From: a virus
Taxonomy: Duplodnaviria > Caudoviricetes
IMG/VR virus record: IMGVR_UViG_3300044840_000050
Location: 1 to 61,628 of that record
Reading direction: 5' to 3' (one strand)
DNA: 61,628 nucleotides
The position numbers and the translations under genes are program-made. The notes beneath the pieces are model-generated. The model did not search any database, was not told the DNA's origin, and saw nothing but the letters and a program-made list of their open reading frames with translations. Shown here piece by piece: positions 1 through 61,628 of the stretch. How positions within the stretch are numbered: the first letter of the stretch is position 1; every line of letters begins with the position of its first letter.

Positions 1-76
1 ACCCCGCCACCGGTGATGTTGCCATGCTTGGTGGAGGCGGGGAAGCGCATGTCAACGTCCATCACACGCCCGACGC

Positions 77-541
77 TTGTTGGATGCTGGACAGCGGCCG
101 AACTTTGGCGGGGAGGTCGTGATGGCGGCGCGCGTAGTGCCAGAAGACTTTCTCGGACCGAAGAAGAAGAAATCGGTGAGCGACCCTGAGCACCCAAGCG
201 GCCTCCGCGACGCGCTGATGCCGATCGTTTGCGAGATGATCTGGGGCAAGGGAGCGTGGCCGTTCACGCTCGCCACTGGCTACACCGTCAGAGTGATGAC
301 CTCGGAGTTCACCGATCGCATCGAATCCGCGTTCGTCGCGTGGCTGTCTGTGGTTTCTGAGGAGGAGCGAGACGCGGTGGCGCGAGCGATTGACGCGGTG
401 GTTGGCCCCGCAAAGCAGGTCAATCAAGACTTGTGGTTCCGAGCGGCTGATGCTGCTCTCGCGGCGTCGCGTGAGGTGCTGATACCCAAGGAGCCGACGT
501 ACCGCGATCAGCGTGCCGAGTGGTCGGAAACGACGTCGTGA
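77..541 (+). CDS. hypothetical protein
   Basis: 154-aa ORF whose stop overlaps the next start (GTGA); start uncertain. Confidence 0.55.
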   Translation: MLDAGQRPNFGGEVVMAARVVPEDFLGPKKKKSVSDPEHPSGLRDALMPIVCEMIWGKGAWPFTLATGYTVRVMTSEFTDRIESAFVAWLSVVSEEERDAVARAIDAVVGPAKQVNQDLWFRAADAALAASREVLIPKEPTYRDQRAEWSETTS

Positions 542-1302
542 CCCCGTATTACGACGACGGCATCTGCACGATTTACCACGGTGACGCCTTGGCGATGCTC
601 TCGGGATTGCCCGAAGCGTCATGCGATGCTCTTCTGACCGACCCGCCGTACTCGTCGGGCGGCATGTTCCGCAGCGACCGCACGCTCGACCCGGCGAACA
701 AATATCGCGGCTGGTCGCATACGCCAGGCTCTTCGCTGAAGCCGACAAACGAATACGGCTCCTTCGCTGGCGACAGCCGCGACCAGCGTGCCTGGTCGGG
801 CTGGGTGAGCGCGTGGACGTTCGCAGCGTTGAGAGCGACGCGGCCAGGCGGTCATGCGTTTCTGTTCTCCGATTGGCGGCAACTCCCGACCGCTACCGAT
901 GCCGTTCAGTTCGGCGGGTGGACGTGGCGAGGCATTGTCGTATGGGACAAAGGCGTTGGTCGACCGATGAAGGGCCGCTTCCGCAACCATCTTGAGTACG
1001 TCGTCTGGGCAACGAACGGTTCCGTCGACATCATCGACGACTACCCGTCCGCCCTCATATCGGTTCCGACTGTCGGCCCCGACGAGCGCGAGCACGTCAC
1101 TCAGAAGCCAGTCGTGCTGCTCCAGCAGTTGTTGCGCGTGGCGGGCGATGGTTGTCATCAAGTCCTCGACCCCTTCATGGGTTCTGGCTCGACGCTTGTC
1201 GCGGCGAAGTACGCGGGCCACCGCGCCATCGGCATAGAAGTCGAAGAGCGGTACTGCGAGATAGCCGCTACTCGTCTTGGTCAGGAAGTACTCGCTCTAT
1301 GA
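538..1302 (+). CDS. DNA N6-adenine/N4-cytosine methyltransferase (beta class)
   Basis: LLTDPPY catalytic motif N-terminal; HVTQKP and VLDPFMGSGST SAM-binding motif C-terminal; GIEVEERYCEIA. Confidence 0.93.
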   Translation: MTPYYDDGICTIYHGDALAMLSGLPEASCDALLTDPPYSSGGMFRSDRTLDPANKYRGWSHTPGSSLKPTNEYGSFAGDSRDQRAWSGWVSAWTFAALRATRPGGHAFLFSDWRQLPTATDAVQFGGWTWRGIVVWDKGVGRPMKGRFRNHLEYVVWATNGSVDIIDDYPSALISVPTVGPDEREHVTQKPVVLLQQLLRVAGDGCHQVLDPFMGSGSTLVAAKYAGHRAIGIEVEERYCEIAATRLGQEVLAL

Positions 1303-1327
1303 TTTCTGGGGTTACCGAGGAGAAGAC

Positions 1328-1522
1328 GTGAGCGCCGAAGTCGATTTCACGGTTGACGAGTTGGAACGCATCGTCATCGGTGCCCTGCGCTCGCATGACG
1401 TGAAGGCAGTCGACGTCGCGGTACGGCTGATGGCGGTCAAGGACGCTCACCGAGCGCAGAGCATCATCGACACGATTGAACTCGGCATCTGGGTATCCGA
1501 GGAGACGGGCAAGGGAGCCTGA
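1328..1522 (+). CDS. hypothetical protein
   Basis: GAGGAG RBS before GTG; tight operon packing. Confidence 0.65.
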   Translation: MSAEVDFTVDELERIVIGALRSHDVKAVDVAVRLMAVKDAHRAQSIIDTIELGIWVSEETGKGA

Positions 1523-1726
1523 GTGAGCCGCGATTGGGTGAGCTTGGTCGACCGGGTCTGTCCAGCGTGCGGTGGGGATGGGACGTGGACCACCGCGGAC
1601 GACTCCGAAGAACTGTGCATCCACTGCGATGGTCTGGGCAAGGTCAGCGCGGCGAAGTACCGAGACCTCCGACCCGATCCAACGAGGGATGGCGAGCAGT
1701 CGGGGTTACCTAAGGAGACGCAATGA
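1523..1726 (+). CDS. small zinc-finger protein (DnaJ-like CxxCxGxG repeats)
   Basis: CPACGGDG and CIHCDGLG. Confidence 0.7.
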   Translation: MSRDWVSLVDRVCPACGGDGTWTTADDSEELCIHCDGLGKVSAAKYRDLRPDPTRDGEQSGLPKETQ

Positions 1727-1905
1727 GCGCGCGACGTCTGAAAGTTTGCGTCGAGAACTGGCCTGACTGTTGGGACGGTGGCTACGACCCGCGCTGTTGC
1801 CGTTTCCCGAAGTCGTGCAGTTGTCTGGCGTACCGGGAGGATGAGGTCACCGAAGACGACCTGGAACCGGTGATTGTGGGACCGTCGAAGGAGGAGACAC
1901 GGTGA
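1723..1905 (+). CDS. Cys-rich hypothetical protein
   Basis: AAGGAG RBS, ATGA overlap. Confidence 0.65.
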   Translation: MSARRLKVCVENWPDCWDGGYDPRCCRFPKSCSCLAYREDEVTEDDLEPVIVGPSKEETR

Positions 1906-2138
1906 GCCGCGCTAAGGATTGCGAAGTCGTCGTGACGTTCCGAGGTCGCAAGGTCGAACAGCACAAGGGCATGACACGCTTCGGTGCCCGGATGGCAGCG
2001 AATGGCATGAACTCGACGTTTGCTCGCGGTGCGCGTGTCGTGCAACGCGGCGGGTTCTTCACCGCGCCGGTCTACGAGAGCGTTCCCATGTACGCGACGG
2101 CGCGTCCTTCCGAGCAGCCCGAAACGGAGCAGCGTTGA
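1902..2138 (+). CDS. hypothetical protein
   Basis: GGAGG RBS, GTGA overlap. Confidence 0.6.
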   Translation: MSRAKDCEVVVTFRGRKVEQHKGMTRFGARMAANGMNSTFARGARVVQRGGFFTAPVYESVPMYATARPSEQPETEQR

Positions 2139-2257
2139 GCATCTGCTGGTCGTGCGGGATCGCTGTGCCATGGTGGATCCGACTCATTGCGGGCCTCGTC
2201 GCAGCGGTGGTACTTGGATTCCTCGTGATGTCGTATCGAAGGAACGGGAGATCCTGA
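2135..2257 (+). CDS. small membrane protein
   Basis: TTGA overlap; hydrophobic LIAGLVAAVVLGFLVM. Confidence 0.45.
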   Translation: MSICWSCGIAVPWWIRLIAGLVAAVVLGFLVMSYRRNGRS

Positions 2258-2713
2258 GTGAGCATTGAAGACGACCAAAGACGCTCGATTCAGGAGATCG
2301 CCGGCCAGCTTGTCCCCGCCGCGTTCTTCGCGAAAATCGGTGGCTGGCTGAAAGGCAGTCTGCCGGGAGATACGAGTCCGCGGGAGGGGGGAAGGTCGTC
2401 GCTCAGGTCGATGCCGGGTTGGGACAAGTTCGACCGGACGTTACGCGCGAAACGGAAACGGTATTCGGAGTGTTTGCGGGAGGCTGAGAAGCTGATGCGC
2501 GAAGCGGCCGCGATCGAGTCGTGGGCGATGAAGACGGATGAGGCCGCGCCGCCCGAGCCGGAACCGCCGGACGTGTTCATGTGTAACAACCAGCCGTGCG
2601 CTAACCCGTTGGTCGGCGGGCAGAAGACGGGCCTGTGCTCAAAATGCCGCGTCCACCAGCACCGCTACGGGATGGCTTGGCCGAACAAACCAGCAATGGA
2701 GCAGGCGAGATGA
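2258..2713 (+). CDS. hypothetical protein with C-terminal Cys motif
   Basis: CNNQPC...GLCSKC; abuts neighbours. Confidence 0.65.
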   Translation: MSIEDDQRRSIQEIAGQLVPAAFFAKIGGWLKGSLPGDTSPREGGRSSLRSMPGWDKFDRTLRAKRKRYSECLREAEKLMREAAAIESWAMKTDEAAPPEPEPPDVFMCNNQPCANPLVGGQKTGLCSKCRVHQHRYGMAWPNKPAMEQAR

Positions 2714-2943
2714 TGCATTGGCTCAGTGGGAAAGCAGACCGCAAGGTAAGAACGGTGGCCGTGTCTGATTGGAAAGCGGATGAGGCGGTCAAATCGATTA
2801 TCGATGTCATATCCGACCGACTCTTGTCCTGCCCTCATTGCGGAAAGGAAGTTGTTGTCTCCTTGGAGGCTGAGGTCCGAGTCGAGAAGGACGCCACTAG
2901 GAAGTTCGGGAACAAGCCCGCAGAAGCCAAGGAGAGCGTGTGA
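2710..2943 (+). CDS. hypothetical protein with CxxC
   Basis: ATGA overlap; SCPHCG. Confidence 0.6.
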   Translation: MMHWLSGKADRKVRTVAVSDWKADEAVKSIIDVISDRLLSCPHCGKEVVVSLEAEVRVEKDATRKFGNKPAEAKESV

Positions 2944-3170
2944 GCCCTCGCATCAACGCGTTTCAGCATCAAGGCGTGGAGTGGGAGCACTACTACTACG
3001 GGCCAGGGCTCAACGGTCAGGCGTATCAGCGGACCTGTCCTGATGGTTGCGACCGCGGGCTGCTGATGGCCCCCGTTCGTGCGTGTCCTCGTTGCGGCGG
3101 TTCGGGACTCATCGTGCGGCGAACGGACCCGCGCAAGGACTATGGGGAGAAGGAAACCACATGCTTGTAA
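2940..3170 (+). CDS. small zinc-finger protein
   Basis: CPDGC and CPRCGGSG; AAGGAG RBS. Confidence 0.6.
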   Translation: MSPRINAFQHQGVEWEHYYYGPGLNGQAYQRTCPDGCDRGLLMAPVRACPRCGGSGLIVRRTDPRKDYGEKETTCL

Positions 3171-3193
3171 CTCCCACGACCTGCGGGTATGAT
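3165..3193 (+). promoter_or_regulatory. sigma70/SigA-like promoter
   Basis: TTGTAA (3165-3170), 17-nt spacer, TATGAT (3188-3193) at the boundary between small early genes and structural-like genes. Confidence 0.6.
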
Positions 3194-3238
3194 GCGCGCT
3201 CATAGGGTCCGGAGCCATGCCCGGGCTCGGGTGAAGCT

Positions 3239-3454
3239 GTGACGCTCACCCAAAAGCGGTGCCCGTACTGTCGCGGCACTTACGAGGTCGACTCCGACCT
3301 CTCGGTTGAGACGCACCGCACCGCGGACCCGCCCCCGCCAGCAGGGTTCGCCGTCTCGCAGCAGGGCGCGGTCCTGCATCTCTGCGAGCGCGGGCATGAC
3401 GTGACGCCATCCTCTAATCGCCGACCACTCTCGGTGAGGGGGGTCGCAAGGTAG
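3239..3454 (+). CDS. hypothetical protein
   Basis: CPYC...HLCERGH metal-binding-like residues. Confidence 0.5.
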   Translation: MTLTQKRCPYCRGTYEVDSDLSVETHRTADPPPPAGFAVSQQGAVLHLCERGHDVTPSSNRRPLSVRGVAR

Positions 3455-3463
3455 GACCCCCGA

Positions 3464-4087
3464 ATGGCAGCTACTACCTTCGTCGCGTCCGCGACCTACA
3501 CGTCCCCCTCGGGTGGGACCGCGACCGGCAACGTCGAGTTCCAAGCGGTCAACACCCGCGAAGTGAACACGGCGACGATTCAGGACTCCATCAAACAGGT
3601 CGCGACCCTCGCGGGCGGCGCGATCGCGCAGACGCTCGTCGTGAACGTGGGTGGCTACAACGTCACCGAGAACATCGTCGGTGCCCTCCCGGTCTCGTAT
3701 GTCATCCCGGGCCTCGCGAACATCAACCTGTCGACGGTGGATGCTTCGACCGCGAACTTCGACGCGTCGAGTGTCGTGAATGTCGTCCCACCCGAGTTCG
3801 TGGCGGGCACGACGTACACGTTCGTGCTGTCCGATGGTGCGAATGTGGTGAAGCAGTTCACCGCGGCGACCGCGGTGACGACCATCATTGATGGTGCGGC
3901 GGTGTTGCCGGTGGGTTGGACGGTGTCGTGGATGCAGCAGGGGGCGGGGACGCTCGCGTTCACGGTCATCAATGGTGCGGTGTTACGTGCGGTGGGGAAC
4001 GTGACGCATTCGCAGGGGCAGTGGTCGGCGGGCACGTTACGGAAGTACGCGCCGACCGGATACATCCTCGCCGGTGAAATCGGGTGA
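3464..4087 (+). CDS. putative virion structural/fibre-tip protein
   Basis: T/V/A/G-rich; C-terminal LPVGWTVSWMQQGAG...GYILAGEIG resembles fibre C-terminal beta domains. Confidence 0.6.
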   Translation: MAATTFVASATYTSPSGGTATGNVEFQAVNTREVNTATIQDSIKQVATLAGGAIAQTLVVNVGGYNVTENIVGALPVSYVIPGLANINLSTVDASTANFDASSVVNVVPPEFVAGTTYTFVLSDGANVVKQFTAATAVTTIIDGAAVLPVGWTVSWMQQGAGTLAFTVINGAVLRAVGNVTHSQGQWSAGTLRKYAPTGYILAGEIG

Positions 4088-4296
4088 GTCACAAAAGTGC
4101 TGAGCAGATTGAGGCGTTAGCCCAACGTGCTCACGCTTCGATGAACTCCGGCGTCGGTGCAGCCTCATCGCCTCTCTCATGGAAGAGCGAGAGTGCAGTG
4201 ATGCGCGACTGGTGGGTTCGTCTCACCGACTCGGTGCTTGATGCCATCGAATATTGCCCAGCATGTGACGGGCCGTGCCGGGACGAGTCAACATGA
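4084..4296 (+). CDS. hypothetical protein
   Basis: GTGA and ATGA overlaps on both sides. Confidence 0.5.
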   Translation: MSHKSAEQIEALAQRAHASMNSGVGAASSPLSWKSESAVMRDWWVRLTDSVLDAIEYCPACDGPCRDEST

Positions 4297-6584
4297 CCAG
4301 TAAGTCCCGACTGGGCGCGGGGGTCGGTCAGAACGTCACGCTCCCCGTCATCCCGGTCGCGCCCATCGCGCCGACAGGGTTCGTCGCGAACCCGGATTTG
4401 ACTTCGGTGGCGCTCGACTGGAACACGAACCCCGAGCTCGACATCGCCTCCTACAAGGTGTACCGGCTCATCGCGAGTGTCTGGACACTGGTCCATACCG
4501 TGACTCCGTCGCAGGACACGGTGACGGGCCTGACGTCGTCGACGACGTACTCGTTCCGGGTCACCGCGTTCTCCACCAATGCGCTGGAAAGTCCGCCGTC
4601 GGCGGTGTTGACGGTCACGACCGACGCCGCGCAGACGGGCGGGACACTCTCGACGTTCGACCGTACGGGCACCATCGATATCTCGGACGCGCTCGAGACG
4701 TGGTTGAACGACAACGCCCATGTCCCCAACGGTACGGGGGCGGCGACGCCGACGCGTATCACGTTCCCGAAACTCCAACTCGACGGTGTGACCCGCGCGG
4801 TGTTCCGTATCGAGGGTGGCGTCACGGGCGGCGTGAACCTGACGAACATGGTCGACATCACCCTCGATGGTGGTGGCCGTATCGGTGGGCGTGGGCTGGA
4901 TGGCGCCCAGTTCGTGTCGAAGACGAAGGTGCCGTTCACGGTCGTCGCGGATCCGACCCTGAACCCGCGTGGTATCCACGTCCACAACGGTGCGCTCGTC
5001 GACAACGTCCCACCGTGGCTGCCGGGCACCTCGTATGCGGTGGGTGCGATTGTTTCGTCGACGAATACGGGCCGGCGGTACAAGTCGAAACTTGCCGCGA
5101 ACTTGAACCATGACCCGACCGACGTGTCTACGGGGTCGACATGGTGGCTGAACACCGGCCCCGACGCGCTCATCACAGCCCGTAACGGGTACGACTTCGT
5201 CGCCGCGGGCGTCCAGGTCGGGGACCGCATCCAGGTCGTCGTCGGAGCGCACGCGACCCGAGACATCGCCGGCGCGCATGTGACGAACGGGTCGAATATC
5301 GTCAGCGTCCCCGCCGGGAAAGTCTCGGCCGCGGATAATGGTGCGCTGGTGGAGTCCGCCGCGACGGGTTTCCCGCCGGTCGCGACCCTCACGTTCGTCG
5401 ATGCCAGTCACATCGCGCTCGACGACTACTACTCGGGCGTCACCGGCAACGTAACCATCACCCTCAGCACCAAGAAGTCGACGCAGTCCACGAGGACCGT
5501 CGCCGCGGTGAACGTGGGTGGCAAGTCTACCGTCGCGGCCGCGACCGGGTCGTCGATGGGTACTGGCATCGGTGAGCTCATCATCAACCCCGCGGATCAG
5601 TGGAACGTGAACTACTCGCCGACGAACGTGGTTGCGCAGTCGTTCACGGGCACGTATGCGCTCGGCTCGTACGCGTACGACCAGGCCGTCAAGTCTGCGT
5701 TCGATAAGAACCGTGCCCGCACCATGTTCGTCATGGCGAAAAACACGCGGCTACGGATTCGGGGCGCACAGTTCACCGGCCCGTACCCGTTCGTGTATGA
5801 CCCGTCCCTGAAAACGACGGGCTACGACCCGGACTACGAATCCCAAGACGCCATGGTGTGGCGCGGATGTGTGGATTGCGAGGTCGGGGACGTCACCATC
5901 GAGAAGTTCTTCGGCAACGGTATGGAGATGCAACCGCAGGTCGAGAACGACGGCTCGTACACGGCGACGAAAGGGTTGGCGGTCTACAACTCGCATCTCG
6001 CGAACTTCGGCCGCCAGTCCCTGTCCCTCACCTATGGCGGCACCGCGATTATCGAGGACACCTACCTCGGCGAGAGTTCACGCAGCCTGATTGACTGCGA
6101 ACCGACCACCAGCAGGGTCGACCCGAGCCTGACGTACACGATGCAGGACGTCCATCTCCTGCGCTGCACGATCGGCTACCACCATCTCGGGATGTTCTCC
6201 GCCCACGAAGGGCTCGGCAAAGTCCACATCCTGAGCTGCAAAGGCCGCGCGATTGGCACTTCAGGGCCCGCGGTGGTGAGCGAGTTCATCGCCGAGAACT
6301 GCACCGAGGCCCCCACGGACAACTCGACGTACAGCTGGGACTTCAAGGCGGGCGTCAATGTCGGTGGGCACAGCATCGTGGTGAAGAACAACTCGGGTGA
6401 TGGTGCCCGTACCGCGGTGGTGCATTTCGGGGGCGATAACGGCGGCTGCGACAACTATCAGGTCACCGGCAATCTTGCGGGCGCGGGTGTGGCACAGGTG
6501 AAGGATGACGGCCCATGGGCCGGGACATTCGTGCCGTTCACGCTGCCGATTCCAGCCCACGCACTACGCGATATTCGGCCGTAG
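4293..6584 (+). CDS. fibronectin-III + carbohydrate-binding + beta-helix protein (tailspike/depolymerase-like)
   Basis: FN3 motif VALDWN...TVTGLTSSTTYSFRVTAFS; CBM5/12-like WLPGTSYAVGAIV...GRRY; pectin-lyase-like C-terminal half. Confidence 0.72.
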   Translation: MTSKSRLGAGVGQNVTLPVIPVAPIAPTGFVANPDLTSVALDWNTNPELDIASYKVYRLIASVWTLVHTVTPSQDTVTGLTSSTTYSFRVTAFSTNALESPPSAVLTVTTDAAQTGGTLSTFDRTGTIDISDALETWLNDNAHVPNGTGAATPTRITFPKLQLDGVTRAVFRIEGGVTGGVNLTNMVDITLDGGGRIGGRGLDGAQFVSKTKVPFTVVADPTLNPRGIHVHNGALVDNVPPWLPGTSYAVGAIVSSTNTGRRYKSKLAANLNHDPTDVSTGSTWWLNTGPDALITARNGYDFVAAGVQVGDRIQVVVGAHATRDIAGAHVTNGSNIVSVPAGKVSAADNGALVESAATGFPPVATLTFVDASHIALDDYYSGVTGNVTITLSTKKSTQSTRTVAAVNVGGKSTVAAATGSSMGTGIGELIINPADQWNVNYSPTNVVAQSFTGTYALGSYAYDQAVKSAFDKNRARTMFVMAKNTRLRIRGAQFTGPYPFVYDPSLKTTGYDPDYESQDAMVWRGCVDCEVGDVTIEKFFGNGMEMQPQVENDGSYTATKGLAVYNSHLANFGRQSLSLTYGGTAIIEDTYLGESSRSLIDCEPTTSRVDPSLTYTMQDVHLLRCTIGYHHLGMFSAHEGLGKVHILSCKGRAIGTSGPAVVSEFIAENCTEAPTDNSTYSWDFKAGVNVGGHSIVVKNNSGDGARTAVVHFGGDNGGCDNYQVTGNLAGAGVAQVKDDGPWAGTFVPFTLPIPAHALRDIRP

Positions 6585-6665
6585 CGGGAGCAATCATCAA
6601 CCTCGGTAGCCCCGACACAAACCGCTGGTGGGAACCGGGATTCACGAACCGATCGGGATCTGACC

Positions 6666-6845
6666 ATGAGCGATGAGGACTTCTACGAAGAAGACGAAGA
6701 CCCGCGCAAGATCGAAGCCATCTGGAATCGACCGGGGAAGAAGGGGCGCACCGTGAAGCGACCGCGCGATCTGAACCAGCGTGCCGCTTCCATCGTCGGT
6801 CAAGTAGTGGCGTCCAACGAGAGGAACGCGCGAGATGAAGCCTGA
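6666..6845 (+). CDS. small hypothetical protein (59 aa, below ORF-track cut-off)
   Basis: Own translation MSDEDFYEEDEDPRKIEAIWNRPGKKGRTVKRPRDLNQRAASIVGQ...; fills the gap. Confidence 0.55.
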   Translation: MSDEDFYEEDEDPRKIEAIWNRPGKKGRTVKRPRDLNQRAASIVGQVVASNERNARDEA

Positions 6846-7062
6846 ACCCGTACCGCAATCCGTTGTCTGTACCGCGTGCGGATTGTCATGGGACTGGCAC
6901 GAGCCGAACCGCGGCAAGGTCACCCTCAGCGAGTGCGTACGACTCCTGCGCGCCGAGCTGTTGAAGCGACCGATTCAGACGTGGACCAACTCGACGGCGG
7001 GCAACGTCTACACGATCCCAAGCAGCACGACCACGATCGGCAATCCAGCCAAGAGCGCCTGA
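6835..7062 (+). CDS. hypothetical protein
   Basis: GAGG RBS; CTACG motif. Confidence 0.55.
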   Translation: MKPEPVPQSVVCTACGLSWDWHEPNRGKVTLSECVRLLRAELLKRPIQTWTNSTAGNVYTIPSSTTTIGNPAKSA

Positions 7063-7226
7063 TGCGTCGACTTCTCCTCTGGCTCATCCCCGATAGAGCA
7101 CTCCACCTCGGAGCACCGAAGCCACTGCCTCGATTCGGCAACGTCGTCCCCGACGACATCATCAAACGCTTGATCGATATCGAGCAGCTTCTGATGGCTG
7201 GCTTCACCCCGCCAAAGGATGTCTGA
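7062..7226 (+). CDS. 54-aa protein paralogous to the N-terminus of the large tail fibre
   Basis: LPRFGNVVPDDIIKRLIDIEQLLMAG vs LPRFGNVMPNDIIKRLIDLEQLLMTG at 36141. Confidence 0.7.
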   Translation: MRRLLLWLIPDRALHLGAPKPLPRFGNVVPDDIIKRLIDIEQLLMAGFTPPKDV

Positions 7227-7287
7227 CCTGCCCGTTTGGGTACTACACCGTTGCAATTCCACCTCCTGACAGAAGGAAAGAATCACC

Positions 7288-7599
7288 ATGGCACGTGTCA
7301 GCAATAACGCAGAAGCAGACTTCGTGGTCCTCGCCTGGGACGGCACCGCGCCGGGCGTGACGAACGGGTACGACAACCCGGCCGAAGCCGAAGCCGAGGT
7401 CCGCGACTTGAAGGAACGGAACCCCGACAACGAGTACTTCGCGCTCCAGCAGCGGGACCTCGCGGCGAAGGTCGAAGAGTTGACGGGTACGCCCGCTGAG
7501 GCGATGACGGACCCGGACAAGACGCACGTCACCGCAGCCGAGGCCGCGCCGGCACAACCCGCGCCTGCGCCTGCGCCGAGTCCTGCTTCGAACGGCTGA
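7288..7599 (+). CDS. acidic hypothetical protein
   Basis: AAGGAAAG RBS, typical codon usage. Confidence 0.75.
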   Translation: MARVSNNAEADFVVLAWDGTAPGVTNGYDNPAEAEAEVRDLKERNPDNEYFALQQRDLAAKVEELTGTPAEAMTDPDKTHVTAAEAAPAQPAPAPAPSPASNG

Positions 7600-7604
7600 C
7601 AGTG

Positions 7605-7931
7605 ATGAGCGAGGGCATCACTCAGTATCCAGAGGTAGTGAAGAGCGACCCGATAGTGGTTGTCTGGCCCGACGGAACGATTCATACGGGTACCCGAGGG
7701 TCGGGTGTGTCCGAGATTGGTCTTGGAACGCTCGTGCTTGCTGGTTGTGCACTACCCGGAGGCGCGCTCGGCACGAAAAAGAACAAGCGTCACGTGAGGA
7801 TGTTGAGTGGCCCCCTCGCTCTGACGGTGGTGCGTGCAACCGAGGCGGCTGGCTACAGCCCCGGTGAACTCGTCGTTACCGTCGCGCACGGCAGAGTCGA
7901 CGTTGGCGCTTTCGCAGAAGCGAGGAAGTGA
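7605..7931 (+). CDS. hypothetical protein
   Basis: ORF fills gap on the coding strand. Confidence 0.45.
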   Translation: MSEGITQYPEVVKSDPIVVVWPDGTIHTGTRGSGVSEIGLGTLVLAGCALPGGALGTKKNKRHVRMLSGPLALTVVRATEAAGYSPGELVVTVAHGRVDVGAFAEARK

Positions 7932-7956
7932 GTCCTCGTGACGAACCAAGGTAGCT

Positions 7957-8142
7957 ATGACCACGCTCGGTGATACCGCGTCGGAAGTAGTCCGTAACGA
8001 GCAGGGTGAGGTAGTCGCGTACCGTTGTAGGGCTGAACGTCCTCCGTACGCGATGTCGATGTCTCATCAGTGTGCGGGCACGATGCGTCGTATCAAGCGG
8101 ATATGGCGTTGCAACCTGTGCGGACGGATAGCAGCCCAATGA
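7957..8142 (+). CDS. hypothetical Cys-containing protein
   Basis: AAGG RBS; WRCNLCG. Confidence 0.5.
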   Translation: MTTLGDTASEVVRNEQGEVVAYRCRAERPPYAMSMSHQCAGTMRRIKRIWRCNLCGRIAAQ

Positions 8143-8297
8143 ACTCCAGCGAGGCTCGCCCTGCTCCGGGCGAACATGAGCCGCTGACGTATGACAAGAA
8201 GCGTGCGTTCGCCGAAGTCACGTTCCCCGAAGGATTTGTGGGGACAGCTCCTCTCGTCGCGTATACCGATGTGGGGGCTGATGACACTCCTGAGTAA
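8139..8297 (+). CDS. hypothetical protein
   Basis: ATGA overlap. Confidence 0.4.
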   Translation: MNSSEARPAPGEHEPLTYDKKRAFAEVTFPEGFVGTAPLVAYTDVGADDTPE

Positions 8298-8781
8298 CGG
8301 CTCCGCCGTAAGAGACGATGACCCAGGTGAGCCCTCTACAGGGAAGCCCAGAGTCAGTGTCACCGAGGACGAAGCCCGCATCCTTAGCCGCCTGGCTACA
8401 GGGCAGGTAGTCCTCGAGCTCGGCACGGGGCTGGGCGTCAGCACCAGGGCCATGGCGGCCACTGCCCGTGCAGTGCGCACCATCGACCCGGACCCGTGGG
8501 TGCATCAGACCATCTGGCCCACGCTGCCCAACCTCGTGACGCATGCCGCGCTCCTCAACCCCGGCAACAGCGGCGTCTTCGATGTCGCCTTCATCGACGC
8601 TGACCACACCAGCGAAGCAGTAGAGGCCGATGTGCGCTATGCCCGCACCATGCTTCGCGAGCCTGGCCTCATCGTCTGCCATGACGCGAACTACGACAAC
8701 GTCAAGCAAGGCTTAGCAAGAGCAGGTGGTACGTGGGTGACGATCAACACCACCCACGGCCTAGCCCTCCAATGGGTGTGA
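8281..8781 (+). CDS. class I SAM-dependent methyltransferase (Methyltransf_24-like)
   Basis: VLELGTGLGVST, FDVAFIDADHT, GLIVCHD. Confidence 0.85.
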   Translation: MTLLSNGSAVRDDDPGEPSTGKPRVSVTEDEARILSRLATGQVVLELGTGLGVSTRAMAATARAVRTIDPDPWVHQTIWPTLPNLVTHAALLNPGNSGVFDVAFIDADHTSEAVEADVRYARTMLREPGLIVCHDANYDNVKQGLARAGGTWVTINTTHGLALQWV

Positions 8782-8784
8782 ACG

Positions 8785-9081
8785 ATGGCCTCGCAACGCG
8801 GAGTACGCACGCCGTACAAGATGCGCGCCTGGAAGGCGACCCGGCTGTTCGTGCTGAACCGCGATGGCTGGACCTGTCAACTCCGTAGACCGGGTTGCAC
8901 GGGTACCGCAACCGAGGCGGATCACATCATGCACTGGAACCCGGACGGTTCGGGTGGCCCGTGGATTGATCCTCTCAATCTGAGAGCTGCTTGCAAGCAC
9001 TGTAATTCTGGTCGGCGCAGAGGCGCCTCGACCGTGGTATCGACACCAGATGGAGCGGTGAAGCCTTCCCGCGACTGGTGA
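8785..9081 (+). CDS. small HNH endonuclease (HK97 gp74-like)
   Basis: VLNRDGWTCQLRRPGCTGTATEADH...NLRAACKHCN. Confidence 0.85.
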   Translation: MASQRGVRTPYKMRAWKATRLFVLNRDGWTCQLRRPGCTGTATEADHIMHWNPDGSGGPWIDPLNLRAACKHCNSGRRRGASTVVSTPDGAVKPSRDW

Positions 9082-9100
9082 CCACACCTAGCCCATAAGC

Positions 9101-9157
9101 GGCCCCCGCGCAGTGCGACCTGCCGGGGGTCTGGCCAATCCTGGTGAGAGGATCGAC
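9101..9157 (+). promoter_or_regulatory. two-hairpin leader sequestering the RBS of the HNH gene
   Basis: GGCCCCCG/CGGGGGTC stem (9101-9131) and ATCCT/AGGAT stem (9138-9153) covering GAGG. Confidence 0.55.
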
Positions 9158-9868
9158 ATGGAGAAGCGTACGTGTGAGACGTGCGGTCATGGCTACACAC
9201 CGAAGGACAGACGAGGTCGCTTCTGCTCGACCCGCTGTCGCGAGGCTCACTGGTCACGCAGACCAGCACGGCCATACCGACGGACATGCCCAGCTTGTGG
9301 CCTCCAGTTCAAGAGCACGAAGCGCCGATGCGACACGTGTGCGGTGGCGCGCAGATCGCCTGGCCCGTCATCGCCCATCACATATGACGACTGCGAATGG
9401 TGCGGCCGATGCTTCGTCGCTAGGCGCAAACGGAAGTACTGCTCGCTTCAGTGCCAACGGTGGCAACACCCCAATGCGCAACGACTGAGCGCCATCGGCT
9501 ACAGCAACTGCACGGTGTGTGGCACCACGTTCGTACGGAGAGCAGGCATCATCGGCCGCTGCTGCTCCGAACCATGTAGACGCAGAGCGCGCAGACGACA
9601 CGAACGCAAGCGACTACGCAAAGCACAACTACGCGATCGATACACATTGCGCGAAGTAGCCGAGCGCGATGGCTGGCGCTGCCACCTCTGCCACAAGGCA
9701 GTCCCAGACCGGCCCTATGCAGCTCGTGACGAAGATGCCACCGTCGACCATCTCGTACCGCTCAGCGCAGGTGGAGACGACACGCTGATCAACGTGGCCC
9801 TTGCTCACAACGGATGCAACACCCGACGATCAGACCGAGGCGTAGCGCAACTCAGACTGCTCGCCTGA
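9158..9868 (+). CDS. free-standing HNH endonuclease with N-terminal zinc ribbons
   Basis: repeated CxxC...FCSxxC; RDGWRCHLC...ATVDHLVPLSAGG...NVALAHNGCN. Confidence 0.9.
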   Translation: MEKRTCETCGHGYTPKDRRGRFCSTRCREAHWSRRPARPYRRTCPACGLQFKSTKRRCDTCAVARRSPGPSSPITYDDCEWCGRCFVARRKRKYCSLQCQRWQHPNAQRLSAIGYSNCTVCGTTFVRRAGIIGRCCSEPCRRRARRRHERKRLRKAQLRDRYTLREVAERDGWRCHLCHKAVPDRPYAARDEDATVDHLVPLSAGGDDTLINVALAHNGCNTRRSDRGVAQLRLLA

Positions 9869-9963
9869 CTACGCATAGTGGGGGTGGGCATCGGCACGGC
9901 ACGGCACCACGCCCGCTCCGACCCGACACCTGACGATTTTTACTCCGGGAGATTTTTGGGCCG
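9869..9963. other. candidate cos/packaging-site region
   Basis: non-coding gap in the HNH-terS block; GGGGGTGGG run, (CGGCA)x3, GATTTTT x2; positional inference. Confidence 0.45.
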
Positions 9964-10251
9964 ATGGCGACTCACGGGTCTGTGCATCAGCCGGTCTACG
10001 ACTCGACTGCGTGGAAGCTGGTCCGGAAGTCGGTCCTAGCGAGGGATGGGTTCCGATGCCAGATCAGACTTCCGGGGTGCCTGGGAAGGGCGACGGCCGC
10101 GGATCACGTGGTGGAGCTCGAGGACGGCGGAAGCCCGTACTCCCTGAGCAATCTGCAGGCGGCGTGCCGGCCGTGCAACACGGCAAAAAGGAACCGGTCG
10201 CTCGCAAAGCGCGCCCGGCAGCTAAACCCGACCCAACTCCGGCGGTGGTGA
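9964..10251 (+). CDS. small HNH endonuclease (terminase-associated, gp74-like)
   Basis: VLARDGFRCQIRLPGC...ADHVVEL...NLQAACRPCN directly before terS. Confidence 0.88.
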   Translation: MATHGSVHQPVYDSTAWKLVRKSVLARDGFRCQIRLPGCLGRATAADHVVELEDGGSPYSLSNLQAACRPCNTAKRNRSLAKRARQLNPTQLRRW

Positions 10252-10520
10252 CGCTCACCGAGGCGGTCCAGGTCGGCCGGCTGGATGGATTGCGCGCGTT
10301 GCGGGATGCCCTGGCTCGGGAGATCGTGGCCGGGCGGGTGGAGCGGGGCGTGTCGCAGACGGCCTCGTTGGGCCGCCAGTTGCGTGAGGTGTTGAAGGAA
10401 GTCGACGAGCTCGAGCGGCTGAACCCAAAGAAGTCGGTGGTCGATGATCTCGCAAACCGACGTCAGGCTCGGCGTTCAACAGCCGCGAATACTGCTGAAG
10501 CCGGCGGGGATCGTCAGTAG
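10248..10520 (+). CDS. terS: terminase small subunit
   Basis: LRALRDALAREI...ASLGRQLREVLKEVDEL...VVDDLANRR typical of actinophage TerS; position before terL. Confidence 0.75.
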   Translation: MTLTEAVQVGRLDGLRALRDALAREIVAGRVERGVSQTASLGRQLREVLKEVDELERLNPKKSVVDDLANRRQARRSTAANTAEAGGDRQ

Positions 10521-11838
10521 CGCTGGCCCAGAAGCCACGGAACTCGCCGCCGCGTGCGGGCTGAACCTCGACCGCGCCCAGTCGTTGCATCTCGACGTCT
10601 CGATGGGCGAACGAGCGGATGGCAGTTGGGCTGCGTCCGAGGTCGGGCTGATCGCCTCTCGCCAGAACGGCAAGAACGGCGAGGTTGAAGCTCGGGAAGT
10701 CTTCGGCCTGACGGTGTTGAACGAGTGGATCATTCACACGTCGCACCTATTCAAGACCACCCGCGAGTCCTACGACCGGCTGATGTGGCTGATCGAGGGA
10801 AACCCGGAAGTCCGGGACTGCCTGCTGCGGGCGGTCGGGTCGCCGGCCTCGGGCTACGAGATGCGATTCCGCGGTGGTGGGCGCATCACCTTCATCGCCC
10901 GCTCGAGGTCATCCGGTCGTGGCCTGACCGGCGACCTGTTGATCTTCGATGAGGCGCAAGATCTCAACGACGACGCCCAAGGCGCTCTGCTACCGACCAT
11001 TTCAGCCCGTCCGGGAGCGCAGGCGTGGTATCTCGGGTCCGCTCCAGGGATCGGGTCGGCGGTGTTCCACCGGCTCCGCAAGCGCGGGCGCAAAGGTCAG
11101 GAATCCCGCCTCGCGTACTTCGAGCATTCCGCCGATCCAGACTGCGACCCCGACGACCGCTCAGCGTGGGCACAGGCGAACTGGGCGTACAACACTCGCA
11201 TCACGGAAGAGGCGATCGCTTCAGAGCGGGCTTCGATGTCGCTCGAGATGTTTTTGCGGGAGCGACTGTCCGTGAGCCCCGACATCGACGACCTTGAAGG
11301 CGTCATCCCCGCGGATGCGTGGGCAGAAGCCTGTTCACCCGACCTCGAAGTGGTCGCGGACTGCTTCGCACTCGACATGAACCCCGAACGGTCCTACGGC
11401 GGCATCGTCGCGGCGGGCGCAGGCCCGATCCTCGAGGTCGTCGCGTACGCGTCCGGTGTCGGCTGGATGGAGGAGCGCGCGGTCGAGTTGCACCAGAGGT
11501 ACAAGGTGCCGTTCGCGATCGACGCGAAAGGCCCCGCGGGCACTCTGATCGCCCCCCTCGAGCAGCGTGGCGTGAAAGTCATCGCTCTCACGTCCGACGA
11601 GATGGTCAAAGCGAGCGGCGACTTCTACGACAAGGTCATCAACGGCCTCGTCAAGGTCCGCACCAATGTCGATCTGAACAAGGCCGTGATCGGGGCCGCG
11701 AAACGCCCGGTCGGTGACGCGTTCTGCTGGGGCCGTAAGACCTCGGATTCGGAGATTTCCTTGCTCGTCGCCGCGACCGCAGCCCTGTGGCAACAGCCGC
11801 GCGGCGGGAACATCGAACTGATGGCCGCGTGGGCGTAA
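10444..11838 (+). CDS. terL: terminase large subunit
   Basis: SRQNGK Walker A, GRGLTGDLLIFDEAQ Walker B, C-terminal nuclease FALDM. Confidence 0.95.
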   Translation: MISQTDVRLGVQQPRILLKPAGIVSSAGPEATELAAACGLNLDRAQSLHLDVSMGERADGSWAASEVGLIASRQNGKNGEVEAREVFGLTVLNEWIIHTSHLFKTTRESYDRLMWLIEGNPEVRDCLLRAVGSPASGYEMRFRGGGRITFIARSRSSGRGLTGDLLIFDEAQDLNDDAQGALLPTISARPGAQAWYLGSAPGIGSAVFHRLRKRGRKGQESRLAYFEHSADPDCDPDDRSAWAQANWAYNTRITEEAIASERASMSLEMFLRERLSVSPDIDDLEGVIPADAWAEACSPDLEVVADCFALDMNPERSYGGIVAAGAGPILEVVAYASGVGWMEERAVELHQRYKVPFAIDAKGPAGTLIAPLEQRGVKVIALTSDEMVKASGDFYDKVINGLVKVRTNVDLNKAVIGAAKRPVGDAFCWGRKTSDSEISLLVAATAALWQQPRGGNIELMAAWA

Positions 11839-11966
11839 CCGCGAACGTCCTGCAGGCAGTCGGCCTCGCCCTCATCGCCTGCGGAGGGTTCCTCATCGCA
11901 ACCTGGCTCGGCCTGTTCCTCGCCGGCCTCGGTTGTGTGCTGCTCGGTCTCGCATTGGAGAGGTAA
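11829..11966 (+). CDS. small membrane protein between terL and portal
   Basis: Own translation MGVTANVLQAVGLALIACGGFLIATWLGLFLAGLGCVLLGLALER. Confidence 0.65.
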   Translation: MGVTANVLQAVGLALIACGGFLIATWLGLFLAGLGCVLLGLALER

Positions 11967-13373
11967 ATGCTCAGACGCCTCTTCAATCGCGACCTTCCGC
12001 TTTCCGGAGTCGGCGCGAACGAGACGACCGGCCTCGACATCTACAACTGGGCGAAAATGTTCGCGCCCGGCTCGCAGATGTCCTTCAACGGCTTCCAGTA
12101 CCAGGCATACAAACTCGGTAGCGGTGGGGCGGAGTCGGGGCTGATGGCCTCGAACCCGGCCGTGTTCGCTATCGCGTCGATCCGGGTCCAGTTGTTCTCC
12201 GAAGCGCGCTTCCAATGGCAGCAGCTACGCGGCGGGCGTCCCGGCGACCTGTTCGGCAACGCGGACCTCGCGATCCTCGAGGAGCCGTGGGCCGGCCACA
12301 CGACTCGCGACATGCTCGCCCAGGCCGAGCTCGACATCGTGGCCGCTGGGAACTCGTATTGGGTCCGCAACGGCCAGTTCCTCCAGCGCCTCGACCCGGC
12401 CCATGTGAAGTTGCTGACCGCAGCTGCGCGCGACCAGACGATGAGCGGCTACGAAATCGGCGAAGAACTCATCGGCTACGCGTACGTCCCGGGCCACGAC
12501 GATAAGCACGTCACCGTCTACCTCCCCGAAGAGGTCTGCCACTACAAGCCGATCCCGAATCCGGGGAACCGGTTCCTCGGGCTGTCGTGGCTGTCGCCGT
12601 GCCTGCAGGACATCACGACCGATGACCTCCTGACCCAACACAAGCAGTCGGTGATGAAGAACGGCGCGGCGCTCTCGACGATCGTGTCGTTCGACCCAGC
12701 AACGAGCCGCGAGCAGTTCGACCACTTCGTCGACACGTTCCGCCGCGATCACGACGGCCCCCAGAACGCGAACAAGACCCTCTTCCTCGGTGGTGGCGCG
12801 GACGTCAAGACGGTAGGCCAGACGTTCGAAAACCTGATGCTCCAAGCCGTACAGGGCGCGGGTGAAGTCAGAATCGCGGCCGCTGCCGGAATTCCCGCGG
12901 CGATCGTCGGCTTCTCCGAAGGACTGCGCGGGTCGACGCTGAATGCCGGCAACTATGGCGAAGCGCGGAGGCGCCTTGCCGATGCGACGATGCGGCCCCT
13001 CTGGGGAGCGTTCGCCTCGTCGATGCAATCCCTCATAGCGAAGCCTGCCGCGTCGCGCTTGTGGTTTGACGATAGGGACATCGCGTTCCTGCGCGAAGAC
13101 CTCGCGGATCAAGCGAACATCCTCGCCGAGAACGCGAAATCGGTGATGACACTCGTGCAAGCCGGTTGGGAACCCGACGCGGCGATCGAAGCGGTCACGA
13201 CCGGCGATTTGAGTCGACTCAGTGGGCGTCACCTGGGGCTCTATTCAGTCCAATTGCAACCGCCCATGGCTGGGGAAATGCCCGCGTCTTTTGGAGCACA
13301 ACCCCAACCGCAGAAGGTGCAACCCGCGCCGAGCCCGGCGCTCCCCGTAGGAGCCAACAACAATGGCAACTGA
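11967..13373 (+). CDS. portal protein (HK97 family)
   Basis: GNSYWV, PEEVCHY, GLSWL, RIAAAAGIPAAIVG; position. Confidence 0.92.
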   Translation: MLRRLFNRDLPLSGVGANETTGLDIYNWAKMFAPGSQMSFNGFQYQAYKLGSGGAESGLMASNPAVFAIASIRVQLFSEARFQWQQLRGGRPGDLFGNADLAILEEPWAGHTTRDMLAQAELDIVAAGNSYWVRNGQFLQRLDPAHVKLLTAAARDQTMSGYEIGEELIGYAYVPGHDDKHVTVYLPEEVCHYKPIPNPGNRFLGLSWLSPCLQDITTDDLLTQHKQSVMKNGAALSTIVSFDPATSREQFDHFVDTFRRDHDGPQNANKTLFLGGGADVKTVGQTFENLMLQAVQGAGEVRIAAAAGIPAAIVGFSEGLRGSTLNAGNYGEARRRLADATMRPLWGAFASSMQSLIAKPAASRLWFDDRDIAFLREDLADQANILAENAKSVMTLVQAGWEPDAAIEAVTTGDLSRLSGRHLGLYSVQLQPPMAGEMPASFGAQPQPQKVQPAPSPALPVGANNNGN

Positions 13374-13695
13374 GACGAGGACACGCATGACCCGCGACGA
13401 ACTCGACAAGCTCGCGCGCTCGCGCCAGTTCATTCATCGCCTGACGCGCGATGACCTCGCTGCTGTTGTCGACTTGCTCGACGCCACTGAGGCGCGCGCC
13501 GTGAAGGCCGAGTACCGCGCGGAAGTGAACGTCGAAGAGGAGCGTTCCGCCCTCGCCGCGGAGAACGTTCTGCTGCGTCAAGAGCGCGAACAGGCCCGTC
13601 ACGACTGCAAGTTGGCAGAAGCCGCGCTGGAACGTCTCACTACCGAGATTCGCGACCGCGCCGCGGGCTTGCTGACCTCCGTCAACGATCTCTGA
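13363..13695 (+). CDS. coiled-coil hypothetical protein
   Basis: AGGAG RBS; helical E/A/R/L-rich sequence. Confidence 0.65.
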   Translation: MATETRTRMTRDELDKLARSRQFIHRLTRDDLAAVVDLLDATEARAVKAEYRAEVNVEEERSALAAENVLLRQEREQARHDCKLAEAALERLTTEIRDRAAGLLTSVNDL

Positions 13696-13743
13696 ATCCT
13701 TCGCGGCAGCTTCGGCGCGCGCTAACGACAAGGACCCCTTGTT

Positions 13744-15075
13744 ATGGCAATTGACCACGAACGCGATTTCGCGTTTACTCTCACGCGTTCTGACGACGCC
13801 GAGAACGACGGCCTGACCTTCGAGGGCTACGCGGCCGTCTTCAACACGGCAGCGCATATCCGCGACGCGGACGGCGAATACGACGAGGTGTTCTCGCCCG
13901 GCGCGTTCAAGCAGACCATCAACCGTGGCAAGCCGTACTTCATGTTCTGCCATGGAAAGCATCCCCTTTTGGGCCAGATGCCTCTGGGGACGATCACCGA
14001 ACTGCGTGAAGATGCGCGCGGTCTGTTCGTCAAGGCGCGCCTGACCGACAACTGGCTCATCGCCCCAGTTCGCGACGCGATCCGCGACGGTGCGGTGACG
14101 GGCATGTCGATCCGCTTCGGTCCCGTAAAGGAGAAGTGGACCGGCCGACCGTCACTCGCGTGTCGGCACGGCGAACTTCGCACCGTCCATGAGGCGAGGG
14201 TCGTCGAGCTCGGCCCGGTCGTTGTCCCGTCCTACGCGGACACGACCGCATCGGTGCGGAGCGCGTTCCACAACCTCGAAGACGTCGTCGACGGTCTGAC
14301 CATCAACGTCGGTTTGCGCGACGCGACCACGACGGTGTCGACGCATGACCAGACCGTTCTTGATTTGGTGAAGAGCGCAATCAAGGACCGGCTCGGCCTC
14401 AACGATTCGGACGACGTGAGCCCGACCGACTTCTACGAAGCCGACAACAAACTCGTCTTCACCGTCTTCGGATCCAAGGCATCGGAGTACTCGGGCTCGT
14501 TCCAGGCGGACTACACGTACGCCGACGGAGTTGTGACCCTCACCGGCGACCCCGTCGCCGTGCAAGCGACCGGCTACGAACCGCGATCGAACGAGGACGC
14601 CATGTCGACCATGCTCACCCGCGACGACGTGACGTTCGCCGACATCACCGAAGCCGTCGAGGACGCGATCGAAACCCTCATCGGTGTCGACGACGTCACC
14701 TCCGACGTCTGGGTCGCAGACATCACCAGCTCGTGGGCGGTCTTCTCCGTCTGGGGCGCCCTCGAAGACAAGTGGCCCGACTACTGGAAAGTCACCTACA
14801 CCATCGACACGGACGAGAACGTGACCCTCGGTACTCCCGAAGCGGTCGAACAGACCTACGTCCCCAAGGCGACGCCCCCCGCGCGCAGCGCCGAACTTCG
14901 CAATGCCCGTAACACCACTGGCCCTTCCACAGAAGCCGCAACTCGCTCTTCTACCGAAGCCGCCGCGAAAGAGGACCGCGTACCTCGCGGCCCGATGACA
15001 TCGCCCGCAGAACGCGAAGCCGTGCTCCGAGAGTACGAGCTCACGCGTCGCGGCATCAAAGTAGGAGCAACCTGA
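13744..15075 (+). CDS. HK97-family prohead protease with long acidic C-terminal extension
   Basis: TFEGYAAVFN, GAF, MFCHG, GMSIRF, ELGPVVVPSY. Confidence 0.9.
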   Translation: MAIDHERDFAFTLTRSDDAENDGLTFEGYAAVFNTAAHIRDADGEYDEVFSPGAFKQTINRGKPYFMFCHGKHPLLGQMPLGTITELREDARGLFVKARLTDNWLIAPVRDAIRDGAVTGMSIRFGPVKEKWTGRPSLACRHGELRTVHEARVVELGPVVVPSYADTTASVRSAFHNLEDVVDGLTINVGLRDATTTVSTHDQTVLDLVKSAIKDRLGLNDSDDVSPTDFYEADNKLVFTVFGSKASEYSGSFQADYTYADGVVTLTGDPVAVQATGYEPRSNEDAMSTMLTRDDVTFADITEAVEDAIETLIGVDDVTSDVWVADITSSWAVFSVWGALEDKWPDYWKVTYTIDTDENVTLGTPEAVEQTYVPKATPPARSAELRNARNTTGPSTEAATRSSTEAAAKEDRVPRGPMTSPAEREAVLREYELTRRGIKVGAT

Positions 15076-15076
15076 A

Positions 15077-16537
15077 ATGACAACGACCGAATCGCCGGCT
15101 GAGGTCGGCAAGAACACGAAGATGGGAGATCTGCGAGAACGACTCGATGACATCGACGCCGAACTCGTCTCCCTCAACGAACGCGGGTTCGGCGCGACCG
15201 ACCCCGAGCAGGACAAGTGGGATGACCTCGTCGCCGAACGCGACGCGTTGTGGCCCGAGTACGAGAAGCTCGAGGAGCGTGCGAAGCGCATCGACGAGAT
15301 CCAGTCGACCACGCGTCGCAAGATTCGCGGCGAAGCGCCCCGCAAGAAGCCCCTCGACGACCTCCTGTCCCGCGACGTGCAGTCGCTCAGCTTCCGCGAA
15401 ACCCGCGACGCCGCCCTCGGTGTCCTGGATGACAAGGAAGCGGCCTGGCTGCTCACCGACAACCAGCTCGCAGTGCTCGACCGTGGCGTCCGCGACGCCC
15501 GCTCGGACCTCGCGATGCGCACGCTGGTCACCGAGAACGAGTACTACCGCTCGGCGTTCCACAAGCTGATGACCGACCCCAACGCGGCAGCGATGCTGAC
15601 CGAGGACGAACGTCAAGCAGTCCGGCTGCAACAGCAGTACCGGTCGTGGGCAGAGCGTGCCCAGTCCGAAACGACCACGGCGGGCGGCTTCGCCATCCCC
15701 GTGTTCATCGACCCGTCGATCATTCTGACGGACCAGGAGTCGGCGAACCCGTTCCTGTCCATCGCACGCACGGTCGACATCAACACGAACGCCTGGAAGG
15801 GCGTCAACGCGGCCGGCATGTCCTGGTCGTTCGACGCGGAGAACACGGAAGTCTCCGACGACGCCCTCACCATCGCGCAACCGAGCGTGACGGTGTTCCA
15901 GGCCCGCGGCTTCATCCCCTACTCGATCGAGATCGGGGAAGACTGGCCGGGCTTCCAAGCCGAAATGGCACGAGTTCTCGCGATCGGCTACGACGAACTG
16001 CTGATCGACAAGTTCTCGCGCGGTTCCGGCTCCGGTGAGCCTCGTGGAATCCTGACTGCGCTTGCTGCGTCGTCTCCGACGGTCATTGTGACGTCGTTGA
16101 CGGACGGCGCGTTCGGCCAGGAGGACATCTACGCGGTCTGGTCTGCACTCCCGCAGAAGTACCGCCGTCGTGCGTCGTTCATGATGAACGTCGACATCAA
16201 CGACAAGATCCGCCAGTTCGGTACGTCGAACGTGTACCACGCGTCCACGGTGACGTTGCCGGCCAACGCGATCGAAGTGCTGTTCGGCCGTCCCGTGTAC
16301 GAATCGCCGTACTTCCCGGTGTTCAGCTCGACTACTGGGGCGAGTAACAGACTAGTAGTCGGAAATTTCGATAACTACGTCATTGCTCGACGCACAGGGA
16401 TGACCGTGGAGTTCGTTCCGCAATTGTTCTCCACAGGGAACGGCCGGCCGACAGGCAGCCGTGGCTGGTTCGCTCACGCGCGCATCGGAGGTAACAGCGT
16501 GAACGACGCTGCCTTCCGTATGTTAAGTAACACGTGA
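15077..16537 (+). CDS. major capsid protein (HK97 fold with delta domain)
   Basis: N-terminal coiled coil, GGFAIP, GSGSGEPRGI, LFGRPVYES, VGNFDNY. Confidence 0.95.
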   Translation: MTTTESPAEVGKNTKMGDLRERLDDIDAELVSLNERGFGATDPEQDKWDDLVAERDALWPEYEKLEERAKRIDEIQSTTRRKIRGEAPRKKPLDDLLSRDVQSLSFRETRDAALGVLDDKEAAWLLTDNQLAVLDRGVRDARSDLAMRTLVTENEYYRSAFHKLMTDPNAAAMLTEDERQAVRLQQQYRSWAERAQSETTTAGGFAIPVFIDPSIILTDQESANPFLSIARTVDINTNAWKGVNAAGMSWSFDAENTEVSDDALTIAQPSVTVFQARGFIPYSIEIGEDWPGFQAEMARVLAIGYDELLIDKFSRGSGSGEPRGILTALAASSPTVIVTSLTDGAFGQEDIYAVWSALPQKYRRRASFMMNVDINDKIRQFGTSNVYHASTVTLPANAIEVLFGRPVYESPYFPVFSSTTGASNRLVVGNFDNYVIARRTGMTVEFVPQLFSTGNGRPTGSRGWFAHARIGGNSVNDAAFRMLSNT

Positions 16538-16572
16538 ACCGTTAGCCTAATCGTTATGCTATGCTCTTGGGC

Positions 16573-17379
16573 ATGGCAGAAGCGTTGGGTTGTAAGAACT
16601 GTGGCAAGCCGTTCCCGCCCCGCCGAGGTGGCGGTCAATATGGCGGGGGCGGCAAGCCGCAGGTTCATTGTTCGGATAAATGCCGACGAGATTGGGCACG
16701 CAAGCAACTGCTCGCCCGCAAGTGGGCGCAGCGGGCAACGGAATGCCCAGTATGTGGTGGACCGATCGAACAGAACGCCGTGGGGCAGCCTCGCAAGTTC
16801 TGCTCGGAGAAATGCAAGCTGCGAGCGACGAATCGGCGTGTCGCACGCGCCCGTCGCCCGGCCAAGCGAGGCTACGAAAAGCAATGTGCTCACTGCGGTA
16901 AATCGTTCACCGCGATCCGCGCCGACAGAATGTACTGCTACGACAGCTGGTGCGGGCAATATGCGTACGGAGAACGGAAGAGCGTTGGCGCTGGTCTCCG
17001 AATGCAAGAGCATCAGGTTGCGTGTGATGAGTGCGGAACGACATTTACGGCCACCCATCCGCGCGCACGGTGGTGTACGAAGCAGTGCGGTTGGAAACAC
17101 AACCATCGAGTAGCCGCCAAACGGGCACGCGTCGATCAATCGATCGTTCCCTTCACAGATCGCCAGGTGTTCGTTCGTGACGCGTGGGTCTGCCATCTCT
17201 GCGGCGACCCAATCGACCCTGAAATGAAATGGCCCGATCCGATGTGCGCGACCGTGGACCACGTACTGCCGATCTTTCATGGCGGCAAGGACGAACTCAC
17301 GAACGTCGCCGCCGCCCACTGGAAGTGCAATCGCGCAAAGGGCCGCAAAGCCCTACCTAAAAAGGGGACTCATGAGTAA
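16573..17379 (+). CDS. free-standing HNH endonuclease with zinc ribbons
   Basis: multiple CxxC...CSxKC; RDAWVCHLC...TVDHVLP...GG...NVAAAHWKCN; TATGCT -10 7 nt before ATG. Confidence 0.9.
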   Translation: MAEALGCKNCGKPFPPRRGGGQYGGGGKPQVHCSDKCRRDWARKQLLARKWAQRATECPVCGGPIEQNAVGQPRKFCSEKCKLRATNRRVARARRPAKRGYEKQCAHCGKSFTAIRADRMYCYDSWCGQYAYGERKSVGAGLRMQEHQVACDECGTTFTATHPRARWCTKQCGWKHNHRVAAKRARVDQSIVPFTDRQVFVRDAWVCHLCGDPIDPEMKWPDPMCATVDHVLPIFHGGKDELTNVAAAHWKCNRAKGRKALPKKGTHE

Positions 17380-17623
17380 CGACGTTGTCTACGCGCTCAC
17401 GACCATGCACGTCGCAGGCACGATGCTCAAACAAGGCGAGCTCTACGACGCGAACCATCCGCTCGTGCGCGCGCACCCGGAATGGTTCTCCGATGACCTC
17501 CTGCAGATCGCGACACGCGCGCCAGGCTGGAGAGACGTCCCTCCGGAGGAGCCGGTTCGGCGGGGTCCGGGACGGCCGCGGAAGATCGAAACGACCGAAG
17601 CGAACATCGAGGTAACGACATGA
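17372..17623 (+). CDS. small head-region protein with AT-hook-like motif
   Basis: HPLVRAHPEWF and RRGPGRPRK; AAGGGG RBS. Confidence 0.7.
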   Translation: MSNDVVYALTTMHVAGTMLKQGELYDANHPLVRAHPEWFSDDLLQIATRAPGWRDVPPEEPVRRGPGRPRKIETTEANIEVTT

Positions 17624-18003
17624 GTGACGAGAACCCCCAAGACCAGCAGACGGTCGGCCCGACGGTGCCGAAGGAGCCGGGCGAGATCGGCTGGCACGCA
17701 GACGCGGACGCTCCCGGTGATCTTTCTGTCCCCGAACCGGGGAGTGGTGGGGTCGGACCGTACGAGCCCGCGCCGGCGACACCGCCGAACGACGGTCTGC
17801 TCGACGAGCCCGCGGAGCCTGTCGCGGAGAAGGCTCCGGCTGCTCCGGCGAAGGTCGCGTACGCGGACATGAGTGACGATGACCTGCGCGCGGAGATCGA
17901 CCGCAGGCGCGCGTTGGGTCAGCCGTTGCCGGATGTTCGTGACGCGTCGACAGACAACCTGATCGCGTTGCTGCAAGCCTCTGATGGGGCGCATTCGGGG
18001 TGA
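17620..18003 (+). CDS. acidic Pro-rich protein with C-terminal Rho-N/SAP-like helical domain
   Basis: YADMSDDDLRAEIDRR...DNLIALLQASD. Confidence 0.6.
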   Translation: MSDENPQDQQTVGPTVPKEPGEIGWHADADAPGDLSVPEPGSGGVGPYEPAPATPPNDGLLDEPAEPVAEKAPAAPAKVAYADMSDDDLRAEIDRRRALGQPLPDVRDASTDNLIALLQASDGAHSG

Positions 18004-19355
18004 GCGTCGCGCTCGCGTACGTTCACGACAAGGAGACGGCGCACAGCTTCCAGGTCTCCATCGAAGACCTCGTCTTCTACGACCTCGCGCACGACCAACA
18101 TCTGTACGGGGTGAAGAACCCGCACCGGATGCGCTACGGCGCCGGTGGTCTTGTCGCGGCACGGAACCATGTCGCCCAACAGGTCATGGACGGCGACTAC
18201 GAGTGGTTGCTGTGGATCGATACGGACATGGGGTTCGAGCCCGACTCCCTCGACCGTCTGATGGCGGTCGCGGACCCGAAGACCCGGCCGATTGTCGGCG
18301 GGCTGTGTTTCGCGATGAACGAGACGGGCGTCGACGGGTACGGCGGCTACCACACGGTCCCGCGGGTCACGATCTACGACTGGGTCGAGGAACGCACCCC
18401 CCGCGGGTTCGTGTCACGTGTCTGGTATGAGCCCAACGCCCTCACCGCGTGTGACGCGACGGGCGGCGCGTTCGTACTGATTCACCGGTCGGTGCTCGAG
18501 AAGATCCACGCCGAGTACGGGCCCGCTTGGTATGACCAGGCCAAAGGCGACGAGGGCCTGGTTGCGGAGGACTTGTCGTTCTGTATGCGGGCGAAGGCGC
18601 TCGGATTCCCGATCTTCGTGCATTCCGGGGTGAGGACGACACACATGAAGACGGTGTGGCTGAGCGCGGCCGACTTCTGGGCTGACCCGATGGTCCAACC
18701 CGCGACCGAGCAGTGCGCGGTGCTCGTCCCAGTGATGAAACGACCCGAGAGTGCGGAGCCGTTCATGCGGTCGCTGCGCGCGTCGACTTCCTTGGCGACC
18801 GCGTACGCGATCTACGACGAGGACGACATCGCGACCCGCGACGCCTGGAAGGCGGCCGGCGCGCAACTGTTGCCGTCGTCAGGGCCGTCGTTCGCGACGA
18901 AGATCAACGACGGGTATCGCAACACCGACGAACCGTGGCTGTTCCTCGTCGGAGACGACGTCGCCTTCCATCCGGGCTGGCTGGACCATGCGCAGTTCGC
19001 CGGGAAGATCACCGAGGCGTCCGTGATCGGCACGAACGATCTCGGTAACCCGCGTGTCATGCGCGGCGAGCACGCCACCCACATGCTCATCCGCCGCAAG
19101 TATGTGGATGAGCAGGGCGCGTCGTGGGACGGTCCCGGTGTCGTGTGCCATGTCGGGTACCGCCACTGGTTCGTCGACGACGAGCTCGTGCATGCGGCGA
19201 AGGAACGCAACGTGTGGTCGATGGCGCTCGCGTCGAAGGTCGAGCACCTGCACCCGTTGTTCAAGAAGGGTCAGTCGGACGAGACGTACCGGATCGGTCA
19301 ACTGTACGCGGACAAGGACCGGAAGACGTTCGCGAAGAGGCTCGCGAACCACTGA
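18000..19355 (+). CDS. two-domain glycosyltransferase (GT-A fold x2)
   Basis: ARN...WLLWIDTDM...TGGAFVLIHRSV...EDLSFC; second domain FLVGDDV...HWFVDDEL...VEHLHP. Confidence 0.85.
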   Translation: MSVALAYVHDKETAHSFQVSIEDLVFYDLAHDQHLYGVKNPHRMRYGAGGLVAARNHVAQQVMDGDYEWLLWIDTDMGFEPDSLDRLMAVADPKTRPIVGGLCFAMNETGVDGYGGYHTVPRVTIYDWVEERTPRGFVSRVWYEPNALTACDATGGAFVLIHRSVLEKIHAEYGPAWYDQAKGDEGLVAEDLSFCMRAKALGFPIFVHSGVRTTHMKTVWLSAADFWADPMVQPATEQCAVLVPVMKRPESAEPFMRSLRASTSLATAYAIYDEDDIATRDAWKAAGAQLLPSSGPSFATKINDGYRNTDEPWLFLVGDDVAFHPGWLDHAQFAGKITEASVIGTNDLGNPRVMRGEHATHMLIRRKYVDEQGASWDGPGVVCHVGYRHWFVDDELVHAAKERNVWSMALASKVEHLHPLFKKGQSDETYRIGQLYADKDRKTFAKRLANH

Positions 19356-19359
19356 AGAT

Positions 19360-19414
19360 GTAGCGGTCGGGTGAGCGGATCGATCCTCGCCGGTCTCTGC
19401 TCCCTGGCCGCTAC
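19360..19414 (+). promoter_or_regulatory. long stem-loop (processing/attenuation site)
   Basis: GTAGCGGTCGGG/CCTGGCCGCTAC plus GAGCGGA/TCTGCTC stems with G-U pairs; no U tail. Confidence 0.45.
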
Positions 19415-19439
19415 CTACTCACCAGCGAGGGGAGTGTCG

Positions 19440-19457
19440 GTGCGTGTTCTCGTAACA
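19440..19457 (+). pseudogene. orphan 5' end (MRVLVT) of the epimerase gene
   Basis: GTG CGT GTT CTC GTA ACA after GAGGGGAG RBS; matches MRVLVS at 20033. Confidence 0.7.
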
Positions 19458-19571
19458 ACGTCCCCTGACGCGCAAAAAAGCCTTTGTTTACAGGCTAGAA
19501 TGAGCCTTCAAGTGCCCCCGCACCGCGCTAACGGCCGGGGGCGTGCCCACCACCTAGCAAGAGGTGATGAG

Positions 19572-20036
19572 ATGCCGGATCGTACTGTCCTTCTCGTCCG
19601 CTGCCCATGTGGCACCGAGTTCGGGACGACCGAGGCGAGGAAACGGACGGGTCGCGGGCTCTACTGCTCGCGGCGCTGCATGTACGCCTATCGCGTCCGA
19701 CCTACCGGTTTGCATTACGAGATCAAGGTGCGGAACAGAGCGTGGTATACGAGCGATGATCCGCGCCGCCTCCGAGGCGAGGACCACCCGGCATGGAAGG
19801 GTGATGACGTCGGCTACCGCGAATTGCACCGTTGGGTCCGCAACTATCGAGGCGAGCCCGGCCCGTGTGAGTACTGCGGATCAGATGGCTACACGGAGTG
19901 GGCCAACAAGAGCCACAGCTACCTCCGCGATCTCGATGACTGGCTCGCTCTGTGTCGCAAGTGTCATAGCGGGCATGACAGCGGACCCAACCGTGGTATG
20001 GCGGTCGCTCGGTATGGTGCGAAGGGGCTGCGGTGA
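19572..20036 (+). CDS. HNH-type homing endonuclease
   Basis: YCSRRC, HPAWKGDDVGYRELHRWV, CEYCG...EWAN...LCRKCH; TAGAAT -10 at 19496. Confidence 0.8.
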   Translation: MPDRTVLLVRCPCGTEFGTTEARKRTGRGLYCSRRCMYAYRVRPTGLHYEIKVRNRAWYTSDDPRRLRGEDHPAWKGDDVGYRELHRWVRNYRGEPGPCEYCGSDGYTEWANKSHSYLRDLDDWLALCRKCHSGHDSGPNRGMAVARYGAKGLR

Positions 20037-20839
20037 GAGTCCTAGTTTCAGGTGGCGCGGGCTTTATCGGCTCGGCTGTCGTTCTACGTCTGAAAGAGCA
20101 AGGCCACGAGCCCGTCGTGTTCGACCGGTTCCAAGGCCAAGACATCGTCGACAGTGGTGCCGTAGCGGACGCGGTCAAAGGTTGCGACGCGGTCATTCAC
20201 CTTGCAGGGATGTTGGGGACGCACGAACTGTTCGACATCGCTCACATGGCAGTGAACGTCAACATTCACGGCACCCTGAATGTCCTGCAAGCCTGCGACG
20301 CGTTCGAAGCGTCGTATGTCGGGATCACGATGCCCGTCTCCGGGTGGGCGAACGTCTACACCGCGACGAAGCACTGTGCCCAGGATCTCGCCTCTGCATG
20401 GCACCGGCACAAGGGCCTGAAGGTCTCTCATGTGCGCGCGTACAACGCGTACGGGCCGGGCCAGAAATGCGGTCCCGGACACCCGCAGAAGATCGTCCCG
20501 ACCTTTGCGACCGAAGCGTGGGCGGGACGCCCGATCCCGATCTGGGGTGACGGGGAACAGACCGTCGACCTCATCCACGTCGATGACCTCGCCCGCCACC
20601 TCGTCGACGCGCTCGCCTATGAAGACGACCGGATCATCGAAGGTGGGAGCGGCGAACCGTTTACCGTGAACCACATCGCCGCGCTCGTCCAGATCGTCAC
20701 TGGCGGCGCGAGCAACGACGTCGAGCATCTCCCGATGCGGATGGGAGAAGACGCCGGCACGAACATCGTGTCACCGGTCAAGAATGCTCCGTTCGATATG
20801 GCCCGCTTCCGCGAGACCGTCGAGTCATACCGGCCATGA
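20033..20839 (+). CDS. NAD-dependent epimerase/dehydratase (extended SDR)
   Basis: GGAGFIG, VIHLAG, YTATK, NAYGPGQ, DLIHVDD. Confidence 0.93.
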   Translation: MRVLVSGGAGFIGSAVVLRLKEQGHEPVVFDRFQGQDIVDSGAVADAVKGCDAVIHLAGMLGTHELFDIAHMAVNVNIHGTLNVLQACDAFEASYVGITMPVSGWANVYTATKHCAQDLASAWHRHKGLKVSHVRAYNAYGPGQKCGPGHPQKIVPTFATEAWAGRPIPIWGDGEQTVDLIHVDDLARHLVDALAYEDDRIIEGGSGEPFTVNHIAALVQIVTGGASNDVEHLPMRMGEDAGTNIVSPVKNAPFDMARFRETVESYRP

Positions 20840-21240
20840 CCCGGTCAACTTGCACGTTCGATGGGTGCCGCGAGCTGCTGAAGGCTGGCGGATACTGCAA
20901 CAAGCACTACATCAGACTGCGAAAGCATGGTAATCCATCGGTCCGAAAGACTCGGACTGGCGCACCCGTGGGCTTTGGGCCGGGGGGTCTGAACCGCGAC
21001 GGTTACCGACGCTTTTATAGAGATGGCGTCCCCGTCTTCGAGCACCGGATCGTGATGGAGCAGCATCTCGGACGCTCGCTGTTCTCGTTTGAGAACGTGC
21101 ATCACAAGAACGGCGTGCGCCACGACAACCGCATCGAGAATCTCGAGCTCTGGGTCACACATCAGCCCATTGGCCAACGACCTGAGGATCTGATCGCCTG
21201 GGCGCATGAGATCCTCGCTCTCTATGGGAATCCAGAATAA
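20836..21240 (+). CDS. free-standing HNH endonuclease
   Basis: EHRIVMEQHLGR...VHHKNGVRHDNRIENLELW. Confidence 0.92.
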   Translation: MTRSTCTFDGCRELLKAGGYCNKHYIRLRKHGNPSVRKTRTGAPVGFGPGGLNRDGYRRFYRDGVPVFEHRIVMEQHLGRSLFSFENVHHKNGVRHDNRIENLELWVTHQPIGQRPEDLIAWAHEILALYGNPE

Positions 21241-21779
21241 TGAAGCCTCTACCGGAGCTGTATCTAGACGCGTGTCATACGCCTTCCGATATCTTCGAAC
21301 ACCTTCCCGTCTTCGTTGATTTGTGCCGCGAACTCAAGGCCACCAAGGTCATCGAACTCGGAACGCGCGGCGGCGTTTCAACGATCGCGTGGCTCTACGG
21401 CTTGGACCATCAAGGCCACCTGTGGTCTGTCGATATCAATCCAGGACCGCTGTTGGATTACGAGCACTGGACGTTCCTGCGCGGCCACGATCTGGATCCC
21501 GTTGTTCTCGCAGAACTGCCTGAGAAGGTCGACGCCATCTTTATCGATACATCGCACCATTACGAAGACACCCTGCGCGAGCTCGAGACGTACCTTCCGC
21601 GCGTACGAGAAGGTGGCCGGCTCGTCTTGCACGACACCGAGCTTGAGGTCCCCGAAGATTCCCCGGCAGGTGACCCGCCGTACCCGGTGAAGACGGCAGT
21701 GGAGTACTTCTGTGAGCTGCACGACCTCGAATGGTCGAACGTCACTAACTGCTACGGGCTAGCTCAGATCGTCGCGTGA
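21240..21779 (+). CDS. class I SAM-dependent methyltransferase (Methyltransf_24-like)
   Basis: VIELGTRGGVST, IFIDTSHHYE, GGRLVLHDT. Confidence 0.88.
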   Translation: MKPLPELYLDACHTPSDIFEHLPVFVDLCRELKATKVIELGTRGGVSTIAWLYGLDHQGHLWSVDINPGPLLDYEHWTFLRGHDLDPVVLAELPEKVDAIFIDTSHHYEDTLRELETYLPRVREGGRLVLHDTELEVPEDSPAGDPPYPVKTAVEYFCELHDLEWSNVTNCYGLAQIVA

Positions 21780-22441
21780 GACTCGCGCTGCTCACCGCCG
21801 CGTATGACAACTACGACGAGCTGAAGGAGTTACCTCCTCAGGATGTGGCGTACGAGGCGATCTGCGTCACCGACGACCCCAACCTTCACTCCGAATCGTG
21901 GACGGTCGTCTACGACCCTCAACCGGGGGTGCATCCCAACCGGGCGGCGAAGAAACCGAAGTTCTGCCCGTGGAACTACACGGACGCCACGTTTTCGATC
22001 TGGATCGACGCCTCCTTCCGGGTGATGAGCCCCGCATTCATCGGCGACGCTCTCGACATCGTCGGAACGCAGAACGAGAGCCCACTCGCGCAGTTCCCGC
22101 ACAACATGCGCGACTGCCTCTACGACGAAGCCGAAATATCGATCGGGATGGCGAAATACGCCACAGAACCGCTCGCCGAGCAGGTCGCCCGGTACCGCGA
22201 GTGGGGCCACCCGACACATTGGGGTTTGTGGGCCACCGGGATCATGTTCCGATACCACACTCCCGAAGTCGTCGAGCTCGGCGAACGGTGGATGAAAGAA
22301 GTGGCCGACTGGTCCTTTCAGGATCAGGTGTCACAGCCCGCGATGTTGCGTGAGGTCGGCATCCGACCCCTTGCGCTTCCCGGCTTCTACTGGGCGGGTC
22401 AGAACCCGTGGTTCGGTTACGAGGGTTCCTCGAGACATTGA
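21776..22441 (+). CDS. glycosyltransferase (DUF616/TOD1-like)
   Basis: TAAYDNYD, ICVTD, SIWIDAS, HNMRDCLYDEA, QDQVS. Confidence 0.8.
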   Translation: MRLALLTAAYDNYDELKELPPQDVAYEAICVTDDPNLHSESWTVVYDPQPGVHPNRAAKKPKFCPWNYTDATFSIWIDASFRVMSPAFIGDALDIVGTQNESPLAQFPHNMRDCLYDEAEISIGMAKYATEPLAEQVARYREWGHPTHWGLWATGIMFRYHTPEVVELGERWMKEVADWSFQDQVSQPAMLREVGIRPLALPGFYWAGQNPWFGYEGSSRH

Positions 22442-22456
22442 AAGAGGGTGCATCGG

Positions 22457-23089
22457 ATGTCAGCGCCCGCGTACGCGACGACCGCCCAGTTCCGGGACTT
22501 CATCAAAGACACCTCACTCAACGACGCAGTGCCCATCGCGACGATCCTCCTCTCGGCGTCTCGCGACGTGGAGAAAATCTGCGGGCGGGCCTTCTACCAG
22601 CCCGACACGCCGACCGTGCAGTACTTCTCGCCCGCCCGGAACAGCCCGTGGGTTCTCGATCTCGACGACATGGACCTTGCCACCACGGATGGTCTGGTCG
22701 TCGCGGTGCAATGGTCGAACGGCGGCAACTACGCCGAGACATGGTCGCTCGGCACCGACTACATCGCCGAACCGGTGAACCAGTCGGTCAACGGCATCGT
22801 CGGCTGGCCGTACACGTCGTTGCGGTCCCTCGCGAAGATTTGGCCGCCCCGTTACGCCGACTTCTACCGGGACACCGTGAAGGTCACCGCGACGTGGGGT
22901 TGGCCCGCGGTTCCGGATCCGGTCGTGCAAGCCACGTTGATGCGCGCGTTCGAGCTCTACAAGGGTGGCGAGGCACCGTTCGGTGTGGCGGGCCAGGGTG
23001 ACTTCGGGGCGATCCGCGTGCGTGACAACCCGATGGTGTCGTCGCTGCTGCAGCCGTACAAGAAGCAGACGACGCTCCTGATGGCCTGA
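22457..23089 (+). CDS. head-to-tail adaptor
   Basis: YATTAQF...ASRDVEKICGRAF...VTATWGWPAVPDPVVQATL...LLQPY. Confidence 0.85.
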   Translation: MSAPAYATTAQFRDFIKDTSLNDAVPIATILLSASRDVEKICGRAFYQPDTPTVQYFSPARNSPWVLDLDDMDLATTDGLVVAVQWSNGGNYAETWSLGTDYIAEPVNQSVNGIVGWPYTSLRSLAKIWPPRYADFYRDTVKVTATWGWPAVPDPVVQATLMRAFELYKGGEAPFGVAGQGDFGAIRVRDNPMVSSLLQPYKKQTTLLMA

Positions 23090-23490
23090 TGGACATTCAG
23101 GCGGTCAGTACCGCTTTCGCGACCGTGCTCAGCCCGTTGGACGTCCGTGTCTACGACTACGGACCCGATGCCCCGATCTCGCCCGCGGTGTTCATCTACC
23201 CGCTCGACATCGCACAGTATGAGGCGACGTTCGACGGTGCGGTCACCGCGAACTTCGTACTTCGCTTCCTCGTCGCGTCGGGTGCTGCGAAGGGCGGGCA
23301 GGCGCAACTCAACGGTCTGCTCTCCCCGAAGGGCGCGGGCTCCGCTGTCGCACTCATCTTGAAGGACAACACGCTCGGCGGGGTGGTGTCGGGATCGCAT
23401 GTCGCGCAGATGCGGAACTACGGCGTGCTCACGTTTCCGGACACGACCCGCTACTACTCGGCGGAACTGGTGGTTGAGGTGTACGCCTGA
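23089..23490 (+). CDS. tail terminator/completion protein
   Basis: size, position, C-terminal YSAELVVEV. Confidence 0.65.
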   Translation: MDIQAVSTAFATVLSPLDVRVYDYGPDAPISPAVFIYPLDIAQYEATFDGAVTANFVLRFLVASGAAKGGQAQLNGLLSPKGAGSAVALILKDNTLGGVVSGSHVAQMRNYGVLTFPDTTRYYSAELVVEVYA

Positions 23491-23491
23491 A

Positions 23492-24310
23492 ATGCCCGTC
23501 TCCGTCTTCAGTGTCACGGGCACGTTCCACAACGCCGACAACTCACCCGCGTCGGGCACGGTGACGTTCTACGCGAACAACGACTGGGACATCAACACCG
23601 GCGTCATCGGTGACGACTCCCCATCGGTCGTCACCCTAAACGATGCGGGCTCTCTTCCGCACGTCGACCTGTTGTGCAACATCGGCGGCTACCACGTCGT
23701 CACCAAACTCGGACCTCCGGGCAACACCGTCGAGTTCGACCTTCCCTCCCAGACGCCGTTCTCGGTCATCGACCTTTCCACCATTGACCCTGGCACGTCC
23801 ATCTTTCATTCCGAAGATATCGGTGCTGCCGCCGTCCCGCAGGGCGGGACAGCCGGCCAGGTTCTCACGAAACTGTCGAGCGCAAACTACGACGACGGCT
23901 GGATAGATGCCGGCGCGGTCGGCGTATGGCGTGACGGATCGGGTGTCCCGAGCGACAGCCTCGGCGGTGACGGCGACTACTACCTCAACGACACGACCGG
24001 GGACGTTTACCGCCGCGTGACGGGCGCCTATGGGCTCGTCGCGAACATCCTCGGTCCAGCAGGACCCACCGGGCCGACCGGGCCGACCGGCCCCGCAGGG
24101 CCATCGGGCGCGGCCGGATCGTCGTACGTCCACACCCAAAACATCCCGGCGACGGTATGGACCGTCAACCACAACCTCGGACTGTTCCCGAACGTCACGA
24201 CCGTGGATACCGCACTCAACGAGTTCGAGTCGACGATCGTCTACATCGATTCCAACTCCCTCACCGTCACTATCTCAGTTGCGGTAGCCGGGTTCGCATA
24301 CAACAGATAG
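23492..24310 (+). CDS. fibre/adaptor protein with collagen-like segment
   Basis: GTVTF N-terminal domain, GQVLTK, GDYYLN, (GPxGPx)n, C-terminal WTVNHNLG. Confidence 0.75.
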   Translation: MPVSVFSVTGTFHNADNSPASGTVTFYANNDWDINTGVIGDDSPSVVTLNDAGSLPHVDLLCNIGGYHVVTKLGPPGNTVEFDLPSQTPFSVIDLSTIDPGTSIFHSEDIGAAAVPQGGTAGQVLTKLSSANYDDGWIDAGAVGVWRDGSGVPSDSLGGDGDYYLNDTTGDVYRRVTGAYGLVANILGPAGPTGPTGPTGPAGPSGAAGSSYVHTQNIPATVWTVNHNLGLFPNVTTVDTALNEFESTIVYIDSNSLTVTISVAVAGFAYNR

Positions 24311-24325
24311 CGGAAGGCACCCCCC

Positions 24326-25837
24326 GTGGCGAAGAAGTTCCTCACCCCAATCGACCTCAGCAAACTCGAGCTACAAAACGCTCGTATCCAGCAGCTGTCG
24401 TCGGACCCGAGCAGCCCGGTCGAGGGCGTCATCTATCACAACACGACGAACCACGTGTTCTCGTTCTACAACGGGACGTCGTTCATCTACCTCGGGACAC
24501 TCGACCAGATCACCGCGCCCGCCGCGGATGTGTCGCTCAACAGCCACAAGCTGACGAACGTCACGAACCCGTCCACCGGTACGGACGCCGCGAACCGCCA
24601 GTACGTGCTGGGCTTGACACTGAACGATCTGACCGCCCTCACCGCGGACTACTCGGTCAACAGCCACAAGATCACGTCGCTCGCCACGCCGACAAACCCC
24701 GGCGACGCGGTGACGAAATCCTACGCAGACGGCCTGATCGCCGGCGTCTCATCGTGGAAGACCGCGGTACGAGCAGCGACGACGGCGAACGGCACTCTTG
24801 CGAGCGCGTTCGCGAACGGCTCAGTCATCGACGGCGTGACGCTCGTGACCGGTGACCGGATCCTCCTCAAGAACCAGTCGACCGGCGGGGAGAACGGCAT
24901 CTATGTCGTCGCGGCTTCGGGCGCTCCGAGTCGACCGACTGACGCCGACGCCGGCACGGAACTGACCGGCGCGGCCGTGTGGGTCGACGAGGGCACGACG
25001 AACGCCGATTCCGGCTGGGTTCAGACCGTCGACACGGCCATTACGATCGGGACGACCGCGACGGTATGGGTGCAGTTCTCCGGTCTCGGGCAGATCACGT
25101 CCGGTGCCGGTCTCACAAAGACCGGGAACACGCTCGACGTCGGCGCGGGTACGGGTATCACGGTCGCGGCGGACACGGTCGGTATCGACACGACGGTCAC
25201 GGTCGATAAGACCACGGCGCAGACGTTGACGAACAAAACGTTGACTTCGCCGGCGATCAACACGCCGACGGGGATCGCGAAAGCCGATGTCGGGCTCGGC
25301 AACGTCGATAACACGTCGGATGCGACGAAAAACGCGGCGGCCGTCACCCTGACGAACAAGACGCTCACGACCCCGTTGGGGATCGTCGCGGGCGACATCG
25401 CGTCGGGCACATTCGCCATCGGCCGGATCCCGACCGGCACGACGGGGACTACTGTCCCTCTCGGCGGGGTGATCACCGGGGCAGGCCCGACGGGTGACGC
25501 GTCCCACACCCTCGCGTTGACCTACAACGCGGCCGGGCAGGTCACGGCGGTCACGAACAACGCGATCGCGATCGCCGAATCGCAGGTCACGAACCTCACC
25601 ACCGACCTCGCGGCGAAACCCGGGAAGTTCGCGGTCGACGTCGGTGACGGGTCCTCCACCTCCATTGTCATCACCCACTCTCTCGGCACGAAGGATGTCA
25701 TCGCCGAGGTGTACGACAAGACGACACCGTTCGCGAAGGTCGAGTGCGACGTGCAGCACACGTCGACAACGACATCAACGCTCATCTTCTCGGTAGCACC
25801 AACATCGGCGCAGTACCGCGCGGTTTGTATCGGATGA
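24326..25837 (+). CDS. virion fibre protein
   Basis: KITSLATPT...DAVTKSY repeats, IDGVTL..GDRILLKNQ..ENGIYV, LTNKTL repeats, KADVGLGNVDNTSD. Confidence 0.82.
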   Translation: MAKKFLTPIDLSKLELQNARIQQLSSDPSSPVEGVIYHNTTNHVFSFYNGTSFIYLGTLDQITAPAADVSLNSHKLTNVTNPSTGTDAANRQYVLGLTLNDLTALTADYSVNSHKITSLATPTNPGDAVTKSYADGLIAGVSSWKTAVRAATTANGTLASAFANGSVIDGVTLVTGDRILLKNQSTGGENGIYVVAASGAPSRPTDADAGTELTGAAVWVDEGTTNADSGWVQTVDTAITIGTTATVWVQFSGLGQITSGAGLTKTGNTLDVGAGTGITVAADTVGIDTTVTVDKTTAQTLTNKTLTSPAINTPTGIAKADVGLGNVDNTSDATKNAAAVTLTNKTLTTPLGIVAGDIASGTFAIGRIPTGTTGTTVPLGGVITGAGPTGDASHTLALTYNAAGQVTAVTNNAIAIAESQVTNLTTDLAAKPGKFAVDVGDGSSTSIVITHSLGTKDVIAEVYDKTTPFAKVECDVQHTSTTTSTLIFSVAPTSAQYRAVCIG

Positions 25838-25865
25838 CAATATTGCGCCGTGCTAGGATAAGCGT

Positions 25866-26480
25866 ATGGAGTGCAGTGTTTTTGAGTGCAACCGTACGGC
25901 GAGCCTTCGCGGCTGGTGCAAGATGCACTACACGCGATGGCGACGCACCGGCGATCCCGAAATGGTCAAGCGGCGACTTGTCTGGGGAACGCTCGAGGAG
26001 CGGTTCACGGCTCGAGTCCCCCGAGGCCCCGTTGCCAAATGTTGGGAGTGGCAGGGCGGTCGCAGCCGACAGGGATATGGGCAAATCGCTGTGGATCGCG
26101 GAGGCGAGCGATGGCGATCCGAACCGGCGCATCGTGTTGCATGGGAACTCGCGAACGGTCCGATTGCCGAAGGCATGTGCGTCTGTCATAGGTGCGACAA
26201 CCCGCCCTGCTGCAACCCGGCTCATTTGTTCCTGGGCACGCCCGCGGAGAACAACGCGGACCGGGACGCCAAGGGACGCCATCGGGCGGGGTCCCAGAGG
26301 AACCCTGCTCGAGGCGAGCGAATCGGTAACGCGAAGCTCACCGCCGAGAAGGTACGCGAGATCAGAGTGTTGTACGCAGCTGGTGGCGTCTCTCAAGCGG
26401 CCCTCGGATCTCGCTTTGGCGTCAATCAGAGCAAAATCAGCGATGTGGTCCACAAAAAGACTTGGGCGCACGTCATCTGA
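25866..26480 (+). CDS. free-standing HNH endonuclease with C-terminal HTH
   Basis: CWEWQG, HRVAWE, VCHRCDNPPCCNPAHLFLGT; TAGGAT -10 6 nt before ATG. Confidence 0.93.
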   Translation: MECSVFECNRTASLRGWCKMHYTRWRRTGDPEMVKRRLVWGTLEERFTARVPRGPVAKCWEWQGGRSRQGYGQIAVDRGGERWRSEPAHRVAWELANGPIAEGMCVCHRCDNPPCCNPAHLFLGTPAENNADRDAKGRHRAGSQRNPARGERIGNAKLTAEKVREIRVLYAAGGVSQAALGSRFGVNQSKISDVVHKKTWAHVI

Positions 26481-26483
26481 CTC

Positions 26484-26500
26484 CGGTGTGCCTCGGATGA
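26484..26500 (+). pseudogene. orphan 3' end (VCLG*) of the 24326 fibre gene
   Basis: CG GTG TGC CTC GGA TGA vs GCG GTT TGT ATC GGA TGA at 25820-25837. Confidence 0.6.
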
Positions 26501-26514
26501 TGGTCGGCTAGCGC

Positions 26515-27897
26515 ATGGCCCTCAAGTTCCTCACCGGGCTCGATATCCCGACGACGGGTCTCACCCTCGCTGGAGTGACGTCCGCCGCGCTCGGGGAAGC
26601 GAACCTCGGACTCGCGACGCTCACGAACCACGGGGTACTCCTCGCCGCCGGCGCGGGCGCGTTCACCGCACTTGCGCTCGACGCGTCGACAACGAAATAT
26701 CTGAAGTCGGGTGGGTCGTCGGCTGGTCCGACGTGGGCGACGATTCCGGTCGCGGATGTGACCGGTGCCGCACCACTCGCGAGCCCGACCTTCACGGGCA
26801 CTGTGACGATTCCGGGTGGGGCGTCGATCAGCGGGTTCGCGACCCTCGCCTCACCGACGTTCACGGGTACGGCGACGATGCCGCTCGTCAGGTTCACGGG
26901 CGGCGCGTACACGGCGTCCTTCACCGACATTTCCACCCAGGTCAACAACACGTTCGCTACTACGGCGAGCATGTCGCACACCGGTCTTGTGATCGCTCCG
27001 GGGGATACGTGGAGTGTTGCTCCCGGTGTCGCGTCGATGTTCCTGGGCGCCAACGTCGCGGGCGTATTCGCGAATGACCCGGCCGCTGCGATCGACCTCG
27101 GACCGGTCGTCGCGTTCTCAGCGTCCTACATCAAGAAGATTGATACGCAGACCGGCCGGTCGATGGGCCTGTTCGACACCGACTTCAACTCGGCGCCGTC
27201 GTATCTGGTGGCGAACTCCGGGACATTCACTGCCGCGACGCACACGTCGTTCGCAGCTGCCGTGATTCTGAACGCTGCATCGTCGACGATGACGTCACAC
27301 AAGGGGTTCACTTCCGGTGCGACGCTCACGAACGGAACGCTCACGACCCTGACGCACATCAGCCTCGTGGACCCTACCGGTGGCGGGACCCTGACGACCC
27401 AGATTGGGATTGACATCGCCGCGTTCGCGAAGGGCGGAACGAATATCGGTATCCGCAACAAGGCGAACACGCAGCTCGGTTCGTCCGCACAGTTGACGGT
27501 CGACACGTCCGGGAACCTCGCAACGTCCGGTTCGGCGCTCTCGTCGGGCACGGGCGGTATCGGGTATGCCTCTGGTGCGGGAGGCACCGTCTCCCAGGCG
27601 ACCGGCCGCACCACGGGCGTGACGCTCAATAAGACGGTCGGGACAATCACCCTGTTCTCCACCACGCTTGCCGCGGACACCGATCAGACGTTCACGTTCA
27701 CGAACTCAACGATCGCCGCCGGCGACGTTCTCGTCTTCAACATCATCAGCGGTGCAGCGGTCAAGGGCGGCTACTCCGTCAACGCCATCGCCGCCGCCGG
27801 TTCGGCGACGGTCACGGTCCATAACCACACGCCGACCATCACCGCGACAGAAGCGCCCGTCATGGCCTTCGCGGTCATCAAGGGTGTCACTGCGTGA
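26515..27897 (+). CDS. virion fibre protein
   Basis: T/G/A-rich, LASPTFTGT x2; C-terminal domain shared with the 36105 fibre. Confidence 0.78.
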   Translation: MALKFLTGLDIPTTGLTLAGVTSAALGEANLGLATLTNHGVLLAAGAGAFTALALDASTTKYLKSGGSSAGPTWATIPVADVTGAAPLASPTFTGTVTIPGGASISGFATLASPTFTGTATMPLVRFTGGAYTASFTDISTQVNNTFATTASMSHTGLVIAPGDTWSVAPGVASMFLGANVAGVFANDPAAAIDLGPVVAFSASYIKKIDTQTGRSMGLFDTDFNSAPSYLVANSGTFTAATHTSFAAAVILNAASSTMTSHKGFTSGATLTNGTLTTLTHISLVDPTGGGTLTTQIGIDIAAFAKGGTNIGIRNKANTQLGSSAQLTVDTSGNLATSGSALSSGTGGIGYASGAGGTVSQATGRTTGVTLNKTVGTITLFSTTLAADTDQTFTFTNSTIAAGDVLVFNIISGAAVKGGYSVNAIAAAGSATVTVHNHTPTITATEAPVMAFAVIKGVTA

Positions 27898-28916
27898 GAG
27901 TTCTGGTCGTCGCTCCCGGTGCTGACTTCTCCGTTGCTGACGTACACCGTGGCTACGTCAAGGGACTCAAAGCCCAAGGTCTGCAGGTCGCTGAATACAA
28001 CATGGCGGACCGCCTCGTCTTCTTCGCCAACTGTCTCATCGGCGGCAAGAAGATCGAAGGTCAACAGATCGTCGAACACGCAGCGCGCGGCATCCACGAG
28101 AAGATGTGGGAATGGTGGCCTGACCTCGTCGTCGTGATCTCCGGCTTCTACGTGATGCCGATCACCTGGGAGATCCTCCGCTCCCGCCCCCACAAGACTG
28201 CGGTCGTCTTCACCGAGTCACCGTACGAAGACGACCGCCAGCTCGCCTTGGTCGAAGCGGCCGAACCTGACGTCGTGATCCTCAACGACCCGATCAACAT
28301 CGACCGGTACAAGAAGATCCACAACAACGTCGAGTACCTCCCGCACTGCTTCGACCCGGACATCCACTACCCGTCGAAGCGGCCACCGGTCCATGACTTC
28401 TCGTTCGTCGGCACGGGCTACCCATCGCGTATCCGACTGTTCGAGAAGGTCGACTGGGACGGTATCGACGCGAAGTTCGCGGGGCATTGGACGGGCCTCG
28501 AGCCCGATAGCCCGCTGACTCCGTTCTTGTTGCAGTCGCCGGACGATTGTTACCCGAACGACGAAGCGGCGGACCTGTACCGGGCGTCGCGCATGTCGGC
28601 GAACCTCTACCGCGGCAAAGACGCGGTAGAGGCGAACGCCGCCGACCTGCAAGAGGGTTGGGCGGTCGGCCCCCGCGAGATCGAGCTCGCCGCGTGCCAG
28701 GTTCCCTTCCTTAGGGAGTCCAGGGGCGAGGGCGACGCGCTCTTCCCGGTCCTTCCGACGTTCTCGGAAGCGGGCGAAATGTCGGAACTCCTTCACTGGT
28801 GGCTCGCTCGGCCAGAGAAGAGGGCCGAGGCAGGCGTTGCCATAGCGGCAGCGGTCGAAGACAGAAAGTTCGAGAGAAACGCACGGCGGCTGCTCCAGCT
28901 TGTCGGCAACACATAG
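27894..28916 (+). CDS. glycosyltransferase (CgeB/Glyco_trans_1_2-like)
   Basis: TESPYED, YLPHCFDP, FSFVGTGYPSR, GPREIELAAC. Confidence 0.82.
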   Translation: MRVLVVAPGADFSVADVHRGYVKGLKAQGLQVAEYNMADRLVFFANCLIGGKKIEGQQIVEHAARGIHEKMWEWWPDLVVVISGFYVMPITWEILRSRPHKTAVVFTESPYEDDRQLALVEAAEPDVVILNDPINIDRYKKIHNNVEYLPHCFDPDIHYPSKRPPVHDFSFVGTGYPSRIRLFEKVDWDGIDAKFAGHWTGLEPDSPLTPFLLQSPDDCYPNDEAADLYRASRMSANLYRGKDAVEANAADLQEGWAVGPREIELAACQVPFLRESRGEGDALFPVLPTFSEAGEMSELLHWWLARPEKRAEAGVAIAAAVEDRKFERNARRLLQLVGNT

Positions 28917-28930
28917 GAAAGGTCACCTCA

Positions 28931-29344
28931 ATGTCCAACCGCATTTCCGGTGCGCACGGGGCTTTGTATGCCGATATCTCAGCAGCAGCTAACGGCAGCG
29001 CAGTCCTCGTCGCAACCTTGGCAGACTCCAAGCGGTCCTTCTCGACCGCCACGTTCGACGTCACCGCGTTCGAGGACACGAACCTCGTGTACGTGGCCGG
29101 CAAGCCCGACGCGTCGTCGACGTACACCGGGTTCCTCGACACGGCGTCGGACCAGCTGTGGTACCCGTCGCGTGACGGTGTGCCGCGCAAGTTCTACGAC
29201 TACATCGACACCGCGAACTCGCCGAACAAGTACTGGTTCGGGACGGGCATCTTCGACTTCTCGGTCGACACGCCTGTCGGTGGTGCGACGACGGTCACGG
29301 CCAACATGAAGGCGGCGTCGGCAATCAACCGCGTGTGGGCCTGA
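28931..29344 (+). CDS. major tail protein
   Basis: GAAAGG RBS; DVTAFEDTN..YVAGKPD; position before chaperone and tape measure. Confidence 0.78.
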   Translation: MSNRISGAHGALYADISAAANGSAVLVATLADSKRSFSTATFDVTAFEDTNLVYVAGKPDASSTYTGFLDTASDQLWYPSRDGVPRKFYDYIDTANSPNKYWFGTGIFDFSVDTPVGGATTVTANMKAASAINRVWA

Positions 29345-29778
29345 TGGGCTGGCAGATCACCTTCGACGGCACCAAACGCGACCCGTTGGTCGTGGCGGAG
29401 GACCGGAAGAAGGACCCATTCGCGTCCGTGTGGGAAGGTGGGAAGGTCGTCGACTTCGACGACCTCTCACCCGCCTTCTTCGACAAGATCGCGGAGGCGG
29501 ACAAGACCGCATCGTGGTACGGGGTGTACCTCTCGCCCATGTCGGACGCGGCGCGACTGCAACGCGTCGTCCGGGCGTGCGCCGAGTACGCGGGCGTTGA
29601 GGTACCGGCACCGCCGACGAACATGCGCGAAGCGAAGTTGCTGCTCACCATGTTCGAGGAGACGGAGGACCCTACCGGGGAGTCCTCCGAATTGATGACG
29701 GGATCATCGACTGGGCCGTCACCCGATTCGGTTGGCTCCCCTCTGCCGCTCGAGGAGAACGCATCGGCGACTTCCTGA
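29344..29778 (+). CDS. tail assembly chaperone (short form; probable -1 frameshift extension to 29840)
   Basis: after MTP; S/P/G-rich tail after EDPT; open -1 frame ending at TGA 29838-29840. Confidence 0.7.
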   Translation: MGWQITFDGTKRDPLVVAEDRKKDPFASVWEGGKVVDFDDLSPAFFDKIAEADKTASWYGVYLSPMSDAARLQRVVRACAEYAGVEVPAPPTNMREAKLLLTMFEETEDPTGESSELMTGSSTGPSPDSVGSPLPLEENASATS

Positions 29779-29839
29779 GGCTGTATTGGCCGGAGTACTG
29801 GGGAGCGAAACTTGCTGCAAGTAACGACCGGCTCGGCTG

Positions 29840-30274
29840 ATGGCTGATCTGTCGCTGGACGTCTCACAACTCAAAAAGTTCTCGACGGATCTTCGCCGTG
29901 TAGGCCCCGCCCTTCAGAAGGACTTTCTGAAGGCGTTGGGGCTTGCCGGCGATGTCGTCGCGTCTGCAGCCAAAGACAAGGCAGGATTCTCTTCCCGCAT
30001 TCCGGGCACGATCAAGGTTCGACGCCGGGGCGTGAAGGTCCGCGTGCAGGCGGGCGGCCCGAACGCGCCCCACGCGGGTCCGATCGATCATCAGGGGATC
30101 GGCGGGTCGTTCCGCCACCCGGTCTTTTGGGAAGCCGACAAGTTGAACGCCTGGGTCTCCCAACCCGCGCATCCGTTCCTCGAGCCGGCCCTCGAAGAGA
30201 ACGTCGAGAAGTTCGACCAACTCGTCATCAAGGTCGTCGACGAGGCGTTCCGTGCGGGTGGGTTCAGTGGCTAG
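29840..30274 (+). CDS. HK97 gp10-like tail component
   Basis: APHA...FRHPVF...QPAHPFLEPA. Confidence 0.75.
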   Translation: MADLSLDVSQLKKFSTDLRRVGPALQKDFLKALGLAGDVVASAAKDKAGFSSRIPGTIKVRRRGVKVRVQAGGPNAPHAGPIDHQGIGGSFRHPVFWEADKLNAWVSQPAHPFLEPALEENVEKFDQLVIKVVDEAFRAGGFSG

Positions 30275-33200
30275 CAACCGCACCATCGCGATCGAACTTA
30301 CCGGCACGAACACCAAAGCCATCAAGGCCATCGAGGGTGTCGGTGCCGCAGCAACAAAGGTAGGTGCGACTGCCGAGTCGAAGTTGGGTGGGGCGTCGTC
30401 GCGTATCGGCAGCGCCTTCTCGAAACTCGACGGCCAACTAGCCCAGTTCGGCGTTCCATTCACCGGCGCTCTCGGGGTTATCGGCACGAAGCTCGAAGGT
30501 GCCGAAGGGAAGGCGAAGAACTTCGGTGGGACGCTCGCCTCCGTCGGCCAGGTCGCAGGCGTCGCAGCGGTCGGTGGGCTGATCGCGGTCGGCGCGGAGT
30601 CTCTGAAGCTGGCGGACAGCTTCGATCAGGCCCACGCCCGTCTCGCCACCGCAACGAAGAACGTCGGTGAGTCCCTCGCTCGCGAGGGCGACAAGATCAA
30701 GGGAGCGGACGAGAAGCTCGTCAACCTCGGCTTCACGTCTACGGAAACCGAGGGCGCGCTCGCGTCGCTGATCCCCGCCACCCACGATGTGGGCGCAGCC
30801 ACCGGGCTGATGGGCCTCGCGGCCGACATCGCGCGGGCGAAGAACATCTCGCTCGGAGACGCAACAAAGATTCTGGTCGCGGTCGAGGCGGGTCGACTCA
30901 AGGGCCTCGCCCAGTTCGGTATCGCAAGCAAGGATGCAACCGGACACACGATCTCTACGACTACGGCGCTCCAGAAGCTGACCGCCGCGACGCAAGGCCA
31001 AGCGCAGGCGTTCACCGGCACGTACGCGGGGTCGATCGACGTCGTCAAGGCGAAGGGCGACGACCTCGCTGTCTCGCTCGGCCAGGTCGAGAAAGACGCG
31101 CTGCAGCATCTCGCGAACGCGACCCTCGACGGGGTCCACGCGTTCCAGACGCTCAACGCGGCTACAGACGGCTGGATCGGCAAGACCGCCGCGATCGGTG
31201 CGGGTGGACTGGTCGCGTTCGGCGCGATCGCCAAAGTTGTCGACATCACGAAGAACGCTGCCCAGACGTTCGGGTTGTTCTCCACTGCCGCTCAAGGCGT
31301 TGCCGACTCGACCTCTTCGGCGGGCGGAGCGGCGTCCTCTTTCGCTCAGGGCTTCAATACAATCGCAACGGGCGCGGACGCAGCGGCTACGGCGGCAAGC
31401 GCAGCGAGTACAGACCTCTCAACCCTTTCTACCGCTGCGGGTGCCGCAGCGTCGGCAGCCTCAGCGGGGGCGACGGTTCAAAGCACTGCAGCCGTGAGGG
31501 TCGCTGCGGCGCAGGTTGCCGAAACGGAATCGGCACAACGTCTCGTTACCGCAACTCTTGCGCAGGCGGCAGCGGCGCAGACCCTCGCCGACGTTGAGTT
31601 TCAATTGTCGGGCACGGAAGGCGTTACCGCTGGGGCGCTCACAGAGGCCGCCGCCGCTAAGACTGCGGCGGCTGGCGCTGCTGGAGAACTCGCTGCCGCG
31701 GATTCCGCCGCTGCAGCCGCCGCGGGGGAACTGGCCGCCGCTGAGTCAGCAGCCGCGGCAGCGAGTGCTACAGCAGCCGCAGAACAGCTCGGCACGGCGG
31801 GGGCCGTGGCTGGAACGGCAGCGAGCGCAGGAATCGGAGCGATCGCGGGTGCGGCGGTTGCGGTGGTGGCGACGGCCGCTGCCATCGGATACGCGGTGTG
31901 GCAATCAGACAAACTCGCTGCGAGTCTTGAGAAAACAGCCGGCGCGATCGTCACTGGTGGCGAAGCCGCTGATGCGGCGAAGGATAAGTTCAAGAACCTC
32001 ATCGGTCCGACCGCCACCACGGATCTGCAGCATTTCTCCGACCTCATCGCGACGAGCGCGAGTACGTCGGATGTCGCTGCCGCGCGGGCGAAACTCATCG
32101 CGGATGCCTACGCCACTGTCGGTGCGAACGCCAAGGGCGGCATCGTTGACATACATGCCAACGCCTCCGAGGTGCGGCGTGTCGGCCTAGAAGCGAACGC
32201 CGCAGCAGATGGCGTCGCGAAGCTCGCCAAGGAGCAGGGTTCGGCTGCGGTCCAGGCGGCCAGTCTCGCCGCAGCAGAGAAACAGTATTCGGATGACGTC
32301 GCAGCATCACGGAAGGGCGACCAGGGCGCGACGGGTCGCCTGGTTGCCGATAAGACCGCAGTCGTCAACGCTTCCAAGGAGCAATCATCCACCCAGAAGA
32401 CCGTCAACGCCGCGGTTGACGAAGGAATCGGCCTCGCCGAGAAGGCAGCCACCGCGAGTGCGACCGCTGCGGAGAAGATCAAATCTGCAGCGAAGAAGCA
32501 GGCCGATGCGGTCAAACTCGCAGCGAAAGAGCAGGCCGCCGCCGTCAAGGCTTACCAGAAGGATGTCGACGCATTCGCTGCCGTGGCGGGTGCGGACTTC
32601 GCGAAGGTCGCGCAGGCATTGCGTCTCCCCGGCGCGGAGATCAGGAATCTCACCGCCCAGGTCAAGACCGTCGACGCTGCGTTCAGTTCATCGTTCGACG
32701 CGGCGACGAATGACATCAGCAAGTTCAAGGACAAGACGCACGTCTCGTTCGAGCAGTTCGCGCAGGACGAACTCAAGTCGATTCAGGCGACGACGAACTG
32801 GTCGAGCAACCTCGTTCTCCTCGCCCGCCAAGGACTGAACCTCGGATTCATCGGCGAGCTCGCAAAGGCCGGTGTCTCGTCCGCGGGTCTGGTGCAGTCG
32901 ATCGAGGACAACGTCAGCAAGGGCTCGATCAATACTGTCAACTCGATCACGGGCACCGCGCAGGCGGCGAAGGAGCAAGCCAAGGGCGCGTTCGCGGCGG
33001 CGGCACTCGCGGCGGCGGCCTACGCCAATCAGGTCAGCGGCATACACCCGGTAGTCACCGTCGAGCTCGACGTCCCGAGCGTCCAGGTCCAGGTCGTCAG
33101 AGACGCGGCGACCGGTCGCAGCACCGCTGTACGGGGTGTGCAGACCGGCGTCTCCAAGTTCCTGGAGACGGGCGGCCCGGTCCACGCCAACGAGAAGGTC

Positions 33201-34346
33201 ATCGTCGGCGAGAAAGGCCCCGAACTTTTCGTCACTCCGGGCAAGGCGGGTGCGACGGTCGTCGGCGCGCGAGGCCCGGAACTGTGGGCTCCGCCCTCGT
33301 CGGGTGACATCATCCCGAACCACACGGTCAAATCGCTCACAGCGCGCGGCCAGGGCGCACACGCGACGATCAAGGGTTACGCGGATGGGACGGCACCGTT
33401 CGGTTCGTACGGCACCTTCACTCCGAACCCGATCAGCGTCACGTTCACGTCCGGATCCGCGAGTGCGTTCACTGGCGGTTCGCTTCCGAGCGCATCGACG
33501 AGCATCGCCAACTTCGCTTCGACGTACCTGACCGACTTCACCAAGGTCGCGGACACGACGAAGAACGCCGCCCGCGCGACGCTGCTCCTCGCCGACGCGC
33601 ACCGGAAGTACGACCTGGCGGTCCGCAAGGTCACTGCCTCGGAGCTGAAGTACCGCCAAGACCTCTTCTCCGGTAAGCCTGCCGCGGGCGACCTACTAGC
33701 GATTGACGCCGCGTACAAGGCCCGCACCGCGGCGCACGACCTGTACGCGTCCGCGACGCAGAACCGCAAGACCGCGCTTGGCGAGCAGGCGAACGCGAAA
33801 GCCCAACTGAAGCGCGACTCGAACCCGGCGTCGTTCACCCAATCTCAACGGACCGATACCACCTCGATACGGCTGTTCCAGTCCGAGCTCTCCACGTTGC
33901 TCCGTTCGGGCGACCCGCTCCTTGCTCGTGAACTTGCGGGCCAGGGACCCGACCAGGGTGGACCGCTCGCAGCCGCGTTCGTGCGGAATCTCCGTCAGGC
34001 GCGGGTAGCGGAGGGAGCGCTTTCGGAGAACGCCTCGGCGCAGGCTTCGTACAACCAGTTCCTCGCGTCGTCGTTCAGAGCGGCGGGTGGCCCGGTGGAA
34101 GCGAACCGCGCGTACGTTGTCGGCGAGAAGGGTCCGGAGGTCTTCGTCCCGAAGGCTGCCGGGTCGATCGTTCCGAGCGGCCAGTCGTTCGTTCCGCACT
34201 CGTCGTCCCGGTCCGACACGGGTGGTGTGATCAACATCACGATTCACAGCACCGTCGACGCGATCAATGGTCGGGCGGTGTATCGGGTCGTGAAAGAGGA
34301 TCAGCGTCTACACGGGGCCTGGGACATCAAAGTCAACGCGCCGTAA
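30267..34346 (+). CDS. tape measure protein
   Basis: about 1360 aa, Ala/Gly-rich helical; GGPV...VGEKGPE motifs. Confidence 0.92.
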   Translation: MASNRTIAIELTGTNTKAIKAIEGVGAAATKVGATAESKLGGASSRIGSAFSKLDGQLAQFGVPFTGALGVIGTKLEGAEGKAKNFGGTLASVGQVAGVAAVGGLIAVGAESLKLADSFDQAHARLATATKNVGESLAREGDKIKGADEKLVNLGFTSTETEGALASLIPATHDVGAATGLMGLAADIARAKNISLGDATKILVAVEAGRLKGLAQFGIASKDATGHTISTTTALQKLTAATQGQAQAFTGTYAGSIDVVKAKGDDLAVSLGQVEKDALQHLANATLDGVHAFQTLNAATDGWIGKTAAIGAGGLVAFGAIAKVVDITKNAAQTFGLFSTAAQGVADSTSSAGGAASSFAQGFNTIATGADAAATAASAASTDLSTLSTAAGAAASAASAGATVQSTAAVRVAAAQVAETESAQRLVTATLAQAAAAQTLADVEFQLSGTEGVTAGALTEAAAAKTAAAGAAGELAAADSAAAAAAGELAAAESAAAAASATAAAEQLGTAGAVAGTAASAGIGAIAGAAVAVVATAAAIGYAVWQSDKLAASLEKTAGAIVTGGEAADAAKDKFKNLIGPTATTDLQHFSDLIATSASTSDVAAARAKLIADAYATVGANAKGGIVDIHANASEVRRVGLEANAAADGVAKLAKEQGSAAVQAASLAAAEKQYSDDVAASRKGDQGATGRLVADKTAVVNASKEQSSTQKTVNAAVDEGIGLAEKAATASATAAEKIKSAAKKQADAVKLAAKEQAAAVKAYQKDVDAFAAVAGADFAKVAQALRLPGAEIRNLTAQVKTVDAAFSSSFDAATNDISKFKDKTHVSFEQFAQDELKSIQATTNWSSNLVLLARQGLNLGFIGELAKAGVSSAGLVQSIEDNVSKGSINTVNSITGTAQAAKEQAKGAFAAAALAAAAYANQVSGIHPVVTVELDVPSVQVQVVRDAATGRSTAVRGVQTGVSKFLETGGPVHANEKVIVGEKGPELFVTPGKAGATVVGARGPELWAPPSSGDIIPNHTVKSLTARGQGAHATIKGYADGTAPFGSYGTFTPNPISVTFTSGSASAFTGGSLPSASTSIANFASTYLTDFTKVADTTKNAARATLLLADAHRKYDLAVRKVTASELKYRQDLFSGKPAAGDLLAIDAAYKARTAAHDLYASATQNRKTALGEQANAKAQLKRDSNPASFTQSQRTDTTSIRLFQSELSTLLRSGDPLLARELAGQGPDQGGPLAAAFVRNLRQARVAEGALSENASAQASYNQFLASSFRAAGGPVEANRAYVVGEKGPEVFVPKAAGSIVPSGQSFVPHSSSRSDTGGVINITIHSTVDAINGRAVYRVVKEDQRLHGAWDIKVNAP

Positions 34347-34351
34347 CTCCG

Positions 34352-35599
34352 ATGGCCGATCCCGTCCTCTCGTTACAGATCGATACTCCCAGCGCGTCTA
34401 CAGGGCTCGGATATCTCATCATCGACGACGCCGTCAACGGCCTGATCGATTCGGGCCTCATCGCCCCGGACGTCATCTTCTCCGAGAAGATCAAGTACGC
34501 CCGCTCGATCCACACCCAGCGGGGCGTCACGCAGTTCCAAGGCCCAACCGTACGCGCGGACACGGGGACACTCACCTCGGTCTTGTCGAACCAGAACCGG
34601 GCGTTCGACCCGACCACCTCATCGGACATCGTCCCTGGGCGCGCGGTGAAGTTCCAGGTCACCTACAACGCGATCACCTACGACGTCTTCACCGGAGTCA
34701 TCCACGCCTGGAACCTCGCCTACCCCGGCCAAGGAGTCGGCGGGGATGCGACAACGACGATCAACGCGAACGACGGCCTCGCCCAACTCACCTCACTAAA
34801 CATCGCCGAGAACCGCCCACAAGAACTGACAGGCGCGCGTATCAACTCAGTCGCGAACCTCATCGGCTGGCCCGCAACTCTCCGGGCGATCAACCCGGGC
34901 ATCACCGTCATGCCCGCATCGGGGCAGTCCATCTCCGCCGCGTCATCGATGCTCCTCGCCGCCGACTCCGACATGGGTGAGCTCACCGTCTCCGCAGCGG
35001 GCGTGCTGACGTTCCGGGACCGTGACCACATCGTCATGGACGCCCGCTCCCAAACCTCGCAGGCGACATACGGCACCAACCCGGGCGAACTGCTGTTCCA
35101 GAACGTCAACGTCAGCTTCGACGACACCCAGCTCCGCAACAAAATCACCGTCATCTACAACGACGCCGGCGCGGCAGCGACCGCTACCGACTCAACATCG
35201 ATGTCGCAATACGGCGAGTGGTACGCGGAGATCCAGGCCCGCATCGTCGACCCCGCCGTCGCAGCAGGGATGGCGCAGTTCCTCGTAGCGCAGTACTCGC
35301 AACCGCTGGTGCGTATCGACTCGATCGTCATCAAACCGTTCCGGGACCCGGTGAACCTGTTCCCGCAGGTGTTGGGCCGCCAGTTGGGTGACCGGGTAAC
35401 GGTCGTGTTCCAACCTCCGGGCGGTGGGCCGCGTATCAGTCACGAGTGTTTCGTCCGGGGCATCTCGCACGATCTCACCGCGGTGTCGTCGGCGCGTGAC
35501 TGGACCACGACGTTCGTCATGCAAGACGCGTTCACCTGGCCGCACATCTTCACGATCGATTCGTCCGTCATCGACGGCACGGATGTCTTGTGGTTCTGA
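34352..35599 (+). CDS. minor tail protein (baseplate/distal tail)
   Basis: directly after TMP; ELTGARIN...IGWP, GVLTFRDR. Confidence 0.75.
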   Translation: MADPVLSLQIDTPSASTGLGYLIIDDAVNGLIDSGLIAPDVIFSEKIKYARSIHTQRGVTQFQGPTVRADTGTLTSVLSNQNRAFDPTTSSDIVPGRAVKFQVTYNAITYDVFTGVIHAWNLAYPGQGVGGDATTTINANDGLAQLTSLNIAENRPQELTGARINSVANLIGWPATLRAINPGITVMPASGQSISAASSMLLAADSDMGELTVSAAGVLTFRDRDHIVMDARSQTSQATYGTNPGELLFQNVNVSFDDTQLRNKITVIYNDAGAAATATDSTSMSQYGEWYAEIQARIVDPAVAAGMAQFLVAQYSQPLVRIDSIVIKPFRDPVNLFPQVLGRQLGDRVTVVFQPPGGGPRISHECFVRGISHDLTAVSSARDWTTTFVMQDAFTWPHIFTIDSSVIDGTDVLWF

Positions 35600-35613
35600 C
35601 TTAGGAGCTATCG

Positions 35614-36102
35614 ATGCCTTCCCGTACACCAGTTCCCGGCTCAGGCGGTTCGGGCGACACGACGCTCACACCGTGGCACAAGTCCGACATCGACAAACTC
35701 GCGGGTGGACGCGTCGCATACACGAACATCACCGCTGATGTCACGATCACGACCGCGAACGACATCTCGACGATCACGTGGACCGCGTTCGCGAACCGGT
35801 TCTACGACATCGAAGCGGCTATCGCCTGTCGGTCCACCGTCGCAGGCGATCAGATCCGCGTGATGATCACGGACGCGTCGAACGTGCCGCTCGTCTCAGA
35901 AGAACTGACGACTGTCTCTGCGAACAACTTCATCACATTCCGACCCGTGGTCCGCAACTACAACCCCGGTGCGACGGTCGTGATCTACAAGCTGCGCGCT
36001 GTCCGGACAAACGGATCGGGCGTCTGCACCGCGGAGCCGACCTTCTTCGGTACGACCAACATCGCCCACTTCGTCGGTACCGACGTCTCGCCCAATTTCT
36101 GA
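35614..36102 (+). CDS. minor tail protein
   Basis: AGGAG RBS; beta-rich; tail region. Confidence 0.6.
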   Translation: MPSRTPVPGSGGSGDTTLTPWHKSDIDKLAGGRVAYTNITADVTITTANDISTITWTAFANRFYDIEAAIACRSTVAGDQIRVMITDASNVPLVSEELTTVSANNFITFRPVVRNYNPGATVVIYKLRAVRTNGSGVCTAEPTFFGTTNIAHFVGTDVSPNF

Positions 36103-36104
36103 CG

Positions 36105-39100
36105 ATGGCTACGACCACCACGCCGCTTCCGGCGCTGCACTTGCCGCGCTTCGGCAACGTCATGCCGAACGACATCATCAAACGGCTCATCGATCTCGAG
36201 CAGTTGCTGATGACCGGCTACCTGCCCGGCACGACGAACACGGGCGGAACGAAGTTTCTGCAGGGCTCGCACGCGAACCCGGTCACCGCGGACACGACGC
36301 TCGACAGTTATGGGACGGGCGGCTCGACGTGGCTGCTACGCGCCGCGAACGGCGCGATGGCCCTCCCGAACTCCACGGTGAACGGCGACTTCCTCGGCTC
36401 CTTCGCGTTCGGCGGTTACGGCACGAACTCGTTCGGGTTCTCCCGGCCGGGCATGTACGCGTTCGCGGAAGAGGACTGGGCCGACAACGCCCAGGCGTCG
36501 CGCCTCTCGTTCCTGACGACCGATACGGGACATGGGAACTCGACAGAAGCGGCCCGGTTCGTCCCGGCCGGCGGTTTCGTGAACGGCGACATCCCGAACC
36601 TCGCACGGGACTCGGACGGCATCGCGATCGTCACGACGAACGGTTCTCCGACGATCACGGCGTTCAGCGGCTCCTACACGTTCAAGACGTCGGACATCGG
36701 CCGCCGCGTACGCGGCTCGAACCCCGACCCGATCCCGTACGGCACCATCATCTTCGACGTCGCATCCGATGGCACATCAGCGAGGATGAGTAGTAACGCC
36801 ACCTCTACGAGCGCGTTGGCGATCGTGACTCTCGGTGGCCCGTTCGGAACGGGGGGCGACGCCTACTCGCTGGCCCCGTACGCGACCCGAACGAACGCGA
36901 TCTTTGCCGGGCATTCGTCGTATGTGCCGTTCGGTTCCGGAACTTCCGACCCGCATGAGTACGTGGTGCATTTCACCGTCATCGACGACGTGTGGGATGA
37001 CGTGGTCGGTTCCCAAGCCTCGTCGATCATTCCGGGCGGGCGGGGCCTGTACCAGCTCGAAGGCACACGAACGATCGGTCCGAATCACCGGCCTATCGAC
37101 GCGGTGGGTGGGCCGACATGGAACCTCAGCCTCGGGTTCGCTCCGATGGCCGGCAACTTCGATGTCGCGCCCGGCGGGACGATCACCGGCATCTCTGACA
37201 GTTCGTGGTTCAACGCGAGCAGCAACGGCCAGTCGTTCTCGATGTTCGCGAACTCGTCTCACTGGGCGAACAAGCTATTCGTCGCTTCTGCGGGCGGCAC
37301 CATGTTGATGGGGGAGGTCACCGACTTCATCACTGTCGACGCGTTGGAGCGAGCACAGTCGCACCCGATTCTCGGGACGGGCGCCGCGGCGTTCATGGGC
37401 CGATGGACCGGCTACTACGCGCAGTCGCCCGGCATCAACGGGCACACTCCGTTCGCGCCGGTGACGATCGGGCGTGCTGTCCATTTCGATGCGGGCGCGC
37501 AACGGTTCCGTAACCCCACGGTCACGACGGCCGCGAACTCGCGGGTCGTGACCGCCGCGACGACCGTATTCCGCGACGAGGATCTGGGCGCGGTCGTTTT
37601 CAGTCTCATCCCCGCCACCTACAACCCGTCGACCGCGTACTCGGTGTTCGACAACGTGTTCTATCTCGGCCGCATCTTCGTCTGCGCGACCGCGGGTACC
37701 GGGCACACCCCACCGACGACCGCGACGGACAACACATGGTGGCAGTACCTCTGCCAGGCGCCGCTACGTCTGTTCATCACGAAGGTGATCAGCGGAACGC
37801 AGGCAGAGGTCAACGTGAAGATCCCGGCCGCGTTCACCGGCGTTATGAAGATGAACGACGTGATGCTCGAGCCGATAGGGGGCGAGGCATACGCCGGTGA
37901 TGCCGTGTACGCCAAGGGCGCGCGGGTGCAGTATCTCGGGGAGTCGTTCATCTGTAACACGGCGGGCACGACCGGCGGGAACGCGCCGCAACTCAACGCC
38001 GCGTTCGACCTCGACTACGAGGTGCCACGGAACGCCGGGCTGCGGACCGCGTCGCCGATGGTGTACACGACGATCGGGAACCAGAACGTCACGGGTTCCG
38101 GCGTGCAGATCAACCCGGTCGGGGGAGTCGTTCGGATCACGTCGAGCGCGGATGTGACACTCACCGCGCCGGGCGTCTACATCGGCAACCTGATGGACGG
38201 CGCCCATTTCACGGTCATCAACCGTGGGGCGTACACGATCACCGTCCCGGCGAGCCTGAACGTCCCGAAGGCATGTGTTCTCGCTCCGGGTGACGCGGTG
38301 ACCTGGCGGTACGAGTTCGGTGGCCTGATCGGCGTACTCGTCGAAATGTCGGGGCCGAAGGCGTCGTCGTTCATTCAGACGTTCACGCAGATCTCGGACG
38401 TGACCGGGAACCAGGGCAACCCGCTCCACGTGCAAGTCAATGACACTGTCGACTACGTCGGCCCGAACCTCGGCTTTCTCGGCGGGTTCACGCCGAAGAC
38501 CACGCAGACATTCGTCGGCGCGGCGTTCGACGGCACGAACGGCTACCCGGCCGTCATGCAAGGCCCGACCGGCCACTTCCAGATCGACGGGCTCACGGAA
38601 TGGCACTACGACGCGGGCGGGTTCGGTCAGGCCGCGGCGATTATCCAGACCGCCACGACACATAAGAACGGCCCGCGGGTGACCGTCGCGGACGTGCATC
38701 TCACGAACGGCTCCGCGACGATCACCTCCGCGACCGCGGCGTTCCTCACGACTGACACCAACGCCTATTTCACCGCCAGTGTTGCGGGCGTCCCGCGCGG
38801 CACGACACTCGTGTACGTCAACGCGACGACCGCGACCATGCAACGGTGGTCGGTCGCTTCCGCCGCGTTCGTCCCCTCGTTGTACACGGGTACGACGACA
38901 ACGACCGCAGTCGGGAGTATCTGGCGACCGTTGAATCTCCCGTCCGCGGCGTTGATCAACAACTCGCCGTCATGGGTGGCGGACAAGGTCACGACCGGTA
39001 TCGCGAACGAGTTCACGATCAACGCGCCCGGCTTGCAGTCCGGGTATGGGAACCCGCCCGGCATCTACGGCATCACCGACGACCAATACTTTTCCGGTGT

Positions 39101-41510
39101 CGACGGCGGCTGGCTCAACGCGAGCGCAGCGTCGGGCGGCACGGACCGGTACAGCGTCGGGTTCTGGTCGTTGCCGGTCTGGTACGGGCACGTCAACATG
39201 GCCGCCCGTTACGACATCTTCTTGTCGGAAGCGGCGATCTACACCGACGGGTTCACGACCGCCGCGGATGGTGTGTGTTCGTCTACGGGGACTACGGCCC
39301 AGAAGCGGACGATCACCAGCCCGACCGCGAAGTTCACGAGGTCGCATCTCAAAACGTCGATTCACGGTGACGGCATCCCCGCGTTCGCGTTCATCGACGA
39401 CGTCATCGACGCGCACACCGCGGTGATCCAGATCGACTGCATCGGGACGTTCACGAACGCCGTCTGGACTGTCGACGGCAACACGCCGGTACTCGACAAG
39501 CATGTCGGCCTGTACGTGCAGTCCCAACGCCAAGCGTCGAAGAACTGGTCGATCGTGATCAACTCGCCGTTCGTCGCGTATGACGTCGATTCGGTGTACT
39601 CGTCGCCGCTGTTCAAGGACGCCGGTCTCGTGCTCGGGTCCGGGGCACTGTTCTCGATCCAGAACGCGTACACGCTCGACTTTGCGAACGCTTCGACGGG
39701 ATCGATGTTCCAGTCGACGGCGACGTGGAGGTTCCGTCAGTCCGGTAGCGCGGTCGGTTCCGGGACCATGATCCAGAACGCCGCGACGTATAAGAACAAC
39801 CGGCGTACCAGCGCGGCTGACGGTCATACGACGACCGGGTCGACGACGATCACGTCGCCGTCCATGAAGTTCACTGCGGGCGACGTGGGCGCGACGATTT
39901 CCGGTACCGGCGTACCGGTAAAGAAGACGACGACGGCGACCGGGATCACGACGAGCGGAAACGCGACCATCAGTGCGTCGTCGTCGACGTTCGCATCTAC
40001 CGACGTCGGTCGACCCATTACTGGCGCCGGCCTGGCGGCGAACTCGACGATCGCCAGCTTTATCAGCACGACCTCGGTGACCGTGACCCCGGTCGCGACT
40101 TCCTCAACGACACTGACCGTGTTCACGATTCCGGCCGCGTCGATAGCGTCGGTGACGATCGTGGGAAGCGCGGACATGGACGCGACCGCGCTCGCGACGA
40201 ACACGAACACGGTGTTCACGGTCGCGGCGAACGTCACCCTAACCGCCGTGACGGGCGTGTCGATGCAACCCACGTTCCTCGCTGACGGCGTCCCCTTCCC
40301 CACGAGTAACAACGTCGACTTCTCCTCGAACGCGACGTACGGCGGCACCAACGGGGGCGCGATATCGACGCTCTCGTCGAACACATCGTTCCAGTCGCTG
40401 TTGACGCTCGACGCGACGGTGACGCTGTTCACCCGCGTCGGTCTGCGCGTTTTCGACATCACCGGTGCGGGTTCCGTCGGCGTGAACTACGGCATCCTGA
40501 TCGACGCCCTCGCAAACGGCACGGTCGACAACTGGGGTGTCTACAATAACGCGAAGACGTACCTCGGCGGTATGACCGTCAGCACCGCAGGTGTCGTGGC
40601 GGGGACGCACAACCTGTTCACCACGGACGGCGTCTACACCACGGTGACCGGAGGGTTCGGGGCGTTCGGCGTCAAGTATGTCGACAATACGTTTACGCCG
40701 ACGTTGGTTCTCGCCCGCGGGAAAACGACGGGCGGGTTCGTCGCGGTGGGTGACACGCTCGGGACGATCCTGTTCGAGGGTGCGACGAACTCGGGTGCTA
40801 CGGCATTCGCGGGTGGCGCAGGCGTCCGCGGCGTGGCCGAAGAAGCAGGCGGCACCGGCACAACCCACGGTGGGGGACGGGTCGAGATCCTCGCCTCCCC
40901 GATCGGCGCGATAGCGACCGGTGTCGCCGCAGCGTTCGACAGCACGAAGGCGTTCCATCTTGTCCCGACCTACACGTCGGGACGCATCACAGGGTCCGCG
41001 CTCGCGATCAAGGCAGACGGTTCTGTCTGGGTCGGCCCGACCGCGTACGACGCTACGACTCACCAGCCAACCGCGGCAGGTCTCATCATCTCGAGTCTCG
41101 GTGGCCTGACGAGCGGGAGCGGCATCCTTTCAACATCACCGTCGGTCGGTGTTGGCTACACGGTCGGTTCGGGCGGTGCGTGGACGCAGGCGACGTCGAA
41201 GGCGACGGCGGTCGGGACCGCGCAAGCTACGAGCACGAACACGAACGCGATCAACGGACGCATCACCCTCAACGCGGCGGCGCTCGCATCGTTGACGAAC
41301 GTGTCGTTCACGTTCACGAACTCGGCAATCGCCGCCGGCGACGTACTGCCGGTGATGCACCAGTCGGGCGGTACGGCGGGCGCGTATCAGTGTTGGGCGT
41401 CGGCAATGGCGGCGGGGTCATGCACGATCACGGTCCGGAACGCGACCGCTGGTTCGCTCAGTGAGGCGATCGTTATCGGCTTCGCAGTGATCAAGTCCGT
41501 AAACAACTAA
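36105..41510 (+). CDS. large tail fibre/receptor-binding protein (1801 aa)
   Basis: T/G/A/S-rich, repeated beta modules and CBM-like inserts; start chosen after the upstream stop. Confidence 0.82.
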   Translation: MATTTTPLPALHLPRFGNVMPNDIIKRLIDLEQLLMTGYLPGTTNTGGTKFLQGSHANPVTADTTLDSYGTGGSTWLLRAANGAMALPNSTVNGDFLGSFAFGGYGTNSFGFSRPGMYAFAEEDWADNAQASRLSFLTTDTGHGNSTEAARFVPAGGFVNGDIPNLARDSDGIAIVTTNGSPTITAFSGSYTFKTSDIGRRVRGSNPDPIPYGTIIFDVASDGTSARMSSNATSTSALAIVTLGGPFGTGGDAYSLAPYATRTNAIFAGHSSYVPFGSGTSDPHEYVVHFTVIDDVWDDVVGSQASSIIPGGRGLYQLEGTRTIGPNHRPIDAVGGPTWNLSLGFAPMAGNFDVAPGGTITGISDSSWFNASSNGQSFSMFANSSHWANKLFVASAGGTMLMGEVTDFITVDALERAQSHPILGTGAAAFMGRWTGYYAQSPGINGHTPFAPVTIGRAVHFDAGAQRFRNPTVTTAANSRVVTAATTVFRDEDLGAVVFSLIPATYNPSTAYSVFDNVFYLGRIFVCATAGTGHTPPTTATDNTWWQYLCQAPLRLFITKVISGTQAEVNVKIPAAFTGVMKMNDVMLEPIGGEAYAGDAVYAKGARVQYLGESFICNTAGTTGGNAPQLNAAFDLDYEVPRNAGLRTASPMVYTTIGNQNVTGSGVQINPVGGVVRITSSADVTLTAPGVYIGNLMDGAHFTVINRGAYTITVPASLNVPKACVLAPGDAVTWRYEFGGLIGVLVEMSGPKASSFIQTFTQISDVTGNQGNPLHVQVNDTVDYVGPNLGFLGGFTPKTTQTFVGAAFDGTNGYPAVMQGPTGHFQIDGLTEWHYDAGGFGQAAAIIQTATTHKNGPRVTVADVHLTNGSATITSATAAFLTTDTNAYFTASVAGVPRGTTLVYVNATTATMQRWSVASAAFVPSLYTGTTTTTAVGSIWRPLNLPSAALINNSPSWVADKVTTGIANEFTINAPGLQSGYGNPPGIYGITDDQYFSGVDGGWLNASAASGGTDRYSVGFWSLPVWYGHVNMAARYDIFLSEAAIYTDGFTTAADGVCSSTGTTAQKRTITSPTAKFTRSHLKTSIHGDGIPAFAFIDDVIDAHTAVIQIDCIGTFTNAVWTVDGNTPVLDKHVGLYVQSQRQASKNWSIVINSPFVAYDVDSVYSSPLFKDAGLVLGSGALFSIQNAYTLDFANASTGSMFQSTATWRFRQSGSAVGSGTMIQNAATYKNNRRTSAADGHTTTGSTTITSPSMKFTAGDVGATISGTGVPVKKTTTATGITTSGNATISASSSTFASTDVGRPITGAGLAANSTIASFISTTSVTVTPVATSSTTLTVFTIPAASIASVTIVGSADMDATALATNTNTVFTVAANVTLTAVTGVSMQPTFLADGVPFPTSNNVDFSSNATYGGTNGGAISTLSSNTSFQSLLTLDATVTLFTRVGLRVFDITGAGSVGVNYGILIDALANGTVDNWGVYNNAKTYLGGMTVSTAGVVAGTHNLFTTDGVYTTVTGGFGAFGVKYVDNTFTPTLVLARGKTTGGFVAVGDTLGTILFEGATNSGATAFAGGAGVRGVAEEAGGTGTTHGGGRVEILASPIGAIATGVAAAFDSTKAFHLVPTYTSGRITGSALAIKADGSVWVGPTAYDATTHQPTAAGLIISSLGGLTSGSGILSTSPSVGVGYTVGSGGAWTQATSKATAVGTAQATSTNTNAINGRITLNAAALASLTNVSFTFTNSAIAAGDVLPVMHQSGGTAGAYQCWASAMAAGSCTITVRNATAGSLSEAIVIGFAVIKSVNN

Positions 41511-41529
41511 CCAACAAAGGGGACATGTA

Positions 41530-41760
41530 ATGAGCATGGCAGAGAATGGTTCCAACGCGCCCGAACTCACGGTCGATCAGGCCCTCGCGAACGTCGCACG
41601 CGGTTGTGCGATGGCTCCCGGCAATTTGCAGGATCATCAGTTGATGCAGGCGTCGTTGCAGGTTTTGGCGACGACGTTGCGTCAGGCTGCGGAGGCGGCG
41701 GTTCCGGAGTCGGAGGAAGTGGCCGATCAGCCGAACCGTGCGATGCGACGGACGAAGTAA
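41530..41760 (+). CDS. hypothetical protein (possible fibre chaperone)
   Basis: AAGGGG RBS; follows the fibre gene. Confidence 0.6.
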   Translation: MSMAENGSNAPELTVDQALANVARGCAMAPGNLQDHQLMQASLQVLATTLRQAAEAAVPESEEVADQPNRAMRRTK

Positions 41761-42437
41761 TGGCCGTCAACATCGTGAAGATTCACCACGAGGGGGGTGG
41801 CAACCCTCACGACGACCCCGGCCATTCGGGGACGATGGGCTACTCCATCTGGATCGGCCCGTCGCGGTACACGTTGCTCCGCCCACCGTGGCAGGACTTC
41901 GCGACACTCAACCTCAACCATGTCGTCATGTCGTGCTGCTTCAGCGGCCAACGCCACGCCGGCATCTCGGGCGACCCGGCGCATCCGATCACCGACACCG
42001 AGATCGGTCTCCTGCGCGCGGCGGTCGAAGACGCACGCCGAAAAGGTTGGGTGACGAACACCCCCGCCGTGTCGCCCCACGACAACCTCTTCGGTTCCGC
42101 TACGGCATGTCCCGGTTCCGAGGCGTACGCCCGCTGGGTCGACATCGTGAACGCCTGTTACGTGAACACAATCCCGCCCCCCGCACCAGAGGATGACGAC
42201 ATGGAAAGTTACCGATACCCGCACCCCGCGGACCCGAACAAGTTCTCCGGCGCGGTCATTGACCGGGCGAACAAGCGGGTGCAGCTGTACGGCAACGCGA
42301 AGATCAACCAGCCGACCGTGGCAGGCGTGTTCTGGGGTACCCCGAACCCGAACGGCATCCTCACGTCGTATGCCGAACCGAACGGGTTCTGTGTCGTCAC
42401 GACCGATTCGGACGAGTATCACCTTTCCTGGGTGTGA
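41760..42437 (+). CDS. endolysin, Amidase_2-like N-acetylmuramoyl-L-alanine amidase
   Basis: IHHEGG, YSIWIG, PH...ATACPG zinc-amidase pattern; start of lysis region. Confidence 0.75.
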   Translation: MAVNIVKIHHEGGGNPHDDPGHSGTMGYSIWIGPSRYTLLRPPWQDFATLNLNHVVMSCCFSGQRHAGISGDPAHPITDTEIGLLRAAVEDARRKGWVTNTPAVSPHDNLFGSATACPGSEAYARWVDIVNACYVNTIPPPAPEDDDMESYRYPHPADPNKFSGAVIDRANKRVQLYGNAKINQPTVAGVFWGTPNPNGILTSYAEPNGFCVVTTDSDEYHLSWV

Positions 42438-42486
42438 GATGAGTCTCGTTCATGGACGAGCGCCGAGCTAGAAGAGGACCGGACAG

Positions 42487-42558
42487 ATGACAGAACCTAG
42501 GGATCAGCCGGGAGTTGACGCTCAGGGCTTCTCGGTACGCGACCCCACCGAAAACTAA
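42487..42558 (+). pseudogene. orphan 5' end of the 43159 gene
   Basis: MTEPRDQPGVDAQGFSVRDPTEN* matches GVDAQGQPVIDPTKN (11/15 aa). Confidence 0.8.
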
Positions 42559-43115
42559 ATGTGTTTCCACTTCTTGCGCTTCACGATGAGATTTACCTGA
42601 CCCGCAGTGACGCCGTACTCTCGGCCGAGCGATGCCATCGTTATGTCGCCCACAGCGTGTCGGCGACGAATCTCAAGCACCTCGGGAGCGGTCAGACGGG
42701 CCTGCGCATTGCGTTCCCCCATCGCCGCTCGCTCGGGATGAATACGCAGTCCGTTTCGATCACCGAGCGCCCGACTCTCTGGCCGTGTGTAGACGCCAGC
42801 CTTTTCACCGCTGGCCGTTCGGCCTTTCTCTACGCAGTCTCGCCTATTGTCGAGTTGAGTCCCAGCAAAGAGATGCTCGGGGCGAACGCAGAGCCCATTG
42901 TCGCAGCGGTGACAGACGAGCAACCCGTCGGGGATTGGTCCGATGAACTGTTCGTAGGCGAACCTATGTGCGCTCACGCATCGGCTTCCGACACTAAATA
43001 CGCCGTACCGACCAGCGCCCCCCGTCCATATCCAGCACGGCCCAAGTTCGGGCTGATGCTGGGGGATTGGCCCGAGCTTGTTGACTTTTGCCCAGAACCG
43101 TTCAATCGGCGTCAT
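42555..43115 (-). CDS. free-standing HNH endonuclease (paralog of 25866)
   Basis: CWIWTG, HRFAYE, VCHRCDNGLCVRPEHLFAGT; TAAACT -10 6 nt before ATG. Confidence 0.93.
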   Translation of the reverse strand: MTPIERFWAKVNKLGPIPQHQPELGPCWIWTGGAGRYGVFSVGSRCVSAHRFAYEQFIGPIPDGLLVCHRCDNGLCVRPEHLFAGTQLDNRRDCVEKGRTASGEKAGVYTRPESRALGDRNGLRIHPERAAMGERNAQARLTAPEVLEIRRRHAVGDITMASLGREYGVTAGQVNLIVKRKKWKHI

Positions 43116-43158
43116 CTCAACAGTTTATTGCACAGGTCGTCGGGTCGAAGGATGAGAC

Positions 43159-43695
43159 ATGGCTAAGGAAGGAGTCCCCGGTCTGGGGGTAGATGCACAG
43201 GGCCAACCGGTCATAGATCCCACTAAAAACGTCTCAGACACTGTCGAAGCGGCCGTCAAGCGGCTCGATGATATCGCCTTGCTTAGGGCTTATTACATCG
43301 AGCGGGAGATGGAACTCCGGGCCGACTTCCAACATCAGCTCGACGCGAAGGAAGCGGCCCGTCTTGATGCCAACCGTTCGCAGGACCAGGACAACGCCCG
43401 ACGCCAGGCAGAGACGGCGCTCGCGGCCGTGCAAGCTCTCGCGACGCAGGTCCCGATCACGGCGGACGCCGTGCGTAGCGCGTCGGCGGCATCGCTGAAC
43501 CCGATCCAAGAGCGGCTGACGCAGATCGAGCGGATTCAGTATGAGCAGGCCGGGCAGAAGGCGGGCGTGGTTGAGACGAAAACGGACCGGGGCGCGAACT
43601 CGGCGCTCGTGTTCGGTGCCATCGGGGCACTGGTCGGCGTGTTCGGATTCCTGCTCGGCGCGGGCAGTCTCATCTTCGTCGTCGTTCACGGCTAG
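43159..43695 (+). CDS. membrane protein, coiled coil plus C-terminal TM (lysis region)
   Basis: LVFGAIGALVGVFGFLLGAGSLIFVVV. Confidence 0.75.
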   Translation: MAKEGVPGLGVDAQGQPVIDPTKNVSDTVEAAVKRLDDIALLRAYYIEREMELRADFQHQLDAKEAARLDANRSQDQDNARRQAETALAAVQALATQVPITADAVRSASAASLNPIQERLTQIERIQYEQAGQKAGVVETKTDRGANSALVFGAIGALVGVFGFLLGAGSLIFVVVHG

Positions 43696-43704
43696 GAGAA
43701 TCCC

Positions 43705-43773
43705 GTGGGTGGTTTGATCGGTCTGCTCGTTGTCATCGTCCTAATCGTCATCGTCGTCAGGATTCTGTTGTGA
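43705..43773 (+). CDS. 22-aa single-TM peptide
   Basis: AGGAG RBS; MGGLIGLLVVIVLIVIVVRILL. Confidence 0.6.
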   Translation: MGGLIGLLVVIVLIVIVVRILL

Positions 43774-43961
43774 TGCTTGCCGTACACACCATGTCCGCCG
43801 GGACCGAAGCGGTCCTCTACTTCATCGCGCTAGTGGCGTTCGTCGTCGCTGCGATCTTCGCGTTCGTGACTGCACCCCGTGCGATCTGGGCGATCCTCGT
43901 CGCTTCCGGTCTCGCGCTATTCGCGCTAGTGCTCTTCTGGAATAGCGCGGCGCTGGCCTAA
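43773..43961 (+). CDS. two-TM membrane protein
   Basis: two hydrophobic helices. Confidence 0.7.
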   Translation: MLAVHTMSAGTEAVLYFIALVAFVVAAIFAFVTAPRAIWAILVASGLALFALVLFWNSAALA

Positions 43962-43990
43962 CCGACGACACCGTTCACTAGGAGACATGG

Positions 43991-44467
43991 ATGTTCGCGT
44001 CGGGCGGAATGAGCGAAGTGGGCTGGGCGGTCGTATCAGCCCTCGCGGTCATGGCGTCGGTCGGGTTCGTGATCTGGATGCGGAAGGCCGCGAAGAAAGC
44101 GTTCATGGCCTGGTTCTCCATCGCGATCGACACGCATGTCGAACCGAAGTTTGAGGGGTTGAAACAGCAGGCCCTCGATTCCGCAGCCGCAGTGAAAGAA
44201 GAGCTGCGGATACATACTGCTGAGGAAGGTGCGGTCGTTCGGCTGGTGGTCCAAGAAGAAGTCGCTCCTCTGCGGGCGATACTTGATAGCCGCAACGAGA
44301 TGTTCGACCACCTAGAGGGTTCTCTTACGGCGACGCAGGACAAGTTGTCGGAGCACATGGCTCACGACGACGCCGTGATGGAACGAGTCGGTGCCGATCT
44401 GCGCGCCGGTCAGGCTGCGTTGCTGCGGACCATCACCCGTAACCAGGACCGCGATATCGACAAGTAA
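43991..44467 (+). CDS. membrane protein (N-terminal TM, coiled coil)
   Basis: AGGAG RBS; WAVVSALAVMASVGFVIW. Confidence 0.7.
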   Translation: MFASGGMSEVGWAVVSALAVMASVGFVIWMRKAAKKAFMAWFSIAIDTHVEPKFEGLKQQALDSAAAVKEELRIHTAEEGAVVRLVVQEEVAPLRAILDSRNEMFDHLEGSLTATQDKLSEHMAHDDAVMERVGADLRAGQAALLRTITRNQDRDIDK

Positions 44468-44527
44468 CCGCGCGTCCGGGCGACGCGTGCAAAGCAGAGA
44501 AAACACCCTCCACCAAAGGGAGTGATC

Positions 44528-45457
44528 ATGCGCGCACGTTTCCTCGCGACATTTGTCGCGCTCGCAACCATCTTCGGCCTCGCCGGCCCAGCCCCCGAAG
44601 CGGGCGCTATCACCGGCCATCCGACACCAACCAACGTCGGAGTCCAAGGGAGCACGACCGCCTATACGGGGCCGTACACGATCACCTCCTGCGGGACGGT
44701 CATCGACCACAAAAGCATCGTGAACCACGACCTGATGATCCGGGCCGGGAACGGGCACGACGACGAAGCGCATCCGTGCGTGACGATCACGAACTCGATC
44801 ATCTACGGCGGCATCATCGACGACGGATACACCGGCCAGGGTTACGGGCCACTGTTGATGAACGACTCGACCGTCATCAACCTCACGACCCGCGACGTCG
44901 CATGCGTCAGTGACACCCGGCTCTACATGCACCGTGACTACGTGTCGGGCTGCCGGTCCGGAGTGCAGACCGACGGGTACACGTCGCTGACCGATAACTA
45001 CCTGCTCGCGGATCGCGAGTCCGGCAGCGCGCACATGGACGGGTTCATCACGAACGGCATGTACGGCACCCCACTCATGCTGCAGAACAACACGTTCGAG
45101 TGCAACGCAACGCTCGGTGACCCGGTCCCGAACGGTGCGGGCTGCGCGGCCGACGCCGCGATCTACCCGGACTTCAGTGCCGAGTCAGGCGTGAACGTCT
45201 GGGGGAACCTGTTCAAAGCCTCGCAGGGCGGCATGTACTACTGCTTCCACTCGCCGTACGAGGCGGGGAAACCGACGTACGGGACCGCGGGCCGGAACAA
45301 CATCATCGTCGGGAACGACTTCGAGTCCGGCAGCTCAGGGAAGTGTGGCAACTCGAACGCCGTGTACGACTGGAACAACGTCGCCGGCTTGTGGTGCAAC
45401 AACACGTTCACCGCTACTGGTGCGGACGTGCATCCGTCGACGCCGGACAACTGCTGA
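44528..45457 (+). CDS. secreted beta-helix (pectin-lyase-like) protein
   Basis: signal peptide MRARFLATFVALATIFGLA...AGA; N/G/D/C-rich repeats, HMDGF. Confidence 0.7.
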   Translation: MRARFLATFVALATIFGLAGPAPEAGAITGHPTPTNVGVQGSTTAYTGPYTITSCGTVIDHKSIVNHDLMIRAGNGHDDEAHPCVTITNSIIYGGIIDDGYTGQGYGPLLMNDSTVINLTTRDVACVSDTRLYMHRDYVSGCRSGVQTDGYTSLTDNYLLADRESGSAHMDGFITNGMYGTPLMLQNNTFECNATLGDPVPNGAGCAADAAIYPDFSAESGVNVWGNLFKASQGGMYYCFHSPYEAGKPTYGTAGRNNIIVGNDFESGSSGKCGNSNAVYDWNNVAGLWCNNTFTATGADVHPSTPDNC

Positions 45458-47316
45458 TGCGGCGCCTCATCGCAACCATCTTAGGTGCGGCACTCGTCGC
45501 AGCCGGGCTCGCCGCGTGCGACACGACGACACCGCCTGTTTCGCAGACGTTGCCGATTCGGGCCGCGTTCTACTACCCGACCTTTCCTGAGTGGTGGAAC
45601 CAGCAAGGCTTCAACCCGTTCACGAACTACACCCCGACGCGCGGCTACTACGACACGAACAACGTCGTCGCAGCGCACGTGCAGGACATGCTCTACGCAG
45701 GACTCACAGCGGGCATCGCGAGCTGGTGGGGGCAGGGCACGAAGTCCGACGGCCGGATGCCGAACCTCCTCGCCGCGACGTCGGGCACGAAGTTCCAGTG
45801 GGCTCCGTACTACGAACCCGAAGGCGTCGGCGACCCGACCCCCGCGGTCATCAAGTCGGACCTCGACTACCTCGCATCGAAGTACACGTCAAACCCAGGG
45901 TTCCTTCACGTCAACGGCAAGCCCGTCATCTTCGCGTTCGCGCAAGGGTCGGACGGCTGTTCGATGGTCGACCGGTGGAAGAACGCCGACCCGAACCACG
46001 CGTTCTACGTCGACCTGAAGGTCTTCCCGGGCTACAAGTCGTGCGCGAACCAGCCTGACAGTTGGCACCAGTACGGGCCGTCGTCACCGACCGATTCGCA
46101 GGCCGGTTACAGCTACAGCGTGAGCCCGGGATTCTGGAAGAAGGGCGAAGCGACTCCGCGTCTCGCTCGAGACCCAGCGCGCTTCGCTGCGAACGTCGCG
46201 AGCATGGTCGCGTCGAAAGCACCGTGGCAGCTGACCACAACTTTCAACGAGTGGGGCGAGGGCTCCGCTATCGAGTCCGCGACGCAATGGTCATCGCCGT
46301 CCGGACGCGGCAAGTACCTCGACATCTTGCACAACCAACTCGTCGGCTCAACGACGACAACAACGGGGGGAACGTCATCGACAACGAGTTCGTCCCCGAC
46401 GACATCCCCTACGACTACAACGACTTCCTCGTCCTCTACGAGCACGACCACGTCGTCCTCTACCTCGACGACGGTTACGTCCCCTACTTCTACGAGCACA
46501 ACTACGACGACCGTTCCCACTTCATCCTCGCCGTGCGGAAATCCGGGGACACCGAAACTCCACCAAAAAGTGGTGGTCTTCAGTTTCGAGAACCGGACGT
46601 GGTCAGGGGTTGGCGGAACGCAATTCCAAAGCATCCCGTACTTCAACGGGTTGGCGAAACAGTGTTCGACCTTCTCCAACGACACCGAACCTGATACCAG
46701 CCAGAACAGCGCAACCCAGTACGTCGGCCAGTGGCAGGGTTCGACGGCGAACACGGTCCGCAACGACTGCAACCCGGGCCCGTCGTGTCAATCAACTGCG
46801 GACAACATCGCTCGGCAGATACGCAACGGCGGCGGGACGGCACGTTCCTACGTGGAGGGCGCGACCTCGGCGTGTAGCGCTTCGGGGAACGCGGCGAAAC
46901 ACATCCCCGCCCTCTACTTCTTCGGCGGGACGGACCATTCGTTCTGCAATCAAGAGGTGCTGCCGTACAGCCAGTTCAACCCGAACCTCCTCGCGGACTT
47001 CAGCTTCATCACTCCGACCCTATGCGACGATGGGCACGACTGTCCTAACAGCACTGTTTCGGCGTGGGCGAGTACCAATGTGCAGCGCGTAATTGATTCT
47101 GCGGCATACAAAGCGGGAGATGTAACTATTCAAATTTGGTATGATGAGGACGCGCCTATCCCCAATATGTTCATTGGGTTGCACGCTATTGCTGGGGTGA
47201 AATCGACCCCCATCGATTATGGGTCAACCCTCCGGCTTTGGGAGGATCTTGTGGGGCTTCCGCATATCGCACACGCTGTTACAGCAACCGATATCCGACC
47301 GCTAGCCCGTATCTGA
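45457..47316 (+). CDS. lipoprotein: GH99-like glycoside hydrolase + S/T linker + phosphoesterase domain
   Basis: lipobox GLAAC; AFYYP, SWWG, YYE, FNEWGEG; FSFENR...KHIP...FITPTLCDDGHD. Confidence 0.78.
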   Translation: MRRLIATILGAALVAAGLAACDTTTPPVSQTLPIRAAFYYPTFPEWWNQQGFNPFTNYTPTRGYYDTNNVVAAHVQDMLYAGLTAGIASWWGQGTKSDGRMPNLLAATSGTKFQWAPYYEPEGVGDPTPAVIKSDLDYLASKYTSNPGFLHVNGKPVIFAFAQGSDGCSMVDRWKNADPNHAFYVDLKVFPGYKSCANQPDSWHQYGPSSPTDSQAGYSYSVSPGFWKKGEATPRLARDPARFAANVASMVASKAPWQLTTTFNEWGEGSAIESATQWSSPSGRGKYLDILHNQLVGSTTTTTGGTSSTTSSSPTTSPTTTTTSSSSTSTTTSSSTSTTVTSPTSTSTTTTTVPTSSSPCGNPGTPKLHQKVVVFSFENRTWSGVGGTQFQSIPYFNGLAKQCSTFSNDTEPDTSQNSATQYVGQWQGSTANTVRNDCNPGPSCQSTADNIARQIRNGGGTARSYVEGATSACSASGNAAKHIPALYFFGGTDHSFCNQEVLPYSQFNPNLLADFSFITPTLCDDGHDCPNSTVSAWASTNVQRVIDSAAYKAGDVTIQIWYDEDAPIPNMFIGLHAIAGVKSTPIDYGSTLRLWEDLVGLPHIAHAVTATDIRPLARI

Positions 47317-47832
47317 ATGAGGACGTGTCAATCGCCACCCTGCACCGAATCGCTAGAGGGGCGACCTCCAAGGTTTCTGTATTGCTCACCTCGGTGCAGG
47401 AGTCGAGAAGCGAATCGCAACTACCGGAAACAGAGTCCCGACAAGGCCGCAGCAAACACTCGCCGCTATCGGGCGGCGCATGGTGACGCGAGGCGCGAAT
47501 ACAACAATCGGTGGCGCGCGGAGAACCCCGAAATGTGGAGGGCGCTAACTCTCAAACACACTCGCCTGATTCGTGCTCGCCGTGCGGGCGTGAAGATCTA
47601 CGAGATATCGGATCGGGACTTGGAGCGATTGATGAACCGCCAAGGTGGTCGCTGCGCCTATTGCCACACGGTCCCGACTGAATGGCAACTTGACCACATC
47701 ATCCCGCTTATTCGTGGTGGGCAAGATGCGATCGGCAATCTCGCCTGGTCCTGCGCGTACTGCAACCGGAGCAAACGTCGGAGCACCGTGACTGAGTGGT
47801 ATCTACGGCTGCGCCGAAAGCTGGCTGCGTGA
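47317..47832 (+). CDS. free-standing HNH endonuclease
   Basis: CAYC...LDHIIPLIRGG...NLAWSCAYCNRSK. Confidence 0.92.
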   Translation: MRTCQSPPCTESLEGRPPRFLYCSPRCRSREANRNYRKQSPDKAAANTRRYRAAHGDARREYNNRWRAENPEMWRALTLKHTRLIRARRAGVKIYEISDRDLERLMNRQGGRCAYCHTVPTEWQLDHIIPLIRGGQDAIGNLAWSCAYCNRSKRRSTVTEWYLRLRRKLAA

Positions 47833-48389
47833 CCGACGAACTCACCACTCAACTCGCGGGCGCCCAAACGATCCGTGAAGCAATCGCCGTCATGGACCTT
47901 CTACCAAGGAGCGCGATGCCGCCACTTGACCTAAACCTCACCGTCTCACTCCCACAAGAACAGCTCGACCAGCTCACCCGAATCGAAGACGCAATCCACC
48001 AACTACAAATCCAAGGAGAACAGATGGCACTCGACCTTTCCCGTTTGACCGACGACGTCGGCGCAACCCGCACGGTTGAGGACTCCTCCGCCGCGCTCAT
48101 CCAACAGATCGTCGACGAACTCCGCGCCAGCGCAGGCGACCAAGCCGCAATCAACATGCTCGCCGACTCCCTCGAAGAGGGAAAGACGAACCTCGGTACG
48201 GCAGTCGCCGCGAACACGCCCGGATCGGGTGGCGGTGGCGGTCAGCCCGTCCCGTTCGTGACGAAGGTCGACGGCGAAGTGTTCGGCGACTACCAGACGC
48301 GTCTGTTCACGTACAACAGCCAGGTGCCGGCGGATCAGCAGGCGCCGACGTTGTCGGAGGCCGACTGGAACGCGGCACCGGTCGGATGA
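47829..48389 (+). CDS. coiled-coil hypothetical protein
   Basis: GTGA overlap; in-frame alternative starts at 47916 and 48024 with AAGGAG. Confidence 0.6.
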   Translation: MTDELTTQLAGAQTIREAIAVMDLLPRSAMPPLDLNLTVSLPQEQLDQLTRIEDAIHQLQIQGEQMALDLSRLTDDVGATRTVEDSSAALIQQIVDELRASAGDQAAINMLADSLEEGKTNLGTAVAANTPGSGGGGGQPVPFVTKVDGEVFGDYQTRLFTYNSQVPADQQAPTLSEADWNAAPVG

Positions 48390-48595
48390 GCGGGCTTGGG
48401 CAATACGCCAAGTTCTTCGCCGGTCTGGCGGGAGTGCTCGCCCAGGTCATCGCAGCGAACGTCGTGACGGGCTCCGCGTTGCATTACTGCCAGGTAGCTC
48501 TGGCGGCGTTGACCGCGCTGAGCGTGTTCATCGTTCCGAACGCGCCCGCGCCGCCAGCTCCGCCTGCGGCACCGAACGCCGCTCCAGCGCCGTAA
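48386..48595 (+). CDS. holin-like two-TM protein
   Basis: YAKFFAGLAG...ALTALSVFIVPN resembles actinophage holins. Confidence 0.7.
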   Translation: MSGLGQYAKFFAGLAGVLAQVIAANVVTGSALHYCQVALAALTALSVFIVPNAPAPPAPPAAPNAAPAP

Positions 48596-48637
48596 GTGCC
48601 TCGCTAGTCCCCACACTGCGCGCGCAGGAGCGGTATC

Positions 48638-48695
48638 AGCCCCTCGGTCCTTCCGCTTCCATGCGCGGTCGGGCCGAGGGGCTCCTTCGCGTTTT
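48638..48695 (+). terminator. intrinsic terminator ending the late operon
   Basis: AGCCCCTCGGTCC/GGGCCGAGGGGCT stem followed by CCTTCGCGTTTT; convergent genes. Confidence 0.65.
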
Positions 48696-48909
48696 ACGTT
48701 CGCATCACGGGTTCGAGGGAGCGTTGCAACCGACCATGAGCCTCTTCCATGTCCCGAGCAAAGGTATCCATCACCCCGCGCACGTACTCAGCCTCGGTGA
48801 TGACTACGCATTCCGAACAGAGACTGTCGCCGAGCGTCACGTGCTTCACGTCGCCCATGCACTTGGCGAACATCGGACTCTTCACAGGCGTCAGCGCGTT
48901 CATCGCCAT
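48694..48909 (-). CDS. hypothetical protein
   Basis: GAAAGG RBS on the minus strand. Confidence 0.6.
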   Translation of the reverse strand: MAMNALTPVKSPMFAKCMGDVKHVTLGDSLCSECVVITEAEYVRGVMDTFARDMEEAHGRLQRSLEPVMRT

Positions 48910-48999
48910 CGCGTTTCCTTTCGATAGTGCCCCGCCCCCATCCCGCGCCCGAGTCGACAAGACGCGGGACATGGTAGGAGGCGGGGCTTTCGCTACCCC

Positions 49000-49278
49000 T
49001 CACGAGGAGCGATGTCGCCCGAGGTTGTGAGCGAGGTTCGCGTTTGCCTCGGCAACGGTGACGCCAGCAAGCGCTGGGCGTGTACGACGTTCGCGGACTC
49101 GCACGATGGCCTCGCGTTCCGACATGCCAGGGTGCGAGGACATTTCCATGCGGACGCACCCACTGCAATAGTCAGGCCGACGACGGCGCTCGGTCTCGGC
49201 GCGGAGTTCGGCCAGTCGCGTTTCCAGCATCGCCAGTTCGACTGTGCGCCGAGCTTTGCGGAGCTTGCTTCCGAGCAT
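49000..49278 (-). CDS. hypothetical protein
   Basis: AAGGAG RBS on the minus strand. Confidence 0.6.
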   Translation of the reverse strand: MLGSKLRKARRTVELAMLETRLAELRAETERRRRPDYCSGCVRMEMSSHPGMSEREAIVRVRERRTRPALAGVTVAEANANLAHNLGRHRSS

Positions 49279-49380
49279 CTCGTTCTCCTTCTAGTGAGGG
49301 GATAGCGGCTACCACAACCGCACCTCTCATTCTCGCACGAACCTGCGCCAACTACAACGCGCACGGGTTATCGTCCCGCA

Positions 49381-50022
49381 ATGGAACGCGACGAGATCAT
49401 CCGCCAGTTCGCCAAACTCTGGTGGGCCGAGCATAAGACGACGTTCTTCTCGAACCGTTGGATGGGCGTCCCAACCCTCCAACACCCCTTCGACGCATGG
49501 GTCACCCAAGAGATCATCTGCGAAGTACGACCCGACCTCATCATCGAGTGCGGCAGCTACCGGGGCGGCAGCGCAATCATGTGGGCGATGCTCCTCGAAC
49601 AACTCGGCAACGGCCGCGTCCTGACCATCGACATCGACGCGCATCTCGACCGTGCGAAACAAGAACCCATCTTCGGGCGAAGGGTCGACACGCTCTCGGG
49701 CAGCACCATCGCCCCCGACATCCTGGAACAGGTCCACGCCCACGCGGCCGGGAAACGGACGCTGGTCATCTTGGACTCCGACCACTCCCAAGCCCACGTC
49801 GCCGCCGAGATCGACGCCTACGCACCCTTCGTGTCGCCGGGCAGCTACCTGATCGTGCAGGACGGCATCGTGAACGGCCATCCGGTCGAACCGGACTACG
49901 GGCCGGGACCATTCGAGGCGGTCACCGAGTTCTTGGCGCACGATGACCGCTTCGAGGTCGACGCAGCGCGCGAACGGATGCTGTTCACGTTCAACCCGAA
50001 CGGCTTCTTACGCCGCCGCTAG
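49381..50022 (+). CDS. CmcI-family (cephalosporin hydroxylase/rhamnosyl O-methyltransferase-like) protein
   Basis: WMGVP, RPDLIIECG...GGSA, VILDSDH...HV, GSYLIVQD, GPGP, TFNPNGFL. Confidence 0.9.
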   Translation: MERDEIIRQFAKLWWAEHKTTFFSNRWMGVPTLQHPFDAWVTQEIICEVRPDLIIECGSYRGGSAIMWAMLLEQLGNGRVLTIDIDAHLDRAKQEPIFGRRVDTLSGSTIAPDILEQVHAHAAGKRTLVILDSDHSQAHVAAEIDAYAPFVSPGSYLIVQDGIVNGHPVEPDYGPGPFEAVTEFLAHDDRFEVDAARERMLFTFNPNGFLRRR

Positions 50023-50177
50023 GACGCGGGTTTCGCCTCTTCCACCGTCAGGCGATACTCCGCGTCCCACCGGGCGATCTCGGCTTCCGTCTCCTCGTAG
50101 CGAGGCCCGGACGGCGCGAGCCCTAACGCTTCGCGCTCGAGCTCCCACACCGATTTCACGTCGTTGCCCATTGTCAT
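50019..50177 (-). CDS. hypothetical protein
   Basis: overlaps the stop of the upstream lipoprotein; GGAGG nearby. Confidence 0.45.
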   Translation of the reverse strand: MTMGNDVKSVWELEREALGLAPSGPRYEETEAEIARWDAEYRLTVEEAKPAS

Positions 50178-50560
50178 CCTCCGCACGCTGTCGGGGTCGA
50201 GCCGAACGCCGTGTCGATACCGCAGTTGATCCCGAAGATCTCGTCGAGCTTCGACTCGTCCGAGCCCGAGAAACGGGCGGTGATAGCGGTCCGCCATTCG
50301 ATGCGGCTCGAGCAGTCGTTCATCGACACTTCCATCAGGTTCGTGAACGGTGCCCCGCCCTTGACGCCGAGCTTGTGGTTCGTGTAGGCGGCGAGCTTGT
50401 CGACAGCGGCCATGCACAGTGACCCGACACCGGCCGGAATCGTCGTCGTAGTGGTCGCCGGGATAGTGCGCGTCGTTGTCGTGACCGGCTTCGCGGCTTT
50501 CGCGGTCCCGCCACAGGCTGCGAGTAGGAGGATGGGGAGAATTGCCCTACGGGCGAGCAT
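50174..50560 (-). CDS. lipoprotein with Thr-rich linker
   Basis: MLARRAILPILLLAAC lipobox; GACAAT -10 7 nt before ATG. Confidence 0.7.
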   Translation of the reverse strand: MLARRAILPILLLAACGGTAKAAKPVTTTTRTIPATTTTTIPAGVGSLCMAAVDKLAAYTNHKLGVKGGAPFTNLMEVSMNDCSSRIEWRTAITARFSGSDESKLDEIFGINCGIDTAFGSTPTACGG

Positions 50561-50670
50561 GGACGGAATTGTCGACCTCTTTCGCGCTTCCGTCAAACGG
50601 CGGAAAGGCCGCATGAGATTTGCGGCACTATTCGCGAACTGAACGGTTTGTCCGTCCGATACTCCCATTC

Positions 50671-50729
50671 GGGGTCGGGACCTCCGTGCCCGCTTCCGCG
50701 ACACCGGCAGCAGCGGAGGTTCCGGCCCC
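50671..50729 (+). ncRNA. candidate small hairpin RNA
   Basis: 16-bp stem with two G-U pairs on + strand; GATACT -10-like box 7 nt upstream. Confidence 0.35.
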
Positions 50730-50742
50730 ACCCATCATGCGC

Positions 50743-51582
50743 TCAATCCACAGGTAGACCAAGACAAGGAATCTTCAACTGTTCAATCGCCGCGGTCGCG
50801 GCACTCCGGTCCCACGCCGCATAGCCGGCGGTGGTTCGCGGGTCGGCATGGCCGAGGAGTTCCTGAGTGAGTCGCAAGTCCTTCGTCGCGGCGAACACGT
50901 CCGTCGCGAACCGGTGCCGAAACTGATGGAATGTCGCTTCCACGCCAATCGAGTGAAGGAAGAAGTTCACCCCATGTGAGACGTTCCACGGCCGCATGGG
51001 CCGCTTCGGATGGTCCCAGTGGGGGAACAGCCACCCCTGCCGAGGTAGGTCATCGAGTTCGGCGGCGACTTCCGGATGCAGCGGCACGAGACGTTGTTTC
51101 CCGCCCTTGCCTTCAACGATGACGATCATGTTGAGGTCCCAGTTGATGTCCTCGCCGCGCAGGTTCGCTATCTCACACGCGCGTAGGCCGGCCAGCAGCC
51201 CGAGAAGCATCCAGGGCCGTACGCGGTCCGGCGCGTTCAGCAAAGCCGGGATGAGGTCCCGGTCCGAGATGGGGCGCGGGAGTCGCCGTTGGAGGCGGGG
51301 CTGCATGAGCCGTACGGTCGGGTCGTCGTCGCGGAGCCTCGAGCGGACCATCCACCTGTAGAAGTTCGATGCGTGGGAGAGATACCGGCCACGTGCTGCC
51401 GGTTCGATGCGCGTCGCGAGGTCCGCATACCAGAGCTCGAGGTCGTCGGCGGTGGCAGTCTCGATGGGTTTGCCGAGCGTGCGTTCGAGAAGTGCCAGCT
51501 GCTGTCGCCGGACCGTGATGTATGACGGTCGCAGATTCCGTTGCGCGCACCATTCGAGATGGCGCGCGACGTGTTCGCTCAT
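50743..51582 (-). CDS. int: tyrosine integrase/recombinase (short, no arm-binding domain)
   Basis: GLRACE (R), GKGGKQR (K), HQFRH, LLGHAD...TTAGY. Confidence 0.93.
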   Translation of the reverse strand: MSEHVARHLEWCAQRNLRPSYITVRRQQLALLERTLGKPIETATADDLELWYADLATRIEPAARGRYLSHASNFYRWMVRSRLRDDDPTVRLMQPRLQRRLPRPISDRDLIPALLNAPDRVRPWMLLGLLAGLRACEIANLRGEDINWDLNMIVIVEGKGGKQRLVPLHPEVAAELDDLPRQGWLFPHWDHPKRPMRPWNVSHGVNFFLHSIGVEATFHQFRHRFATDVFAATKDLRLTQELLGHADPRTTAGYAAWDRSAATAAIEQLKIPCLGLPVD

Positions 51583-51657
51583 CGGTGTCCCCCTGGATTT
51601 TGACACCGGCGAGCAGTTTCTAGTGATCGTTTGCGCGCCCTGCAACATGCTTCTCCG

Positions 51658-51993
51658 TCAGGCCGCGCTTATGCGCTGTGCGTGGTCACCGAGCGGCAAT
51701 TCCATCTGACCTTGCGGCATTTCCACACTGGTCAACTTCGACCACATTTGGGAGTAGAACCACTCGACGGGGAAGTCGGTGATCTCCGCCCAGAGCTTCA
51801 CGGTGTTCTCGAGATGTCGCGGTTGGCTGCCGCGTTCCCAGTCCGAGATGGACGATGACGACGATCCCTCCCGGCCGAGGCGAGTCAGTTCTTGCGACAT
51901 GTACTCGAGCGTGAACCCGCGGTACTCACGGGCCTTTCGCAGTCTGTCGCCGAGCCCAAAACTCGGCAGCCCTTGGTGTTGGGGCATTGCCAT
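51658..51993 (-). CDS. immunity repressor (XRE HTH)
   Basis: LGDRLRKARE...SISDWERG; GGGAGG RBS; divergent from the xis/cro-like gene. Confidence 0.82.
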   Translation of the reverse strand: MAMPQHQGLPSFGLGDRLRKAREYRGFTLEYMSQELTRLGREGSSSSSISDWERGSQPRHLENTVKLWAEITDFPVEWFYSQMWSKLTSVEMPQGQMELPLGDHAQRISAA

Positions 51994-52047
51994 TGGTAAC
52001 CCTCCCAGGTTCCGCGCTGTACCGCGCTCCGTGGCAACCGTAACATG

Positions 52048-52100
52048 ACGGAGAATCCGTTGAATAGGGCCAATCTCCGCACGGGTACGGTCAGACCGTA
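52048..52100. promoter_or_regulatory. two putative operators ACGG-N5-CCGT
   Basis: ACGGagaatCCGT (52048-52060) and TACGGtcagaCCGTA (52086-52100); a third copy at 50643-50655. Confidence 0.55.
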
Positions 52101-52121
52101 GGACTGCGGTAAAACTGGTGG

Positions 52122-52150
52122 TTGACACCTAAACCGGAATCTGCCAGTCT
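52122..52150 (+). promoter_or_regulatory. early rightward promoter, leaderless
   Basis: TTGACA, 17 nt, CAGTCT, 6 nt, ATG. Confidence 0.7.
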
Positions 52151-52156
52151 GGCGCC

Positions 52157-52342
52157 ATGGCCCAGGCAGAGACCGAACGACCACTTACCAGCGCCAAGGT
52201 CGCCGAGCTGCTCGGCGTCAGCCCCGAGACGGTCGTGAGCTACGCCGAGCAGGGAAAGCTCGCCGGCTTCCGACTCCCGTCCGGCCACTGGCGCTTCCAC
52301 CGCGAGGACGTAGACGCCGTCATCGGCAAGGCCGCCTCGTGA
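52157..52342 (+). CDS. excisionase/Cro-like HTH_17 DNA-binding protein
   Basis: LTSAKVAELLGVSPETV...GKL..FRLPSGHWRF. Confidence 0.85.
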   Translation: MAQAETERPLTSAKVAELLGVSPETVVSYAEQGKLAGFRLPSGHWRFHREDVDAVIGKAAS

Positions 52343-52602
52343 GCGCCGACGCAATCGTCTGGGAAGACCCGCCGGGTCGGAGCGCGAGGACGCAGAGTAT
52401 CGACTTCGAGGCTCTCGTCGGAAACCTCAAAGCTCACCCGGGCAAATGGGCGATCGTCCGAACCTACGGGAGCCCGGGCGGCTACGGCCAGCATCAGGCG
52501 CGCTTGAAGGCTCTCGGGTGCGAAGCGGTAGGTCGGCGCACGGGCGTCGCTCCCTCAACTGAAACCACGCTCTACGCGCGTTGGCCCGAGGACGTCGCAT
52601 GA
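52339..52602 (+). CDS. hypothetical protein
   Basis: WEDPP...HPGKWA...LYARW; GTGA overlap. Confidence 0.7.
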   Translation: MSADAIVWEDPPGRSARTQSIDFEALVGNLKAHPGKWAIVRTYGSPGGYGQHQARLKALGCEAVGRRTGVAPSTETTLYARWPEDVA

Positions 52603-52736
52603 CCTTCGTCTTCTGGGCTCTCGGACTCCTCGCGGTAATCGCGTTTGCCATCTTCTTGATGACCGAGGAAGCGCGGCAGGACCGGCTTGAGGCGGATGCG
52701 TGGAACAGCACGCGACCGAAGCAGGACTTCCGGTGA
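52599..52736 (+). CDS. small membrane protein
   Basis: Own translation MTFVFWALGLLAVIAFAIFLM...; overlaps on both sides. Confidence 0.55.
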   Translation: MTFVFWALGLLAVIAFAIFLMTEEARQDRLEADAWNSTRPKQDFR

Positions 52737-52948
52737 GTCTCGCTCCCGTTCAGTCGGGGCGCGAGAGCGCCGCCTATCTGCGCGGCTTCTACGACGGGGC
52801 CGATCTCGTCAAGAGCATGGCCGAGCGCGCGATCGGCAACGTGCGCTATCCGGCCGCCGACCTTGACGGTGAACGCGCAGAGGTCGTGCGCCTGACTTGC
52901 AACAACATTCTGCGCGAGTTCGGCGCAATCTACGGAGCCGAAGGATGA
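52733..52948 (+). CDS. hypothetical protein
   Basis: GTGA overlap; AYLRGFYDG. Confidence 0.6.
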   Translation: MSLAPVQSGRESAAYLRGFYDGADLVKSMAERAIGNVRYPAADLDGERAEVVRLTCNNILREFGAIYGAEG

Positions 52949-53187
52949 CCGCCGCTATTCGCCTCAGTGAGTCGATGAGTGACGCGGAGAAGACGGCCAT
53001 TCGTCGCTCGCTGAACGCGACACCGTCGGCCCCAACAGTGGAACTCGTCGCGCCGGCGCGCGGCGAAACCGTGCGCGACGTGCTCATCGCCTTCCGCGAC
53101 GGACAAGAAGACCTGCATGGATTCCCGCGGCACCTCGTCGATTTCGATGCGCTGCTCGCGGCTTTGGAAAGGGCGGAGAAGCGATGA
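52945..53187 (+). CDS. hypothetical protein
   Basis: ATGA overlaps. Confidence 0.55.
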   Translation: MTAAIRLSESMSDAEKTAIRRSLNATPSAPTVELVAPARGETVRDVLIAFRDGQEDLHGFPRHLVDFDALLAALERAEKR

Positions 53188-53387
53188 AGCTCGGAGACTC
53201 TGTAGTCGCGTGTGACCGCTGCGGCGCCGAAGAACAACTGACCGACGCGCGGAACCTGCCGGAAGGCTGGCAGCCGTTGGAGCTCCCCGGAGCGAGTCGC
53301 AAGAAGGACATCTGCCCGTGGTGTCTCTCCTCACTGCGCGCGTGGTGGTACTCGGAGACGTTGGCGCAAGTGAGGTCTGCGCTATGA
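53184..53387 (+). CDS. small zinc-binding protein
   Basis: CDRCG...DICPWC. Confidence 0.65.
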   Translation: MKLGDSVVACDRCGAEEQLTDARNLPEGWQPLELPGASRKKDICPWCLSSLRAWWYSETLAQVRSAL

Positions 53388-53512
53388 GCGTCACCGTCAT
53401 CCGTCTTCAGTGCGGACACGTCGCCGACCCAAAAGAACGTCTTCGGTACGGCCCGGAGAAGTGGTGCGTGACTTGCTGCAACTGGCAGTTCCAAGTGGAG
53501 GACGCGAAATGA
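53384..53512 (+). CDS. small Cys-rich protein
   Basis: LQCGH...WCVTC; overlaps. Confidence 0.5.
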   Translation: MSVTVIRLQCGHVADPKERLRYGPEKWCVTCCNWQFQVEDAK

Positions 53513-53733
53513 TGCGCCCGTCGACCGCGTTCGGTATCGGCCTCATGTTCATCTTCGCGGGCGTCGCTTTGCTGTTCACGTTGAATCCTTGGGCGGCGAC
53601 GCTCCCCGTTCTTGTCGGGGTCGCGTTGTGTTGGCTCGCGTGTATTGAGACGGAGCCGGTGGAGTCCGAGTTCGACCGTCGTCTTCGTGAGGCGGAACAC
53701 CGTTACGACCGCGACCGGATGTCCGACCGGTGA
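53509..53733 (+). CDS. two-TM membrane protein
   Basis: GGAGG RBS; two hydrophobic segments. Confidence 0.6.
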   Translation: MMRPSTAFGIGLMFIFAGVALLFTLNPWAATLPVLVGVALCWLACIETEPVESEFDRRLREAEHRYDRDRMSDR

Positions 53734-53876
53734 CGGACCGCGACTGGCTCTGGAGTGACTACGCCCGCGAGGACGACCCGGCCTACACGCCCGACGACAT
53801 CGCCTGGCTGGAACTCATGGAGCAGGTCGACCGCGACCAAGCCGCCGGCATGTACGACGAGGAGAACGCAGCGTGA
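53730..53876 (+). CDS. small acidic protein
   Basis: Own translation MTDRDWLWSDY...EENAA; GTGA overlaps both sides. Confidence 0.55.
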   Translation: MTDRDWLWSDYAREDDPAYTPDDIAWLELMEQVDRDQAAGMYDEENAA

Positions 53877-54187
53877 AGCCTTCCGAAGCTATCCGTGAAG
53901 GCCGCAACCGGCTCCTCGAGCGTGGCTGGTGCCAGGACGTGCTCGAGGAGGCGGACGGGTCGCTCTGTTCGGTTGGCGCTATCCGGTCCGCGGTGCTCGG
54001 CGACACCGACCGGACGTATGACCCTGCGGCGATGTGGGTGTGTAAGCGGGCCGTCGCGACGTTGTCTGACGCGGCCGGCGTTCACATCCCCGTGTTCAAT
54101 GACGCGCCCGGCCGCACGTTCGATGAGGTCATCGACGTGTTCGACAAGGCCGAGAAGCTCGCCGAACAGGCAGAGTCCAGTGGCTGA
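53873..54187 (+). CDS. conserved phage hypothetical protein (DUF6197-like)
   Basis: GWCQ...CSVGAI...FNDAPGRTFDEVI. Confidence 0.7.
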   Translation: MKPSEAIREGRNRLLERGWCQDVLEEADGSLCSVGAIRSAVLGDTDRTYDPAAMWVCKRAVATLSDAAGVHIPVFNDAPGRTFDEVIDVFDKAEKLAEQAESSG

Positions 54188-54368
54188 GCGCGTCCCGCAT
54201 CTCGAGGAGCTGGAACGGCTCGAGGCGATTGAACGTCTGAGCGCGGAGTGGGCGGAGGAAGACGCGCAAGCCGAAGCGGTGGCGCGCGCTGACCGTTCGT
54301 GGTTGTCGGAGAACTCGGGCGGTCATATGTCCGAGACCGAGAAGCAAGACCACCCGGAGAATTCCTGA
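54180..54368 (+). CDS. hypothetical protein
   Basis: fills the gap in the operon. Confidence 0.45.
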   Translation: MAERVPHLEELERLEAIERLSAEWAEEDAQAEAVARADRSWLSENSGGHMSETEKQDHPENS

Positions 54369-54844
54369 TGCTTGCCGTCGAGCAGGGTCTCTTGCTAATC
54401 CCGCTTCGCTCGCGTAACGGCGAGTTTCGCTGGGCCAAAGTCGACGTTGACGACGCCCCTATCGTCACGCCCCACAAGTGGTTCTTCGATGGCATGTACG
54501 CGGCGACCAAGAGCGGTAAGCACAACCTTCGGCTGCACCGCCTGCTCGTTGGCAAGAGCATGGCTTGTCGCTCCGTCGAGGTGGACCACATCAACCTCGA
54601 CAAGCTCGACAATCGGCGAAGCAATCTCCGGTTGGTGCCTCACTCGGTGAACAGTCGAAACGTGCCGTCGCAGGGTGGTTCATCGCAGTTTCGGGGAGTT
54701 ACCTGGGACAAGAAGCGGGAGACCTGGCGCGCTCAGGCCAACCATTCAGGCAAGGGCTACCACCTCGGCTACTTCGATGACGAGCAGGAAGCCGCCGCCG
54801 CGGCGATTGCGTTCTGGCGTCATGTTGAGGAAGTCGCCGTATGA
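54368..54844 (+). CDS. HNH endonuclease with AP2 DNA-binding domain
   Basis: VDHINLDKLDNRRSNLR; SQFRGVTW...WRAQ...HLGYF..EQEAA. Confidence 0.92.
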   Translation: MLAVEQGLLLIPLRSRNGEFRWAKVDVDDAPIVTPHKWFFDGMYAATKSGKHNLRLHRLLVGKSMACRSVEVDHINLDKLDNRRSNLRLVPHSVNSRNVPSQGGSSQFRGVTWDKKRETWRAQANHSGKGYHLGYFDDEQEAAAAAIAFWRHVEEVAV

Positions 54845-55656
54845 CTCCAGACCAGTCAGCCGCGCTGCGACAACGATTCCCAGAAGAGGCGATCGGCAAG
54901 CTGCCGAAGGGCGGCAAGCTTCTCGATTTCGTGGGACACGCTTCCGTGACCGACCGCCTCCTTGATGTCGACCCTGAGTGGACATGGGAGCCGCTTGCGT
55001 TCGCCGCTAACGGCACACCGCTGTGGACTGTGGACGCCGGCAACGCGGTGATGTGGATTCGGCTCACCGTCGCTGGCGTGAGTCGCTTGGGCGTCGGCAT
55101 CGTCAAGGACAACACCGACGACCTCGAAAAGAAGTTGATTTCGGATGCTCTCAAGAACGCAGCGATGCGCTTTGGCGTGGCTCTCTCGTTGTGGAGTAAG
55201 GAAGACCTACACGCATCCGAGAACGCCGACGCGGCGGGGGACACGGCAGCGCGCCCGTCCGCGTCGGCTACTCACGCAGGGGTGGCACGCGAGATCGATG
55301 AGCCTCGCGTTCCGAAGGCGGACATCCAGGGACGCCCGAAGACCACCCCTGCCGAATCTGGCTCACCGCGGTCTCGCCCTCGCGCTGAGTCGGACGCCGC
55401 GGAAGTCTCCCCGCCCAAACCCACGGAGACTTCCGCGGCCCCATCGCCCGACGAGTGGAAGCCGCCCGCGGTTCAGTTGCACAACGCGATCGCGTTGCGA
55501 AGGGCGCTGTACGCGCGGGGCATCTCTATCTACGAAGTGATGAAGCAAGAAGGCATCCCGAAGCTGGAAGACGTTCACGACGAACCGACGTTCCAGCTGT
55601 GGCAGAAAATCTTGGCCGACTTGGACACGGCGAACCCCGAGCAGGTGAACACATGA
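54841..55656 (+). CDS. Rad52/Sak-like single-strand annealing protein
   Basis: LDFVGHASVTDRLLDVDPEWTWEP...ISDALKNAAMRFGVALSLW. Confidence 0.82.
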   Translation: MTPDQSAALRQRFPEEAIGKLPKGGKLLDFVGHASVTDRLLDVDPEWTWEPLAFAANGTPLWTVDAGNAVMWIRLTVAGVSRLGVGIVKDNTDDLEKKLISDALKNAAMRFGVALSLWSKEDLHASENADAAGDTAARPSASATHAGVAREIDEPRVPKADIQGRPKTTPAESGSPRSRPRAESDAAEVSPPKPTETSAAPSPDEWKPPAVQLHNAIALRRALYARGISIYEVMKQEGIPKLEDVHDEPTFQLWQKILADLDTANPEQVNT

Positions 55657-55814
55657 CTGACTGGTTTGTGTATCGCTGCGAAGAATGCCATCAGACCCTC
55701 TACGTCAATACCAAAGCAGAGGACTGGGAACCGCGTTGCGGTCATGTTGTGCGCCTGGTCGGGTTGGCGGATGAACGTCAAGTCTGCGACGTCCTCAAGG
55801 GCGCGGACCGATGA
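55653..55814 (+). CDS. small Cys-containing protein
   Basis: YRCEEC...RCGH. Confidence 0.5.
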   Translation: MTDWFVYRCEECHQTLYVNTKAEDWEPRCGHVVRLVGLADERQVCDVLKGADR

Positions 55815-55969
55815 CGGAACTCATCAAAGCGTTCTTCCCGTTTGCGGATTACATGCGCTGCTCTAAGTGCGGAGAGCCGGTCAGCACGCGCGAAGCAATC
55901 GCGGTCGTTGACGCGGACCAGTGGGCCGGGTTCCAGCACCCTGACGGATGCCCGGGAGATGACGAATGA
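55811..55969 (+). CDS. small Cys-containing protein
   Basis: Own translation ...RCSKCGEP...HPDGCP; ATGA overlaps. Confidence 0.5.
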   Translation: MTELIKAFFPFADYMRCSKCGEPVSTREAIAVVDADQWAGFQHPDGCPGDDE

Positions 55970-56316
55970 ACGCGCAACCCATCAGTCTCTTCGACGTTCC
56001 TCCTACTGGGGCAATCCGTCACGGGGACTACGGGACCAGCATCGCCGCTGCCCGACGCGTCGGCCAGTCCCGCGTCGGTCTGCAAGCGCGCATTATGGAA
56101 CAGCTCCGCAAGGAACCCGAGGGTTTGACGGACCGCGAACTATGCCGGCGGATCGTTCCGGAGGAGCCGTTGCGGTGGCAGTCCGTCATCAGCGCGCGTA
56201 ACGGGTTGCAGAAGAAGCGTCTGGTGGAGGCGACGGGCCGGGAACGTGAGGGCCGTCAGGTGTGGCGCGCGTTCGGCGCTATCCAGGAGATAGAAGTCGT
56301 CGGAGAGATTCTGTGA
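55966..56316 (+). CDS. winged-HTH DNA-binding protein
   Basis: TSIAAA...GLTDREL...SARNGL...LVEATG. Confidence 0.7.
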   Translation: MNAQPISLFDVPPTGAIRHGDYGTSIAAARRVGQSRVGLQARIMEQLRKEPEGLTDRELCRRIVPEEPLRWQSVISARNGLQKKRLVEATGREREGRQVWRAFGAIQEIEVVGEIL

Positions 56317-56543
56317 TGTTCCCCGCGTGGATGTCGCGCGCTGCGTGTGCTGGTGGGGAGTCGGAGACGTTCTTTCCGGAGTGCAGTGAGCCGGCGGTAG
56401 CGGCACGGACCATCTGTGCGGCTTGTGATGTACGCGCGGAGTGTCTCGAGTTCAGCTTGCGGGAACGCATCGAGCACGGCGTCTGGGGCGGCCTTTCATC
56501 GAAAGAACGCAAGGAACTGCGACGCAAAAAGAGGGTCGCGTGA
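56316..56543 (+). CDS. whiB: WhiB-family transcription factor
   Basis: AAC...FFP...ICAACDVRAECL...GVWGG...ER. Confidence 0.93.
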   Translation: MFPAWMSRAACAGGESETFFPECSEPAVAARTICAACDVRAECLEFSLRERIEHGVWGGLSSKERKELRRKKRVA

Positions 56544-56803
56544 AGGGCTATGTGTTCGCGGTGCACTGCGCGTACTGCGACGGCGAGTGTGACCCGGTGA
56601 CCGAGTCGCGTTCCTTCCGTTGGGATACCCGCGCGGTCGCGAAGTGCAAGACCTGCAACACCGTTTGGACGATTCAGGTCCAGATGATTACGGACACGAA
56701 GCGCGGAGCGGCGTATGCGTCGGTCGCGAAAATCAAGCAGCTGGAGAAGGCCCGGAAGGCGAAGAAGGAACAGGCCGACGCGGCGAAATGGGTGAAAGCG
56801 TGA
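56540..56803 (+). CDS. zinc-ribbon protein
   Basis: CAYC...CKTC. Confidence 0.6.
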   Translation: MKGYVFAVHCAYCDGECDPVTESRSFRWDTRAVAKCKTCNTVWTIQVQMITDTKRGAAYASVAKIKQLEKARKAKKEQADAAKWVKA

Positions 56804-57246
56804 CCCTCCCGCTGCAAGGCCCCGACAAAGTCGACTGCCCCGATGGCTGCGGTCTCTTCGGCCGTCCCGTAGCGCGCCGCAAGGGTCACATTCGTGGTTG
56901 CCCATGCGTCGCGTGTCGCAACGGCAGGAACTCGGCAGAGGGCAAACGCCGTCACCGTCGCTTCGCGAAGAACGCCGGCATCAGCCAGGGTTACGGCGGT
57001 TCCTCGGAGGAAGAGGCGTGGCGTGACCATTTCCGCTGGGAAATCAAAACCGGGAAGCAATGCGACCCGATCGTCACGCGCTACGAGCTCGCCCGCGCGC
57101 AGTCAGAACTAACCCGTCCGATTGGTGACCCGCGCCCGTTCGCAATGGGGGTCTCACCGACGCAGGCATCGCGTCCGTCACTCGTGCTCATCGATGCCGA
57201 GGTGTGGAACGGGCTCATCGTCCCTCTTTTGGAAGCGTCGATCTGA
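56800..57246 (+). CDS. putative PD-(D/E)xK nuclease/Holliday junction resolvase-like protein
   Basis: GKRR...EE...WEIKTG; N-terminal Cys motif. Confidence 0.5.
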   Translation: MTLPLQGPDKVDCPDGCGLFGRPVARRKGHIRGCPCVACRNGRNSAEGKRRHRRFAKNAGISQGYGGSSEEEAWRDHFRWEIKTGKQCDPIVTRYELARAQSELTRPIGDPRPFAMGVSPTQASRPSLVLIDAEVWNGLIVPLLEASI

Positions 57247-57539
57247 TGGGCGACTCCTTGTTCGATGAAGACGACTGGGGCCTACTCCGCAAGCTCGCCG
57301 AGGTCGTGAAGGAACGCAAACGCGAGCAGGAAATCACCGACAAGGCCGTCAAGGCCGCCATTGCAGAGAACGCCGAACGGCATCAGCAGACACACGAAGC
57401 GCTCGTTGCGTACCAAGGTCTGTCGCGCCTGCTAACGGACAACGCGGGCCATAGCGACAAGATCGTCCGCGAAGAGGCGCTGGGCGCCGCGTTCGCGGTG
57501 TTGGGCGGCACGATAAGTCTCGACGAGTACGCGACATGA
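57246..57539 (+). CDS. hypothetical protein
   Basis: TGATG overlap. Confidence 0.6.
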   Translation: MGDSLFDEDDWGLLRKLAEVVKERKREQEITDKAVKAAIAENAERHQQTHEALVAYQGLSRLLTDNAGHSDKIVREEALGAAFAVLGGTISLDEYAT

Positions 57540-57697
57540 GCGTCTTCGCGTTGACCGACCCGCGTCATCTGATTCACGTCTCAGACGATGGCTGGCTCAC
57601 CCGCTGCGGACGACGCGCGGAAGACGCAGCCGACCTCGTCGACGTCGTGACGCATCGCGAGTGCAAGACATGCCACTACGACAAGGGGACTCAATGA
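57536..57697 (+). CDS. small His/Cys protein
   Basis: Own translation ...IH...TRCG...CKTC; ATGA overlaps. Confidence 0.55.
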   Translation: MSVFALTDPRHLIHVSDDGWLTRCGRRAEDAADLVDVVTHRECKTCHYDKGTQ

Positions 57698-57879
57698 CGG
57701 AACCGAAGATTGGCCGATTCCAGGTTCGGACTGTGGCGGAGGGCACGTTGCTCTCCCAATTCGATGACCCCAAGGCTGCCGAGTTCGCCTCTGATCGGGC
57801 GAACGGGCAGGCCGAGGCTCTCGGAGTCAACGCCCGCTACGAGGTCAAAGATGCCGCGGAGGAACCAGCGGTCGCGTAA
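57694..57879 (+). CDS. hypothetical protein
   Basis: AAGGGG RBS. Confidence 0.6.
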   Translation: MTEPKIGRFQVRTVAEGTLLSQFDDPKAAEFASDRANGQAEALGVNARYEVKDAAEEPAVA

Positions 57880-57938
57880 GTGCAATACCCGCGCGACATG
57901 GCGCGCTCGCAACATTGTCGACAAGGAGCAGCTGTGGA

Positions 57939-58541
57939 GTGCAGGTCCCTTTCCGGAAGTGCCTGGTGGCGTTCGCTTGTTGCGTCGCCTTCCTGAGTTC
58001 GTGCTCGGACGTACACGACCCGTTAGTCCAAGTGAATCCGACCCCATCCACGAATCAGGCATCAATGAACCCTTCCAGCAGAGCTGCAACGAAACGGGCC
58101 TCTGTGTTGGAGGTCGCGGGAGTGGGTCAGGCCGCTGCGGGCGTGCAGCGCGTGCAAGAGGCCGTGTTCGTGATCGCGGTCGGGAAAGGTTTAGCGGAGC
58201 GGAGTGCCCAGGTGGCGACGGCGAGGCGCACGGGGTCAAGTCGCCCTGCCGTCGCCACCACGGGCTCACTCGACTCTGTTGTCGCATGTATCTACGCGCA
58301 TGAGAGCGGAAATTTCAGCGAGTCGTCGCATCCCAGCTCAGGATCCGGAGCCGCGCAATGGATTCCGAGCACATGGCGCGCGTGGTCTGCGCGCGCCGGC
58401 TACCCAGGATACGCGTACGCGTATCAAGCCCCAGCGTCAGTGCAGGAGGCTGTGCTGCGCTACGCCCTGAACCACGGCGGCGCTGGCAACTGGTCCAACA
58501 AATTCGGGAACGACCCCTGCACTCAGGGAATGGGCGGATGA
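57939..58541 (+). CDS. Rpf-like lytic transglycosylase with probable lipoprotein signal
   Basis: FLSSC lipobox-like; CIYAHESG...GAAQWIPSTW...APASVQ...GAGNW. Confidence 0.75.
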   Translation: MQVPFRKCLVAFACCVAFLSSCSDVHDPLVQVNPTPSTNQASMNPSSRAATKRASVLEVAGVGQAAAGVQRVQEAVFVIAVGKGLAERSAQVATARRTGSSRPAVATTGSLDSVVACIYAHESGNFSESSHPSSGSGAAQWIPSTWRAWSARAGYPGYAYAYQAPASVQEAVLRYALNHGGAGNWSNKFGNDPCTQGMGG

Positions 58542-58939
58542 CTCCGAGCCTTGACCGGCCAGACACCGTATTGATTCGTGACGGTGTCTCCGATGTGATG
58601 CCGATGGTGCTCGGACTCAGTGAGCATCTCGAGATTCTCGAGCCGGTTGTCGGCCTTGTCGCCGTTGATGTGGTGAACGTGCTTCCCGGCGACGTCAATG
58701 CCAGCCTCGGAGAGTACGAGCCGATGCTCGTAGACGTACCCGATGGAGTCGGCGAGCGGATGTCCCGGCATCCACAGTCGGACATAGCCGTTCTTGCCTT
58801 TGGTGACTCGTCCCGTCCCGTATGTCGGGCGAACCATCGCGAGCGGATCTCCGTGTGCCTGCCATCGCGCGTAGTGCTTCGAGCACCAACCGCGCCCAAT
58901 GGCTCGGCAGTCGCATCCATCAATCGTGCAGGTCCTCAT
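58523..58939 (-). CDS. free-standing HNH endonuclease (paralog of 20836)
   Basis: YVYEHRLV...VHHINGDKADNRLENLE; TAAACT -10 upstream. Confidence 0.92.
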   Translation of the reverse strand: MRTCTIDGCDCRAIGRGWCSKHYARWQAHGDPLAMVRPTYGTGRVTKGKNGYVRLWMPGHPLADSIGYVYEHRLVLSEAGIDVAGKHVHHINGDKADNRLENLEMLTESEHHRHHIGDTVTNQYGVWPVKARSHPPIP

Positions 58940-58993
58940 AGTGAGGCAGTTTACCAGTTCACACACGGCGACCACTGACATGGGGACTCAACA

Positions 58994-59638
58994 ATGGAGC
59001 ATGGACAAATGAGAACTGTTTGCAGGTTGGGATTCATCGTGGCTGCGCTCGTCGCGTTCAGCGCGACCGCAGCAAGTGCTTTTCCCCCTTCGGAGAAACC
59101 ACATTTCTTCGTGGGGGAGGACGGCACCTGCTCACTGTTCATCGATCCGCCCCTTCAGTTTCCCGTCACGTTCTCCGGAACCATCGACGGCGTCGCGTTC
59201 TCACGCGTCGGTTTCTACGGGGCCACGGAGCCGCATAAGGCGAAGGTGGATGTGACGGACCTGATGGGTGTCGGGTTCAAGCATGTTGTGGTGACTGCGA
59301 AGGGGCCGTTCTTAGGGACGAGCCCGACGACGACTGGAGACTTCACATGCAAGCCGGAACCGAGCACGACGAGTACGTCCTCGACGAGCACCTCGACGAC
59401 TACCTCGGTCTCGTCAACGACATCGGTCTCGCCCTCAACCGCGACAACGTCGACCTCGACGACATCTATCGCCAAGTCCTCGCACTCCATAACGCCCTCC
59501 ACTCGTATCGGTACCGCCGTCACATCCTCCCGTGCCCGTGAGTTGCCTATGACTGGCAGCGACACTGCGCCACTCGCTCTGTTCGGTGCGTCGTTGGTGG
59601 CGAGTGGCTGGCTTTTGACCCGAGGACGGAACCGATGA
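58994..59638 (+). CDS. LPxTG cell-wall-anchored protein
   Basis: signal peptide, S/T linker, ELPMTG + hydrophobic helix + RGRNR. Confidence 0.82.
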   Translation: MEHGQMRTVCRLGFIVAALVAFSATAASAFPPSEKPHFFVGEDGTCSLFIDPPLQFPVTFSGTIDGVAFSRVGFYGATEPHKAKVDVTDLMGVGFKHVVVTAKGPFLGTSPTTTGDFTCKPEPSTTSTSSTSTSTTTSVSSTTSVSPSTATTSTSTTSIAKSSHSITPSTRIGTAVTSSRARELPMTGSDTAPLALFGASLVASGWLLTRGRNR

Positions 59639-59689
59639 CATCGAACTCACAAGGTCTGTCAGACGACCCAAGGAAGGAGGAAACATCCC

Positions 59690-59776
59690 ATGAAGGCAAA
59701 GATGATCGGCGCGAGCGTCTCATTGTTGGTGCTCGCAGGTCTGCTCTCGGCGGGAGCACCCAGGTTCTCTCACTGA
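59690..59776 (+). CDS. 28-aa hydrophobic peptide
   Basis: AAGGAGG RBS; MKAKMIGASVSLLVLAGLLSAGAPRFSH. Confidence 0.55.
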   Translation: MKAKMIGASVSLLVLAGLLSAGAPRFSH

Positions 59777-59882
59777 GCGTGGTTGAGTCTCGGCTCAGGC
59801 GGGTGCGTCTTGCCCGTACCGCGTTTCTCATGGGAGAGGGAGTGGATCGTCCGGCCGGCGGTCCTCTCTCCGACCAGGACGC

Positions 59883-60074
59883 GTGATGGTGCCGGATCGA
59901 ACCGAAGAAGAACGCGCGGCGATCATTCGCCTGGGTCAGATCGTGCAACTCGCAGGTCGATTGCTTGAGCAGATCGACAACATTGAGGTTGCGCGGGTAC
60001 TCGACTTCGTACGAGCGGCCGACAACCAGCTTTACGAAGCCGTCGCGCTTCTACTCCCACAGGATTTCGAATGA
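59883..60074 (+). CDS. hypothetical protein
   Basis: helical 63-aa ORF on the coding strand. Confidence 0.5.
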   Translation: MMVPDRTEEERAAIIRLGQIVQLAGRLLEQIDNIEVARVLDFVRAADNQLYEAVALLLPQDFE

Positions 60075-60102
60075 TTCGGGGAGACATTCAAGGGACCATG
60101 GA

Positions 60103-60291
60103 ATGAGCGCCGTCAGCGTCTCGCTCACCGTGACGTTCGACCACGAGCCGGGTCACATGCTGGAACCGGAGGACTTGGTGCTGCGCATCGTTCAGGACGC
60201 GTTTGATGACGCCTACGGGTCTGGCGTGACCATTGTCGTAGTCGATGACGTGAACGTCCGGGTTTTGGGGGAAGGACGCCGGCACCAGTGA
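60103..60291 (+). CDS. hypothetical protein
   Basis: plausible codon usage, AGGGA upstream. Confidence 0.5.
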   Translation: MSAVSVSLTVTFDHEPGHMLEPEDLVLRIVQDAFDDAYGSGVTIVVVDDVNVRVLGEGRRHQ

Positions 60292-60427
60292 GCGCGGAGT
60301 GTGAGCATGAGTGGGAACGCCAACCGCGCGTCTGGATGCTTGATCCGCCGTTGTTCTTGTGGGCTTGCGCGAAGTGTGGCGAGCTGATGGCCGCTTCGGA
60401 GGCTGGTACAGCTTTGGAAGCTGTCGC

Positions 60428-60736
60428 ATGACCCCGCGCTCAGAAGTTCCGAGACTGCCGGCTCCTTGTAAGCACTGCGGTCAGCGCGTGTTTCTCAGCA
60501 TCGGCGAGAAGCGCCCGGGCGGAACGAACCGCTACGGAGGCGGACTCACTGAGTTCACGCTTCCGACTATGTGGTGTGACGCTGGCTCTGATGAACCACA
60601 CGCGTGTAAGATCGGGTCCGAACAAGGTGCTGCCGGGACGTTGAACCCGCCCCGGCAGCTGCCAGCCCCGAGCAAGCGAGGCCAACGAATGAAGCGTGCC
60701 ACACGCAAAGCCCACCGCGCGAACCGAGCGCGTTGA
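60428..60736 (+). CDS. hypothetical protein with CxxC
   Basis: APCKHCG...HAC; TGATG overlap with next gene. Confidence 0.5.
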   Translation: MTPRSEVPRLPAPCKHCGQRVFLSIGEKRPGGTNRYGGGLTEFTLPTMWCDAGSDEPHACKIGSEQGAAGTLNPPRQLPAPSKRGQRMKRATRKAHRANRAR

Positions 60737-61323
60737 TGGCCCTCTCGAAGCGTCTCCGGTACGAGGTCCTGCGCCGCGACAACCACACCTGTCGCTACTG
60801 CGGAGCGACGGCACCCGATGTTGCGCTGACCGTCGATCACGTCACCCCGGTGGCTCTCGGCGGAGCTGATGAACCCACCAACCTCGTCACTGCCTGCCGC
60901 GATTGCAACGCCGGCAAGACCTCCTCGAGCCCCGATGGTGCGCTGGTGGAGGACGTGGCTCACGATGCGCTCAGATGGCGCCGAGCAATGGCAGAAGCCG
61001 CCGCCGAGCAAGCGGTCGATCGTGGCCAGCGTGACCATGATCTCGACGTGGTCGAGACTCGTTGGCGCGGGTGGATGCCCGGTAACTGGGAGTACTCGGT
61101 CAACTGTTGGCTCGATGCCGGGCTGACCATTGACGATCTCGTCCGGCTGATCGGCGCCACTCAAGCTAAGCCCCGTCAAGACGCGTGGAAGTACTTCTGC
61201 GGTGCGGCATGGGGCACGCTGCGCCAACGGCAAGAGCGGGCGCATGAGCTGATCGCCGCTGCCAACCTGGAATCGGTGCGAGATGGCTTGCGCGAGTCGG
61301 TCGAGGAGGCAGTCGTGGACTAG
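60736..61323 (+). CDS. HNH endonuclease with helical C-terminal domain
   Basis: RLRYEVLRRDNHTCRYCG...VDHVTPVALGG...NLVTACRDCNAGK. Confidence 0.92.
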   Translation: MALSKRLRYEVLRRDNHTCRYCGATAPDVALTVDHVTPVALGGADEPTNLVTACRDCNAGKTSSSPDGALVEDVAHDALRWRRAMAEAAAEQAVDRGQRDHDLDVVETRWRGWMPGNWEYSVNCWLDAGLTIDDLVRLIGATQAKPRQDAWKYFCGAAWGTLRQRQERAHELIAAANLESVRDGLRESVEEAVVD

Positions 61324-61628
61324 CCGTTATCTACAAGAGACCCAACTGTGGGGCGATTAGCAGGGACCGCTAGAGGCCCGTGGCGCGTCAGCACAGGTGT
61401 GCTTTACGGCGTATATCAACGTAAAGCCTGGTAACTCTCCCGCGGGCTTTCACGGTGGGTGGGGAATCAACAACCGTGCAGCCCCTGGAGCCCTCAGGAA
61501 AGCAAGGTTGCACGCCAAAATGGACAGTGGCACGTCGAGAGCAACCGAGCGAAGCGAGGGCGGTAGCAAGAAGGTGCGTCGAGGCCGGCGTGCAGTCCTG
61601 ACCGAGATCGTCATGGTCAGGATGACCA
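61324..61628 (+). ncRNA. structured non-coding region (candidate ncRNA or origin)
   Basis: no ORF >=60 aa; consecutive stems, several with G-U pairs on the + strand. Confidence 0.4.

Follow-up and report, generated by a model that had tools for sequence, protein, structure and literature searches.

Free-standing HNH genes in an actinophage-like contig

The DNA analyzed here (the window) is a 61.6-kb contig of 63% GC and actinophage-like character. It carries twelve HNH ORFs, as the initial annotation had counted, seven of which match PF01844 and five PF13392. The former lie on the plus strand at 8785-9081 (GC3 0.67), 9113-9868 (0.64), 9964-10251 (0.80), 16561-17379 (after the capsid gene), 19569-20036, 47317-47832 and 60733-61323. 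The match of the HNH-like ORF 19569-20036 to PF01844 reaches only 12.9 bits, under the Pfam cut-off, and the same ORF matches phrog_8446, "HNH endonuclease" (E=1.5e-5). The PF13392 (HNH_3) genes are found at 20836-21240 (+), between epimerase and methyltransferase genes, at 54299-54844 (+), where HNH_3 is combined with AP2, at 58523-58981 (-), and as two homing-endonuclease genes at 25866-26480 (+; 204 aa, E=9e-15) and 42555-43115 (-; 186 aa, E=6.3e-13). Four paralogue pairs noted earlier are confirmed by identities of 38/79 (8785/9964), 78/260 (9113/16561), 44/114 (20836/58523) and 73/189 (25866/42555). The first three HNH genes form a tandem trio (8785..10251, +) upstream of the large terminase gene (10444-11838), and its outer members, paralogues on either side of 9113, may repeat at the scale of whole genes the pattern of terminus duplication described below. 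An Rfam scan of the whole window brought no intron or other family to threshold, and host ORFs are intact, each with its own start and stop. The HNH genes are free-standing, in keeping with the earlier view that neither intron nor intein is involved.

Gene termini duplicated across HNH genes

At three of the HNH genes, a short native terminus of a neighboring gene persists beyond the HNH, while the intact gene has a diverged copy of that terminus with A/T-shifted third codon positions. No remnant is seen at the remaining 9/12 HNH genes.

A membrane-protein gene with a replacement 5' terminus, possibly a member of the lysis cassette, is located after a putative lysin gene at 43159..43695 (+), and its functional start reads MAKEGVPGLGVDAQGQPVIDPTKN. 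The native remnant of this gene, a start codon, 22 codons and a stop (MTEPRDQPGVDAQGFSVRDPTEN), is found at 42487..42558 (+), across HNH 42555-43115, whose orientation is opposite to that of the host gene. Remnant and functional start have 11/15 aa and 30/45 nt in common. In a search with a hidden Markov model of the N-termini of 16 homologues, from which the window sequence was left out, the remnant came second among 1,768 six-frame peptides (E=2.5e-6) and the third match had E=0.048. In L001 to L005, the gene homologous to 43159 directly follows the upstream gene with no HNH between them.

The second duplication involves the 3' end of a fibre or decoration-like structural gene (24326..25837, +) that ends in YRAVCIG-stop. 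Two bases past the stop of HNH 25866-26480, a native remnant at 26483..26500 (+) reads CCG GTG TGC CTC GGA TGA (PVCLG-stop) and matches 25820-25837 (AVCIG-stop) in 14/18 nt, a value above the maximum of 13 among 1,299 control cassette tests. Homologues of the structural gene end in VxxG-stop in 18/20 C-terminus-reaching matches, mostly as YRVV[VI][IV]G-stop; the Cys common to both copies is absent at this place from all family C-termini listed.

The third duplication concerns the 5' end of an NAD-dependent epimerase gene (20033..20839, +). Its native remnant at 19424..19457 (+) comprises a ribosome-binding-like GAGGGGA, a GTG start and five codons (V RVLVT), and is cut off by a cassette at 19458..20036 (+) made up of a 111-nt leader and the HNH-like ORF (ATG 19572 to stop 20036). 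The 3' end of the cassette overlaps the ribosome-binding site and GTG of the new epimerase start. From position 19440 the remnant reads GTG CGT GTT CTC GTA ACA, and the functional start at 20033 reads GTG AGA GTC CTA GTT TCA; these are identical in 12/18 nt, which alone is not significant, and differ by four synonymous changes and one residue change (T to S). The remnant includes GTTCTCGTAACA, an exact 12-mer of the epimerase start in the closest relative, L086, which occurs once in the window and was matched in 0/100 shuffles. Over codons 3-6, counted by eye, the remnant agrees with L086 in 12/12 nt and the functional copy in 8/12. Judged from these sequences, the native copy is the remnant and not the gene-linked terminus. 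For the structural and membrane-protein genes, no close relative was found in viral and metagenome collections (best match only 44% aa identity), so the native status of their remnants is read from composition only.

The three native-terminus remnants are real, and the duplicated termini across HNH cassettes that had been reported from this DNA hold up. The accompanying reading also stands, namely that each of these three HNH genes displaced a piece of its neighbor: the displaced native terminus persists beyond the HNH, and a diverged copy of that terminus, adjoining the HNH, keeps the gene whole.

Composition of HNH flanks and comparison with relatives

Gene termini of 25 codons have a mean GC3 of 0.64 beside HNH genes (n=10) versus 0.78 elsewhere (n=42; Mann-Whitney p=0.00095). 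The HNH ORFs themselves range from 0.64 to 0.80 (eleven at 0.64-0.74 and that at 9964 at 0.80), and host genes are mostly at 0.77-0.88. The gene-body-linked termini share the foreign, low-GC3 composition of the cassettes, with 0.52 in the first 25 codons of both the epimerase and the membrane-protein gene and 0.60 in the last 25 codons of the structural gene (0.86 over the whole gene). The A/T-third-position shift covers the last ~27 codons of the structural gene (25756-25837) and extends to about 43305 in the membrane-protein gene, where the low-GC3 tract spans 42766-43305. Genes on the remnant side have normal GC3 (0.84 at 26515 and 0.76 at 42437). Over the 15 duplicated codons of the membrane-protein gene, GC3 is 0.47 in the functional copy versus 0.67 in the remnant. 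This polarity is not universal, since both copies have equal GC3 at the epimerase gene (0.33) and in another contig, L120 (0.50).

A/T-shifted tracts had also been pointed out near 16331, 21240 and 47041, and codon alignment and GC3 bear this out. The first (16276..16537, +) makes up the 3'-terminal part of the major capsid gene (15077-16537, matching Pfam Phage_capsid) and abuts HNH 16561-17379. Codon alignment with the relative G001 shows a conserved protein with A/T-ending codons in the window, GC3 over 16292-16426 being 0.57-0.67 versus 0.90-0.97 in G001. A remnant was looked for at this capsid-gene tract and not found; a 43%-identical homologue of HNH 16561-17379 occupies the same position in L088. 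The second tract (21240..21465, +; GC3 0.60) opens the methyltransferase gene at its 5' end. The third (47011..47316, +) is 3'-terminal in gene 45457-47316, whose last 25 codons have a GC3 of 0.48, and abuts HNH 47317-47832.

G001 provides empty sites, with no HNH at positions corresponding to 16561, 19569 and 20836; an unrelated 84-aa gene takes the place of the epimerase cassette. Close to the HNH genes, over a distance of ~250 nt, the capsid gene and the epimerase gene both become less similar to G001 and lower in window GC3; for the epimerase gene, nucleotide identity measures 0.66-0.71 over the opening ~250 nt and 0.78-0.86 mid-gene. The flanks of the HNH genes look co-converted.

Recurrence in other viral contigs and alternative explanations

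Four further viral contigs show the same architecture around HNH_3 genes. In L131, ~31-50 aa of a C-terminus are duplicated past the HNH (GC3 0.77 in the gene-linked copy versus 0.90); in L159 (0.53 versus 0.87) and L240, the HNH ORF continues, without a change of frame, into the remnant of the native C-terminus; and in L120, a small terminase subunit has its N-terminus duplicated on the upstream side of the HNH. The initial annotation suggested searching for the termini of HNH-neighbor proteins in the opposite flank and testing for enrichment over non-HNH genes. Across a sample of 282 loci this gave a modest enrichment, while several versions of the comparison were weak. Ungapped scores of at least 50 were reached in 4/237 HNH versus 1/2,230 control tests (p=3.9e-4), and in 3/220 versus 1/2,150 with the window excluded (p=0.003); these counts comprise few hits and use an entropy and identity filter set post hoc, after earlier output. 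The gapped version gave 4/237 versus 7/2,230 at a score of at least 50 (p=0.016) and p=0.136 at a score of at least 45. Before paralogue filtering, the anchored version had no significance above a score of 20, and with the window excluded and same-loci controls only, p was 0.06.

These figures bear on the most serious alternative, in which generic illegitimate recombination, as in phage mosaicism, left partial duplications without any nuclease break, the HNH genes being passengers that are merely common among recently acquired genes. The controls are mostly old core genes, and insertion recency is therefore confounded with HNH identity in the modest enrichment. One clear-cut control, L070 12701-13678, has an fn3 protein and no recognizable nuclease between paralogous Cys-rich small genes. 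In addition, the methyltransferase gene and g21776 beside HNH 20836 are arranged in a different order from that in four relatives (L086, L087, L089 and L094), so other rearrangements do occur here. Nevertheless, an HNH lies exactly between the two copies in the three window cases and in the four outside cases, with the entropy and identity filter a score of 50 is reached in 4/237 HNH versus 1/2,230 control tests, and low-GC3 flanks are tied to HNH genes throughout the structural region. We regard the passenger explanation as rather unlikely.

Less probable still is that only the membrane-protein duplication is genuine and that the other two, of 5-6 codons each, are chance resemblances near starts and stops. 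Rossmann-type N-termini of the RVLVTG kind are widespread, which counts in favor of coincidence. Naive flank-versus-flank DNA alignments do not rise above shuffles or pseudo-cassette nulls, and protein-level anchored scores (18 for the epimerase, 21 for the structural gene) fall inside the control tail, near the 95th-99th percentile and not beyond. Against coincidence stand the window-unique 12-mer shared exactly with the L086 orthologue start and never matched in shuffles, the 14/18 nt match above all 1,299 controls, and the position of both duplications where the pattern predicts them, with low GC3 on the gene-linked side. Transposase-like target-site duplications, or HNH genes inside self-splicing introns or inteins, could also place an insert between direct repeats, but we give this hardly any credence: the copies are only 57-78% identical in nucleotides over 18 to >90 nt with mostly synonymous differences, no Rfam family including introns reaches threshold in the window, one HNH is on the opposite strand, and splicing is not needed since every host gene is provided with a start or stop of its own.

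A proposed one-sided route of insertion

We consider it likely that free-standing HNH homing endonucleases entered gene-terminal codons at three sites, a form of "intronless homing", by a one-sided event that combined homologous repair on one side with an illegitimate join on the other. The cleavage, the order of repair steps and the immunity of the carrier we infer from the arrangement of the sequences. The donor would be a diverged phage of lower GC3, encoding the nuclease beside a homologous gene. The nuclease would make its break in the recipient gene at a distance of 5 to 23 codons from the terminus, and the broken end on the gene-body side would invade the donor homologue and copy the donor terminus together with the HNH gene. 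The copied strand would then be joined illegitimately to the other broken end of the recipient, because the donor lacks usable homology on that side. Such an event would give the order gene body, donor-type terminus, HNH and native-terminus remnant, mirrored at 5' ends, which is the order seen in the window.

With the target split by the insertion and many synonymous differences in the linked copy, the carrier should be self-immune. The finished composite would have homology on both sides, in the gene body and in the remnant with its downstream DNA, and could subsequently spread through ordinary two-sided homing. The initial interpretation, in which the cassettes bring a cleavage-resistant copy of the piece they displace, is partly supported. 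Its anatomy is right; cleavage resistance of the replacement copy is a prediction, and instead of being an adaptation this copy may just as well be a side product of one-sided double-strand-break repair.

Relation to known systems

This terminus-replacing layout of a nuclease gene is established in fungal mitochondria and apparently undescribed in phages. Excerpts of Beaudet et al. 2013 (PMC3630166) describe endonuclease mORFs of the same architecture in Glomus sp. atp6, atp9, cox2 and nad3, and cite Paquin et al. 1994 for the atp6 mORF of Allomyces macrogynus. As in the window, an endonuclease ORF sits within the end region of a gene, the gene body is joined in frame to a diverged terminus of foreign origin, and the native terminus is retained past the ORF. 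The native copy is nearer to the sister taxon than the inserted copy, which here applies to the epimerase gene only, and the HNH ORFs reading into a remnant in L159 and L240 are comparable to the fungal mORFs. The nucleases differ in family, HNH or HNH_3 in the phages versus LAGLIDADG or GIY-YIG in the fungi, and the host genome is that of a dsDNA phage rather than an organelle. Unlike what these excerpts describe, the phage cases also include replaced 5' ends with their own ribosome-binding site and start, nuclease genes in either orientation, and remnants of as few as five codons.

In the "intronless homing" of T4-like phages (SegF, SegG and MobE; excerpts of the review PMC2988022), nuclease genes likewise lie between or beside conserved genes, their presence varies among relatives, their flanks appear co-converted, and carrier immunity would stem from sequence differences near the site, as would be expected for the window. 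The T4 elements are described there as intergenic, whereas the insertions in the window are inside coding sequence. The parts of this review drawn on here mention no second copy of a displaced gene end being kept, and the review has 0 occurrences of "duplicat" or "remnant".

In Cluster J mycobacteriophages, free-standing HNH genes have inserted around lysin A (Pope et al. 2013, PMC3706429, in excerpt), and these resemble the actinophage HNH genes beside lysis genes in the window. One of the insertions, Omega gene 51, is imprecise and has supplied lysin A with a new 3' end. The authors appeal to error-prone repair or to a donor whose genomic context differed, and suggest a contribution to mosaicism. 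That insertion involved a 35-bp loss, whereas the window has a native remnant and a foreign replacement terminus. In this source "remnant" has 0 occurrences, the 12 of 17 matching places listed include no passage on "duplication", and 5'-end cases do not appear in the excerpts.

A mechanistic precedent in the excerpts of PMC2988022 is the T4 td intron, for which one-sided homing with illegitimate double-strand-break repair was reported from experiments (Parker, Belisle and Belfort 1999, as cited there) and proposed as a route to ectopic sites. As in the route proposed here, homology was on one side and microhomology at the other junction. The td work used an engineered intron system, while the cases in the window are natural and intron-less, and their one-sided products would have kept their function since the gene end was part of the copied tract.

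Genome context and gene content

The window spans 61,628 bases, the whole of an IMG/VR virus record that is listed as linear and about 66% complete, with a GC content of about 63%. Megablast and tblastn searches of a cultured-phage collection returned no near relative and no DNA-level match. Identity to the capsid proteins of Mycobacterium and Gordonia phages is about 34% for its HK97-type capsid protein (at most about 35%), and we therefore regard the window as derived from an uncultured actinophage-like siphovirus. Genes between 10 and 48 kb include those for the large terminase and the capsid, a glycosylation module, fibre-like genes and structural ORFs of 1,364 and 1,910 aa. A small membrane-protein gene follows what we take, from sequence motifs and position, to be a lysin gene; neither Pfam nor PHROGs gave a match to the latter. 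No tRNA genes were found in the window.

The glycosylation module (17620-22441) is located between capsid and tail genes and encodes a GT2 glycosyltransferase, an NAD-dependent epimerase, a methyltransferase and a TOD1-like transferase. Several relatives keep its synteny. Three HNH insertions lie within the module or next to it. Gene 27894-28916 is conserved alongside the glycosylation genes in four relatives and was counted with the module by synteny. Across 20836-22441 the order in the window is epimerase, HNH, methyltransferase and TOD1-like gene (g21776), while four related loci (L086, L087, L089 and L094) have epimerase, g21776 and methyltransferase. HNH 20836-21240 and the methyltransferase gene may have relocated as a unit; no remnant of a displaced gene end was seen at this rearranged stretch. 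The L086 orthologue of the TOD1-like gene 21776-22441 (L086:6792-8306, on contig G001) encodes 504 aa compared with 221 in the window. Its in-frame insert of about 283 aa begins with Cys (CAPGDQMVW...), ends in ...DDQILFN and is followed by Cys, which are intein-like boundaries, and a Pfam search found no domain in it.

Free-standing HNH genes

Window-wide profile searches gave seven PF01844 and five PF13392 matches, for a total of 12 HNH ORFs, 11 of which exceed the curated Pfam cut-offs for HNH or HNH_3. The twelfth, h19569 (19572-20036), scores only 12.9 bits, yet matches phrog_8446, 'HNH endonuclease', with E=1.5e-5. A C-terminal helix-turn-helix is also present in relatives of the HNH ORFs starting at 25866 and 42555. 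The four paralogue pairs proposed in the initial annotation were recovered at 30-48% identity. A scan of viral contigs with an alignment of h16561 and h9113 found no relatives of these two ORFs.

Third-position GC (GC3) is 0.64-0.74 in 11 of the HNH ORFs and mostly 0.77-0.88 in the surrounding structural genes. The exception, 9964-10251, adjoins the terminase gene, has a GC3 of 0.80 and may be a resident packaging-type HNH. It belongs to a tandem array of three HNH genes (8785-10251) upstream of the large terminase gene, in which the outer two are paralogous (38/79 identical) and flank the middle one. The terminase-proximal outer copy has the host-like GC3 of 0.80 and the distal one 0.67; this array may represent a whole-gene version of a 'foreign copy, nuclease, native copy' arrangement. 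The HNH_3 protein encoded at 54368-54844 carries a C-terminal AP2 DNA-binding domain, an architecture that PMC10448857 reports for a homing-endonuclease family in phages and protists.

Comparison of the paired copies described below led us to reject target-site duplication. Intron- or intein-borne nucleases were rejected on two results: no Rfam family reached threshold anywhere in the window, and its host genes are uninterrupted ORFs with their own starts and stops and no in-frame insertion. With a nuclease domain, no intron or intein and a sporadic presence among relatives, these genes resemble free-standing homing endonuclease genes in these three respects; site-specific cleavage of alleles that lack the gene, and biased inheritance in mixed infection, would be predicted for them.

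Duplicated gene ends around three HNH genes

Duplicated, diverged gene termini on opposite sides of an HNH gene had been noted at three sites. All three were borne out: one by a profile search, one by a unique 12-mer and one by comparison with control genes. We refer to the displaced native end beyond the HNH gene as the remnant and to the diverged terminus joined to the gene body as the working copy. Promoter and terminator scans of the three cassettes gave nothing notable.

At the 5' end of the membrane-protein gene, the remnant ORF at 42487 reads MTEPRDQPGVDAQGFSVRDPTEN and then stops, its stop overlapping that of the minus-strand HNH gene 42555-43115. The working gene at 43159 begins MAKEGVPGLGVDAQGQPVIDPTKNVSD. 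The same N-terminal motif starts all homologues of this gene, found in five viral and eleven further metagenome loci, and in the viral loci L001-L005 the homologue directly follows the upstream gene with no HNH between them. A profile built from the N-termini of these 16 homologues, with the window left out, was searched against 1,768 six-frame window peptides. The functional start ranked first (E=2.9e-17) and the remnant second (E=2.5e-6), with all others at E>=0.048. The two copies share 11/15 residues but only 30/45 bases. A metagenome scan found no relative of gene 43159 above 44% identity.

The epimerase gene shows a comparable arrangement at its 5' end (19440/20033). A ribosome-binding-like GAGGGGA and the codons GTG CGT GTT CTC GTA ACA are found 84 nt past the glycosyltransferase stop, followed by unrelated sequence and then by the HNH ORF. 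The final codons of this ORF overlap the start of the epimerase gene, GTG AGA GTC CTA GTT TCA. Taken alone, the two six-codon stretches have no significant likeness. The closest relative among those found, contig G001 (locus L086), has an epimerase of 75% amino acid identity, no HNH gene there, and the start ATG AGG GTT CTC GTA ACA GGG. The 12-mer common to this start and the remnant has a single occurrence in the window, located at the remnant, and none in 100 shuffles; identity to L086 is 12/12 nt for the remnant versus 8/12 nt for the working copy. Because the shared 12-mer sits only at the remnant, it is the remnant and not the working copy that carries the synonymous choices of this lineage.

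The third site concerns the 3' end of a fibre-like gene (25820/26484), which ends GCG GTT TGT ATC GGA TGA, and the remnant CCG GTG TGC CTC GGA TGA, which starts two bases past the HNH stop. Among relatives of the C-terminal domain, 18/20 matches reaching the end have a VxxG* ending, mostly YRVV[VI][IV]G*; the Cys at the third-last position is common to both window copies and is found in none of those relatives. In an empirical test on all fetched loci, the last 18 nt of the upstream gene were compared with the 65 nt after the next gene. This site scores 14/18, a value reached in 0/1,299 control tests, where the maximum is 13 (5 tests). The next-best HNH match is at L128:2540-2995, where the upstream gene's last 18 nt match 13/18 within 65 nt after the HNH, and this may be another short remnant. 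No close relative was found for the host genes of the fibre-like and membrane-protein sites, and the comparison of native copy with sister lineage was made for the epimerase only.

Codon composition and putatively co-converted flanks

A frame-free GC3 scan of the structural region placed all long low-GC3 tracts (16276-17235, 19366-20070, 20776-21465, 25756-25920, 42361-43305 and 47011-47955) at HNH genes, from which they run on into the neighbours. Mean GC3 of 25-codon termini is 0.64 beside HNH genes (n=10) versus 0.78 elsewhere (n=42; Mann-Whitney p=0.00095). The A/T-shifted codon tracts initially described as flanking HNH genes at 16331, 21240 and 47041 are real. At the three duplicated ends the shift is one-sided: the body-joined termini have GC3 of 0.52, 0.60 and 0.52, and the remnant-side gene has ordinary values (0.84 at 26515 and 0.76 at 42437).

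Contig G001 lacks HNH genes at three of the window's sites. Codon alignment with it at the capsid 3' end shows a conserved protein whose codons in the window become A/T-ending from about position 16328, and identity to G001 drops close to HNH genes, within about 250 nt, both in the capsid gene and towards either end of the epimerase gene. Low-GC3 tracts of reduced identity, about 80-300 nt long, abut the HNH genes. The simplest reading of these tracts is that each HNH gene came with adjoining DNA of a diverged, lower-GC3 donor as a co-conversion tract, and that no purposeful recoding would have been involved.

The capsid 3' end looks like a recurrent HNH insertion site, with a homologous HNH (43% identical to window HNH 16561-17379) directly after the capsid gene in viral locus L088 (2087-2902). 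The L088 capsid is only about 52% identical to that of the window despite the shared HNH position. No remnant was found beside HNH 16561, 47317 or 54299. The gene that follows HNH 47317-47832 has a predicted N-terminus (47796-47850; VVSTAAPKAGCVTDEL) weakly like a stretch in the upstream gene (about 47100-47150; VIDSAAYKAGDVTIQI), with 8/16 residues identical, and this resemblance may be due to chance.

Recurrence in other viral loci

The survey covered two sets of 80 viral loci each, one containing relatives of h25866 and h42555 and the other relatives of h20836 and h58523. Each gene of 70-360 aa was treated as a 'cassette', and the terminus of its neighbour was sought on the opposite flank. 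HNH ORFs were forced into the gene list, as their low GC3 makes gene calling miss most of them. In flank-versus-flank Smith-Waterman comparisons of DNA and of six-frame translations, HNH genes could not be told apart from shuffles or pseudo-cassettes, and low-complexity peptides read off-frame from GC-rich DNA made up most of the null. Early versions of the survey were noisy owing to tandem paralogues and low-complexity matches, and both the paralogue filter and a later ungapped, identity and entropy filter were chosen post hoc.

With paralogue-flanked cases removed, an anchored score of at least 40 was reached in 3/142 HNH tests versus 1/1,739 control tests (p=0.0016), in 2/126 versus 1/1,659 without the window (p=0.014), and in 2/126 versus 0/382 without the window and with same-locus controls only (p=0.06). 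In the enlarged set, gapped scores of at least 50 were found for 4/237 versus 7/2,230 (p=0.016; at >=45, p=0.136). The post hoc ungapped filter at >=50 gave 4/237 HNH tests versus 1/2,230 control tests (p=3.9e-4), or 3/220 versus 1/2,150 without the window (p=0.003). The check proposed initially, enrichment of duplicated termini at HNH over non-HNH genes, therefore yields a modest excess, which is based on small numbers and confounded with insertion recency.

On inspection, the survey matches in four other loci appear convincing. In L131, about 31-50 C-terminal residues are repeated after the HNH gene. In L159 and L240, the HNH ORF continues in frame into the displaced C-terminus and uses the remnant's stop; the L159 copies differ in codon at 11/14 positions with an identical residue. 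In L120, MALTARQQRFVDECL upstream of the HNH gene corresponds to VSLTTKQTRFVEEYL, with which a small terminase subunit confirmed by Pfam begins. The sole strong non-HNH match, within L070:12406-13940 on a 37% GC contig, is a 325-aa fn3-domain gene between two small Cys-rich copies, which are whole paralogous genes (24/35 residues identical in the compared stretch).

Probable one-sided homing and its implications

The initial interpretation was that HNH cassettes invade gene termini, each bringing a cleavage-resistant copy of the piece it displaces. This interpretation is partly supported: the architecture holds at the three window sites and recurs in four other contigs, with cleavage and resistance as its predicted features. 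Judging from sequence arrangement, one-sided homing by free-standing HNH genes, with presumed steps of cleavage, immunity and repair, is the probable origin of these loci, since one-sided double-strand-break repair predicts the architecture observed. The recipient gene would be broken near its end. Its gene-body side would meet homology in the donor and copy the donor terminus and the nuclease gene, and the far side, without homology, would be joined illegitimately, leaving the recipient's own terminus as a stump. Self-cleavage should then be avoided, as the insertion splits the native site and the copy joined to the gene has diverged. The stump and downstream DNA could serve as a second homology arm for later homing.

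A broader proposal, which we consider rather doubtful at present, is that these genes belong to a widespread phage 'terminus-swapping' HNH class. Its members would reside in coding sequence via synonymously recoded, cleavage-immune 5' or 3' ends of essential genes, and in later homing the native end that they displace would act as the distal homology arm; their footprint is present at about 4 in every 100 sampled genes of the HNH_3 type. If true, introns and inteins would be joined by a third way of entering genes, which would also directly generate the intragenic mosaic joints found at the termini of phage capsid, fibre, terminase and lysis genes.

One-sided homing bears on a long-standing gap, namely how a free-standing homing endonuclease first arrives at a new site and how it resides in an essential gene without a splicing element. 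Remnants are natural footprints that fix the insertion point within a few codons. Cleavage probably takes place at this point or close to it, so target sites should be predictable. In annotation, a short 'orphan' ORF or an odd C-terminal tail on an HNH protein, such as those of L159 and L240, can represent a displaced gene end. Should the pattern be general, it would connect intragenic mosaicism in the structural and lysis genes of phages with homing endonucleases and extend a fungal-mitochondrial mechanism to phages, HNH enzymes and 5' gene ends.

Comparison with known systems

According to a review of T4 experiments, homology in one exon alone supported homing and the other junction formed at microhomology, which was put forward as a way for such elements to reach ectopic sites (PMC2988022). 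Around the lysin genes of mycobacteriophages, Pope et al. report free-standing HNH insertions, one of which has a 35-bp loss resulting in a new lysin 3' end, and suggest that HNH insertions contribute to mosaicism (PMC3706429). The available portions of Barth et al., a Skunavirus HNH survey, the T4 review (PMC2988022) and the SegB paper contain no retained native end plus replacement end around a phage HNH gene. A full-text literature search did not find the same phage layout; subscription journals and supplements, where an earlier description is possible, were outside its scope.

Fungal mitochondrial mORFs are an established case of an endonuclease ORF combined with a foreign terminus and a retained native one (PMC3630166). 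The core layout of the Allomyces atp6-type mORFs is found at the three window sites and in four other contigs. The Allomyces argument in the same source, that the native copy is nearer to the sister taxon, applies to the epimerase, where 12/12 versus 8/12 nt match L086. Allomyces atp6-type mORFs are mitochondrial, encode LAGLIDADG or GIY-YIG enzymes and replace the carboxy-terminus, whereas the elements described here are HNH or HNH_3 genes in a phage and replace 5' ends in two of the three window cases. What is apparently new relative to the fungal mORFs is therefore the HNH enzymes, the phage genome, the use of 5' as well as 3' ends and the occurrence in either orientation. Given these enzymes, their phage setting and the 5' ends, we place the elements outside the mORF set, as elements that work like mORFs.

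Follow-up and report, generated by a model that had tools for sequence, protein, structure and literature searches.

An inverted HNH_3 endonuclease gene lies between two diverged copies of a gene start in a phage lysis region

In the window analyzed here, which comprises all 61,628 nucleotides of the IMG/VR virus record IMGVR_UViG_3300044840_000050, a homing endonuclease gene of the HNH_3 type has probably invaded the 5' end of a lysis-region gene, which would now use a start imported from a diverged homologue. The ORF map of this locus consists of an upstream gene, an orphan ORF, an inverted HNH gene, a spacer, and a complete family gene. The upstream gene (41757..42437, plus strand, GC3 of 0.83) marks the lysis region and had no Pfam or PHROG match at E <= 0.01; it probably encodes an Amidase_2-type endolysin, an annotation that is a lead from protein-atlas clusters (feature score of 0.92, structure TM of 0.53). 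Further downstream, a Shine-Dalgarno-like GAGG (42474..42477, plus strand) is located 9 nt 5' of the ATG of a 23-codon ORF, MTEPRDQPGVDAQGFSVRDPTEN* (42487..42558, plus strand), which corresponds to an orphan N-terminus. The HNH gene (42555..43115, minus strand, 186 aa) has the opposite orientation to both neighboring genes, and its stop codon at 42555-42557 overlaps the TAA of the orphan at 42556-42558 by 2 nt. The sequence-only reading of this DNA had noted the ribosome-binding site and an ORF ending at the HNH stop, and both are present. A divergent spacer of 43 nt (43116..43158, GC of 0.51) separates the HNH start from that of the next gene and contains GAAGGA at 43147-43152, 6 nt 5' of the ATG at 43159. 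A consensus scan of the segment 41400-44600 identified no sigma-70-like promoter. A plus-strand hairpin, a putative transcription terminator, is located at 43043-43080.

The HNH gene is predicted to encode a free-standing homing endonuclease. Its product matched the Pfam family HNH_3 (PF13392, His-Me finger) with 48.6 bits (cut-off of 24.8, E 6.3e-13) over profile positions 3-46 of 46, and a genome-wide scan gave a score of 50.7 bits for HNH_3. Matches were also obtained to ten PHROG families, every one of which is annotated as HNH endonuclease or endonuclease, with PHROG 59, 826, and 1872 showing E values of 1e-28 to 5e-30. In an alignment of 11 HNH sequences, H50, R51, and N90 were found to be invariant and H69 nearly so. 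The protein contains the stretches CHRCDN and PEHL, and we take its conserved His/Asn and Cys positions to form the beta-beta-alpha-metal core. It also has the C-terminal region common to its homologues, and a comparison with solved structures yielded no sequence match at E <= 0.01. Several other types of element were considered for the block and rejected. No Rfam match indicating a group I or II intron was obtained at E <= 1 on either strand of 42200-43500, and the HNH ORF cannot be an intein since it is on the opposite strand. As regards a transposon or insertion sequence, only short imperfect repeats (10-20 nt, 70-93%) were present, none of them at the block ends, and neither an integrase, an att repeat, a terminal inverted repeat, nor a target-site duplication was detected at the HNH block.

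There appears to be no sign that this HNH lineage carries out insertions of this kind regularly. Of the 20 loci that harbor a homologue of the HNH gene, 19 were testable (one flank was too short) and none of these had duplicated flanks, and the family motif was absent from all 20. The sequence-only reading had counted three cases of split termini, which was not borne out: flank-versus-flank comparisons at the window's four additional HNH_3 genes revealed no duplicated termini and returned only low-complexity, out-of-frame matches, and a self-search of the entire window detected no orphan terminus besides that at 42487-42558.

The nature of the orphan was assessed using an HMM of the family N-terminus. 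This model was built on alignment positions 1-40 of 29 family proteins, the protein of the window being excluded, and was run on six-frame translations of pieces from the window and from 111 loci. The orphan was matched with 25.4 bits (E 9.7e-6) over model positions 1-26, and the in-frame N-terminus of the gene at 43159 with 70.2 bits (E 9.6e-20); the sole remaining match in the window corresponded to noise (6.6 bits, E 7.5). Judged by these matches, the orphan is a true relic that is homologous to the family N-terminus, and the GAGG at 42474-42477 is read as a relic of the original translation start of the gene. The idea that the orphan belongs to an intact separate gene in relatives found no support, as none of 85 related loci had a small motif-bearing gene upstream. 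Five positions (V, D, P, T, and N) do not vary in an 18-row alignment, and the orphan retains each of them; it breaks off between the invariant N and the invariant V of the DPTxNV motif. Six of its 23 residues are rare in the family, and P7D, G8Q, P17S, and I19R are non-conservative at well-conserved positions. Its identity to the closest family proteins is 13/23 for P0003, 11/23 for P0004, and 9/23 for P0002, and reaches 14/23 for distant members. E23, in common with P0003, is its single subfamily-type state. The orphan (GC3 of 0.58) and the new N-terminus have equally low GC3 values, which therefore cannot separate the two copies. Given its shortness, its single subfamily state and its low GC3, the status of "native" cannot be assigned to the orphan.

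Beyond the HNH gene, a second copy of the motif is found. The gene at 43159-43695 (plus strand) begins with MAKEGVPGLGVDAQGQPVIDPTKNV, and 11 of 15 aligned residues are identical to those of the orphan, just as the sequence-only reading had described. At the DNA level, the copies differ at 15 of 45 bases, with a 4/2/9 split among first, second, and third codon positions (Fisher p 0.017), and 7 of the 11 codons for the same residue differ. Unrelated family pairs of the same amino acid identity (11/15) have on average 9.0 third-position differences (n = 377). Since the divergence is at the level of unrelated pairs, the two copies are likely to have evolved apart as coding genes, each in its own lineage, and a recent local duplication is ruled out by this level of divergence and by the 4/2/9 pattern. 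The in-frame copy agrees with the family consensus at a mean of 10.2 of 15 residues versus 8.7 for the orphan and has its own ribosome-binding site and start, which argues that it is the copy under selection. Ranking the family members by their identity to each of these N-termini (23-25 residues) provided no usable phylogenetic signal.

The gene at 43159-43695 encodes a tail-anchored coiled-coil membrane protein. This family has no Pfam or PHROG model, and its nearest protein-atlas clusters are annotated as "hypothetical protein" and are mostly viral. The gene is a mosaic, as evidenced by a comparison of its 5' and 3' parts. In residues 1-38 the informative sites are of wider-family and subfamily type in a ratio of 4:1 and in residues 39-178 in a ratio of 2:34 (p 0.0007), a test that relies on 5 N-terminal informative sites and on a subfamily defined by three sequences. 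The corresponding values of the controls for residues 1-38 and 39-178 are 0:0 and 2:37 for P0002, 0:1 and 2:39 for P0003, and 1:1 and 10:35 for P0004. The present N-terminus shares 13/25 residues with the closest relative, P0002, and 19/25 with the closest distant members, and the gene body is 65% identical to P0002 over residues 47-178 (86/132). Codons 1-38 (43159..43272, plus strand) are thus set apart by informative sites and GC3 from codons 39-178 (43273..43695, plus strand), the subfamily-type resident gene body with the coiled-coil region and the C-terminal transmembrane anchor.

A change in codon composition is seen in the same part of the gene. GC3 is 0.565 in codons 1-46 versus 0.82 from codon 47 on, and is 0.47-0.57 across the first 30-46 codons. 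In a set of 79 distinct family genes, none of the 78 others matches this step of 0.25, which ranks 4th of 67 crude ORFs in the window. Between genes at 0.82-0.83, a single tract of low GC3 extends from the HNH gene (0.65) over the spacer into the new N-terminus (0.57). The GC3 change point is blurred over codons 30-73, with near-equal likelihoods at 30, 45, and 73, and the informative sites place the right-hand junction at about 43265-43275. The A/T-rich codons that had been noted at the start of this gene are real, and by informative sites the junction is nearer to this interval than to their proposed edge at about 43295. The three indirect lines of codon divergence, informative sites, and GC3 step favor the reading that the present N-terminus stems from a diverged homologue. 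The sequence-only reading had likewise called it a replacement of this origin; these data agree with it, and no donor came to light. Codons 1-38 are accordingly read as the piece that would have arrived with the HNH gene, and the inserted block would then begin at 42555, the HNH stop, and end near codon 38 (~43272), comprising the HNH gene, the 43-nt spacer with its ribosome-binding site, and some 38 codons.

The following sequence of events may have given rise to this locus. The resident gene would have been cut within or beside its most conserved stretch, DPTxNV (codons 20-25). A phage infecting the same cell and bearing the HNH gene immediately 5' of its own homologue would have provided the template: the right-hand end would have invaded that homologue, and repair synthesis would have copied the N-terminal codons of the donor, then the spacer, and then the HNH gene. 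The left end would have been joined illegitimately, directly after resident codon 24, because, as we propose, no homology was shared upstream of the gene. Microhomology at this junction can amount to at most 1-3 nt, and the donor sequence is needed to judge it. The resident ribosome site and codons 1-24 would thereby have been stranded as a dead-end ORF of 23 codons, and the gene would have stayed complete by using the imported start. As neither a donor nor an empty site nor a close relative lacking the HNH gene emerged from the searches described below, repair with one homologous side and one illegitimate join is what we infer for this locus. It is conceivable, though on balance doubtful, that the HNH gene, the spacer with the ribosome site, and the N-terminus of about 38 codons form a cassette that is a single self-sufficient mobile unit, in which the carried allele resists cleavage at the DPTxNV-coding target.

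The relatives available for comparison were 85 related loci. They represent 78 distinct family genes, and for 46 of these the upstream sequence exceeds 700 nt. In none of these loci was an HNH match found upstream of the family gene, nor a second copy of the motif, and in two of them an HNH match was located 1.2-1.4 kb downstream. The HNH insertion may be sporadic among such loci, all of which are distant: the closest family DNA compared encodes a protein of 44% identity and all other loci are at or below this value, so that no isogenic empty site is visible. The three closest proteins (P0002-P0004, 58-64% identical), which are encoded on contigs of 31, 6.4, and 2 kb, respectively, are known as proteins only, and a metagenome scan did not yield their DNA. 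No homologues of the flanking genes of the window were found beside the family gene in the 85 loci at E <= 1e-4, and the gene itself thus appears to be the only homology that the window shares with them. Neither a megablast search with 41500-44500 nor a tblastn search with the family gene produced a match in the phage GenBank collection. In IMG/VR, no relative of the upstream amidase gene was found, nor any match to a degenerate DNA pattern for GFSVxDPTENV; the looser pattern GVDAQGxxVxDPTENV retrieved two distant family members, L114 and L115, which were uninformative. A 22,094-nt Logan contig, perhaps from the same sample, spans 41500-44000 unbroken, with zero differences and no joints. In the public run that contains this stretch, perhaps the source sample, one full-length contig and no joint skipping the HNH gene were seen at the contig level, at which a rare HNH-less form could escape detection. 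As regards the host, two MAG matches point to Actinomycetota.

Other histories of the locus have to be weighed against an invasion by the HNH gene. The roles of the two copies could be reversed, such that the HNH gene was located at the customary intergenic site upstream of an intact gene with a native N-terminus and a later, illegitimate recombination swapped the lysin module and brought in the amidase together with 24 foreign codons, the present orphan. Lysin modules upstream of the family gene do vary between phages; the amidase of the window has no match at E <= 1e-4 in the 85 related loci (the best being 30% over 120 aa, E 2.2e-4), and the orphan lacks a clear subfamily signature, has its six rare residues out of 23, and differs in GC3 from the gene body, although it equally differs from the amidase. 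We nevertheless consider this history considerably less probable. It is residues 1-38, and not the gene body, that depart from the subfamily (4:1 versus 2:34, p 0.0007), the low-GC3 tract continues unbroken from the HNH gene into the first 30-46 codons of the gene, and the GC3 of the amidase is as high as that of the gene body, which fits with both being resident. An in situ tandem duplication of the gene's 5' end, at about the time of the HNH insertion or earlier and followed by divergence within the lineage, would make a second phage unnecessary, and partial duplications beside free-standing endonuclease genes are described for fungal mitochondria (PMC7487136). However, the copies have only 30 of 45 bases in common and their third positions are saturated (9/15 differ), as in unrelated phages. 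The excess at third positions implies that divergence accrued under protein-coding constraint, which a dead stub would escape, and such a stub is unlikely to have retained its start, its ribosome site, and five invariant residues for so long. In addition, no flanking direct repeat remains, and a duplication in place is therefore regarded as unlikely.

The orphan might alternatively be alive, either as exon 1 of a spliced gene whose intron carries an antisense endonuclease gene or as a working leader peptide. A fusion of its final codon with gene codon 25 would indeed give a full in-frame family protein, and its ribosome site, start, and invariant residues are all retained. This is very improbable in view of the Rfam search mentioned above, which was negative for group I and II introns and for every other family, of the own ribosome site, start, and better consensus match of the second copy, and of the four non-conservative residues at well-conserved positions. 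Least credible of all is an assembly artefact that joined two strains of one phage population. The window is a virus record derived from a soil metagenome, but the Logan contig covers 41500-44000 unchanged (if from the same sample, it is not independent), copies that share 67% of their bases are far too diverged for strain variants, and the junctions coincide with ORF ends.

An invasion by the HNH gene finds a close parallel in fungal mitochondria, in which endonuclease ORFs supply a gene with a foreign end and leave its native end stranded (PMC3630166, PMC7487136). The mORF hybrids described there are atp6 of Allomyces macrogynus, atp6, atp9, cox2, and nad3 of Glomus, atp9 of Rhizopus, and cox2 of Mortierella (PMC3630166, citing Paquin et al. 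1994). As in these hybrids, according to the same accounts, an endonuclease gene is located within a conserved gene along with a foreign, diverged terminal copy that restores the reading frame, the inserted copy resembles close relatives less than the gene core does, and the native end is stranded alongside, which is proposed here for the orphan. The phage locus thus resembles Allomyces atp6 in that the endonuclease ORF is flanked by two gene-start copies (E 9.7e-6 and E 9.6e-20) and in that the in-frame copy is less similar to close relatives than the core, albeit on small site counts. Differences from the hybrids as they are described also exist. They concern the C-terminus and are in-frame fusions, whereas here the N-terminus is affected, the endonuclease gene is inverted and unfused, and the imported piece supplies its own ribosome-binding site. 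The enzymes are GIY-YIG or LAGLIDADG in a mitochondrion versus HNH_3 in a dsDNA phage, and the native fragments of Allomyces and Glomus were matched to sister species, whereas the DNA compared here comes from distant loci.

Phage T4 provides another precedent. In T4-type phages, the free-standing seg and mob endonuclease genes undergo intronless homing, in which neighboring stretches of the target gene are co-converted, and for T4 itself there are accounts of one-sided homing, with illegitimate repair of the double-strand break at microhomology (PMC2988022). The present locus is similar in that a free-standing HNH or, in T4, GIY-YIG gene adjoins the target gene, and the outcome of one-sided homing, with homology on one side and a microhomology join on the other, would by analogy yield the anatomy seen here. 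The T4 one-sided events as described were engineered crosses, and the natural T4-type insertions are intergenic and have no orphan (PMC2988022); unlike these, the present locus has an orphan, and its cleavage, target site, and transfer are putative. A full-text search, judged by title and abstract, revealed no published case of a natural phage endonuclease gene with a replacement gene start. Friedrich et al. 2007 reportedly described an nrdA of Aeromonas phage Aeh1 that mobE has divided into two genes; there, too, an HNH homing endonuclease gene is said to lie inside a conserved phage coding region, with the gene function kept. In the Aeh1 case, however, both halves are said to encode needed parts of the protein, whereas the orphan upstream of the present gene is redundant, the gene being complete without it. 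Prophages such as phage 21 and e14 integrate in icd and carry a replacement gene end; they are similar in that the element brings along its own diverged version of the end of its target, leaves the gene intact, and strands the old end. In contrast, phage 21 and e14 employ an integrase and an att site and replace the 3' end, and neither an integrase nor an att repeat is present here.

Free-standing homing endonuclease genes of phages are thought to spread among close relatives, with homology on both sides and at intergenic sites. The present locus looks like a trace, left in nature, of a jump between distant phages with a single gene in common, and the orphan would fix the join to one codon and hence the probable cut site. 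Should this be true, the orphan-type and the carried allele would form a substrate pair for studies of HNH_3 target recognition and self-immunity, and the strategy of combining an endonuclease with a replacement gene end would be seen to operate in dsDNA phages as well as in fungal mitochondria, and at 5' as well as at 3' ends. If the cassette exists as such, it could enter the coding sequence of any phage that has just this gene in common, since homology on one side would suffice and the gene would never be inactivated. HNH genes could then cross unrelated actinophage lineages, each jump leaving an orphan start as its footprint. In terms of annotation, a short ORF that repeats the start of the next gene across a nuclease gene is best read as a relic rather than a gene.

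An orphan ORF of 23 codons at 42487-42558 on the plus strand reads MTEPRDQPGVDAQGFSVRDPTEN up to its stop and carries GAGG, read from the sequence, 9 nt upstream of its ATG. Its TAA (42556-42558) overlaps the stop codon (42555-42557) of an HNH_3 gene of 186 codons that lies on the opposite strand at 42555-43115. The product of this gene matches Pfam HNH_3 over all 46 positions of the domain (48.6 bits, against a cut-off of 24.8). It also matches ten PHROG families, each carrying the annotation HNH endonuclease or endonuclease. A spacer of 43 nt, with GAAGGA 6 nt upstream of the next ATG, separates it from the plus-strand gene at 43159-43695, which encodes a 178-residue protein and starts MAKEGVPGLGVDAQGQPVIDPTKNV; 11 of the 15 residues aligned between this start and the orphan are identical. 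The sequence-only reading had described precisely this arrangement, and the orphan with its GAGG site, the meeting of the two stops and the second start beyond the HNH gene are all present.

No Pfam or PHROG model exists for the large family of this 178-residue protein. The family was sampled as 37 proteins from a search of 5.8 billion proteins, 5 IMG/VR loci and 80 stretches retained out of 147 from metagenomes. The protein atlas clusters nearest to it are mostly viral. Its members have about 170-220 residues and share an almost invariant N-terminal motif, PGPGVDAxGxPVIDPTKNV, followed by a coiled-coil-like middle, a QYEQAGQK motif and a hydrophobic C-terminal anchor. A profile of the first 40 positions, built from 29 family members excluding the protein of the window, was run on six-frame pieces of the window and of all loci. 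It matched the orphan over model positions 1-26 with 25.4 bits (E 9.7e-6) and the real start of the gene with 70.2 bits. The orphan retains all five alignment-invariant columns (V, D, P, T, and N) and ends exactly ahead of the next invariant residue, V25. On these sequence features, the orphan is a real relic and not a chance match. It could have been an intact separate gene in relatives, but this profile detected no further, free-standing copy of the motif in any of the 85 related loci. In two relatives, L047 and L107, a weak second match (E 0.6-0.8) to model positions 29-42 directly follows the first; the EAAxKRxDD stretch may be briefly repeated there within the protein. At six positions the orphan has a residue seldom found in the family, and four of these positions are well conserved (P7D, G8Q, P17S, and I19R), which fits some decay after stranding but gives no pointer to the source of the orphan. 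It shares 13 of 23 residues with P0003, one of the three closest relatives of the gene product, and up to 14 of 23 with distant members, and has a single subfamily-type state (E23).

Three indirect lines of evidence, namely divergence, mosaicism and GC3, support the view that the present N-terminus is the foreign copy and stems from a diverged homologue. Over the 15 shared codons, 15 of 45 bases differ (4 at first, 2 at second and 9 at third codon positions; third versus first plus second, Fisher p 0.017), and 7 of the 11 codons for the same residue differ. Unrelated family pairs with 11/15 identity (n=377) differ on average at 14.6 bases, 9.0 of them in third position. This split, and a divergence equal to that of unrelated pairs, indicate that the copies parted long ago and have since evolved, constrained by their coding function, as orthologues in separate phages. 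This excludes a recent local duplication; an old one could also have supplied two copies, but a dead stub would not have stayed as intact as the orphan.

The mosaic is seen on comparison with the closest relatives of the gene product, P0002, P0003, and P0004 (58-64% identity). Sites were scored S where the state is common to the window's protein and at least two of the three but rare in 108 distant members, and D where the window's protein has a common distant-member state that is absent from all three. The D:S counts are 4:1 for residues 1-38, with five informative sites only, and 2:34 for residues 39-178 (p 0.0007). The same scoring run from P0002, P0003 and P0004 in turn gave N-terminal counts of 0:0, 0:1 and 1:1, with no D excess. 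Subfamily-specific residues start at position 39 (IA.LRAYY, common to P0002), which places the right-hand junction most probably near 43265-43275, in the codons of the conserved R-x-D-D. The A/T-rich codons already noted from the sequence show as a lower GC3 at the gene start: 0.57 in codons 1-46, against 0.82 for codons 47-178, 0.65 for the HNH gene and 0.83 for the amidase gene. Among 79 distinct family genes the step inside the gene, at 0.25, is unmatched by the other 78 (mean 0.02, sd 0.07), and within the window it ranks 4th among 67 crude ORFs, where two of the higher ones look like over-extended listed starts. The position of the change is ill-defined, codons 30, 45 and 73 being almost equally likely. 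The orphan has a GC3 of 0.58, so this measure does not tell the two copies apart.

The reading that we moderately favor is an invasion by the HNH gene together with an imported N-terminus. A cut would have been made in the conserved DPTxNV-coding stretch of the resident gene, and repaired from a phage in which the HNH gene lies upstream of the homologous gene in divergent orientation, by homology on the right side and with none on the left. Codons 1 to ~38, the spacer and the HNH gene would thus have been imported, ending at resident codon 24. Of the earlier interpretation, the diverged-homologue origin is what the three indirect lines support; the repair pathway is inferred. No homologues of the flanking genes of the window were detected beside the family gene in related loci (E <= 1e-4; the best match, to the amidase, is borderline at E 2.2e-4), so that between distant phages homology would be offered by the gene alone. 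In T4, one-sided homing events end in illegitimate double-strand-break repair at microhomology, and free-standing endonucleases cut within a neighbouring conserved gene, dragging flanking sequence along (PMC2988022). The motif codons are GAT CCC ACT AAA in the imported allele and GAC CCC ACC GAA in the orphan, and such differences at synonymous sites could make the imported allele immune to the HNH enzyme.

The same anatomy would result if the roles were reversed and a swap of the lysin module had brought the orphan beside an HNH gene already in place; we regard this as unlikely, the mosaic and GC3 results counting against it, if not decisively. An intron is unlikely, given no Rfam match at E <= 1 and a second copy that has a ribosome site and a start of its own; the opposite-strand position of the HNH ORF makes an intein impossible, and a transposon is unlikely, as there are neither terminal repeats nor a target-site duplication.

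The insertion appears to be sporadic. In tblastn searches with the five HNH_3 proteins of the window, none of the 85 family loci had an HNH_3 gene between the family gene and its upstream gene, and in relatives such as locus L007 no more than a few bases separate the stop of the upstream lysin from the start of the gene. Matches were obtained in two loci, both 1.2-1.4 kb downstream of the family gene (L036, 4711-5034, plus strand; L086, 3472-3960, minus strand) and 41-45% identical to those of the window; this nuclease lineage may repeatedly settle in the lysis region. No donor was found among the 20 loci that carry the closest HNH homologues (34-55% identity); the family motif occurs in none of them, and duplicated flanks in none of the 19 that could be tested. 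Contigs of the single public run holding this DNA, possibly the source sample, contained no HNH-less form.

Most similar among described systems are the endonuclease-borne gene hybrids of fungal mitochondria. There, a mobile endonuclease ORF has entered atp6, atp9, cox2 or nad3 together with a foreign C-terminal segment, stranding the native C-terminus downstream, as first shown in Allomyces macrogynus atp6 (PMC3630166). The phage locus appears to work in the same way, but here the replaced end is the N-terminus, the endonuclease gene stands unfused on the opposite strand, the cassette brings its own ribosome site, the enzyme is an HNH_3 nuclease and the genome is that of a dsDNA phage. A full-text literature search, at the level of titles and abstracts, returned no natural phage example of an endonuclease gene with a replacement gene start. 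A 2023 study places nuclease genes at the boundaries of inter-phage genetic exchange (PMC10448857), the same general picture.

Four more HNH_3 genes were identified in the window, at 20836-21240, 25866-26480 and 54299-54844 on the plus strand and 58523-58981 on the minus strand. The product of 25866-26480 is 45% identical to that of 42555-43115, with a C-terminal region common to both. Their 300-nt flanks held no duplicated gene ends, and the other two of the three split-terminus cases announced previously were not found there. Three classical HNH (PF01844) domains lie in a row on the plus strand (8785-9018, 9113-9868, and 9964-10251), the second being C-terminal in an ORF of 251 aa. These paralogues (46% identity over 79 aa, E 1.7e-17) are located between a methyltransferase-domain gene (8191-8781) and large ORFs from 10444. 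Counting the five HNH_3 genes, the 61.6-kb record has at least eight HNH-type domains.

The record as a whole (61,628 bases; CheckV completeness 66; G+C 63%) is an IMG/VR virus record, and the locus looks like a lysis region. Upstream are a tail-type ORF of 1,910 codons and a gene that the protein atlas groups with Amidase_2 endolysins, a lead only, for which a Pfam search gave nothing; several small hydrophobic ORFs lie downstream. Those directly after the gene on the plus strand (43705-43773, 43770-43961, and 43991-44467) have 22, 63 and 158 codons, the first two being very hydrophobic and the third having a hydrophobic start. A search with the latter two gave no PHROG or Pfam family, and all three are holin-like by position only. 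A hairpin of 15 pairs followed by TTGACTTTTG is present on the plus strand at 43043-43080, where it falls in the 5' portion of the antisense HNH gene, 79 nt upstream of the new gene start. It is terminator-like in a simple scan, in which the region totals 5 such sites versus 2.0 expected; should it work as a terminator, there would be no read-through from the lysin gene into the gene, and a promoter would be needed from the imported block. Among 185,579 species genomes, the family was matched only by L112 and L113, both Actinomycetota MAG contigs (33-35% identity), one of them labelled Streptosporangiaceae, which is a weak hint at actinomycete hosts for the family.
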